From Puniceicoccales bacterium (lineage in GTDB: Bacteria; Verrucomicrobiota; Verrucomicrobiia; Opitutales; JAIRLG01): a DNA stretch of 32,000 nt. Numbering within the stretch: position 1 is the first letter of the stretch; each line of letters begins with the position of its first letter. This document shows, one piece after another, positions 1-32,000 of this stretch. Under the pieces are notes generated by a model. That model had not been told where the DNA came from, made no database searches, and worked only from the letters and a program-made list of their open reading frames with translations. The translations under genes and the position numbers were made by a program. The stretch covers positions 64,281-96,280 of the forward strand of contig JAITRB010000016.1 of assembly GCA_031288595.1 (NCBI GenBank), read 5' to 3'.

Positions 1-34
1 GAGAAAAGGTGAAGGGGGTGTTCGCTCTTAAGTC

Positions 35-847
35 CTATGGATTGGGGCTCGGCGCTCCGCCACCGGGTGGCTTACCCTTCCCAGAAGCTCCGGGCCCTCC
101 AGAAATTCTGCCGGTGTCAGCTGGACTCTGCTTGGCTTGGGCAGTCGGCGCGTCGAAGGAATGGGCGTGTTTTTGGAGATAGATGAAGAGCTGTGTCTTA
201 TCTTCGAACTGAAAATGGAACCCCTGAGGGCTTTCTCTCCTATTGCGGTTATTCACGACGGGCTGAAGCGTGAGGTCCCATTTGTCGCTGTCGAAGCTGT
301 AGTAGGCGTAGCGGAAGTCGGTGCAATGGCGGAAGAGGGTGACTTTGCCGCTGGATTTCTCGCCCGAAGAGGCTTGGCTGGGCCTGCTGAAGGATCTGCC
401 GGTTGAAGGCGAATTTTCCAGTTGGTAGTGCAAGCGCACCCGCCGTTTCTTCTCGTCGTACTCCAGGTGGTACTTGATGAATTTCCCATGCGGGTTGGCG
501 ATAAAGGGCGGCGTGCTGAAGTTCCACCAGTAGAGGCAATAGGCCCCCCATATTCCCGGATGCTCCTCGAAGTAGGGCTTTGCTGCCTGTGGGGGTAGGC
601 TCTTCAAACGGGTGGTATACATCCCATCCAGGCGGATATAGGATTCCCGCAGGCTGTTCTCCAAAAACTTTTTCGCGACGACCACGCCTTCCTTTTCCCA
701 GTCCGGTACGGCCTCCCGTTCCCAGAGCTCGACGAAGGTGGTCATCAGGGAGACTGAGGCTAGCAGAACGCTGCCGCTCAGCGCTAGGGCCAGCAGCATT
801 TCGATCAGCGAGAAGGCGTTCCGTCTCACGGGAAGATTTTTATTCAC
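35..847 (-). CDS. Prepilin-type N-terminal cleavage/methylation domain protein (T2SS/T4P minor pseudopilin-like)
   Basis: 270-aa ORF. The N-terminus MNKNLPVRRNAFSLIEMLLALALSGSVLLASV matches the class III signal / N-methylation motif (A/G-F-S/T-L-I-E followed by a hydrophobic helix). I recognise no motif in the rest of the protein. The C-terminal tail is Gly/Pro-rich. Confidence 0.7.
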   Translation of the reverse strand: MNKNLPVRRNAFSLIEMLLALALSGSVLLASVSLMTTFVELWEREAVPDWEKEGVVVAKKFLENSLRESYIRLDGMYTTRLKSLPPQAAKPYFEEHPGIWGAYCLYWWNFSTPPFIANPHGKFIKYHLEYDEKKRRVRLHYQLENSPSTGRSFSRPSQASSGEKSSGKVTLFRHCTDFRYAYYSFDSDKWDLTLQPVVNNRNRRESPQGFHFQFEDKTQLFIYLQKHAHSFDAPTAQAKQSPADTGRISGGPGASGKGKPPGGGAPSPNP

Positions 848-1022
848 ATTTCCTTAACTGTCAACGCAGCGCATCGCTGTGCTCGGCCACCGAAGCCAAG
901 AAATCTCCATGGGCTCCCTCGAGGCTAAGCCTTCTGGATCTCCAATTTCCCCAGGGAACTTGGGGCCAGTGATCCTCTCCGAGGATAACAGTGGGGCTGG
1001 AGAGAGGTATTTGCGCTCGGCG

Positions 1023-1121
1023 GCCGCCTTTGGGGCCCTTCGGGCCCAGCCCGCCCTGCGGGCGGGCTCCGGGGCAGGACAATGAAAGAGATCTTTCATT
1101 GTCCTGCCCCGCAAAGGCGGC
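1023..1121 (+). repeat. Cloverleaf-like intergenic repeat, copy 1 (closing stem, short hairpin, GC core hairpin, long variable hairpin)
   Basis: Closing stem GCCGCCTTTG (1023-1032) pairs with CAAAGGCGGC (1112-1121). Short hairpin GGGCCC-ttc-GGGCCC at 1033-1047. Core GCCCGC-cct-GCGGGC at 1049-1063. Long hairpin has a perfect 18-bp stem, 1071-1088 with 1093-1110. The + strand is defined as the orientation with the short hairpin 5' of the core. Confidence 0.8.
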
Positions 1122-1185
1122 ATGAGGAAATGCAGAAGCTCCGATCCCGCGAATCAGCCCTCGGGTCATCGAAGTTCACCAGGAG

Positions 1186-1878
1186 CTAGGGGAGCAGTTG
1201 CTCTATCGCTTCCCGGGCAGCAGCCTCCTGTGCGCGTTTCTTGGATGACGAGTGAGAACGACCGTAGAGCCTGCCATTGAGCCACAGCTCGACCTCAAAG
1301 AGCTTCTGCGGGGCCGCTCCCTCTTCCCTTACCAGTCGGTACTCGATGCTCCAGGTCGGGCTCTGACTCTGGGCATACTCCTGAATCCGTCCCTTGGGAT
1401 TGTAGTCCCGCATGAGCGATTCCAGATGGCTTCGGATGTCCCCTAAGCACTTCAGGATCACCCGTCTGGTCTTGGCGAATCCCGCTTCGAGAAAAATAGC
1501 CCCCACCAGAGCTTCGAGCACATCCTCCACGGCGGAAGAGGCTAGGGGCCCACCGGAGGCCGCTTCGTCGAAATGTATCCATGGGCGCAATTCCATCTTT
1601 TCCGCCAACGCCGACAGGAATTTCCCACTGGCCAATGCGCTCCTGTAAACCGTGAGCTCTCCCTCCGCCTTGTCCGGAAAGGTCCGAAAGAGTGCCTCTG
1701 CCAGAATGGCTGACAGAACCGCATCGCCCAAAAATTCCAGGCGCTCGTAGTTCTCCGTTGCCGAAACTGACGGGTGTGTCAGTGCTTTCTGCAAAAGCTC
1801 CTCCGACCTAAGGCGATAGCCAAAGATTTTCCCCAAAGCCTTCACCGGCGGAGACTCTTCTCCAGAAAACCCGCTCAT
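1186..1878 (-). CDS. rnc: Ribonuclease III
   Basis: 230-aa ORF with the RNase III signature ERLEFLGDAVL and a C-terminal dsRNA-binding-like region. Its start overlaps the stop of the upstream GT8 gene (ATGA at 1875-1878). Confidence 0.95.
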   Translation of the reverse strand: MSGFSGEESPPVKALGKIFGYRLRSEELLQKALTHPSVSATENYERLEFLGDAVLSAILAEALFRTFPDKAEGELTVYRSALASGKFLSALAEKMELRPWIHFDEAASGGPLASSAVEDVLEALVGAIFLEAGFAKTRRVILKCLGDIRSHLESLMRDYNPKGRIQEYAQSQSPTWSIEYRLVREEGAAPQKLFEVELWLNGRLYGRSHSSSKKRAQEAAAREAIEQLLP

Positions 1879-2867
1879 GAGCTTTTCGTTCCCAGGTAAC
1901 TCCTGAGGGGATCCCGAATTGCCTTTCGGAAAAATCTCTCGATGCAGGACAGGCTATGCCACGGCGAGAATCCCCTCACTGGCTTCGTCCTCTTCGCCGC
2001 TTCTCGTAGGGCTTGAAACTTCTCTGCGAAGGGAGTTCGAAAGGCCGTTTGCCAGAAGAGGTGGGTCAAGTAGTAGCAATCCCAGCGCCGTGGCAGCTTT
2101 GGCCGGATGTTCTTCGGTACACGGGCCAGTTGCGCTTCCAGTTTTTCCGAAAAGGCCTTCCAGGGCTTTTGGTAGATGAAATGGACGATGCTCATCTCTT
2201 CCAAACTGCCCGAGGTCCTGTAGTCAAATCGATTCCAACGGGGCTGGAGCGGACAGAACTGCCCCTCGGCGAGGATATTCAGCGGGTCCTGTTCGGGAAA
2301 ATCGAAGGGCCCCCTTGCCCGTATGAGGGCCACCAGGCGCTCCGTCAGCCCTTCGCTCCGCCATCGGATGGGCTCGATGAGCAGAACGCCCACGTTGAAG
2401 TAATCCGCATCTTGCGGCCGTCCCAGCCGGCGGTTGTGCCACCGCAGCGGACTAACGCCCCGTTCCGAGCGCGCCGCGAAGGCATGGCCTCCAAGTTCGG
2501 AATGGTAGAGTGACTCCCATTCGCCCAGCACCAATGTGTCGCTGTCCAGGTAGAGGATGCGAGGGGACTCGGGTAGGATTTCCGGAAGGAATATCCGGGC
2601 ATAAACCGCCGGACTGGGATATTTTTCCGTCACGGGCAATGAGCGAACGGCTTCCGGTAAGGAATGAAAGTGGAGCTTCAGGAAAGGGAAGTTCTTTTCC
2701 AACTGCTTCATTTTGAACTGGGAATTTTCCGAAATCGCGTCGTCCAGCACGTGCGCCTGCACTGGAACCCGGCCATGGTGATGCTCCATCAGCGACCAGA
2801 GCGCCACCGCCGTAAAGGGCACATAGGCTTCATCACAGGCAAAGGCGACGTGTAGGATCTCTTCCAT
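1875..2867 (-). CDS. Glycosyltransferase family 8 (LPS glycosyltransferase-like)
   Basis: 330-aa ORF with GT8-like N-terminus HVAFACDEAY, a DxD motif in YLDSDTLVL, and FNVGVLLI. Translationally coupled to rnc. Confidence 0.8.
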   Translation of the reverse strand: MEEILHVAFACDEAYVPFTAVALWSLMEHHHGRVPVQAHVLDDAISENSQFKMKQLEKNFPFLKLHFHSLPEAVRSLPVTEKYPSPAVYARIFLPEILPESPRILYLDSDTLVLGEWESLYHSELGGHAFAARSERGVSPLRWHNRRLGRPQDADYFNVGVLLIEPIRWRSEGLTERLVALIRARGPFDFPEQDPLNILAEGQFCPLQPRWNRFDYRTSGSLEEMSIVHFIYQKPWKAFSEKLEAQLARVPKNIRPKLPRRWDCYYLTHLFWQTAFRTPFAEKFQALREAAKRTKPVRGFSPWHSLSCIERFFRKAIRDPLRSYLGTKSS

Positions 2868-2906
2868 GGACTAATATTTGGAGTCTTTCTGTGAATTGTG
2901 AGGGTT

Positions 2907-2993
2907 CCGCTGTCTTGGCCCCATGAAAATTTTTCTCATTTTCATGGGGATGCCCGCTGCGCGGGCGCTCCCTTTGGGAGCCAAAGATAGCGG
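2907..2993 (-). repeat. Cloverleaf-like intergenic repeat, copy 2 (inverted orientation)
   Basis: Closing stem 2907-2918 pairs with 2981-2993 (one bulge, one G-T pair). Long hairpin CCCCATGAAAAT (2919-2930) pairs with ATTTTCATGGGG (2938-2949). Core GCCCGC-tgc-GCGGGC at 2952-2966. Short hairpin GCTCCC-ttt-GGGAGC at 2967-2981. Confidence 0.75.
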
Positions 2994-3065
2994 ATAGGAA
3001 GCCCTATGCCGGGCCAATTCCCCCTGTCTCCGAAGCCAATGTATGAAAAAATTTTTCAATGGGGT

Positions 3066-3593
3066 TTAGAGAAAGTGTTTGGAGAAAATTTCCTCCAATA
3101 GGCCTTCCAGGTCTCTCGCCTCTATGGGTTCCGGCAGCCAATCACGGAGGCGGCAGCAGTGGGAGCGGATGTCATCGGGATAGCGCTCAAGATCGCCGTT
3201 GACGTTGAGGCCCACCCCGCAGGCCGCCAGATGAACCTTTTCCGATACCACCCGGGTTTCCGTCAGGATCCCGCCGAGCTTGCGCCCCTGGATCATCAGG
3301 TCATTGGGGTACTTGAGCGCTACGGGTACCTGATGGCGCTCCCGCAGCGCCTGGCTGAGAAGAATGGCCACTTTGGTAGAGCAGTGCCGAAAGTCCTGTG
3401 CGACCTGCCGGGGCTGCCAGAGGATCGTCCAGTAGAGATTGCCTGGGTCGTCGCTGTACCAGCTGTGATCCCCCCGTCCCCGACCTGCGAACTGCCGCGA
3501 CGCGACGACGACGAAGGGCGGAGCCTTTTCAGCACTCAGGCGAAAGGCCTCGTCATTCGTGCTATCGACCACATCCCGGCGCAGGGTTTCCAT
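3066..3593 (-). CDS. birA: Biotin--[acetyl-CoA-carboxylase] ligase, catalytic domain only (short form)
   Basis: 175-aa ORF with BPL motifs DSTN, GRGRGDHSW (biotinyl-AMP loop), KYPNDL and GVGLNVN. There is no N-terminal HTH. Only about 45 aa follow the GxGxNxN motif, so the usual C-terminal domain seems absent. Confidence 0.8.
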   Translation of the reverse strand: METLRRDVVDSTNDEAFRLSAEKAPPFVVVASRQFAGRGRGDHSWYSDDPGNLYWTILWQPRQVAQDFRHCSTKVAILLSQALRERHQVPVALKYPNDLMIQGRKLGGILTETRVVSEKVHLAACGVGLNVNGDLERYPDDIRSHCCRLRDWLPEPIEARDLEGLLEEIFSKHFL

Positions 3594-4032
3594 GGGAAAT
3601 TCTCTTCTAAAAAATGTCGAAGATGAGCATCGCGAATCCCTGGAGCAGCGCGGTTCCCAGGAGCAGGTAGAGGGCGAGCCGGTCGCAGAGGCTCTGGCTT
3701 CCCCCTCGCTGTTCCGCCCGACGGCAGGAGGATGCGAGGATCCTCGACGAGCGCCGCTGCAGCGACCCGCGGTAGCGATTCAGAAGATGCGTCAGGTCTT
3801 TCGGACTGAGAGGATCGCGGCCCATAATTTCTTTCTATCATCTCCGAGGAACCACTCAAGGCGAAAGAGGGGAAAAGAATTTCGGAAAAGAACGGGGCTT
3901 TTCTGGAATATTTTCTCTCGGAGGAACGGTGGAGTCCTTTTGCCCCGTGAAGAACTTTCTCTTCTTAGTCATCATCGGGAACCCCAGAGCTTTTGCTCTT
4001 GCTTCCGTGACTTTCTTCTCCTCAGTAAAATC

Positions 4033-4133
<101 letters not shown>

Positions 4134-4364
4134 CTTTCCCTCTTTCGACTTTCGGCCTAGATGGAATTTCTGGAGGGAAGAAAGGTGCGGACCGGCTCTC
4201 TAAAACTTCCGCCTTAGGCTTTTTTCGGTGGAGTTTTGAGCCTGAGTGTTCCGAAAAGGAGCTTTTCCCCTTCCATACCAGATTCCGGCTTGAGGGGATT
4301 GTTTGGCTCCGAATGAAGGGAAAGCGTCCCTGCAGAAGTTTGGATTTTTCCAGGGCGGTTCTGT

Positions 4365-4493
4365 CCGCTGCCTTTGGATTCCGGAGGAATCGCCCGCGAA
4401 GCGAGCCCCAGAGCAGAAGAGGAAAAATTTCCCTATGGAGGCAGAGGGGCTGAGAGTCTTTATTTTTCCTCTTCTGCTCTGCAAAGGCAGCGG
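4365..4493 (+). repeat. Cloverleaf-like intergenic repeat, copy 3 (expanded long arm)
   Basis: Closing stem CCGCTGCCTTTG (4365-4376) pairs with CAAAGGCAGCGG (4482-4493). Short hairpin GATTCC-gga-GGAATC at 4377-4391. Core GCCCGC-gaa-GCGAGC at 4392-4406 has one mismatch. Long hairpin has perfect 20-bp arms, 4409-4428 with 4462-4481, and a 33-nt loop. Confidence 0.8.
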
Positions 4494-4606
4494 CGAGTAT
4501 CCGCAAAAGCATTTGTCTTTCCCGAAAACAGAAACCCCATCCTGATTCCTGTAAACGGTCCCTTTCCCAAGAAAGTTCCCGAAGCTACGGGAATGGGAGC
4601 AGCTCC

Positions 4607-5029
4607 TCAGCGCTTGGAGAACTGGAAGTGCTTACGGGCGCCGGGCTGACCGGATTTCTTCCGCTCCTTCATCCGTCCATCCCGACTCAGATGATCGGCC
4701 TTTTTCAGGGAAGAGCGCAGGCTCGCATCCATCTTTTGAAGAGCCCTGGCAATACCCAGGCGAAGCGCACCGGCTTGGCCCTGGATTCCCCCGCCCAGTA
4801 CCGTCGCCGTCACATCGAATTTATCCGTCAATGCCACACACTGCAGCGGAGAAATGGCTTCCCGACGGGCACTTTCGAGGCAGAGGTAGTGCTCCCAAGC
4901 CCGTCCGTTGATGAGAAATTTCCCTTCGCCGGCCCGAAGCCGTACCTTAGCCACCGCTGCCTTGCGCCGACCGGTACCGAGAAATTCCGCCGCCGCTTCC
5001 GTCCCAACGCTCCTCTCATCGGATGCCAT
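4607..5029 (-). CDS. rpsI: 30S ribosomal protein S9
   Basis: 140-aa ORF with the characteristic GGGxxGQAGA segment (GGGIQGQAGALRLGIARAL) and the basic C-terminal ...ARKHFQFSKR. It sits in the conserved rplM-rpsI pair. Confidence 0.95.
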   Translation of the reverse strand: MASDERSVGTEAAAEFLGTGRRKAAVAKVRLRAGEGKFLINGRAWEHYLCLESARREAISPLQCVALTDKFDVTATVLGGGIQGQAGALRLGIARALQKMDASLRSSLKKADHLSRDGRMKERKKSGQPGARKHFQFSKR

Positions 5030-5040
5030 AGAATTTGAAC

Positions 5041-5472
5041 TTAAATTTCCAGTGGGATGGGATTCTGGGCCTCATGGGGATGCGTCGCTCCCGCGTAGAC
5101 CTTCAGCTTTTTGAACATGGTGCTGGCGAGGCGATTCTTGGGCAACATCCCTTTGACCGCGTGTTCGACGAGAAAGCAGGGCCTCCGCGTCCGCAGGGTC
5201 TTTGCCGAGAAACGCCTCTCATTGCCCTGGTACATGGAGTAGAACATGTAATCCTTGTCCTCATCCTTTTTCCCAGTCAGACGTACCTTCTCCGCATTCA
5301 CGATGACGACGAAATCCCCCTCATCCATGTGCGGCGTGTAGCTGACCTTGTGCCGCCCGCGCAGAACATTGGCCACCTTGACCGCTAGACGCCCCAAGTT
5401 CCCCTTGGCCGCATCGACGAGGAACCACTTCTTCGCGTTCATGTCCACCTTTTTGACCAGCGTCGTTTTCAT
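5041..5472 (-). CDS. rplM: 50S ribosomal protein L13
   Basis: 143-aa ORF. KKWFLVDAAKGNLGRLAVKVANVLRGRHK and GDFVVIVNAEKV are typical L13 sequence. It lies immediately upstream of rpsI. Confidence 0.95.
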   Translation of the reverse strand: MKTTLVKKVDMNAKKWFLVDAAKGNLGRLAVKVANVLRGRHKVSYTPHMDEGDFVVIVNAEKVRLTGKKDEDKDYMFYSMYQGNERRFSAKTLRTRRPCFLVEHAVKGMLPKNRLASTMFKKLKVYAGATHPHEAQNPIPLEI

Positions 5473-5563
5473 CGGAGCATCAGCAACTGAGCTGCAAGCT
5501 AGAGTCCTCGCTCCTCTCTGTCAAACTTTTTTCTCTTAACAGCGGGCGGATTTACTCCTGGGT

Positions 5564-5908
5564 TCAGCCCGGTGGCCAGCCCATGGATCGGCCGGCGAGG
5601 AGGTGGATGTGCAGATGTGGCACCGTTTCTCCGGCCATGCGCCCGTTATTGATGACGAGGCGATAGCCATCGGTGAGCTTTTCCCTTGCGGCAAAGGCTC
5701 TGGCCGTGAGCAATAGCTTCCCGAGCAATGCCGCCTCCTCTTCCTCTGCCTCAGAAATGCGCGGAATGGGTTTCTTGGGAATGATGAGCGCGTGGACAGG
5801 AGCCTGAGGAGCGATGTCCTTGATGACGAGAGCCTCTTCGGTCTCCAGGAGAATTTCGGCCGGAATCTTCCGGCAGATGATCTTTTGAAAAAGGGTCAAT
5901 TCCTCCAT
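5564..5908 (-). CDS. HIT family (histidine triad) nucleotide hydrolase
   Basis: 114-aa ORF with the histidine triad HLHIHLL near the C-terminus. Confidence 0.9.
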   Translation of the reverse strand: MEELTLFQKIICRKIPAEILLETEEALVIKDIAPQAPVHALIIPKKPIPRISEAEEEEAALLGKLLLTARAFAAREKLTDGYRLVINNGRMAGETVPHLHIHLLAGRSMGWPPG

Positions 5909-6134
5909 ATCTCTCTGTGAAAAGCCATGAGATTATTAGTCTTGCGGACTATCTCTCCACTTCAAGTTTTAAAAAGTTCCCGTAAAGGAGCGGAGTTTAA
6001 TCTTCAGAAAAGCAGACGGCTTGGGGGAGGATAGGCCAGAATCCTTCAGGGACTTTCCCTATATTTTCCTTTTGTCAGTCGGGACAAAATCTTTATCCTA
6101 AGCCGTTGCAAACGGAGACCTTCGGAATAAGGAG

Positions 6135-7973
6135 ATGGGAGATTCACCGCAGATTACTCGCTCTACCGGGCTTGCACCGCTTGGGCCAAGTGAAGGGATC
6201 CAAGGCCGTCCTTCGATTGCGCTCTTAAAGAGAGATCGACAGGTCTCTCTTTCGGCGGAACAGCAACCCAGTATCCCGGTGCAGCCACTTAGCCTCAGGT
6301 CTCATCCCCAGAATCGTAGGCAGAATGAGGGATTGGATGCCATAGGGGAAACATTGACTGGGGCGAGCGCTACTGGCGATCTTCAGAACTTACGCGATCG
6401 ACTGGATGAGGCTCGGAAAAAATGGCAGTCCGGTGGAGCTGATTCTTTTGCCGAACTGGCCGAAGTGCTCGCGGATATTGCTTCAACTTTGGCGCAATCC
6501 CCAGCGGGATTGGATGGGAAAACCTCGCAGGCGATCTTGGATCTTTTGTATGGGGATATCGATCCATCGGCGAAAGATTCGCCTCTTTCGCCGGAAGAGT
6601 TTCGCAGTTGTGTGAACGCTTTGGCTCAGCTGGTGGGTGAAGTGAAGGCCATTATAGGAGAATCCCATCCTGTGCTGGATCTATTTCATTTTTCTCCCCA
6701 AGAAGGCCGTGAAGTGGCCGTTGTTTTCAGGAATAGTGATGGGGAACTGATGGCCCTGCAAGGCGAGGGAACAGGCGATGGAATCCAAGTCGAGGGAAAA
6801 GCAGAGCGACTGGCAGATTTCGTCACCAAGCATGCTGATGTTGATATCCCATTATTAGTTGTTCCCCGAGAGATCGTTTCAGGAGATTCCCTAGAAACAG
6901 ATGCCGAGCTTAGGGCAAGTGCAGCGAGCACAGATCGAGAGATGCTGAACCTTAAAATTAGAGGCAGTGTATATACTGTTCCCGCGGGAGCTCTTCAGGG
7001 GACAGATGTGGAGTATGCCCGAGAGGCGATAGAGAGAGGTTTGAAGTCTTTGCAGAAGATCATGGCTGGCAATCCTGATGAGTTACGGAAAAATTCTCCC
7101 ATTCATTCACGTCAGGACATGGCGGATCTTATGTGGGCATTGGATGCAGAAGCCTGGAAGATCAGTCCCAGATACCAGGCTAGCGGGAGTGCGATGTATG
7201 TGTCCGATGCGGAGAATAAAATATACGCGGCCCTATTGGGAGCGAAAGATGGAGAAGGGAAACCGTTTGCCTATTTCCGTGGAGGGAAGAACGACAGCTC
7301 TCATCTGCAGCCTTTTCCAAACAGCAAAGCCTCGCAGTATGGATTCAATGCCTATGAGGATGGAGCATCGGCAACGGACCCGAGGGAGGTCAAGTTGCCC
7401 TATGGGAAAAATACGCTGTTATTCGGTAAATTGGAAAAGACTGAGAGCGGTTTTGGCAAAAATCGAAGCTTTATAAAGCTTGAAAGCTACGGGACAGACA
7501 GCCGAGGGACGGGTATCAAGGCCCGCTGGAATTCCTTTAAGAATCTGTTATGCCACGGTTTGGAATGGTTCACAAAGTGCCTCTGTGGTATCGATTCCTC
7601 TACTAGGGAAAGTAATTTCACAGAGAAGACGACCTCTATTCACAGAGCGGTCTCTTCCTTCTGCGAAGAGCATGGCAATGGAGTCGAGGGTGATTTCTGG
7701 AATGGCCTAAAATCAGCTGCCGAGCGCGGTTTAACTGCATTGGCTCAGCATGTCGAAAAACTCAAGGCAATGGATCTCCCCCCAAAGCAAGCTGCGTTCC
7801 TCATGGAACTCGAGGGAAGCATCAATCGCCAACTTGAAGGGAGCATTTTAAAAGAGCATCAACTAGAAACCCTAGAAGAATGGCAGTCGAGCGGGGAGGG
7901 GGATGGACAATCGGCGTTAGCCTATTTCGCCAGGCACGATCAATCCGGAAGGGAGATCATTTTGGATCTATGA
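6135..7973 (+). CDS. Hypothetical protein, 612 aa, no recognisable domain
   Basis: Long uninterrupted ORF, and the only plus-strand gene between 0 and 13.8 kb. AAGGAG lies directly upstream of the ATG. The N-terminal ~70 aa are Ser/Pro/Gln-rich with no Sec-type hydrophobic region. It looks more AT-rich than its neighbours by eye. Confidence 0.6.
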   Translation: MGDSPQITRSTGLAPLGPSEGIQGRPSIALLKRDRQVSLSAEQQPSIPVQPLSLRSHPQNRRQNEGLDAIGETLTGASATGDLQNLRDRLDEARKKWQSGGADSFAELAEVLADIASTLAQSPAGLDGKTSQAILDLLYGDIDPSAKDSPLSPEEFRSCVNALAQLVGEVKAIIGESHPVLDLFHFSPQEGREVAVVFRNSDGELMALQGEGTGDGIQVEGKAERLADFVTKHADVDIPLLVVPREIVSGDSLETDAELRASAASTDREMLNLKIRGSVYTVPAGALQGTDVEYAREAIERGLKSLQKIMAGNPDELRKNSPIHSRQDMADLMWALDAEAWKISPRYQASGSAMYVSDAENKIYAALLGAKDGEGKPFAYFRGGKNDSSHLQPFPNSKASQYGFNAYEDGASATDPREVKLPYGKNTLLFGKLEKTESGFGKNRSFIKLESYGTDSRGTGIKARWNSFKNLLCHGLEWFTKCLCGIDSSTRESNFTEKTTSIHRAVSSFCEEHGNGVEGDFWNGLKSAAERGLTALAQHVEKLKAMDLPPKQAAFLMELEGSINRQLEGSILKEHQLETLEEWQSSGEGDGQSALAYFARHDQSGREIILDL

Positions 7974-10900
7974 CCTCACAAGTTGTAATGTCTGAAACTT
8001 GTTTGAGCTAGAGTTATACTTGCTCAAGTCTCGGCAGCGGATTCCCATTCGACGAACGGCCTGAAATTGCTGCTCCAGTTGGCGGAGGCGCGGGAACTTG
8101 AATGGGCACTGGAAGGAAAGGGGCAGGGGAATTTCCAGAAATCGTTCCTCATCGGGGAAATAGAAGCGGAGCTGCAACGTGCAGGAGCCACTCTGCTCCT
8201 GGATGAATGCATGGAGGGCGTCGAGGAAGGCATCGATGTCCGCAGCCGAGCTGTCCAGCTCCCAGAAAATTTCCCGTACAAGCTGGGAAAGTGCTTCGTC
8301 CATGGGCTGGATCTCGCTGACGCTGAGGCGAATTTCCTCATTTTGCCGCCGGACGCTCCCCTGAACGATGAAACTGTCCCCTTCGCTCAAGCGCTGGATG
8401 ACCCGCTCGTAGGTATCGGGGAAACAACTCATGGCCCAGACGCGGTCGCGGGTCTCGAGGTCGAAGGTGGCCCAGGGGCGTTGGTCGCGAACGGGTCCGG
8501 CCGTGGGGCAGGAGCTTCGGGCGATGCGCTGGGTGAAGCGTTTTTGGAGATTCTGCAGAACGCCACAGAGGCGAAAGTGAGCCTGGTGTGCCTGTTCGTG
8601 AAGCCGATTTTCCGCCGGTGAATTGATGGCTTCCAAGAGAGTTCCATAGGGCGCCAGGGGATGACCGGTGACGTAGAAACCCAGTAGTTCCTTCTCGTGG
8701 CGCCACTTCTCCTGGGGAGGCATCGCCATCGTCGGAACGGGGGAAGCAGAGGCCGTTGCGGCGGTTTCCGGAGCCTCCGGGAGCTCGGACCAAAGATCGA
8801 AGAGCTGAGATTGCCCCGCATCGCGGTCTTTTTGCAGCGAGGAGGCCTCGGCCATGGCGGTGTCGAGACCATCGAGCAGGGACTGTCGGTCTTCGCCCCA
8901 CTCATCGAAACTGCCACATTTGATCAGGGATTCCAGCACGCGTCGGTTGACCGTGTGCAGGTCGACACGCCGCAGAAAGTCCCGAAAGCTCTTGAAGGCT
9001 CTATGCCCTTCCCGTTCGACTAAAATGTTCTTCGAAGCCGCTTCTCCTACACCCTTGATGGCCGCCAATCCGAAGCGAATGCATGACTTTTCCAAGTTCG
9101 GAGTGAAATCTTCCAGCGATTCATTGATGTTCGGGGCTAGGATCGGGATTTCCATCCGGCGACACTCGGCGATGAAAGTCGCCATTTTATCCGCATTACC
9201 CAACTCGGCCGAGAGCAGGGCCGCCATGAAGGCAACGGGGTAGTGCGCCTTGAGGTAGGCGGTTTGGTAGGCGATGACGGCGTAGGCGGCGGAGTGGGAC
9301 TTATTGAAGCCATAGCCGGCAAATTTTTCCAGAATGTCAAAAATCTCCTCAGCCTTGATTCTGGGTATGCGGTGGTGCTTGCGGGCGCCCTCGATGAAAA
9401 CCGCCCGCTGCTTGGCCATTTCCTCCACCTTTTTCTTCCCCATGGCGCGCCGCAGGATGTCCGCACCGCCGAGGGTATAGCCGGCGATGACCCGGGCGGC
9501 CTCCATGACCTGTTCCTGATAGACCAGGATGCCGTAGGTTTCTCGGCAGATCTGCTCCAGCAGCGGGTGTGGATAGCGGATTTTTGCTGGATCTTTTTTG
9601 CCGGCGACGTAGGCCGGAATCCACTCCATGGGCCCTGGCCGGTAGAGGGCACTCAAGGCACTGATCTCCTCGACGCTGGAGATCTCGAATTTTCGGCAAA
9701 GGGACCGCATGCCCTCCGACTCCAATTGAAAGATACCGGTGGTCTCCCCGCTGTTGAGCAGGGCATAGGTCGCCGCATCGTCGAGCGGAATGTCGAGGAT
9801 GTGGAAGTCCGGCTGCCGGGTGTGCAGCTGCACGTGCCGCTCGGCATCGGCGATGACGGTGAGGGTCTTGAGGCCCAGAAAATCCATCTTCAGCAGACCC
9901 AATTCTCCCACCGGTTCCATGGAGAACTGCGTCGTCAAGCTGCCCTCCTGCAGGCAGACCGGAATGTGCTGCTCGATGGGACGGTCGGAGATCAGGATGC
10001 CGCAGGCGTGGGAGCCGGTGTTGCGCACCATACCTTCGATCACCTTGCCCTCCTCGATGATCTTCTGGGCCGTCGGGTTGCGCCGCACCTCCTGCTGGAG
10101 TTCTGGGGATTTCTGCAGGGCCTCTTCGAGGGTGATCTTCAGATCGTCCGGCACCATCTTGGCCATGTTATTCGCTTCGGAGTAGGGGATGTCATGCACT
10201 CGACAGAGGTCGCGCAGAACCATTTTTGCCCCGAAGGTGCCGAAGGTGATGATGTTGGCCACCCTATCCGCGCCGTACTTCTGGCGCACGTAGCCGATGA
10301 CCTCTTCGCGCCGCCGCATGCAGAAGTCGATGTCGAAGTCCGGTGGCGAAACGCGCTCGGGATTGAGAAAGCGCTCGAAGAGCAGGCCGAAGGCGATGGG
10401 GTCAATGTCCGTGATGCGCAGGACATAGGCGACGAGACAGCCAGCTCCCGAGCCCCGGCCTGGGCCGACGGAAATGTGATGCTGTCGGGCCCAGGCGATG
10501 AAGTCCCAGACGATGAGGAAGTAGTCGAGGAATCCGGTTTCCTCGATGGTGCGCAGCTCGTAATCCATGCGCTCGCAGAGCATTTTCTGGCGTTTCGAAG
10601 GGGCGTCCTTCCCCGTGAGCATTTCTGGATTTTGGTAGGAAATGCCGTAGCGCTCCTGGAGACCCTGAACGCAGAGTGCGCGCAGGTGGGCCGCGTGGTC
10701 TCCTCGGTAGAGAGTAAGTTCTGCCGGGCTCTGGTGAAAGACGGGATAATGGTTCTCGCCATAGGGCAGCCGGAACTCGCAGCACTCCGCGACCCGAAGG
10801 GTATTGTCCAGCGCGTCCGGACGTTCGCCGAAAATAGCCTCCATCTCCGCCCGAGACTTGAGGTAGAACTGGCGCGACGACATGCGCATGCGCTCGGCGT

Positions 10901-11591
10901 CCTGAATGCGGGAAGCAGTCTGGATGCAGAGCAGGGCATCCTGGGCCTCCCAATCCTGAGCCTTGACGTAATGCGCATCATTCGTCGCGACGACGGGCAC
11001 CCCAGCCTCGTCCGCCAGCCGGAAGAGCTGAGGAAGGATCTCCGCCTGCTCGGGCATGCCGTGGTTCTGGACTTCGACAAAGAGGCGCTCGCGGCCAAAG
11101 ATGTCGATGAGACGGTAAAGACCGGATTTGGCCTCGTCGTAGAGGCCTTTGCGGAGCCTGTCGGACAGGTAGCCCTGCAGGCAACCGGTGAGACAGAGAA
11201 GGTCTTGGGCATTCTCGGCTATGGTCTGCCAGTTGATGCGCGGTTTGTAGTAAAATCCCTGGGTGTGGGCCAGCGAGACCAGGTGCGAGAGGCGGCGATA
11301 GCCCTCCAGGGTTTGGGCGATGAGCTCCAGATGATAGAGTGGAAAACGCTCCCGAACGCGAAAATCCTCCGAGAAGAGTGTGTAGAATTCGCAACCGATG
11401 AGGGGTTTTATCCCGTATTTCTCCGCTTCTTTGATGAAGCTAGGGATGGCGAAGACATTGCCATGATCGGTCATGGCCACCGCCGGCATGCCGAGTTTAT
11501 GGACATGTTCCAGAAGCCGGTCGATGCGACAGGCCCCGTCGAGCAGGCTATAGTCGGTGTGGACGTGGAGATGGACGAAATTTTTCTCCAT
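7968..11591 (-). CDS. dnaE: DNA polymerase III subunit alpha
   Basis: 1207-aa ORF. PHP domain start [14 protein letters not shown], plus conserved segments [12 protein letters not shown] and [25 protein letters not shown]. Confidence 0.97.
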
Positions 11592-11800
11592 GGCGATGAG
11601 CGAGAGGAAGATATTCCTCGAAAAAGAGCCGGAAGGTCAAGGCCGCTTGTGGAAGGAAAGTCCAATCCGTTTCTCTTGGAGCCCCTCCATTCCTTGGGGG
11701 ATAGAGGGTTGTCTAGAAACTGTCTGGACTGAGAAGAACTCGCAGGCTCTCTTCCAGATCCGGGAAATTTCGCCGAAGCCCGCTGGCTCTCATTTTTTTT

Positions 11801-11890
11801 AGCTGGCTTTGCCCCAGGCCGCTGGCACAGCCATCGGCCTGGGGCGGCCCGCGCAGCGGGCAGCGATTCTGAAAGAATCGAAAGCCAGCT
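11801..11890 (-). repeat. Cloverleaf-like intergenic repeat, copy 4 (inverted orientation)
   Basis: Closing stem AGCTGGCTTT (11801-11810) pairs with AAAGCCAGCT (11881-11890). Long hairpin CCCCAGGCCG (11812-11821) pairs with CGGCCTGGGG (11835-11844). Core GCCCGC-gca-GCGGGC at 11847-11861. Short hairpin CGATTC-tgaaa-GAATCG at 11864-11880. Confidence 0.75.
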
Positions 11891-12238
11891 GGCGAAGACC
11901 TCTCCCACCTCATTGACCGCTCTCCACCGCAGAAAAACGAAAGCCTCATCGCTCGTGAGGAGAAGAGTCTAGCTTCGGTGTGAAGGTCTGTTGCTTGAGT
12001 CGGGCACCGCGTTCGACGCGCTCCGTCTCGAATTTGAAGCTGGTGTCCCGCGGGAGGGACGGAGGGCCGAATCCATTTTCCACCGGCAGAGCTCCCGAAC
12101 TAAAAGCCCCCATGAAAAGGGTGAGCTCCCATTTTTTATACGTGTTCATGGGGCTTTGGATCCCGAAGGGATATGACGGGATGCATTGGAATTGTGACGG
12201 GATAAAAGGGAAAAAACGCTGCGATTATTCGGCATCAG

Positions 12239-13483
12239 CTATCCAGAAAAGCCCTTGATGAGAGTGACGAGTGGGAGGAAGAGCCCGACGACGATGGAGC
12301 CGACAAAGACGGCTAAACCTGCGATCATGATCGGCTCGAGCAGCTTCGTCATCTGCTGGATGCTCTCATTGAGTTGGTATTCATAGGTCTCCGCTACGCG
12401 GTTCATCATCTCCCCGATGCTGCCCGTTTGATCTCCCATGGCCATCAGCCCCTGGGCCATGGCTGGGAATACCTGATGGCGCCGGAAAGCCTCGGCAAAG
12501 CTTATGCCGTGCGTGAGATCATCGACCACGTAGTCCAGTGCCTGGCGGATAGTGGCGTTTTTAACACCTCCTTTGGCGAGTTGCAGGGACTCCAGCAGTG
12601 GCGCACCGCAGTGGAGCAATTCGCCGAAGGTACGGGTAAAAAGGACGATGTTCCACTCGGTGACCATGGTCTTCAGGATGGTAATTTTAAAGAATACGCG
12701 TTCACAGAGAATGCCAAAGCGCTTCCACTTCCTCAGGGAGAACAGGGATGGAAACACACACAGGAGCGTGATGAGGATGGATTTCCAGTTGGCCAGCAAC
12801 CAGCGGCTGGCTCCGAGGATGCAGGCCGTGAGCTTCGGCATGCCCTCGGGGCCGACTTGTTCGGCCAGGATCGATTCGAAACGGGGAATGACGAAAAGCG
12901 TCAGAATGGAAACGATGATGGCGGCGGCAAATAGGACGAATAGGGGATAGAAAGAAGCAGATATGATGGCTCTACGGATACGCGCGCTCTTGATGATCAG
13001 TTCGGAGAGATGGGAGAGGGCCTGAGGTAGTTTGCCGACCGATTCGCCAGCACGGATCATCGCAATTTCATGAGCCTCGAAATTGGCCTTTATGCTCTTA
13101 AGGGCATCGGAGAGACTTTCGCCCGAATCGATGTGCCGGATAAGGGATTTCAAGAAATCAGCCATGCGGGAAGAGCGAGATTCCTGGATCAGGAGAATCC
13201 CCAGACTGGCCCTCAGCTCCATGCCGGCATTCATGAGGATAGCCAATTGCTGGATCAGCTGTGATTTTTGCTCTTTGGGGAGGCGCTTGGCTCGTCCAGG
13301 TGTTCGCCTGATGAGGGCATTACTGTGGCTTTTCGTCCGCGCTTGGGTCTTCAGTGTCTCCAGAAGAAGGATGCGATGTCCGGCATCTTGGAATCGCTTC
13401 TCCAACTCCCATTGGCTCTGACTCTCGACCTTCCCGTAGAAGCGCTTCCCGCTCGGGTCCTCTGTTACGTAACGAAAAAGCAT
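12239..13483 (-). CDS. gspF: Type II secretion / type IV pilus platform protein (GspF/PilC family)
   Basis: Polytopic membrane protein of GspF size. It shows GspF-like repeated organisation, with cytoplasmic helical segments such as LIQQLAILMNAGMELRASL alternating with TM helices. I place the start at ATG 13481-13483 (MLFRYVTEDPSGKRFYGK...). The upstream 51 codons of the tracked ORF run into repeat copy 5. Confidence 0.8.
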   Translation of the reverse strand: MLFRYVTEDPSGKRFYGKVESQSQWELEKRFQDAGHRILLLETLKTQARTKSHSNALIRRTPGRAKRLPKEQKSQLIQQLAILMNAGMELRASLGILLIQESRSSRMADFLKSLIRHIDSGESLSDALKSIKANFEAHEIAMIRAGESVGKLPQALSHLSELIIKSARIRRAIISASFYPLFVLFAAAIIVSILTLFVIPRFESILAEQVGPEGMPKLTACILGASRWLLANWKSILITLLCVFPSLFSLRKWKRFGILCERVFFKITILKTMVTEWNIVLFTRTFGELLHCGAPLLESLQLAKGGVKNATIRQALDYVVDDLTHGISFAEAFRRHQVFPAMAQGLMAMGDQTGSIGEMMNRVAETYEYQLNESIQQMTKLLEPIMIAGLAVFVGSIVVGLFLPLVTLIKGFSG

Positions 13484-13584
13484 GGTCCCATCCCAATGAA
13501 TTGTAAGGGGAAAGCATTTTCCTGTCGAGGGAGAAGCTTCGGAAGGAGGTCGCGAAGGACTTCGGTGTTTTGGAAACAGTCTTC

Positions 13585-13689
13585 GTCCTGCCGCCTTTAC
13601 GCCCTTGGCCAGGAAGGGCTTGCCCTTCCTGGCCAAGGGCGCCGCCCGCGCAGCGGGCGGGAACCTTTCAGGTTCAAAGGCGGCAGGAC
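13585..13689 (-). repeat. Cloverleaf-like intergenic repeat, copy 5 (inverted orientation)
   Basis: The 14-bp closing stem pairs 13585-13598 with 13676-13689 (core CCTGCCGCCTTT with AAAGGCGGCAGG). Long hairpin has perfect 19-bp arms, 13601-13619 with 13622-13640. Core CCGCCCGC-gca-GCGGGCGG at 13642-13660. Short hairpin GAACC-tttca-GGTTC at 13661-13675. Confidence 0.8.
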
Positions 13690-13869
13690 ACCTGAGAAGG
13701 CAGCGCGTCTGGAAAGGAGGCCTTTCCCTTCTCCTGGCTTCCCCTGGTCGCCGCTGGAGCGGATATGCGGCTTCGGAGGCCTCGGGATAATTTGAGGGGC
13801 AGCGGGATGCGCTTTACATGGGGGGGATCTTTGCTACTAGAGGATTTAAAAACTCGAGGAAAGAGCGCG

Positions 13870-15216
13870 ATGTTCGAGGCGATTGCGGATAAGATGAGCC
13901 GGGCCCTGAGGGCGATACGGGGCCTGCACAGGATTTCGGAGGCCAATGTCACGGATGCCCTGGCCCATGTGAAAACGGCTCTCCTGGGTGCCGATGTCCA
14001 TTACAAGGTGGCGAAGGACTTCATCGCCCGCGTGCAGGAGAGGTGCTTGGGCCAGAAGGTCCTGCTGGGTGTGACGCCCGGGCAGCAGCTTATCCGCGAG
14101 ATCCATGCGGAACTCGTCGCACTGCTGGGAGGCGACGGGGCAGCGGACTTCTTCGGCCGCAGGCCGCTGAAGCTGGTTTTAGTAGGCCTTCACGGTTCCG
14201 GCAAGACGACGACGAGCGTCAAGTTGGCGGTCATGCTGCGGGAAAAGGCTTATCGTCCGGCTGTCATCGCCTGCGATGTCCATCGTCCCGCCGCCATCGA
14301 CCAGCTGGAACAGCTGGCCCAGAAGGCGGATATCCCCTTCTATAGTCTCCGTGGGGAGACGGATGTGCTCTCGATAGCCGCTGCCGGTCTCTCCTGGGCA
14401 GAAGGCCAGGCAGCGGATGCCATTCTGTGGGATACCGCCGGTCGCCTGCAGATCGACGAGCCCCTGATCCAGGAGCTGAAGGATCTGCGTATGCGGGTCA
14501 AACCCCAGGAAATCCTGCTGGTGGCGGATGCTGCTCTGGGTCAGGAAGCAGTTAATGTCGCCCAGCATTTCCACAAAGCAGTCTCCTTGACGGGCATCAT
14601 CCTGAGCAAGATGGACGGCGATGCTCGGGGCGGAGCGGCCCTTTCCATGAAGTCAGTGGCGCAGGTGCCGATCCGCTTCATCGGAACTGGCGAGAAGGTT
14701 TCGGACCTGGAGATCTTTCATGCCGAACGCGTTGCCCAGCGAATCCTGGGCATGGGAGACATCGTCTCGCTCGTCGAGAAGACCGAGGCCGTGATCGATC
14801 GGCAGGAATCCGAGAAGCTGGCGGAGAAGATCCGGCGTTCCAGCTTTAGTCTGGAAGATTTTCTGCAGCACCTGCGCCGATTCCAGACAACGGGATCGAT
14901 CGGCTCGCTGTTGCAGTATTTCCCGAATTCACATCATCTTTCCTCCGAAGAGGCCGACCGGCGCTTCAAAAGACTGGAGGCCATGATCTCCTCCATGACT
15001 CCACAGGAACGGAGGCATCCGGAGATTCTCCATGGCCAGCGGCGCCTGCGCATCGCCAGGGGCTCCGGTACAAAACTGGCCGAGGTTAATTCTCTCCTGA
15101 AGCAGTTCCGCCAGATGCAGCAGATGATGAAGAGGACGAAAAGTGCCCAGGGTCGTCGGGAACTGCAACGGATGATGGCGCAGATGGACCTAGAGGAAGC
15201 TCCATCCTTGAGCTAG
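13870..15216 (+). CDS. ffh: Signal recognition particle protein Ffh
   Basis: P-loop GLHGSGKTTT, DTAGR, SKMDGDARGG, and a Met-rich M domain at the C-terminus. The start is taken at ATG 13870 (MFEAIADKMSRAL...). The upstream part of the tracked ORF is non-homologous leader. Confidence 0.95.
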   Translation: MFEAIADKMSRALRAIRGLHRISEANVTDALAHVKTALLGADVHYKVAKDFIARVQERCLGQKVLLGVTPGQQLIREIHAELVALLGGDGAADFFGRRPLKLVLVGLHGSGKTTTSVKLAVMLREKAYRPAVIACDVHRPAAIDQLEQLAQKADIPFYSLRGETDVLSIAAAGLSWAEGQAADAILWDTAGRLQIDEPLIQELKDLRMRVKPQEILLVADAALGQEAVNVAQHFHKAVSLTGIILSKMDGDARGGAALSMKSVAQVPIRFIGTGEKVSDLEIFHAERVAQRILGMGDIVSLVEKTEAVIDRQESEKLAEKIRRSSFSLEDFLQHLRRFQTTGSIGSLLQYFPNSHHLSSEEADRRFKRLEAMISSMTPQERRHPEILHGQRRLRIARGSGTKLAEVNSLLKQFRQMQQMMKRTKSAQGRRELQRMMAQMDLEEAPSLS

Positions 15217-15425
15217 GAATTGCAGTATGCGGAAAGAGTTCTGGCAGCTCGTGAGGAGCCGGCGATTTGTCCGCCTCGTGCTTGTCTCCTTTATCACGGC
15301 GAGTGCGATTTGCACCTAGTTCTTCGGCGAGATATCTTTTCATCGGTCCGCAGCAATGCTCATTCCTTTTAGAAGGAGCGTGTATTCGCTGAATGTCTTA
15401 AAAGTTGCGGAAGACCGTCGGAGAT

Positions 15426-17099
15426 TCATCCTTTTTCTCCTCGGGCCCTCGATGCTGCCCGCTTGTACTGACGGCGGAAGCTGTTACTCAAATCCATCTG
15501 GCAACGGTTGGCAAATAGGGGATCCTTGTGGTGGGCGATTTCGGCGAAGGAACTGCAGACAGTGCCGTAGGCCATCGGCCGCATGTCGGAAAAAATCTCC
15601 AGCGCTTCAGCCGCGTCTTTGGTTCGACCCTCGTCCTGTGCGCAGATGATTTGTTCCCAGGCCTCGCTCAGCTCGTCCGCCACATCGAGAAAAATCGTCT
15701 TGATGACCGCGCCGAGAAGATTGTGTACCGGCCGCGTCCACTCCGGGCGGTAGACAAAGGCATCGGCCGATTCGTAGGGATTTTCATAGCCCTCCAGGCG
15801 CAGCGGGCGGTACTCGTCCCCGTAAACCGTCTTGAGAATGGGCGTTCGGCACAGGGGGGCCCAGATAGGCCCCCCGGGCACTCCCGGTTTAAAGGCCAGC
15901 AGTTGCTGACCCGCTAAGGAGAGGATGTACTCCATGAATGCCCGGGCATGTGGCGGATGCTGAGCGCCGCGGAAGAGCGAGATCGGGTCCGGCGAAGGCG
16001 AGCCCCCGCCCCGGGGCAGCACCGAGGCGAAGCGCCGTACGCCGTCCCGTTCCTGGATATTCGCCTGCTGGGCCCTGCTGTAAAAGTCAACGGCAATCCC
16101 GACTGGGCAGTTGCCGGCGGCGACATCGGTGACCGTTTTGCCGGAAGAATCGGTGAAGTAGCGCCCATTGGCGATGATCTTCTGCAGCAGCTGGAGGCCT
16201 CGGATCCAACCCTGCTCTATCGCCTGTCGCTCCAATGCCTGGACCGCCGAGGTATTAGCGCATTCCCTCTGTCGCTCTCGCAGCGCTTCCTGCATCTGCT
16301 GCTGGATGAGCATTTCGAAGGACTTCAGGGTCGAGGAACTTTTGGACGGATCTACGATGGCGATGCCCCTGAAAAATTTCGGATTCGCCAAGTCTGTCCA
16401 GCGCTGGGGGAGATGTTCGATCCCCAGTTCTCTCAGAGCATCTTCGTTGTAGATGATCTCAAAGGTGGTGAGACTGCCGCCGTACCAGAGACCCTCCTCG
16501 TCGTAGAGCCGCTCGCCGGCGAAAATGGAGGGAATCTGATCCTCCGCGAAAAGCTCCGGATCTTCCTCCTTCAGTCGGCTGGCCACGATATAGCCCTTTC
16601 GGCCATTCAGCTCATGCTCGAAGATCCCGCCGCCGAAGAAGAGGTCGACCCCGCATCCAACCTGGGAATTCAGGAAGGCATCCCGGACTTCCCTTTCCAA
16701 GGGCGAGGACTGGGGACCGATTTCTTCCAGGCGCAGAAAGATGCCTCGGATTTCCTGGTTCCAACGGCGGCCGAGCCCTTCCCAGTGGAGGCGAAAGTGA
16801 TTGAGAAACATGGAATCGACGTAGCGGGCGACGTCGCGACCGCCCCCCGGATGCCGCCAATCGATGACGACTTTCCTGCCCGTCTTCTGGCGGTACCAGT
16901 CCTGAAACCCGTGACTGTACTCCCGTCGCAGCGCCTCGTTATGGGCCGTGATGATGACCAGGACATCTTCACTGTTCGTCGGGACGAGGGAGTCGGAGGG
17001 GGAGCGGAAGAGAAAGGGAATGGCGATGACCAGGACGATGAAGGCGAGGATCACGAGGAGCTTTGCCCTGGAACTTGACTCGGATTGGGGGTTTAGCAT
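15426..17099 (-). CDS. ABC transporter substrate-binding protein, membrane-anchored (Fe3+/polyamine-type family by resemblance)
   Basis: 557-aa ORF with an N-terminal anchor helix LLVILAFIVLVIAIPFLF and a large soluble domain. It lies directly downstream of an ABC ATPase. The family call is by general resemblance only, and the substrate is unknown. Confidence 0.65.
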   Translation of the reverse strand: MLNPQSESSSRAKLLVILAFIVLVIAIPFLFRSPSDSLVPTNSEDVLVIITAHNEALRREYSHGFQDWYRQKTGRKVVIDWRHPGGGRDVARYVDSMFLNHFRLHWEGLGRRWNQEIRGIFLRLEEIGPQSSPLEREVRDAFLNSQVGCGVDLFFGGGIFEHELNGRKGYIVASRLKEEDPELFAEDQIPSIFAGERLYDEEGLWYGGSLTTFEIIYNEDALRELGIEHLPQRWTDLANPKFFRGIAIVDPSKSSSTLKSFEMLIQQQMQEALRERQRECANTSAVQALERQAIEQGWIRGLQLLQKIIANGRYFTDSSGKTVTDVAAGNCPVGIAVDFYSRAQQANIQERDGVRRFASVLPRGGGSPSPDPISLFRGAQHPPHARAFMEYILSLAGQQLLAFKPGVPGGPIWAPLCRTPILKTVYGDEYRPLRLEGYENPYESADAFVYRPEWTRPVHNLLGAVIKTIFLDVADELSEAWEQIICAQDEGRTKDAAEALEIFSDMRPMAYGTVCSSFAEIAHHKDPLFANRCQMDLSNSFRRQYKRAASRARGEKG

Positions 17100-17129
17100 A
17101 AGACCCGAAATGGGCGGAATGCAGAGCCC

Positions 17130-18200
17130 TTAGTCCGAGAGAATGACGACGTCTTCCGGCGAAGCATAGGCGTAGACCATCTTTTGCTGAAAGGACTCGA
17201 AGTGCTGGGGATTCAGCTCGGAGATTTTGAGGGAAATGCCATTCTTCTCGAACTGGTAGTGGGCAATTTCACCGAAATAGGTGGCCGTCTCGATGTGCCC
17301 CTCGATGCAGTTGTCCTCCGAGGGATAAAGGTCCAGTCGCAGCACTTCCGGTCGGATGGAGACCTGAATTTTCGTACCTGCTGTGGGCACCCGGTCCCGA
17401 TTGGATAGGACACCGCTAAAGCTCCCGACCTGTGTCCTCACCATGATTCCCTCCGCATGGCTGCGCAGAACGACTCCCTCCAGGAGGTTGGTCTCGCCTA
17501 TGAAATTCGCCACAAAGGTATTTTTCGGCCGCCGGTAGAGCTCCATCGGCGTGCCCACCTGTTCCACCTTCCCCTTCGACAGCACGGCGATGCGATCGGC
17601 GATGGAAAGCGCTTCCTTCTGGTCATGGGTCACGTAAATCGTCGTCAGTCCGTTCTCCTTGCAGATTTTCCGTATCTCGACCCGCATCTCATTGCGCAAC
17701 TGGGCATCGAGGTTGGAGAGCGGTTCGTCCAGGAGTAGGCAGTTCGGCCGCACGACCAGCGCCCGAGCTAAGGCTACTCGCTGCTGCTGGCCACCGGAAA
17801 GCTCATTGGGTCTCCGCCTGGCGTAGTCCTTCATCTGGACTATCTCCAGAGCTTCCCCCGTCTTTTTTTCCACCTCATCCCTGGGGAGCTTTTGCTGCTC
17901 CAGGCCAAAGGCGACATTCTGGGCTACCGTCATGTGCGGCCAGAGGGCATAGCTCTGGAAGACCATACCCGTTCCCCGCTTATGGGGAAGAAGGCGGGTG
18001 ACATCTCGTTCGCCGAAACAGATGCGCCCCCCATCCGGTAGGCAGAATCCCGCAATACTGCGCAGGAGCGTCGTCTTCCCGCAGCCGCTGGGGCCAAGCA
18101 GGAAGAACAGCTCACCCGAGTGGATGGAGAGCCCGATATGGTCCAGTGCAAGCACGTCCTGGAATCGCTTGAGCAGTTTCCGAATCCTTATTTCAACCAT
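17130..18200 (-). CDS. ABC transporter ATP-binding protein (PotA/FbpC-like importer ATPase with C-terminal TOBE-like domain)
   Basis: Walker A GPSGCGKTT, signature LSGGQQQRV, Walker B LLLDEPLS. About 120 extra C-terminal residues are typical of importer ATPases. Confidence 0.9.
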   Translation of the reverse strand: MVEIRIRKLLKRFQDVLALDHIGLSIHSGELFFLLGPSGCGKTTLLRSIAGFCLPDGGRICFGERDVTRLLPHKRGTGMVFQSYALWPHMTVAQNVAFGLEQQKLPRDEVEKKTGEALEIVQMKDYARRRPNELSGGQQQRVALARALVVRPNCLLLDEPLSNLDAQLRNEMRVEIRKICKENGLTTIYVTHDQKEALSIADRIAVLSKGKVEQVGTPMELYRRPKNTFVANFIGETNLLEGVVLRSHAEGIMVRTQVGSFSGVLSNRDRVPTAGTKIQVSIRPEVLRLDLYPSEDNCIEGHIETATYFGEIAHYQFEKNGISLKISELNPQHFESFQQKMVYAYASPEDVVILSD

Positions 18201-18251
18201 GGGAAATTCGCGGGTGCCGGTGTGGACGATGAAGGCGTCTCGTCAAAACTG

Positions 18252-18989
18252 TCAAAGGCTATTTTGTCTCACATACTTGGAACAGAAGCTGGCCAGGTGT
18301 TGGCCGAGCTGCTCCGTGGCTTTCTCCAGGGCGCTTACAAGCTCTTCCCACGCAGTTTCCTGTTTCGAAGCGATATCCACCTTTTCATCCAGGGCGAAGG
18401 AATAGCTGCATTCTGGGGTCAGGCGGATGCGAGAAGCCCTGTCCTTCCCTTTCAGGCCCATCGATACTTCTCCCCGAGTGACGACCCTCTGCTGTGCTAA
18501 ATCCAACTTCAGCTCTTCGAGGGACAGTTTTACTCTGAGCGTCTGGGAGAGGATGGGGGATTCTTGTCCCTCGCCCTTGCCTGAATCCGCTACAACGGGA
18601 TCGGCAAGTGTCTGTCGGTATGCTTCCGCCACGGCCCTCCGGAGCTGGGGTCGGACGATACGGGCGATTCCTTCCTCGACCGGTTCGGCCCAGCGATGGA
18701 ATTCGTCGAATTCCATCTCATGTCCAGAACGCTGCCGCATGAGCTGAGGTTTTCGGAGATAGTTGGGCAGGGAAATGACCTGAAAATCGACCGCGATGGC
18801 CTCGGCTTTCAAAGCTGGGGAATCCTCCTGTCCCTGAACTTCTTCCTGGGATTTTTCCGGATAGTGGGCGATGCCGAGGGCGTAGAATTGCGACCTATCC
18901 CGAACAGGAGTTACGAGGCAGCCGGAGAGGAGGGTGGAGAGGAGGCCCAAGAGGCCGAGGCGCGGCGAGAGGCTGTTAAAGGGCTTCAT
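18252..18989 (-). CDS. Lipoprotein, probable ABC-transport auxiliary component (PqiC/YmbA-like)
   Basis: Signal peptide ending in the lipobox LLSGC. Its size and position right after the MCE gene fit the auxiliary lipoprotein of MCE systems. No strong sequence motif was recognised. Confidence 0.6.
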   Translation of the reverse strand: MKPFNSLSPRLGLLGLLSTLLSGCLVTPVRDRSQFYALGIAHYPEKSQEEVQGQEDSPALKAEAIAVDFQVISLPNYLRKPQLMRQRSGHEMEFDEFHRWAEPVEEGIARIVRPQLRRAVAEAYRQTLADPVVADSGKGEGQESPILSQTLRVKLSLEELKLDLAQQRVVTRGEVSMGLKGKDRASRIRLTPECSYSFALDEKVDIASKQETAWEELVSALEKATEQLGQHLASFCSKYVRQNSL

Positions 18990-19019
18990 GACGAAAAGTT
19001 TCTAGGACTGTTAAAATTT

Positions 19020-20054
19020 CTAGGGCTGTTTCCCTGCCAAAATGGCATTGGGATTGCGCTCGAAGTAGTCGATGAGAGACTGCAGCTGGCAGATCATGTC
19101 GGAGACATGCTTTAGGGTGCGGACGAATTCCCGCTGCAGGGGCATGTCTTCGTCGCAGAGGGAGGCAACACCGCTTCGAATTTCTTCTATCAGGCCGAAA
19201 ATCTGTGCCGCGATCCGCCGGAAATCGTCCTTCAGCTCCGGAAAGAGGGCATTCAGCATCTTGAAAGCCTGGGAGCTCTGGACAAAGGTATCTCGCAGGG
19301 CAACCAGTCCTTGCTGCAGCGCCTCCGAGCGGACGAGCTCGGTGGCAGAACGGGAAAATTCGCGGAAGGATTGCGCCATCTGCGTGATCGCCTCCATGTC
19401 CGTCCCCTGAATTTTCTCGTCGAGGTGCTGGATACAGTCCTCTACGTGCTCCAGCAAGAGCGGTAGGTTGATGTGGGATACCTGGCGCAGGAAGCGGTCG
19501 ATGTCGGAGTAGACCGTGGGGATTTGCGGCCATTTTTTCTCGCCGCTGGCCTGAGGAATTGGGATCAGCTGGCGGACACGCTGACTGTCGTAGTAGTCCA
19601 GTTCGATAAAAAGCTTGCCCGTCAGAAAGCTCTCCGTGCCCAGCTTGGCCGACAGACCCTTGGCGATTTGTTCCTGATAGAAATGGATCGTCTGGGCTGT
19701 GGAAGCTTTGGCTACCAGCACGCCGTCGTGCGGGTGATGCGCCTCGTGGGCCTCGCCATAGTCCAGGAAGTCGGAATCTATCTTGATGGTGATGGGGGTT
19801 TTGACCGTCGATTGCTCCGCATCGTAGCTGATGGAGATCTTTTCGACGGAACCGATGCGGACCCCGCGGAATTTTACGGGGGCACCGACCTCCAGCCCGT
19901 TGAGAGAGGTGTCGAAGCAGAGGACGAGGAAGGAATCATCTCCGCTGCTCCTCAATCCCGTCGACAGAAAGACCAAGGCTCCCAGGAAGAGACCGAGCGC
20001 CAGCAGAAAGAAAAAGCCGATCAGGGCGGCGGTGGAGGCTCGGGCGTGACTCAT
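19020..20054 (-). CDS. MCE/MlaD-family protein
   Basis: N-terminal TM helix ALIGFFFLLALGLFLGALVFL. MCE-domain-like segment LNGLEVGAPVKFRGVRIGSVEKI. Long helical C-terminal region. The start overlaps the stop of the upstream ATPase (ATGA). Confidence 0.8.
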   Translation of the reverse strand: MSHARASTAALIGFFFLLALGLFLGALVFLSTGLRSSGDDSFLVLCFDTSLNGLEVGAPVKFRGVRIGSVEKISISYDAEQSTVKTPITIKIDSDFLDYGEAHEAHHPHDGVLVAKASTAQTIHFYQEQIAKGLSAKLGTESFLTGKLFIELDYYDSQRVRQLIPIPQASGEKKWPQIPTVYSDIDRFLRQVSHINLPLLLEHVEDCIQHLDEKIQGTDMEAITQMAQSFREFSRSATELVRSEALQQGLVALRDTFVQSSQAFKMLNALFPELKDDFRRIAAQIFGLIEEIRSGVASLCDEDMPLQREFVRTLKHVSDMICQLQSLIDYFERNPNAILAGKQP

Positions 20055-20872
20055 CTCTGGTGAATAGGGGCGCCATCAGAGTGAAAACGCAGGAATTGGC
20101 GAATTTTTTCTTGCGGGGCGTGCTCGCGCAGCTCACGGGCGGGCCCATCGGCCAGAACGGACTGTGTCTCGGCATCCAGAAAGAGCACGCGGCCGTTGAT
20201 CTTGAAAATGCTCTCCAGATCATGGGTTACGATGACGAGGGTTGTCCCGAAGCTCCGGTTGACATTGAGGATCAGCTCATCGAGGTGGCGGGCGCTGATG
20301 GGGTCGAGGCCAGCCGAGGGCTCGTCGAAGAAAAGGATGCGGGGGTCGAGGGCCATCGCCCGAGCCAGTCCGGCCAATTTGCGCATGCCGCCCGAGATTT
20401 CCGATGGATAGAGGTGCTGGCTCTTCTCCAGACCCACTAGGGCGAGCTTCAGGGAGACGATGTCGGCGATGGTGTCCGGAGGGAGGGAAGTGTGCCTTTG
20501 GAGAGGCAGAGCCACGTTTTCGGCCAGGCTCATGTCGCTCCACAGGGCGCCGCCCTGGAAGAGAACACCGAACTGCTGGACCATTTGCTCGTGCTGAGGC
20601 CCATCGGCCAAGGCGAAGTCAATGCCCTGGTAGAAAATATGCCCCGCTTCGCTCGGCAGAAGCCCGATCAGATAGCGCAGCAACGTGCTTTTCCCGCAAC
20701 CGCTTCCGCCGATGATGAGGCAGATTTCTCCGGCCTGCAGCTCGAAGGAGATGTGGCGCATGACGACGCGTTCCCCGTAGCGGGTCTCCAGGTCTTTCAC
20801 CTGCAGAAAGGGAAGCGTGTGTGCTGGAGTTCTCTCTTCCGCCTTGGACATGCGGTGGCCCAGTGAGGACAA
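20051..20872 (-). CDS. ABC transporter ATP-binding protein, MlaF-like
   Basis: Walker A GGSGCGKST, signature ISGGMRKLAGLA, Walker B LFFDEPSAGLD. It is coupled to the MCE gene. An alternative start lies at Met8. Confidence 0.9.
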   Translation of the reverse strand: MSSLGHRMSKAEERTPAHTLPFLQVKDLETRYGERVVMRHISFELQAGEICLIIGGSGCGKSTLLRYLIGLLPSEAGHIFYQGIDFALADGPQHEQMVQQFGVLFQGGALWSDMSLAENVALPLQRHTSLPPDTIADIVSLKLALVGLEKSQHLYPSEISGGMRKLAGLARAMALDPRILFFDEPSAGLDPISARHLDELILNVNRSFGTTLVIVTHDLESIFKINGRVLFLDAETQSVLADGPARELREHAPQEKIRQFLRFHSDGAPIHQR

Positions 20873-20943
20873 AAAAGCTCTGATTTCAAACCAAAGCTTT
20901 TAGGAGATGAGCCGGTATCCGAGTTCCGATGGAGGAGATCTCG

Positions 20944-21043
20944 GGGCTTGGCTGTCTTTGGATCCCAAAGGGATCGGCCCGCGAAGCGGGCCGCAATAGG
21001 GGAAAGGAAAGGCCTTTCCCCTATTGCAAAGACAGCCAAGCCC
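20944..21043 (+). repeat. Cloverleaf-like intergenic repeat, copy 6
   Basis: The 17-bp perfect closing stem pairs 20944-20960 with 21027-21043. Short hairpin GATCCC-aaa-GGGATC at 20961-20975. Core GGCCCGC-gaa-GCGGGCC at 20976-20992. Long hairpin has 15-bp arms, 20993-21007 with 21013-21027. Confidence 0.8.
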
Positions 21044-21163
21044 TACACCATTCCCGCGATGACAGCCTCAAGCTGGTGGCTTCAGGCTTGTTCCCTCTTT
21101 GCCAAGAGAGGGAGACCCTCTAGGGCCTTACCGGAATGTGCAGAAATTTCCAGGGGCCGATTT

Positions 21164-22504
21164 TCACCCGACGATTTTTCCCAAGAGCACCGCGGGACTA
21201 GCGGATTCGATGCGCACGGAGATGAACTGTCCGATGAGCTCCTCGTGACCGTCGAAGATGATCTTATGGAAGCCAGGATTACGGCCCCAGAAGCGACCTT
21301 CTCCGCGGTGAGCCCTGCCTTCGACCAGCACCGATTGGGTCGTTCCGACAAGCTGTCGCTTGTGCCGCAGCGAATGCTTTTCAAGCGCTCGGAGGAGAAT
21401 CTGCTGGCGCTTGGCCTTGGTCTCTTCGGGAATTTGTTCCGGACTCAGGGCAGCCGCAGTGCCGCTCCGCGGGCTATAGCGGAAGATAAAGGCCATATCG
21501 AAGGAGATTTTTTCGAAAAAATCGAGCGTTTCGCCAAAATCCTCCTCGCTCTCGCCCGGAAAGCCGACGATGAGGTCGGTCGACAGGGCTAGGTCCGGTA
21601 CCTTCTCCTGCAGCCGGGAAACGAGCTGCTGGAACTGCTCGCGGGTGTAGAGCCGTCCCATGGCCTTCAGGATGCGGTCGGAGGCACTCTGGAGCGGCAG
21701 ATGGACGTGAGGACAGAGCTTGGAGAGGCGCCCGAAGCAGGCGATGAGGTCATGGCCGAAGTCCTTAGGGTGGGAGGATAGAAAACGGATGCGCTGGAGT
21801 CCGTCGAGGGACTGGAGCTTTTCCAGCAGTTGGACGAAGGGACTTTGGCCGTCGATGACCGGAAGAACGCCGTAGCCGTAGCGATTGACGATTTGGCCCA
21901 GCAGCGTGACCTCTTGGATCCCGTGAGAGAGGAGCTGTCGGATTTCGTCCAAAATTGCCTCCATGGGCCGGTGGCGCTCGCGGCCACGGGTTTGAGGAAC
22001 GATGCAGTAGCGGCAGCGCAGGTTACAGCCCTGCATAATCGACACGAAGGCGGAGGCCTGCCTGGGCTTCAGCTCATGAGGAAAATTTTGACCGGATAGG
22101 CTTTCTTCTCTTCCGACATCGACGAGGGGCGTCGAAGGTTTATCCCCTGGATTGCCGAAGTATCGGTCGAGGTAATCCGCGACCTGGGACAGTTTCTCAG
22201 TCCCGAGGATGAAATCGATTTCAGGCCTCTGCCGGAGCAACTCCGATCCCAGGCGTTGGGCCATGCAACCGAGAATGCCCAGAACTGTGCCGCGCCGCCT
22301 CTTCTGCGCCCGGAGAAGGCCTAATTTCCCCAGCGCTTTGGCCTCCGCCTGTTCCCGCACGCTGCAGGTGTTGAGGAGAATGACATCGGCCCCGGAGGCG
22401 TCTTCGGTGAGGGCATAGCCGCGGGACTGGAGCAGGGCGCGCAGCGCCTCGCTGTCGCGCTCGTTGGTCTGGCAACCGTAGGTCCTGACGAAAACCCGCT
22501 TCAT
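21164..22504 (-). CDS. miaB: tRNA-2-methylthio-N6-dimethylallyladenosine synthase (radical SAM methylthiotransferase)
   Basis: N-terminal MTTase motif VRTYGCQTNERDSE, radical SAM cluster CNLRCRYCIVP, and a TRAM-like C-terminus. I prefer the start at ATG 22502-22504 (MKRVFVRTYGCQ). This avoids a 47-nt overlap with lysS. Confidence 0.92.
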   Translation of the reverse strand: MKRVFVRTYGCQTNERDSEALRALLQSRGYALTEDASGADVILLNTCSVREQAEAKALGKLGLLRAQKRRRGTVLGILGCMAQRLGSELLRQRPEIDFILGTEKLSQVADYLDRYFGNPGDKPSTPLVDVGREESLSGQNFPHELKPRQASAFVSIMQGCNLRCRYCIVPQTRGRERHRPMEAILDEIRQLLSHGIQEVTLLGQIVNRYGYGVLPVIDGQSPFVQLLEKLQSLDGLQRIRFLSSHPKDFGHDLIACFGRLSKLCPHVHLPLQSASDRILKAMGRLYTREQFQQLVSRLQEKVPDLALSTDLIVGFPGESEEDFGETLDFFEKISFDMAFIFRYSPRSGTAAALSPEQIPEETKAKRQQILLRALEKHSLRHKRQLVGTTQSVLVEGRAHRGEGRFWGRNPGFHKIIFDGHEELIGQFISVRIESASPAVLLGKIVG

Positions 22505-22511
22505 GGGTAGT

Positions 22512-24023
22512 TTAGCCGGAATGGCCGAGGGGGCGCATGGGAGGGAAGAGGATGACATCGCGGATGCTCTCGGCCTCCGTCAGCAAGGCGGCCAGTCGGT
22601 CGATGCCGATACCCATGCCGCCGGCCGGAGGCATGCCGTGTTCCAGCGCCAGGAGAAAATCATGATCCAGATTTTGCTTCTCCTCGCCGACCTGGGCCTC
22701 GAAGAGCTGGCGCTGTAGCAGGGGATCGTTCTGCTCCGAATAGGCCGGAGCGATTTCCTGACCGTTGATGCAGAGCTCGAAGACGTCGAGGACGGAAGGA
22801 TCTTCTTCATTCAGCTTGGCCAATGGGCAGAGCTCTCGGGGGAGATGCGTCACGAAGGTTGGCTGGAGGAGCGTGGGCTCGATCCGTTTACTGTAGACCG
22901 CCTGGGTGATCTCGAAATCTCTCTCCTGGCCGGAGAGCTCGATGCCATTTTCGGTACAGAACTGGGCCTTCTCTTCCCTTGTTCTGGAAAACCACTGTGG
23001 GTCACAGGTGCTCTGGCAGACGAGCTCGCGGTAGCTGAATTCCTGCCATGGGCCGCCCAGCTCGATCTCGGTGCCGTCGGGTCGGCTTAGCTGCATCCGC
23101 CCCAGAATTTCCCGGCTGAGGTGCTGGATGAGAGCGCGGATGAGTTCCATCATGCCGCGGTAGTCGCTATAGGCCTGGTAGAGCTCCAGCATCGTGAACT
23201 CCGGATGGTGCTTGCGGGAAAGGCCTTCGTTGCGGAAGATGCGCCCGATTTCGAACACGCGGTCGAAGCCGGCCACCAGCAGGCGCTTGAGGTAGAGTTC
23301 CAGCGAGATGCGCAGGTAGAAGTCGCAGTCGAGGGCATTCATGTGCGTCGTGAAGGGTCGGGCGGCGGCGCCACCGGCGATGTTCTGCAGCACCGGTGTT
23401 TCCACCTCCCTGAAATCCCTAGCCCACAGGAATTGCCGGATGAGCCTGAGCATCTCGGTGCGCCGGATGGCCCGTTCCCGGGAACGAGGGTCGGCGATGA
23501 GGTCCAGATAGCGCTGGCGGCAAATCTGGTCCTCATTGACCAGGCCGTGCCACTTTTCCGGCAGGGGCCGTAGGGCCTTGGCCAAGAGCTTGAGGGCGGT
23601 GGCCCGAAGGGTGATCTCTCCAGTCTTGGTCCGGAAGAGATTTCCCTTTACGCCGACGAAATCCCCTAGGTCGTATTTTTTGAAATCCTGATAGTTCTCC
23701 TTACCGACGGTCTGTTCGGCGACGTAGACCTGGAGGCTGCCGTTCCGGTCGAGGAGCTTGATGAAACTGGCCCGGCCCATCAGCCGAAATACGGTGATCC
23801 GTCCGGCCAGCGAGACCTCCGTCTCCTCGGCTGAGCCGCCCGAGCCTTCTTCCTTTTCGAAGATTTTCAGGGCTTCTTGGCTACTGTGGGACGCTTCCCA
23901 GTTCTGGCGATAGGGGTCTTTCCCCTCCTGCCGCAGAACTCCCAACTTTGCCTTGCGGGTGGCGAAGAGGTCGTGGCTGATCGCGTGGAGAGAGGCATCG
24001 GATTCAGTATCGCTCATGGCCAT
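22512..24023 (-). CDS. lysS: Lysine--tRNA ligase (class II)
   Basis: Class II LysRS segments FEIGRIFRNEGLSRKHHPEFTMLE and GGMGIGIDRL. The start is placed at MAMSDTESD... (ATG 24021-24023), giving 503 aa. Met at 24051-24053 is an alternative. The further-upstream part of the tracked ORF reads through repeat copy 7. Confidence 0.92.
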   Translation of the reverse strand: MAMSDTESDASLHAISHDLFATRKAKLGVLRQEGKDPYRQNWEASHSSQEALKIFEKEEGSGGSAEETEVSLAGRITVFRLMGRASFIKLLDRNGSLQVYVAEQTVGKENYQDFKKYDLGDFVGVKGNLFRTKTGEITLRATALKLLAKALRPLPEKWHGLVNEDQICRQRYLDLIADPRSRERAIRRTEMLRLIRQFLWARDFREVETPVLQNIAGGAAARPFTTHMNALDCDFYLRISLELYLKRLLVAGFDRVFEIGRIFRNEGLSRKHHPEFTMLELYQAYSDYRGMMELIRALIQHLSREILGRMQLSRPDGTEIELGGPWQEFSYRELVCQSTCDPQWFSRTREEKAQFCTENGIELSGQERDFEITQAVYSKRIEPTLLQPTFVTHLPRELCPLAKLNEEDPSVLDVFELCINGQEIAPAYSEQNDPLLQRQLFEAQVGEEKQNLDHDFLLALEHGMPPAGGMGIGIDRLAALLTEAESIRDVILFPPMRPLGHSG

Positions 24024-24153
24024 GCTTTGAATGGGAGGATTGGACGGAATCATACGGCCTTGTAAATGGGAAAACACGGTGAGTTTGGGATAAATGAGCC
24101 TCTTGTCTATTTCCCGACGCCATTCGCTCGAGGATCTTGCGGGTTGTTGGGGA

Positions 24154-24263
24154 TTCCGCCGCCTTTGAAGCCCCGAAGGGGCTCTGGCCCGCGGCGCGGG
24201 CCGCGGGCCGCGCGGAATGGCGAGGCGTTTACGCCTCGCCACTCCGCGCCAAAGGCGGCGGAA
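24154..24263 (+). repeat. Cloverleaf-like intergenic repeat, copy 7
   Basis: The 14-bp closing stem pairs 24154-24167 with 24250-24263. Short hairpin AGCCCC-gaa-GGGGCT at 24169-24183. Core GGCCCGC-ggc-GCGGGCC at 24186-24202, followed by a duplicated GCGGGCC at 24203-24209. Long hairpin has 18-bp arms with one mismatch, 24210-24227 with 24232-24249. Confidence 0.8.
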
Positions 24264-24359
24264 GAAGGCCTTCCCATACCCACGACCTGGCATGCTCCAG
24301 ATCCACCGATGGGAAAAGGGCTTGAGCACTGGGATTCTTTCGCTTCCTCTAGATTTCTC

Positions 24360-24734
24360 ATGGATTATCTGGAGCATATCTTCGAGCTACAGCGGAAACT
24401 GACGGAGCGAGTACTGCCTCCCGATGCGCTGGACAGTGAGGAAAAACAAGTCCAATGGATACTGAAGTACGTCGGTGCACTGCGGCAGGAGATCGCCGAG
24501 CTGGTGGATTCCCTGCCCTGGAAGTGGTGGGCCCACTACCAAAAATTCGACCTGCAGAATGCTCGGGTGGAGCTAGTCGATGTCCTGCACTTCGTCATTT
24601 CCATCGCCCAGGCGCTGGGCATGGATGCAGAAGACCTCCACCGCCTGTTCTGCCAGAAGAACCAGAAGAACCACGAGCGGCAGGACTGCGGCTATACCCA
24701 GAAATCTTCGGATGATTCCCGGCATATCCGCTGA
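24360..24734 (+). CDS. All-alpha NTP pyrophosphohydrolase, dimeric dUTPase / MazG-like
   Basis: The 124-aa product starts at ATG 24360 (MDYLEHIFELQRKL...). The pattern E-x2-E-L-x-D-x-L-P-W-K-W-W and a later E-L-V-D-x-L-H-F resembles the dimeric dUTPase (dUTPase_2) / MazG superfamily. The upstream 98 codons of the tracked ORF cross repeat copy 7. Confidence 0.55.
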   Translation: MDYLEHIFELQRKLTERVLPPDALDSEEKQVQWILKYVGALRQEIAELVDSLPWKWWAHYQKFDLQNARVELVDVLHFVISIAQALGMDAEDLHRLFCQKNQKNHERQDCGYTQKSSDDSRHIR

Positions 24735-24789
24735 GCGGTATGCCAGAATTGGGATTGCTAATCCAGTTCGCTGTTCGAGTGAAAAGCTC

Positions 24790-25806
24790 TCAGGGTCGCC
24801 GGTAGGCGTCGTGGAGGCGCAAGAGGCCGAGAACTTCATGGTTTTCGCCATCGCGCGAAAGGACCGGCAGGACCTGGACCTGAGAAGGCCCTTCTTCCAT
24901 GAGGTCGATGGCCTCACCTAGACTGCACTCGGGGCCGATAAAGCGAAAATGCCGGCACATGATCTGCTCGGCCGTTGTCCGATCGATGTCCTGGCCCTCC
25001 TGGAGGAAGCGCCGGATGTCCCCATCGGTGATGAGGCCGATGAGCCGCTCCACTCCGTCGAGAATGAGGGCGGCTCCCAGGGGGCGTTCGGTCATGGCAA
25101 TGACGACGTGGCGCAGGGATGAATCCCTTCGCCCGTGAGCGACCGCTTTCAACGGATGCATGAGCTCCCGCACCTGCAGTAGGAGGTTGCGCCCGAGTTG
25201 GCCTGCCGGATGGATCTGCGCGAAGTCCTGTCTGGAAAAGGGATGTTCCGCCATCAGGGCACAGGCGATGGCGTCCCCGACGGCGAGGCTCAGGACTGCG
25301 CTGGTCGTCGGCACCAGACCGAGGGGATCGCCTTCCGGCCCGACGCCGGTGTCGAAGACGATGTCAGCATACCGGACGATGGGATTGTGGCTATTGCCGA
25401 GAATGGCGATGAGGGGCGAGTGGTGCTGCTTGAAAAAGGGGATGAGGCGCAGGAGCTCCTCGCTGCTGCCGCTCTTGGATAGGAGCAGAATGGGGTCACC
25501 GGCCTCGTAGATCCCGAGGTCGCCGTGAAGGGCTTCGCAGGGATGAAGGAAGACGGAGCGATGACCGGTGCTGTTGAGGGTGGCGGCGATTTTGCGCCCG
25601 ATGTGTCCCGATTTGCCGACGCCGCACACCAGGATCTTTCGTCGGGAGGATCCCAGCAAGGCCAAGGTGGCGGCCAATGGCTCTTCGATGCGCGTGAGCA
25701 GTCGATTCAAACCCTCTATTTCGCCCTGCAGGACGCATCTGCCTGCCCGAATGCCAGCGCCATTCCGCTCTGCCATGGAATCGATTCTCGTAATTTTTTG
25801 CCTCAA
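24790..25806 (-). CDS. kdsD: Arabinose-5-phosphate isomerase (KdsD/KpsF/GutQ family: SIS domain plus tandem CBS)
   Basis: SIS motif VCGVGKSGHIGRKIAATL, followed by two CBS-like repeats at the C-terminus. 338 aa, with an alternative start at Met11. Confidence 0.88.
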   Translation of the reverse strand: MRQKITRIDSMAERNGAGIRAGRCVLQGEIEGLNRLLTRIEEPLAATLALLGSSRRKILVCGVGKSGHIGRKIAATLNSTGHRSVFLHPCEALHGDLGIYEAGDPILLLSKSGSSEELLRLIPFFKQHHSPLIAILGNSHNPIVRYADIVFDTGVGPEGDPLGLVPTTSAVLSLAVGDAIACALMAEHPFSRQDFAQIHPAGQLGRNLLLQVRELMHPLKAVAHGRRDSSLRHVVIAMTERPLGAALILDGVERLIGLITDGDIRRFLQEGQDIDRTTAEQIMCRHFRFIGPECSLGEAIDLMEEGPSQVQVLPVLSRDGENHEVLGLLRLHDAYRRP

Positions 25807-25883
25807 AAGTCAAGGGCGATGCTGGATGAAAAAATTTTTGCCTAAATGGAAGTTTTTCGTAGCATGGGCGAAAACTGGCAGAT

Positions 25884-26837
25884 ATGCACCCACAGCGCAC
25901 GGGTCATCCACGGCGGGGGAGTGTTCTCCTCCTGGTCTTGGGAACGCTCTTCGTCCTGAGCCTCCTGGTGAACTCCTTCCTGAATCACGTCGAGGCGGAA
26001 GTCCTCTATCAGGATCAGCAGCAACCACCGGCCGACCTCGAGCTGGAGTGGCAGTCCTACGGCGAGCTGACCCGGGCGGTTCTGAGCGAGTTCAAGAACT
26101 GGGATAAGGGACTATTCTCGCCGAAACAGGGCTGGGGCGATCCGATCGCTTTTGCCTCATTTCCCAGACGGAAAGACCTGGAAATCCGAATCGAGATCCA
26201 GGATGAAACAGGAAAACTTCCCTGTCTGAAGTCCTACGAGTCATGGCACCGGGCGTGGATCGCCCAGTGGGTCAGGGACTGGAGCGCCGAGCGAAAGGTA
26301 CAGGAGTCCTGGAAGGCGATGCTCGAGGGGCAGCCGGTGCCCATGAAGAAAAATCCGGGGGGATTCGGTCTGGAAAAGGAAAAGGTTTTTCTGAGAACCC
26401 TGGAGGCTTTGCGCTCGGTCGATGCCTTTAGCCCTGTGTTTTTTCACGAAAAGGGCTGGGGAAACGAGACCTGGGGGGCTTTTAAGGCTCCGCTGAGCCC
26501 CGTGTCGATCGGCCCTATCAATGTCAATACAGCGGAAAATCTGAGAGAGCTCATAGCCCAGAAACAGGGTTGGGATCCGAAGGCATTGGCCGATTTCTTT
26601 CAGCGAAAGGACACTTTCCATATGGGAAATGTCGCACCCTTCTTCCGCGACCAAGGCGATTTGCGAAAACATGGTTTTCAGCTGAAGGATACTGCTTTAG
26701 TAGGGTATCAGTGCCAAATCCTACAGGTGGCCATTACCCTGAAGCGGGGAGATCTGGAGTGGATGAAAAGTTTTTGGCTCAAGGCTGACGATATCCCTGG
26801 GGAAAGCTCTCTAGGGATGGAAGCTGATGCTTTGTGA
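25884..26837 (+). CDS. GspK-like minor pseudopilin (tentative)
   Basis: 317 aa. N-terminus RRGSVLLLVLGTLFVLSLLV resembles the GspK leader/hydrophobic helix, which lacks the conserved Glu5. IEIQDETGKLPCL resembles the GspK D-E-x-G-K/R-hNhN segment. It lies immediately upstream of the L-, M- and secretin-like genes. Confidence 0.45.
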   Translation: MHPQRTGHPRRGSVLLLVLGTLFVLSLLVNSFLNHVEAEVLYQDQQQPPADLELEWQSYGELTRAVLSEFKNWDKGLFSPKQGWGDPIAFASFPRRKDLEIRIEIQDETGKLPCLKSYESWHRAWIAQWVRDWSAERKVQESWKAMLEGQPVPMKKNPGGFGLEKEKVFLRTLEALRSVDAFSPVFFHEKGWGNETWGAFKAPLSPVSIGPINVNTAENLRELIAQKQGWDPKALADFFQRKDTFHMGNVAPFFRDQGDLRKHGFQLKDTALVGYQCQILQVAITLKRGDLEWMKSFWLKADDIPGESSLGMEADAL

Positions 26838-26966
26838 AAATTCGTATCCCCTCCTGAAATCTCTCAAAAGAGGCGATAATTGTTCTTTCCTTCAGTGGAT
26901 TTATGGCTAAAATAGGAACTTGTTTTTCCAGTTCTGAAGTAGAGAGTAGGCTGAAAAAGCCATTTC

Positions 26967-28067
26967 GTGGTGAGTCTTGGGTTTGAGAAGTTGAGGCAGA
27001 TGATAGCCTCCCGACTGCGGGAGGCGAAGGAGAGTTTTTATCTGGTCCCCTCGCAGCTCTTCTTCATAACCCATATCGATCTCCCCAAAGGGGAAAAATT
27101 GACTGAGAAGAAGATCGAGGATCTGGTCCGCTTCGCCCTGGAGAGCCAGAGTCCCTTTGAACTCAGCCATCTGCTCTGGGGATTTTTGCCCTATGCCTCG
27201 AAGGATGGGCTTTTGGCCTACGCCACCTCGAAGGAGATCCTGCGGCGCGAACATCCGGAATTTTCATCGGCGACCTATGTCTTTCCGAGCTTCCTGCCCT
27301 GTTTTCTAGGAGAGGAAAAGCTGACGGGTCTCTGTCGCTTCCGCTACGGGGAGGAGGCGGTGACATTTCGCTGCACGAAAGAAGGCTACTGGAGCGGTTT
27401 CGACAAGCTTCTAGAAAGGGAAGAGGCCTCATCGCTTCCCGTACATGAAAGGGTCCTGGAGGGGGTGAAGCTGCATCATCAGGGTTGCACTTTTTCGTTG
27501 AGTCGGGGATCTGAGAAGCCGCTAAGGTGTCTGCTTTCTTTCCGCTCGTCGGACTTTTGGTCAGCCAATCTACATGATTTCGATCTGCGGCTGAGGCGTC
27601 GCACGGAGAAGAGAGTCGAGAGTGTTTGCTATCGCACGAGCATGACAGTCTCCTGTTTCTTGGCGCTCGTATTCCTCTTTTGGATCGGTCTGGAGATCAT
27701 GACTTGGGGGATAATGCGGGAGACTCACCGGCTGGCAGCCGAGGAGCCATGGGTTGCCCGTCTGAAGCAGAAGCGGGATTTGCTTCACGAATTAGCTCTG
27801 TTTTCTAAGCAGAAACAGGTCTATTTCCGTATCTTGAGTCGTCTGAATGATAAAAGACCCGACAGCATTCTGTTTCTGCTTCTGAAAGCCAACAATGGCC
27901 GTGAGTTTGAAATCGAGGGATCGGCCAAGCGGGTAGAGGACGTCCATCGCTATGTGACGGACTTGCAGGCGGACGATATTCTCACCCTGGTGGAGCTGAG
28001 ACGGGTGACTTCGCGTAATGACGAGGTGAAGTTTTCGCTTTATGTAGAGTTTGAGGAGCGGGTGTAA
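26967..28067 (+). CDS. GspL / PilM-PilN-like bitopic assembly protein (tentative)
   Basis: 366 aa. Topology is about 225 aa cytoplasmic, one TM helix (VSCFLALVFLFWIGLEIMTWGIM), then about 110 aa periplasmic. The call rests on topology and operon position only. The start is GTG 26967 or ATG 27000. The stop overlaps the next start (TAATG at 28065-28069). Confidence 0.45.
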   Translation: MVSLGFEKLRQMIASRLREAKESFYLVPSQLFFITHIDLPKGEKLTEKKIEDLVRFALESQSPFELSHLLWGFLPYASKDGLLAYATSKEILRREHPEFSSATYVFPSFLPCFLGEEKLTGLCRFRYGEEAVTFRCTKEGYWSGFDKLLEREEASSLPVHERVLEGVKLHHQGCTFSLSRGSEKPLRCLLSFRSSDFWSANLHDFDLRLRRRTEKRVESVCYRTSMTVSCFLALVFLFWIGLEIMTWGIMRETHRLAAEEPWVARLKQKRDLLHELALFSKQKQVYFRILSRLNDKRPDSILFLLLKANNGREFEIEGSAKRVEDVHRYVTDLQADDILTLVELRRVTSRNDEVKFSLYVEFEERV

Positions 28068-28705
28068 TGGAGCAGAAATCGAAAAAGCGACGTCTCTTCG
28101 GCCTTTTGGGGCTGCGGGGACAATTGGCCTTGACGCTTGGTTTGATGATACTTTTGATCTTCCTACTTGGGGTTGCCTGGTGCAAATGGGAGAAAGTCTC
28201 TGCCTTGAAGACGAAGAACCAGGAGAAAGCTGTGATGCACGAGGAGTGGAAGGGGAAGAAGTCGGATTTGGAGGATGAGTTCCACGAGGTTGTTCAACGC
28301 GTTGTGAAGCAGGAGAAAGTGGATGAGAGGCTTCTGATGGAGAGAGTCGAAGAGGCGGCTAGGAAGACAAAGGTCCGTTATGAGGTGGAACCGCCGGTTA
28401 CAGAGAAAAATGGTATTTTTGAGAATCATAAGGCGACCGTGAGGCTGCGGAATACATCGATGGAGAGCTTAGTGGCCTTCGATGAAAATGTCGAGGGCGA
28501 TGGGGCGGCCAATGTGCGCCTCGATGAGATGGAGATCGAGGGAGGACGTGATGGGGAGTTGTCGGCCAGGGCGACAGTGAGTGCTCTGGATTTAGTCCCG
28601 GAGGATGATTGGGTGAAAGAAGTGGCTGATCTTCTTGGGGAACCGGAGCTGTTCAACAACAGCAAGAAACAGGATTTTTGTCAAACCCTGAAGTCATATG
28701 AGTAA
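28067..28705 (+). CDS. GspM / PilO-like bitopic assembly protein (tentative)
   Basis: 212 aa with a short basic N-terminus, one TM helix (LALTLGLMILLIFLLGVAWC) and a periplasmic coiled/charged domain. It overlaps the secretin start by 8 nt. The call rests on topology and context. Confidence 0.4.
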   Translation: MEQKSKKRRLFGLLGLRGQLALTLGLMILLIFLLGVAWCKWEKVSALKTKNQEKAVMHEEWKGKKSDLEDEFHEVVQRVVKQEKVDERLLMERVEEAARKTKVRYEVEPPVTEKNGIFENHKATVRLRNTSMESLVAFDENVEGDGAANVRLDEMEIEGGRDGELSARATVSALDLVPEDDWVKEVADLLGEPELFNNSKKQDFCQTLKSYE

Positions 28706-31619
28706 ATATTGGTCACGTGCTTGCCTTTTGTGTTCCGGAGGAATACTCCTCGCTCTGGGTTTAAGGGCTGCCGTTGATGACGAGGATGATCTAGATAGCT
28801 GGGAGGAAGAGGAATCTTCGGAGGAGTCGGCTCCAATGAGGCCGACTCCCGCTTTCGGTCGTCCCGCCTGGTCTCCTCCACAGTCAAAGTCGGCGAAATC
28901 TTCGCCTCCTGTCGACAAATTGATTCTCATCGATGAGGGGCTCCCCCAGGTCTTGACTATACTGGAGCAGTTGACGAATAAGACGATTCTGCGCGACCAG
29001 AAGTTGCCGGCTGTGAAGATCAATATCTGTATCCAAAACCCGATCGCTCGAGAAGAGGCGATTCTGGCTTTGGAGTCCGTCCTGAACCTCAATGGCATAG
29101 CGATCGTCGAAATGGGGAAGAATTTCCTCAAGGCCGTCACGGCGAAGCAGGCCCCCAGTCAGGCACCTAGGCTCGTGGATCAGTCGCTTTTAAGGGAAGC
29201 TCCCAGTCAGTTGATCTGTTCCAAGCTCTTCGTTTTGAGGTATCTGAATGCGCCGGCTTTCCAAAGGCTCATCATGCCTCTTTTGACCCCATCATTGGCC
29301 TCCGTCATCGTGTTTGAGTCCTCCAATGGCCTTTTTATTACGGATTGCCATTCGAATCTTCAGCGGGTGGAGGATATACTCCGGCGGGTGGATTGTCCCC
29401 TGAAAATACGGGAAACGGTTTCTTTCTATACGGCGAGAAATTCTCAGGCTTCCGCTCTCAAGGAGCGCTTGGTGGCTCTTCAGAACGGTGTTTTGAAGAA
29501 GTATCTCTACGGCTGCGTCTCCTTTGAGGCCGATGACCGGAGCAATCAGGTGATGATCGTGACACCGGCGGCGAATCTGGCCTTTGTCCGCAGCATCATC
29601 GATGGCTTGGATGTGGACCGCGATCCGCTGATTCGCACCGAGGTCTTCCGGATCCGCCATGGAGCAGCCAAGGATTTGGCCGAGGTGATTAAGAGGGTGA
29701 TCGAAAATCAGCGCCGCCAGGAGGATCGCGCCAACACCTATCGCTTGGCGCAACAGCGACTTTCTCAAGCCTCTCGAAGTTTGGCGCAGTCCTCGATTCC
29801 TGAAGGCAAAGACGCCTTGTCGAAAAAAGCCAGCGAGAATTCAGATCTTTCGGCTGGGGAGAATGGCACTCAGTCGATCCAGTTTTCCAGGGCTCTTTCC
29901 CTCGAGGCGGATGAGCGCAGTAACTCGATTTTAGCCTACGGCACTCAGTCCGACATCGCCCAGATCCGCTCCATCATCTCGAATCTCGATATTGTCCTCG
30001 ATCAGGTGCGCATCGAAGTGGTCGTAGCTCAGGTGACGTTGACCAAGAACCAGGTTTCTGGCCTAGAAACTTTCGGGATCAGCCGCGATGTGAAGGATAG
30101 TCCTGGTGCGACAAATGGTCAATGGATAGGAGTGGGTAAAGGGAGGCGTGATGTTCGTGTCATGCCGAGTAGCAAGTTGTTGAGCCTCAAGGGAAATCCC
30201 CTGCAACACTTTGCTCTGGAAGCGGTCTTTAATAAAGCTCGGGATGATCAGAATGTGAAGATTATGTCGGCTCCGACGATTGTGACGACCCATAATCGCG
30301 AGGCGATTGTTGAAGTCGGTGAATCCAGGCCCATTATTACCTCTACGGCGACGGATCTGACGAGTGCCACAAATAGGAGGAGCGAAATCGCCTACAAGAA
30401 TATAGGGCTGAAATTGAAGGTGAAGCCCTTCATCGGCAGCAATGGCGTGATTCAGATGGAGATTGATCAGGTGGTGGAGAAGAAGCTGGACGATGTGACG
30501 ATTAATGCGGAGAAACAGCCTGTTATCACCAGACGGCAGGCTACTTCCTTTGTCAGTGTGGCCAATCAGGAAGTGATCGTCATGGCGGGACTGCAGGAAA
30601 GGGAGCAGAATTTTAAGAAAGGCAAGATCTGGGGTCTTGGGGATTTGCCGATACTGGGAGACCTTCTGTTTTCCTCAAGAGATCGGAGTGAGGTGACTAC
30701 GGAAGTGATTATCTTCATCAAACCGACCATCATCGCTCAGCCACAGGATGAGCGGGAGTATCTCGAAAGGCGGGCGCGCTCTGCTGGGGTTTATGAGGAT
30801 CTAGTGCATTATGAAGGGCAGGGAGTATTTCCCAAAGGTTCGCCATTTCCCTCGACGACCATCGAGCCGGTAAATAGTTTCGATGAGCCGCCGGTTTTTG
30901 AGAAGTTCAGTCGGAGTGGAGGACATCGGGAGAAGGTTCGGAATCGGGAAAAGTCGGATTTAGCAGCGCTAAAGAGGAGGCGTCCTGGATTTAGGGGGCC
31001 ATTTTATCTCGTTCCGCATCGTTCGGGTGAGCAGGGCGGACGTGATGGGATGGATATGAATGCTGTGACGACTGCGGCTGAACCTGTGAGCAGAGGAGAA
31101 CCGAAGGTTTCCGATGTGCTTGTCCCTGCTAAAGAAAGGGCAGCCCGTGAGGCTGTTCATCCGAAGGAACTGAGGCCGATTGCTGTTCAACGGAGGAGTT
31201 TGGGAGGATCCTTTGTGGGGAAGCGTCGGGTGGAGCGCCGAAAGAGGGCTGCCTTGAAATCTCTCGAATCGGTGAGTCATCCAAAAGTCAATGAATCTTC
31301 TGAGTCGGTGAAGCCTCGAGAAATGCCCGTCTTGCGGTCTTCTGAGCCAGTAGCACGCCGGAAGGGGCTTGCCTTGAAATCTTCTAGGGCAGTGGAGCGT
31401 CGGAAGAGGGCTTTTTTGAAATCTCCCGAATCGGTGAATCATCAAAAAGTCAATAAAGCTCCTGAGTCAGTGAAGCCTCGAGAAACGCCTGTCTTGCGGT
31501 CTTCTGAGCCAGTAACACGCCGAAGGGGGCTTGCCTTGAAATCTTCTAGGGCAGTGGAGCGCCGAAAGAGGGCTGTCTTGAAATCTCTCGAATCGGTGAG
31601 TCATCAAAAAGTCAATTAA
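28698..31619 (+). CDS. gspD: Secretin (GspD/PilQ family) with long basic tandem-repeat C-terminal extension
   Basis: Signal peptide, then an acidic linker. N0-like domain ILEQLTNKTILRDQKLPAVKINI...NGIAIVEMGKNFLKAV. Canonical secretin domain NVKIMSAPTIVTTHNREA...IAYKNIGLKLKVKP...GDLPILGDLLF...EVIIFIKPTII, ending near nt 30770. About 280 further residues follow, including the 54-aa repeats. Confidence 0.9.
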   Translation: MSKYWSRACLLCSGGILLALGLRAAVDDEDDLDSWEEEESSEESAPMRPTPAFGRPAWSPPQSKSAKSSPPVDKLILIDEGLPQVLTILEQLTNKTILRDQKLPAVKINICIQNPIAREEAILALESVLNLNGIAIVEMGKNFLKAVTAKQAPSQAPRLVDQSLLREAPSQLICSKLFVLRYLNAPAFQRLIMPLLTPSLASVIVFESSNGLFITDCHSNLQRVEDILRRVDCPLKIRETVSFYTARNSQASALKERLVALQNGVLKKYLYGCVSFEADDRSNQVMIVTPAANLAFVRSIIDGLDVDRDPLIRTEVFRIRHGAAKDLAEVIKRVIENQRRQEDRANTYRLAQQRLSQASRSLAQSSIPEGKDALSKKASENSDLSAGENGTQSIQFSRALSLEADERSNSILAYGTQSDIAQIRSIISNLDIVLDQVRIEVVVAQVTLTKNQVSGLETFGISRDVKDSPGATNGQWIGVGKGRRDVRVMPSSKLLSLKGNPLQHFALEAVFNKARDDQNVKIMSAPTIVTTHNREAIVEVGESRPIITSTATDLTSATNRRSEIAYKNIGLKLKVKPFIGSNGVIQMEIDQVVEKKLDDVTINAEKQPVITRRQATSFVSVANQEVIVMAGLQEREQNFKKGKIWGLGDLPILGDLLFSSRDRSEVTTEVIIFIKPTIIAQPQDEREYLERRARSAGVYEDLVHYEGQGVFPKGSPFPSTTIEPVNSFDEPPVFEKFSRSGGHREKVRNREKSDLAALKRRRPGFRGPFYLVPHRSGEQGGRDGMDMNAVTTAAEPVSRGEPKVSDVLVPAKERAAREAVHPKELRPIAVQRRSLGGSFVGKRRVERRKRAALKSLESVSHPKVNESSESVKPREMPVLRSSEPVARRKGLALKSSRAVERRKRAFLKSPESVNHQKVNKAPESVKPRETPVLRSSEPVTRRRGLALKSSRAVERRKRAVLKSLESVSHQKVN

Positions 31620-31950
31620 TCTCCTGAGTCAGTGAAGCCACGAGAAACGCCCGTCTTGCGGTCTTCTGAGCCAGTACCACGCCGGAAGGGGCTAGACTTC
31701 AAATCTACTACGGCAGTGGAGCGTCGTAAGATGTCTTTATTTAAATCTCACGAATCGGTGAGTCATCAAAAAGTCAATGAAGCTCCTGAGTCAGTGAAGC
31801 CACGAGAAATGCCCGTCTAGCGGTCTTCTGATCAAGTAGCACGCCGGAAGGGGATTGGCTTGAAATCTTCTAGGGCAGTGGAGCGTCGTAAGAGGGCTTT
31901 TTTGAAATCTCCCGAATCGGTGAGTCATCAAAAAGTCAATAGAGTTCCTG
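31230..31950 (+). repeat. Tandem repeat, 162-bp unit (54 aa), 4 full copies plus a partial fifth
   Basis: The unit starts GTGGAGCG at 31230, 31392, 31554, 31716 and 31878, an exact 162-nt period. It encodes VERRKRAxLKSxESVSHQKVNxxPESVKPRExPVLRSSEPVxRRKGLALKSSRA. A degenerate half-unit precedes it from about 31150. Confidence 0.95.
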
Positions 31951-32000
31951 GGCGAAAACGCCGGAGTTTATCAGCTCGAAAAGCAGTGGCTCCGGTGCTT
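31620..32000 (+). other. In-frame continuation of the secretin repeat region beyond stop codons TAA (31617-31619) and TAG (31818-31820); open to the window edge
   Basis: This uses the same reading frame as 28698-31619. The repeat peptide is maintained after each stop. Each stop differs by one nucleotide from sense codons at the same repeat position (GAA/AAA/AGA versus TAA; TTG versus TAG). Confidence 0.7.

Follow-up and report, generated by a model that had tools for sequence, protein, structure and literature searches.

A very abundant, undescribed family of nested palindromes populates the intergenic DNA of one small group of Verrucomicrobia, uncultured inhabitants of the termite gut, and is confined to this group. 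These cloverleaf elements are 90-130 bases long, lie between genes and have an unusual four-armed fold, which is retained while the sequence changes. Seven copies are held by the window, a 32,000-nt housekeeping segment of the chromosome of a Puniceicoccales bacterium (Verrucomicrobiota). The repeat behaves more like REP/MITE-type mobile DNA than like an RNA gene. Our preferred reading, to which we give about even odds (probability roughly 0.5), is that the seven loci are a lineage-specific, high-copy, non-autonomous and structure-dependent DNA repeat with REP/BIME- or IS200/IS605-like behavior that is a member of neither group.

Seven copies of a four-armed fold

Each of the seven loci (c1 to c7) is composed of an outer stem, a short hairpin (H1), a GC hairpin (H2) and a long hairpin (H3). 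The copies are GC-rich, non-coding and 87-129 bp long.

1023..1121, + strand: c1; outer stem GCCGCCTTTG/CAAAGGCGGC; H1 GGGCCC-TTC-GGGCCC; H2 core 1049-1063; 20-bp perfect H3, arms 1070-1089/1092-1111 (+); antisense to both neighboring genes, in the gap from the rnc stop to a pilin-like gene start
2906..2994, - strand: c2; single G:T/A:C position in the outer stem; H1 GCTCCC-AAA-GGGAGC; H2 core 2952-2966, element-strand loop GCA; H3 12 bp, CCCCATGAAAAT/ATTTTCATGGGG; 40 nt upstream of a GT8 glycosyltransferase start
4365..4493, + strand: c3; H1 GATTCC-GGA-GGAATC; H2 core 4392-4406, one mismatch (GCGAGC); 20-bp perfect H3, arms 4409-4428/4462-4481 (+), its apex carrying a 33-nt insertion (4429-4461); convergent gap between SRP RNA and the rpsI stop
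11800..11891, - strand: c4; GGCTTT-type outer stem; H1 CGATTC-TTTCA-GAATCG; H2 core 11847-11861; H3 with one mismatch, arms 11811-11826/11830-11845 (-); gap from the T2SS-F stop to the dnaE start
13585..13689, - strand: c5; 14-bp outer stem; H1 GAACC-TGAAA-GGTTC; H2 core 13644-13658, extended to 8 bp; 20-bp perfect H3, arms 13600-13619/13622-13641 (-); gap from which T2SS-F and ffh start divergently, the copy lying upstream of a promoter-like site (13528-13500)
20943..21044, + strand: c6; 17-bp outer stem 20944-20960/21027-21043; H1 GATCCC-AAA-GGGATC; H2 core 20977-20991 (+), GCGAAGC mini-hairpin; 15-bp perfect H3, arms 20993-21007/21013-21027 (+); gap from the miaB stop to an ABC ATPase gene start
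24154..24263, + strand: c7; 14-bp outer stem; H1 AGCCCC-GAA-GGGGCT; H2 core 24187-24201, its 3' arm GCGGGCC tandemly duplicated (24196-24202 and 24203-24209); H3 with one mismatch, arms 24210-24228/24231-24249 (+); gap from which lysS and a dUTPase-like gene start divergently
12095..12185, unstranded: possible degenerate remnant without H2; AAAAG, hairpin CCCCCATGAA...TTCATGGGG, CTTTG, then GATCCC-GAA-GGGAT

With RNA parameters, the minimum free energy structure is the centroid (z = -10.4, -7.2, -5.8, -7.8, -11.9, -12.0 and -10.7 for c1 to c7), and the opposite strands fold equally well. DNA parameters reproduce the same junction (z -7.3 to -13.5). The GC hairpin GCCCGCNNNGCGGGC (GCCCGC-N3-GCGGGC), with at most one mismatch, has seven matches in the window against 0.30 expected, a number reached by none of 100 shuffles. 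A covariance model (R1, filters off) returned exactly the seven copies in the orientations listed, with E-values from 7e-13 to 7e-3, while the next-best match in the window had E = 0.33. The putative remnant at 12095..12185, whose hairpin resembles H3 of c2, has z of only -1.6 to -2.0 and was missed by the model; it is a weak candidate and is excluded from the copy count.

RNA and DNA folding and the covariance model thus agree on the dispersed seven-locus family with a conserved four-way fold that a sequence-only reading of this DNA had proposed, and its hand-derived pairings survive at all seven loci. Its coordinates hold throughout, with c2, c4 and c6 here 1 nt wider at each end, and the compensatory H1 variants that it listed are correct. 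It had counted six copies with perfect H3 arms; these are perfectly complementary over the full arm in five of the seven, with one mismatch each in c4 (94%) and c7 (95%). The outer stem varies from 4 to 21 bp in length and varies in sequence too, with compensation. Seven long gaps are occupied, as that reading said, out of 11 rather than its 10 (gaps of at least 125 nt by our own gene calls, with the SRP RNA counted as a feature). The copies are spaced regularly, about one per 3-5 kb, and fill most long gaps; as described, they occur in either orientation and in co-directional as well as divergent gaps. The window elements matched no Rfam family or tRNA and lack a terminator pattern, and no named REP or MITE was found to match, which bears out the description of the fold as unrecognized.

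Covariation, spread and turnover

Watson-Crick pairing across copies is 97-98% (97.5%), a percentage that is partly circular because the seed copies of the model were trimmed and selected by fold. This circularity does not affect the slid controls, which were only 42-51% paired, or the counts of changes on both sides, which involve 27 of 29 pairs and 680 cells against 148 in shuffles. Covariation is strong in three of the four helices, in keeping with the structural conservation first proposed, and H2 is essentially invariant in sequence, which implies sequence-specific reading. A young subfamily has less variation in its stems than in its loops, as would be expected under any structural constraint.

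A genome scan returned 108 stretches. Three Puniceicoccales MAGs contributed 69 of these, often several per 8 kb, with 113 canonical folds. The other genomes (267 kb) gave three three-branch folds, none with the size and stem pattern of the family; pattern matches elsewhere were scattered singles that do not fold as a cloverleaf, and 120 metagenome pattern matches (709 kb) yielded no canonical fold. The covariance model found the further copies in relatives that the sequence-only reading anticipated, at least about 150 distinct ones in the 0.46 Mb sampled from three related termite-gut MAGs. Independent assemblies (MAGs, JGI contigs and a Logan contig) all contain copies, and the ends of MAG and Logan contigs fall inside copies; a same-strain Logan contig (L112) breaks within c3.

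GC hairpins are common in GC-rich DNA, and the pattern matches single sites in many unrelated genomes, as would suit a chance likeness of unrelated hairpins. However, seven copies stand against 0.3 expected, model E-values reach 7e-13, and the background pattern matches gave no canonical folds; an assembly artefact would have to account for hundreds of copies across the independent assemblies. Copy count, E-values and independent assemblies refute the chance or artefact reading, and its probability is negligible.

The related genomes carry near-identical subfamilies, the long hairpin included, and the elements are therefore a repeat family related by descent. A-type copies in JAIRRP are near-identical across all 108 nt. 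Conservation of structure rather than sequence, as first described, thus holds inside the window and not among relatives. Nor is H3 unique to each copy, as had been claimed: H3 of c1 recurs in paralogues on the related loci L103 and L111, and L075 carries an orthologue of c7.

Comparison of presence and absence, which the same reading suggested, showed that occupancy, subfamily and orientation vary at shared intergenic sites among close relatives. The c1 gap is empty in L044. In L111 (dnaE 94% aa), the c4 gap holds a different, oppositely oriented element together with a c1-like paralogue. L110 has different elements at the c1 and c4 sites and no copy at the c2 and c3 sites, and the close relative L109 has no copies in 17.6 kb, the gap orthologous to c5 being empty. 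The c6 gap of JAIRRP (L108) contains an A-type copy. Near-identical subfamilies and turnover at shared sites point to mobility. The c7 orthologue in L075 retains 85% identity, against 53-66% in the flanks, and pairs in it have changed on both sides; this conservation beyond the flanks, with compensatory changes, is easier to reconcile with a function for the host, at the DNA or RNA level, than with pure selfishness.

Strand use, ends and a possible mechanism

GNA or TNC loops are found in 77% of H2 and 72% of H1 hairpins, compared with 12.5% expected of random triloops. Of 120 copies, 92 (77%) have GCGNAGC on one strand or the other of H2, and 86 (72%) have a C-GNA-G/C-TNC-G triloop in H1. GCGNAGC forms an extraordinarily stable DNA mini-hairpin, while its RNA counterparts are far less stable (PMC13037366; PMC3201870). 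The H3 apex loop is TCCC in 35 cases and GGGA in 10, with flip:flop ratios of 34:9 in JAIRRP and 3:12 in JAITIW. Loop polarities of H1 and H2 are mutually independent in B-type copies, and the H1 loop of c7 is GAA in the window and TCC in the L075 orthologue, the stem being unchanged.

None of 120 copies lies inside a gene. The 100 classifiable copies occupy co-directional (64), convergent (21) and divergent (15) gaps, with convergent gaps over-represented (21 copies per 38 gaps versus 64 per 209 co-directional gaps). Sense and antisense copies in co-directional gaps number 32:32, and orientations in the window are likewise unbiased. Stem mismatches are G:T in 83 and A:C in 71 cases (p = 0.38), or 36:46 relative to the mRNA strand. 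No window copy is followed by a U-tract on either strand, as the sequence-only reading noted; B-type copies have T-runs on the 5' side and A-runs on the 3' side, opposite to the order in a terminator, and a terminator-like hairpin of rpsI itself precedes c3. A strand-specific RNA is disfavored by the lack of orientation bias and of a G:U excess, the copies in divergent gaps, the loop and apex inversions and the GNA triloops. Of the two readings originally offered, functional RNA thus loses ground, and folded DNA or a mobile element is favored but unproven because no enzyme was found.

An orientation-independent RNA module, in which either strand folds into a very stable multi-hairpin when co-transcribed, might protect mRNA 3' ends, be processed by RNase III or another enzyme, or insulate cistrons, roles that have been suggested for REP, ERIC and Correia elements. 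RNase III acts on long perfect duplexes. Both strands form equally stable RNA folds, covariation is strong, co-directional copies predominate (64/100) with convergent gaps over-represented, and c7 is conserved above its flanks. We nevertheless consider such a module unlikely: G:U does not exceed A:C on the element or the mRNA strand, 15 copies lie in divergent gaps and c5 lies upstream of a promoter-like site, and U-tracts are absent while the B-type runs oppose those of a terminator. In addition, rpsI already has its hairpin ahead of c3, GNA triloops stabilize DNA and not RNA (PMC13037366), and rapid turnover at orthologous sites is unexpected for required RNA elements.

Alternatively, the host may use the elements as DNA structural sites, with mobility past or incidental. 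A host protein, such as a nucleoid protein or, as at BIMEs, gyrase, would bind the folded strand or extruded cruciform, or else the fold would signal single-strand initiation or primosome assembly on the lagging-strand template. The reading implied by an invariant H2, the equivalence of the two strands, the regular spacing and the c7 conservation are all consistent with this, as are the mini-hairpins at single-stranded DNA priming sites in the phage G4 origin and RSF1010 ssiA (PMC13037366). On the other hand, L109 is devoid of copies over its 17.6 kb and other relatives lack them at shared sites, therefore no site is required. Near-identical subfamily bursts are typical of selfish spread, and a binding protein was not identified. 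We regard a host-used site as quite unlikely.

At the ends of the elements, no direct repeat of 3 nt or more indicative of a target-site duplication was found above control, and 2-nt end matches are palindromic GC/CG within the stem. A-type copies have a conserved flank, ggcg, on the 5' side only, which could be a target or cleavage motif. The REP-type GT(A/G)G head is absent from the cloverleaf elements. The window was said to lack a transposase or recombinase gene, and it does; the RAYT- or IS200-like gene that was to be sought elsewhere was not found either: the window and 0.49 Mb of related loci from fragmentary MAGs yielded no transposase, RAYT, IS200 motif or multi-copy ORF. We infer the exact ends of the element, its target and its movement.

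An ordinary MITE, in which the outer stem would be the terminal inverted repeat left by a deleted insertion sequence and a DDE transposase would act from another locus, matches in form: the elements have terminal inverted repeats, are 87-129 bp, intergenic, protein-less and multi-copy, and fit the general description (PMC10969869). But target-site duplications are lacking, and a sequence-specific DDE transposase would not tolerate so variable a terminal repeat (4-21 bp, compensated). The element is GC-rich rather than AT-rich, its sole invariant part, H2, is internal, and the loci sampled contain neither a related insertion sequence nor a multi-copy ORF. A MITE of this kind is highly improbable.

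Under the preferred reading of a structure-dependent DNA repeat, the element would spread, or would recently have spread, through the intergenic DNA of a termite-gut Puniceicoccales clade. When DNA becomes single-stranded in replication, or extrudes cruciforms under supercoiling, each strand may fold into the four-way junction, nucleated by H2 and H1, which are mostly C-GNA-G mini-hairpins on one or other strand. H2 is the predicted sequence-specific recognition site of a trans-acting protein, most plausibly a structure-dependent nuclease or transposase of the HUH (IS200/IS605-RAYT) type, which would leave no duplications and would not need terminal inverted repeats. The outer stem, H1 and H3 would need only to fold and could drift with compensation. 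Near-perfect arms and loop and apex inversions may be upheld partly since only foldable copies propagate. Template switching within the palindrome could copy one arm from the other and invert the tip; we infer this source of perfect arms and flips from their pattern only. Some copies were perhaps co-opted for host use, c7 being conserved beyond its flanks.

Comparison with known systems

The cloverleaf shares with REP/BIME and REPIN/RAYT systems its high copy number, strictly extragenic position, GC-rich palindromes and use of both orientations. Adjacent pairs are frequent in both (five of seven cloverleaf pairs are inverted), stems are maintained by complementary changes, as reported for REPs (PMC2817692), target duplications are absent and a folded single strand is the presumed substrate. 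A REP, however, consists of one imperfect hairpin, about 20-40 nt long, that carries a conserved GT(A/G)G head, whereas the cloverleaf has three hairpins in a closing stem and no GTAG head, and its invariant part is an internal mini-hairpin. [quoted passage not shown] REP/RAYT membership, one of the initial comparisons, is rejected on its defining features: the head is absent, and no RAYT was found in the window or the related loci sampled.

IS200/IS605-type elements lack terminal inverted repeats or larger duplications (PMC2817692). They and their non-autonomous derivatives, the palindrome-associated transposable elements, resemble the cloverleaf in the recognition of folded single-stranded hairpins without duplications and in the one-sided conserved flank of A-type copies. 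They differ in that no TnpA or TnpB was found for the cloverleaf, which is symmetric with a closing stem rather than ended by distinct left and right subterminal hairpins, and whose orientation in the window is unbiased (4+:3-) despite constant GC skew.

Bacterial MITEs (Correia/NEMIS, ERIC, RUP, Rickettsia RPE and Coxiella QMITE) are also small, non-coding, intergenic and multi-copy, and form stable stem-loops when transcribed (PMC10969869). They have sequence-conserved terminal repeats and direct-repeat duplications and are usually AT-rich, unlike the GC-rich cloverleaf with its four-way junction, variable compensated ends and no duplications.

For integron attC sites the structural analogy originally drawn stands, as folded-strand structure is kept while central sequence and length vary. 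An attC, however, is a single imperfect, strand-specific hairpin with R/L boxes and extrahelical bases, located at the 3' end of promoterless cassettes near intI. The cloverleaf has housekeeping neighbors, no intI and no GTTRRRY cores, and its two strands are equivalent; attC membership is rejected on such defining features.

Parvovirus and AAV inverted terminal repeats are the ends of linear single-stranded DNA genomes, and their flip and flop forms arise from hairpin-primed replication. By analogy only, they share nested palindromes, small GC hairpins in a closing stem and two inverted internal configurations with the cloverleaf, which is instead an internal chromosomal repeat. Finally, the single-strand initiation signals of the phage G4 origin and RSF1010 ssiA contain the same GCGNAGC mini-hairpin as cloverleaf H2 (PMC13037366), although these are single functional phage or plasmid origin sites and the cloverleaf is dispersed over the chromosome in hundreds of copies.

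Seven cloverleaf elements in an ordinary chromosomal region

The seven loci of the window (copies c1–c7) were read at the sites where they were first described. Each consists of a closing stem that encloses a short hairpin (H1), a GC hairpin (H2) and a long hairpin (H3), and in each the minimum free energy structure equals the centroid. The pairings, originally derived by hand, held on folding, with z-scores of −5.8 to −12.0 under RNA parameters. The complementary strands fold equally well with RNA parameters, and DNA parameters give the same junction for all seven copies (z −7.3 to −13.5). In the window copies, H1 has 5–7 bp and a 3–5-nt loop, H2 is GCCCGC-N3-GCGGGC, sometimes longer by 1–2 pairs, and H3 is a hairpin of 12–20 bp. 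The sequence-only reading had perfectly complementary H3 arms in six of the seven copies; this stands for five, with one mismatch each in c4 and c7. A repeat search of the window also listed the outer stems and H3 arms, and the H2 motif occurs seven times against 0.30 expected. A covariance model run with filters off returned exactly the seven window copies, in the orientations proposed for them, and nothing else below E = 0.33. We give chance or artefact practically no weight.

The window is ordinary chromosome, carrying rnc, a GT8 glycosyltransferase gene, lipB, SRP RNA, rpsI, rplM, a HIT protein gene, dnaE, T2SS-F and ffh, together with ABC/Mla transport genes, miaB, lysS, a dUTPase-like gene, kdsD and pilus/secretin genes; the view that it holds no transposase or recombinase gene was confirmed among these genes. 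Seven long intergenic gaps are occupied, as had been counted, although by our gene calls these are seven of 11 gaps of at least 125 nt, not of 10. Annotated features are as follows.

Features of the window around the elements
4035–4134 (+): SRP RNA (bacterial small, RF00169; Rfam, 58.8 bits, E = 1.2e-10)
4576–4593 (−): terminator-like hairpin ending in T-rich sequence, located upstream of c3 and 14 nt past the rpsI stop
6135–7973 (+): conserved ORF without Pfam match, 612 aa
25884–26837 (+): conserved ORF without Pfam match, 317 aa
28067–28705 (+): conserved ORF without Pfam match, 212 aa

The SRP RNA and c3 share a non-coding stretch of 441 + 472 nt that runs from lipB to rpsI, and ORFs listed over the SRP RNA (3559–4203) were dismissed as spurious. 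The position of the terminator-like hairpin suggests that the rpsI operon ends ahead of c3. Syntenic counterparts of the 612-aa and 317-aa genes exist in related loci (L109/L110/L112 and L075); an exact-protein look-up of the 612-aa product gave no record, and exact look-ups of rpsI and rplM returned solely a short contig of the same strain.

A structurally covarying family in three related genomes

We scanned one genome per species with the pattern CTTTG-N14-20-GCCCGCNNNGCGGGC-N25-55-YAAAG, which itself fits three of the seven window copies. At least 108 stretches matched. Of those listed, 69 came from three Puniceicoccales (Verrucomicrobiota) MAGs, JAITIW (Pcl387_bin136), JAIRRP (Ct408_bin121) and JAITKE (Pcl387_bin38), often with several matches per 8 kb, and the other stretches among the matches listed were single matches in unrelated genomes. 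From their isolate names and source studies, we take these three MAGs to be of termite-gut origin. Parsing by fold gave 113 canonical three-branch elements in 458 kb of the three MAGs and three three-branch folds in 267 kb from other genomes, all three off the family size and stem pattern. The loci of a metagenome pattern scan (120 loci, 709 kb) were chance matches with no canonical fold and were used only as a negative control. One contig matched in a viral scan, and the covariance model rejected its membership. Within the MAG loci (0.46 Mb), the model recovered about 150 distinct copies. The window is nearest to JAITKE, with 83–86% nucleotide identity across lysS–kdsD, and a Logan contig (run SRR14710895) is essentially identical to the window and breaks inside c3. 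Contigs of the MAGs and the Logan assembly end inside copies, indicating that the family breaks up assemblies of these genomes from short reads.

Contig ends that lie inside elements
L112, 4561–4614
L025, 1–78
L024, 1–96
L020, 7956–8000
L094, 5320–5406

About 120 parsed copies define the anatomy: 87–129 nt, with three hairpins within a closing stem. The only constant part of the ends is CTTT/AAAG, and the remaining outer stem, 4–21 bp in all, covaries with UA, CG and GC alternatives. Three subfamilies are distinguished.

Subfamilies, written as outer stem and successive hairpins
A-type: GGTTTGCCGCCTTT / GAGCCC-TTC-GGGCTC / GGCCCGC-TAC-GCGGGCC / GCGGTAAGGAAAAATGAAAGC-TCCC-GCTTTGCATTTTTCCTTACCGC / AAAGGCGGCAAACC
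B-type: ..GCTGTCTTTG / GATYCC.. / GCCCGC-GNA-GCGGGC / CA / CAGCG.. or CAAG.. / CAAAGACAGC...
C-type: GGCTTT outer stem

The A-type predominates in JAIRRP and JAITIW, with many near-identical copies, and the H3 of the B-type is very variable. All three types are present in the window. Conservation of structure without sequence, as first proposed, therefore describes this sample of old, mixed copies and does not extend to the family overall, whose members are related by descent. A search of the window and related loci for the source of the "unique" H3 arms found relatives for c1 and c7 only, with no other match in the window.

When copies were aligned with MAFFT in full or after light trimming (A1, A2), register was lost in H3 and in the outer stem, and H1 and H2 were the only helices that RNAalifold recovered. 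We therefore built an idealised, gapless seed (A3), from which junction bases and the H3 interior were taken out, and checked the results on real hits (A4). The proportion of paired cells was 97.9% in the seed (48 sequences) and 97.5% in 150 real model hits, figures that are partly circular because the seed came from fold-selected, trimmed copies. Both-sided changes and slid controls are free of this circularity: both-sided changes affect 19 of 29 pairs in the seed and 27 of 29 in the hits, where 680 such cells compare with 148 ± 10 in shuffles, and the slid controls of the hits are 42–51% paired. The sequence of H2 is essentially invariant in the alignments. In the young A subfamily (33 copies), 39 compensated double changes stand against 60 uncompensated single changes, and unpaired positions vary 2.3-fold as much as paired ones; decay and compensation are both visible here.

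Small rearrangements are concentrated at hairpin tips and in H2.

Rearranged copies and a possible remnant
Window 4429–4461: 33-nt insertion at the H3 apex of c3
Window 24196–24209: tandem duplication of the GCGGGCC arm in H2 of c7
L111, ~955–1010: about 55 nt inserted at the H3 apex of a c1-like paralogue
L075, ~5160–5195: second GCCCGCTGCGCGGGC nested within H2 of the c7 orthologue
Window 12095–12185: possible H2-less remnant, AAAAG, a hairpin CCCCCATGAA..TTCATGGGG (like H3 of c2), CTTTG and GATCCC-GAA-GGGAT

The possible remnant folds weakly (z about −2) and is undetected by the covariance model.

Strand equivalence and turnover at orthologous gaps

An orientation-independent RNA module, protecting mRNA ends or providing a site for RNase III, is one alternative that we consider unlikely. 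The available tests all point away from a strand-specific RNA. None of 120 copies lies inside a gene, and in co-directional gaps 32 copies are sense and 32 antisense to transcription, while convergent gaps hold 21 and divergent gaps 15. Stem mismatches comprise 83 G:T, 71 A:C and 64 others; on the mRNA strand, 36 are of G:U type versus 46 of A:C type, whereas an RNA selected on one strand is expected to tolerate G:U and not A:C. The A-type H3 apex is asymmetric, with a one-base bulge and a loop, and reads TCCC in 35 copies and the exact reverse complement, GGGA, in 10, both within single genomes (flip:flop 34:9 in JAIRRP and 3:12 in JAITIW). Among B-type copies, the polarity of the H1 loop is independent of that of the H2 loop; an H1/H2 polarity correlation seen across types was confounded by subfamily and is gone within the B-type. 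The H1 loops of c7 and its orthologue differ (GAA versus TCC) on a stem that is the same in both.

Loops of GNA or TNC account for 77% of H2 and 72% of H1, compared with 12.5% expected for random triloops, and closure is nearly always C:G, so that H2 holds GCGNAGC on one or the other strand. This sequence forms an "extraordinarily stable" DNA mini-hairpin, and RNA versions are far less stable (PMC13037366; PMC3201870). Terminator features are missing: the lack of downstream U-tracts was borne out, with no T-run 3' of any of the seven copies, and B-type flanks have T-runs on the 5' side with A-runs on the 3' side, opposite to terminator order. Copies c1–c5 were not among the terminator-like sites in window 1–14000, and c5 lies upstream of a promoter-like site. 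The failure to recognise an RNA family also held up, since Rfam 15 placed nothing on the elements at the gathering threshold or at E up to 1 and gave the SRP RNA as its only real match in the window; ARAGORN found no tRNA or tmRNA gene there. Mismatches, tip polarity, the DNA loop motif and the missing terminator features each weaken the RNA alternative, as does turnover at orthologous gaps.

Orthologous regions of relatives were drawn from the scan loci and a dnaE homologue search.

Orthologous gaps in the window and in relatives
c7 gap: B-like copy in the window; conserved orthologue in the same orientation in L075 (JAITKE)
c4 gap: C-type copy in the window; in L111 (dnaE 94% aa), a different B-type element, reversed, plus the c1-like paralogue with about 55 nt at its H3 apex
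c1 and c4 gaps: copies in the window; unrelated copies in L110 (dnaE 80% aa)
c2 and c3 gaps: copies in the window; no copy in L110
c5 gap: empty in L109 (dnaE 80% aa), whose whole region has no copy in 17.6 kb
c1 gap: copy in the window; empty in L044 (JAIRRP), about 100 nt versus 339 nt
c2 and c6 gaps: B-type copies in the window; A-type copies in L044 and L108 (JAIRRP)

Together, bursts of near-identical copies, differences in presence or absence, and replacement of copies at shared gaps among close relatives point to an element that is, or recently was, mobile, with occasional copies that appear long-lived. The c7 orthologues are 85% identical, compared with 66% and 53% for their flanks, and differ by T:A→G:C and loop-closing double changes and by the nested extra H2 in L075. 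Because c7 is better conserved than its flanks, there is room for a host-level role of this copy. A role for the family as a host-used DNA site, bound by a nucleoid protein or gyrase as BIMEs are, or used in priming, would fit the occurrence of mini-hairpins at G4 origin and ssiA priming signals, but copies are dispensable in relatives, and we rate it slightly below the RNA module.

The same regions differ in other ways. Between T2SS-F and dnaE, relatives carry extra genes (242 aa in L111; 275 and 75 aa in L109, 2975–4080), and a ~120-nt stretch of the window (11973–12095), 81% identical to the start of L111 (1–123), is probably a gene remnant. A stretch of ~100 nt preceding dnaE is highly conserved (window 11592–11700, L111 1200–1301; CCACAAGC..CCTTGACCTTCCGGC.CTTTTTCG.GGAAT) in a gap that otherwise cannot be aligned; the stretch is probably the dnaE promoter or leader, and the elements lie outside it. 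In L109, synteny breaks downstream of the HIT gene (9897–17629), where an rplQ-rpoA-rpsD-rpsK-rpsM-map-secY cluster follows; the window and L110 have rplM-rpsI. Another repeat family, unrelated to the cloverleaf elements, also occurs in the JAIRRP MAG; its palindromic unit of ~150 bp has the ends CTAGAGGGTGTCGTCAAAAAAG...TTTTGATGACATCCTCTAG (L034:1189–1377 and 1487–1659; also L096, L044, L081 and L057). It forms direct repeats around A-type cloverleaf copies, giving a composite repeat of ~340–480 bp, and is absent from the window.

Proposed mechanism and relation to known repeats

Our main reading is that the cloverleaf element is a non-autonomous, structure-dependent DNA repeat, with a probability of roughly 0.5. 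As single-stranded or cruciform DNA, each strand would form the four-way junction, nucleated by the mini-hairpins. Since H2 is invariant, it may be read sequence-specifically by a trans-acting protein. The outer stem, H1 and H3 would be constrained to fold only, and would thus drift with compensation. Template switching within the palindrome, in which one arm is copied off the other and short inverted repeats allow inversion of what lies between them, might produce both the near-perfect Watson–Crick arms and the tip inversions, with selection for foldable copies acting alongside.

No target-site duplication was found, the longest direct repeats at element boundaries being no greater than in mismatched-partner controls. 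An apparent excess of 2-nt direct repeats was an artefact of palindromic GC/CG inside the stem. A-type copies carry a flanking ggcg on the 5' side only (50–70% of copies); flanks and ends have the consensus ggcgGGTTTGCCGCCTTT in the A-type and tttg..GCTGTCTTTG in the B-type. A DDE-type MITE is improbable, as there are no duplications and the ends are not conserved. Because duplications are missing, the "terminal repeats" vary and the flank is one-sided, our best guess for movement of such a repeat is an HUH (IS200/IS605-RAYT-like) single-strand mechanism. Six-frame translations of all fetched loci (about 0.5 Mb, fragmentary MAGs) contained no HUH...Y-x-NPV or IS200 N-terminal motif, and neither the window nor about 0.49 Mb of related loci contained a transposase, a RAYT/IS200 motif or, in all-against-all comparison, a multi-copy ORF. 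Ten genes situated between copies less than 2.3 kb apart were tested against Pfam, and all ten are housekeeping, including gpsA, a class-V aminotransferase, GAPDH, adk, dprA, efp and acyl carrier protein.

Interspersed palindromes such as REPs, BIMEs and MITEs influence bacterial genome architecture, mRNA fate and assembly quality. To our knowledge, almost all described families are single hairpins from Proteobacteria or Firmicutes, and our literature search found no description of a repeat family like this one. We rate it an undescribed family of unusual four-way architecture in uncultured members of an under-studied phylum, the Verrucomicrobiota; it fills most long intergenic gaps and breaks up the MAG assemblies. 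One sequence-fixed arm beside three covarying arms offers a natural experiment on the inheritance of structure over sequence in selfish DNA, and H2 offers a handle for fishing out the protein predicted to read it. Strong covariation can arise without RNA function and does not by itself prove a functional RNA. Fixed versus covarying arms, tip inversions and covariation of this kind should surprise specialists in bacterial repeats. More speculatively, and with a likelihood well short of the main reading, the family could represent an unrecognised class of structure-defined mobile DNA, a four-way junction of a folded single strand or double cruciform in which an enzyme reads one invariant mini-hairpin, three arms are free, and self-templated copying keeps arms perfect and inverts tips. 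If so, it would be a chromosomal counterpart of parvoviral flip/flop hairpins, and its mobiliser would belong to a family of nucleases or recombinases that has so far not been connected with repeats in bacteria.

Compared with known systems, the family fails membership in REP, MITE, attC and all Rfam families. REP/BIME units are single short imperfect palindromes of about 20–40 nt, in contrast to 87–129 nt with three hairpins and a closing stem. The REP hallmark, a GT(A/G)G head 5' of the palindrome (PMC2817692), is missing from A-type and B-type ends (no GTAG/GTGG), and no RAYT was found in the loci searched. MITEs have target-site duplications and conserved terminal inverted repeats from a parent insertion sequence, whereas the cloverleaf family lacks duplications, its ends covary and no parent was found in the loci searched. 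Integron attC sites have GTTRRRY/RYYYAAC cores, a cassette context with intI and bottom-strand specificity; cloverleaf ends lack these cores, their neighbours are rnc, lipB, rpsI, dnaE, ffh, miaB and lysS, and their strands are equivalent. Rho-independent terminators follow a GC hairpin with a T-run, which the copies lack downstream. Parvoviral terminal repeats share the flip/flop nested palindrome, by analogy only. IS200/IS605-type elements need no terminal repeats, make no duplications, are recognised through hairpins and have a conserved target on one side; in the cloverleaf family, no duplications and, in the A-type, a one-sided ggcg were seen, and no TnpA was found in the loci searched. 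With REP/BIME it shares high copy number and extragenic location (about 150 copies in 0.46 Mb; 0 of 120 in genes) and alternating clusters, adjacent copies being inverted in five of seven pairs, a small sample. In behaviour, its nearest counterparts are REP/BIME/REPIN systems and palindromic elements of the IS200/IS605 type.

What the first reader, a model, noticed from the sequence alone, without database searches (positions are those of the whole stretch)
31150..32000. Secretin C-terminal 54-aa basic tandem repeats interrupted by two in-frame stop codons, with the frame still preserved
After the canonical secretin domain (ending near 30770) the ORF continues into an Arg/Lys/Ser-rich tail with exact 162-nt periodicity from 31230. 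The tracked ORF stops at TAA 31617-31619. The equivalent repeat position is GAA, AAA, GAA and AGA in the other units, so this is a single-base change. The same frame then continues through another full unit to TAG 31818-31820 (TTG in sibling units). It stays open again to the window edge with the repeat peptide intact and no frameshifts. TAG, TAA and TGA all end ordinary genes here at sensible lengths (rnc, lysS, rpsI), so the genetic code looks standard. Possible explanations are very recent truncation of a longer repeat tail, phase-like variation in tail length, stop-codon readthrough, or sequencing or consensus errors in a repeat array. A long, basic, probably disordered repeat tail on a secretin is itself atypical, because the usual C-terminal feature is a short pilotin-binding S-domain.
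Basis: seen in the sequence. Interest (0 to 1): 0.62.

Follow-up and report, generated by a model that had tools for sequence, protein, structure and literature searches.

The report
Secretin repeat tail, unresolved, one variant truncated
A secretion-pore gene of a tiny-genome symbiont-like bacterium carries a real, very basic 54-residue repeat tail; the two stop codons lie in a decayed block of one repeat variant, the assembly breaks inside the repeat, and a second contig holds an intact version running to the conserved protein end, so this is probably ordinary repeat variation and gene erosion, not recoding.

Summary
There is a 162-nt, indel-free tandem array from 31230, with TAA at 31617 and TAG at 31818 in the secretin frame, and the genetic code is standard.

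The window ends at a contig end inside the array. A second contig of the same genome (C15) starts inside the array and carries stop-free units. Its frame runs 32 codons past the window edge to TGA and ends in ...KSLRRRISLR, a C-terminus conserved in the genus. Synteny (secretin, small protein, GspE) shows that C15 follows C19.

Logan contigs of one public run break exactly at the points where the C19 and C15 versions diverge, and they enter the array through yet another first unit. So several array variants exist in the sampled population.

The block after the first stop (31620-31877) carries 14 private missense changes, 2 nonsense and 1 synonymous. The other units show 5:5, at a fifth of the density (p=0.02). 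The stops are therefore real mutations in a decaying block, not base errors and not a very recent event. Nothing supports readthrough or an on/off switch.

Congeners have basic tails but no array. The scan has not noted this feature on other DNA.

Interest is modest.

The parts
28698..31619 (+). GspD-type secretin ORF as assembled on contig C19 (973 aa, ends at TAA)
   Evidence: ORF list. Pfam N0 at 83-145, three Secretin_N stretches, Secretin at 516-679. TIGR02517 GspD scores 291.5 bits over residues 82-686, below the 351 cutoff. PDB GspD matches stop at about residue 688.
30726..30899 (+). Conserved post-barrel block (aa 677-734, PTIIAQPQDEREYLERRARSAGVYEDL...SFDEPPVF), the likely counterpart of an S-domain
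   Evidence: Conserved across the genus and G006 in the tail alignment. AF2 single-sequence model gives short helices at fragment residues 15-25 and 29-32 with low confidence. No sequence homology to known S-domains.
30900..31229 (+). Variable basic linker (aa 735-844)
   Evidence: Residues 691-844 have pI 10.5 and K+R 19%. Alignable only with the closest congener G002.
31230..31940 (+). Tandem array of 162-nt (54-aa) units: U1 31230-31391, U2 31392-31553, U3 31554-31715, U4 31716-31877, U5 partial 31878-31940
   Evidence: TRF and unit alignment. pI 11.7-12, K+R 27-30%, S+P 22%, aromatics 1-3%. One predicted helix per unit in an otherwise unfolded model, pLDDT 56 and pTM 0.16. No array in congeners.
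31617..31619 (+). In-frame TAA (unit 3, codon 22; GAA/AAA/AGA in sibling units)
31818..31820 (+). In-frame TAG (unit 4, codon 35; TTG in sibling units and in C15 unit b)
31620..31877 (+). Decayed block after the first stop (rest of U3 plus all of U4)
   Evidence: Unit-private changes are 14 missense, 1 further nonsense and 1 synonymous, at 6.6% per nt. The other units show 5:5 at 1.4% per nt; Fisher p=0.023. No indels.
31941..32000 (+). Start of the array exit (RVPGRKRRSLSARKAVAPVL). It continues on contig C15:341-436 to TGA at C15:437-439, ending ...KSLRRRISLR
   Evidence: The last 76 nt of C19 equal C15:265-340 exactly. C15 translation. The terminal motif is conserved in G002, G001 and G003. 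Synteny of the downstream small protein and GspE.

Best explanation
**What it is.** The gene encodes a GspD-type outer-membrane secretin of a Puniceicoccales-like bacterium with a truly reduced genome of about 0.8 Mb. After the barrel and a conserved 58-residue block, the secretins of this clade carry a long, polycationic, largely unfolded C-terminal tail that ends in a conserved basic motif (KSL-R/H-RRISLR).

**The array.** In this species, a 54-residue piece of that tail was amplified in frame into a tandem array. Each unit is one short basic helix plus a Pro/Ser-rich linker. The closest congener has a single copy of the corresponding piece.

**Why the assembly breaks.** The array differs among the near-identical genomes that were sequenced together, and that broke the assembly.
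- The variant joined to the 96-kb contig has two middle units that lost coding constraint (2 nonsense and 14 missense private changes). It would give a secretin cut at residue 973, without the conserved C-terminus.
- Another variant, at the start of contig C15, has clean units and reads through to the conserved end.

**Reading of the stops.** They are ordinary nonsense mutations in one array variant of an eroding genome. They are probably tolerated because the channel-forming parts are complete by residue ~690. They are not recoding.

**Shown versus inferred.**
- Shown: the array, the stops, the contig break, the alternative contig, the conserved end, the excess of missense changes, and the variation between assemblies.
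- Inferred: that the variants sit in different cells of one population, that the truncated protein still works, and any function of the tail. My guess is an electrostatic tether to envelope polyanions or to the polyacidic tail of the small protein encoded next.
For: - **Array and stops:**
- **Contig end:** the window end is the contig end.
- **Alternative contig:** C15 starts in the array and is 92.6% identical to the last 340 nt of C19, with the last 76 nt identical. It has no stops and its frame ends ...KSLRRRISLR*.
- **Synteny:** secretin, small protein, then GspE is conserved in G002, G003 and G006.
- **Congeners:** they end in ...HRRISLR...RRRVSAR and ...LRRKLSNH and have no array.
- **Logan contig L013:** it starts exactly one base after the last C19/C15 difference; the preceding base is G in C19 and A in C15.
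- **Logan contig L014:** it has 1 mismatch in 4.4 kb of flank but 4 in the first 57 nt of unit 1. It ends exactly where its next 31-mer becomes shared with unit 3.
- **Selection test:** the post-stop block has 14 missense: 1 synonymous private changes against 5:5 elsewhere, p=0.023, at about 5 times the density.
- **Unit shuffling excluded:** no exact repeats of 40 nt or more among C19 units.
- **Genetic code:** standard.
- **Genome:** 91% complete, 0% contamination, 784 kb; congeners are 0.8-0.9 Mb.
Against: - Coexistence of the variants rests on de Bruijn-graph break points, not on pile-ups.
- The middle of the intact variant is not assembled, so its link to the secretin body is inferred.
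- Unit 5 and the exit, which lie downstream of both stops, are not decayed (0 missense; last 76 nt identical to C15). That fits poorly with a simple model in which everything after the stop decays. It could mean gene conversion or a hidden join.
- The two contig ends do not show the 119-nt junction overlaps seen at four other contig-end pairs.
- It is not proven that the MAG and the Logan contigs come from the same run.
- The selection test rests on small numbers.
Confidence: 0.55

Rival explanations
1. Fixed truncation. The stop-bearing array on C19 is the only, or the overwhelmingly dominant, form in this organism. The secretin tail is a plain dead remnant after residue 973, and the first 264 nt of C15 come from a rare variant or a related strain.
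For: - The stops lie inside a 96-kb contig whose array path has no internal exact repeats of 40 nt or more.
- The post-stop block shows neutral-like decay.
- The genome is reduced, and gene erosion is expected in such genomes.
- A U3-type k-mer is implied in the Logan run.
Against: - C15, not C19, is the path that continues into the downstream genes.
- The Logan contig breaks at the exact C19/C15 difference next to the exit, so both junction versions had enough depth to survive graph cleaning.
- The C-terminal motif lost by truncation is conserved across the genus.
- Unit 5 and the exit are undecayed.
Confidence: 0.2
2. Assembly chimera. No genome has the stops inside its expressed secretin gene. 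The real gene runs from C19 (to about 31437) into C15, giving about 1025 aa. The block 31438-31924 belongs to another strain's pseudogene or to a decayed partial duplicate that the assembler threaded in.
For: - C15:1-101 is identical to window 31337-31437, which offers an in-frame alternative join giving exactly 1025 codons.
- The contig ends in the array.
- The divergence between the C19 and C15 array ends (9.5% over 264 nt) is far above the flank divergence of about 0.04%.
Against: - The shared stretch known so far is 101 nt, shorter than the 119-nt overlaps the assembler left at unresolved junctions.
- Unit 2 on C19 is intact and well behaved and leads straight into unit 3.
- C19's unit 5 reads into the same exit, and in the Logan graph that exit has only one continuation over 3.7 kb. 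A second genomic locus is therefore unlikely.
Confidence: 0.15
3. Programmed expression. The full tail is made from the stop-bearing allele by stop-codon readthrough or suppression. Alternatively, the array is a contingency locus whose recombination switches the tail between truncated and full length.
For: - The frame is preserved for 384 nt after the first stop with no indel.
- Unit 5 and the exit are intact.
- Several array variants coexist.
Against: - There are two different stop codons (TAA-T and TAG-C), and all three stops are used as terminators genome-wide.
- The sequence right after the first stop is not under purifying selection, at 14 missense: 1 synonymous.
- The unit length is a multiple of 3, so copy-number change cannot toggle the frame.
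- C15 units have private substitutions and are not simple excision products of the C19 array.
- No congener shows stops or an array.
Confidence: 0.05

Closest known systems
GspD secretins of type II secretion systems (e.g. PDB 5wq7, 5wq8, 5zdh; NCBIfam TIGR02517)
   Same: N0 domain, three Secretin_N stretches and the C-terminal secretin barrel domain are present. A GspE-type ATPase lies two genes downstream on C15.
   Different: The score is below the GspD equivalog cutoff (291.5 against 351.35 bits). No homology extends past residue ~688. Where solved GspDs have a ~60-residue S-domain, this protein has a conserved 58-residue block followed by 240 to 400 residues of polycationic, low-complexity tail with a tandem array.
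Pilotin-independent secretins with a flexible, dispensable C-terminus (Aeromonas hydrophila ExeD; PMC6532946)
   Same: [quoted passage not shown] This is a precedent for a tolerated C-terminal truncation.
   Different: ExeD's flexible tail is a few tens of residues, is not repetitive and is not strongly basic. Whether this secretin depends on a pilotin is unknown.
Length-variable in-frame coding tandem repeats (VNTR-type) in bacterial envelope and surface proteins, which commonly break short-read assemblies
   Same: Long in-frame units of about 90% identity, differences between near-identical genomes, and a contig break inside the array.
   Different: The array sits on the C-terminus of a secretin, which would normally face the periplasm, not on an exposed adhesin. 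One variant carries nonsense mutations.
Orthologous secretins of the same genus and of another ~0.9-Mb relative (G001, G002, G003, G006; unnamed Puniceicoccales-like genomes)
   Same: 65-74% identity in the body, the same conserved post-barrel block, basic tails of 107-244 aa, the same terminal motif (G002 ...KSLHRRISLR) and the same downstream genes.
   Different: None has the 54-aa tandem array or internal stops. G002 has one proto-unit.

Membership tests
Secretin superfamily, GspD type (T2SS) | C-terminal secretin barrel domain (PF00263) | tested here: met
   119.4 bits against cutoff 27.5, residues 516-679.
Secretin superfamily, GspD type (T2SS) | N0 domain plus repeated N1-N3 (Secretin_N) domains | tested here: met
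   PF21305 scores 30.5 bits (cutoff 27). PF03958 scores 88.9 bits over 3 stretches.
Secretin superfamily, GspD type (T2SS) | Reaches the curated GspD equivalog score (TIGR02517) | tested here: not met
   291.5 bits against cutoff 351.35. It is still the best-scoring secretin subtype, ahead of PilQ at 127.5 bits. I therefore call it GspD-like, not an equivalog.
Secretin superfamily, GspD type (T2SS) | C-terminal S-domain with a pilotin-binding helix | tested here: inconclusive
   No sequence match beyond residue ~688 to solved GspDs or to Pfam. A clade-conserved 58-residue block with weakly predicted helices sits in that position.
Secretin superfamily, GspD type (T2SS) | T2SS or T4P gene neighbourhood (assembly ATPase) | tested here: met
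   The GspE-type ATPase on C15 scores 546 bits on TIGR02533, below the 630 cutoff but the top hit. It is syntenic in congeners. The two upstream proteins gave no NCBIfam hit.
Pseudogene or decaying gene remnant (for the part after residue 973) | Premature stop relative to orthologues, with loss of a conserved end | tested here: met
   TAA at 31617. The orthologues and the C15 version run on to the conserved ...RRISLR end.
Pseudogene or decaying gene remnant (for the part after residue 973) | Relaxed constraint downstream of the stop | tested here: met
   14 missense, 1 nonsense and 1 synonymous private changes in 31620-31877, against 5:5 elsewhere (p=0.023). Unit 5 and the exit are not decayed, however.
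Pseudogene or decaying gene remnant (for the part after residue 973) | Frameshifts or indels downstream | tested here: not met
   0% indels across the array, and the frame is preserved to the contig end.
Programmed stop-codon readthrough or recoding | Downstream sequence under purifying selection, with one recoded stop type or a changed code | tested here: not met
   The spectrum after the stop is neutral-like. There are two different stops. TGA, TAG and TAA all terminate long frames.
Phase-variable contingency locus | Repeat-number change switches expression on and off (frame or promoter) | tested here: not met
   The unit is 162 nt, a multiple of 3. The alternative units on C15 carry private substitutions and are not simple excision products.
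Phase-variable contingency locus | Several repeat forms within one population | tested here: inconclusive
   Logan contig break points and a different first unit imply at least two forms.

The most novel reading that the evidence does not exclude
The secretin tail array is a true variable module in an obligate symbiont-like bacterium. Recombination among the 162-nt units would continually produce cells with different tail lengths, including tail-less (truncated) forms. This variation would tune an interaction of the secretion pore, through its polycationic tail, with the cell envelope, with the polyacidic tail of the small protein encoded next door, or with a host component.
Probability: 0.07. 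Interest if true: 0.6.

Novelty: new variant of a known kind. Interest (0 to 1): 0.3.

Why it matters
**For annotation.** The database protein (899 or 973 aa, ending at TAA) is probably only one, eroded, version of a gene whose full form ends about 50 to 160 residues later on another contig. The operon was also cut by the assembly: the ATPase that seemed to be missing lies on C15.

**For secretin biology.** A clade of reduced-genome Puniceicoccales-like bacteria carries long polycationic, unfolded C-terminal extensions with a conserved terminal motif, in the place where textbook secretins end in a short S-domain. No solved or curated family covers this. The conserved neighbour with a polyacidic tail suggests a testable charge-based partnership.

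**For the stops.** The stop codons themselves most likely tell an ordinary story of repeat instability and gene erosion in a small genome.

Tried and rejected
- **Independent assemblies of the array.** An exact scan for the repeat core found nothing in metagenome contigs or genome contigs. A protein-guided metagenome scan found one distant relative only.
- **Protein collection.** It holds only this same contig, deposited in two databases.
- **Logan contigs covering the stop-bearing units.** I tried three exact-product look-ups and all failed. No frame is open across the predicted 375-nt unitig, so this result is uninformative.
- **Domain searches of the tail.** Only a sub-threshold DUF4075 hit appeared, which I take as chance. 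NCBIfam gave nothing for the two upstream proteins or the downstream small protein.
- **Literature.** I found no paper on the source run or on basic repeat tails of secretins.
- **Structure.** AF2 without an alignment gave a low-confidence model (pLDDT 56). I use it only as weak support for "no compact fold".
- **Rejected readings.** An alternative genetic code, intra-array unit shuffling by the assembler, and a second genomic copy of the exit (Logan contig L013 runs unbranched for 3.7 kb).
Full report
**1. What is in the sequence**

- The ORF 28698..31619 encodes a 973-aa protein. It has an N0 domain, three Secretin_N stretches and a secretin barrel domain ending at residue 679.
- Tandem Repeats Finder finds a 162-nt period over 31230-31950, with 4.5 copies, 88% matches and no indels.
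- Laid in register, the units read VERRKRAFLKSPESVSHQKVNEAPESVKPRETPVLRSSEPVARRKGLALKSSRA.
- TAA 31617-31619 replaces GAA, AAA or AGA of the sibling units. TAG 31818-31820 replaces TTG. The frame otherwise stays open to base 32000.
- The code is standard. Stop-to-stop frames of 300 codons or more end in TGA 213 times, TAG 130 times and TAA 79 times.

**2.

- The window is G000:C19:64281-96280, and C19 is 96,280 b long. The window therefore stops because the contig stops, in the last unit of the array.
- The genome is 784 kb in 20 contigs, 91% complete with 0% contamination. Its three congeners are 0.8-0.9 Mb. This is a truly reduced genome.
- The nearest named database protein is from a "Puniceicoccales bacterium" MAG.

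**3. A second version of the array end**

- Contig C15 (4,146 b) begins inside a unit. It aligns with the last 340 nt of C19 at 92.6%, and the last 76 nt are identical.
- C15 has no stops. Its frame runs 32 codons beyond the window edge to TGA and ends ...RVPGRKRRSLSARKAVAPVLDEKRGQSQGFSRFSGKNSPKREKSLRRRISLR.
- After that come a 184-aa signal-peptide protein and a GspE-type ATPase. The same order is found after the secretin in G002, G003 and G006, and the small protein also follows it in G001, whose locus ends there. C15 is therefore the true downstream neighbour of C19.
- The orthologous secretins end in ...GRKSLHRRISLR (G002)...KKGLRRRVSAR (G001) and ...KKINLRRKLSNH (G003). The C15 reading thus reaches a conserved C-terminus that the 973-aa product lacks.

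**4. Are both versions real?**

I used assembly forensics instead.
- Among C19's own units, no exact stretch of 40 nt or more is shared. Four other contig-end pairs overlap by exactly 119 nt, which suggests an assembler k of about 119-120. Such an assembler could not have shuffled C19's units.
- The first 101 nt of C15 equal window 31337-31437 exactly. A join there would give an uninterrupted 1025-codon gene.
- Two Logan contigs (k=31) from one public run, SRR14710895, carry this locus.
  - **L013** starts at C15:265. That is exactly one base after the last C19/C15 difference: G precedes this 30-mer in C19 and A precedes it in C15. It then runs unbranched for 3.7 kb.
  - **L014** covers window 26851-31286. 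It has one mismatch in 4.4 kb of flank but four in the first 57 nt of unit 1. It ends exactly where its next 31-mer becomes shared with unit 3; that 30-mer occurs in the window only at 31581, where it is preceded by G and not by A.
- Contigs of a de Bruijn graph end at branch nodes. These coincidences imply three things about that run: both "last unit to exit" junctions are present, a U3-type unit is present, and a third kind of first unit is present. This is an inference and was not seen in reads.
- The exit has only one continuation, so the two junctions are best read as alleles in a mixed population, not as two loci in one genome.

**5. Nature of the stops**

I counted substitutions private to a single unit.
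- The block after the first stop (unit 3 codons 23-54 plus unit 4, nt 31620-31877) has 14 missense, 1 further nonsense and 1 synonymous change, or 6.6% per nt when the first stop is counted too.
- All other units together, including those on C15, have 5 missense and 5 synonymous, or 1.4% per nt. Fisher p=0.023.
- The stops therefore belong to a block that has been evolving without coding constraint for some time. This argues against isolated base errors and against a very recent truncation.
- It also argues against readthrough, which would keep the downstream codons under selection.
- Against a simple dead-tail model, there is no indel, and unit 5 plus the exit are clean. Gene conversion from intact variants, or an unrecognised join between variants, could explain that. 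I could not tell which.

**6. The tail itself**

- Homology to GspD models and to solved GspD structures stops at residue ~686-688.
- The alignment of the clade's post-barrel regions shows three parts:
  - a conserved block (aa 677-734, ending FDEPPVF);
  - a variable basic stretch, in which G002 has a single proto-unit (SRRAVRRKTPALKSSKPVERRSVNKRSG) where this genome has the array;
  - the conserved terminal motif.
- Tails are 107-244 aa in the genus and 211 aa in another ~0.9-Mb relative. They are only 52-71 aa in relatives with larger genomes.
- The array has pI 11.7-12, 27-30% Lys+Arg, 22% Ser+Pro and 1-3% aromatics. It matches no domain.
- A single-sequence AF2 model has no compact fold (pLDDT 56, pTM 0.16). 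It shows one helix per unit over ...SSRAVERRKRAFLKS.... This is weak evidence.
- By analogy with solved secretins, the C-terminus lies at the periplasmic side of the outer membrane (established knowledge; PMC6532946).
- I therefore propose a flexible polycationic tether. Candidate partners are envelope polyanions or the polyacidic C-terminus (...SDDESDESDWSFDEED) of the conserved small protein encoded next. This is inference only.
- A truncated tail could be tolerated. [quoted passage not shown]

**7. Verdict**

- The most likely account (0.55) is a species-specific, unstable coding tandem array in a lineage-typical basic secretin tail. One array variant, the one on the window's contig, carries an eroded block with two nonsense mutations. 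An intact variant is present in the same material.
- Rivals:
  - the truncation is fixed in the organism (0.2);
  - the stop-bearing block was threaded into the gene by the assembler (0.15);
  - programmed readthrough or switching (0.05).
- The secretin is GspD-like but below the equivalog cutoff. Its tail is a new variant of a known kind of protein.
- Interest is modest. The stops are probably ordinary erosion plus an assembly break. The polycationic tail with its conserved end and its acidic neighbour is a small, testable curiosity.
- The scan's earlier notes hold no look-alike of this tail on other DNA.

Noticed in passing
G000 contig C15:468-1022 (outside the window): A 184-aa protein with a signal peptide and a polyacidic C-terminus (...SDDESDESDWSFDEED) follows the secretin. 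It has the same position in G002, G001, G003 and G006 (66% to 25% identity) and has no Pfam or NCBIfam family. Its acidic tail is a conceivable partner for the secretin's basic tail.
   Followed up: partly
G000 contig C15:1053-2711 (outside the window): A GspE/PilB-type ATPase (TIGR02533, 546 bits) lies two genes after the secretin.
   Followed up: yes
window 28698-28922: The deposited annotation starts the secretin at a TTG, giving 899 aa. The ATG at 28698 adds 74 residues with a signal-peptide-like N-terminus (MSKYWSRACLLCSGGILLALGLRAAV) and overlaps the upstream gene by 8 nt, so it looks like the better start.
   Followed up: no
G000 contig C4:3245-3683: A second in-frame coding tandem array (150 nt x 2.9, 94% identical) sits in a Gly/Pro/His-rich protein (...GPRGCHGGHGHPGPGSRLAPPPPGSGHPGHPHGGHRGPGGQGFGGPHGP...). 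It is intact. Further arrays are at C4:12140-12399 (123 nt x 2.1) and C16:1-321 (17 nt x 18.9, at a contig start).
   Followed up: no
G000 contig ends: Four contig-end pairs overlap by exactly 119 nt: C9 5' with C11 3', C7 3' with C19 5', C6 5' with C18 5', and C1 3' with C18 3'. These are probable joins and indicate an assembler k of about 119-120. The C19 3' and C15 5' ends do not show such an overlap.
   Followed up: partly
window 28848; L013 positions 845 and 1295 (C15:1109 and C15:1559): The Logan contigs of run SRR14710895 differ from the genome at 3 single bases in about 8 kb outside the array. This indicates either slight strain heterogeneity within the sample or a slightly different source population.
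   Followed up: no
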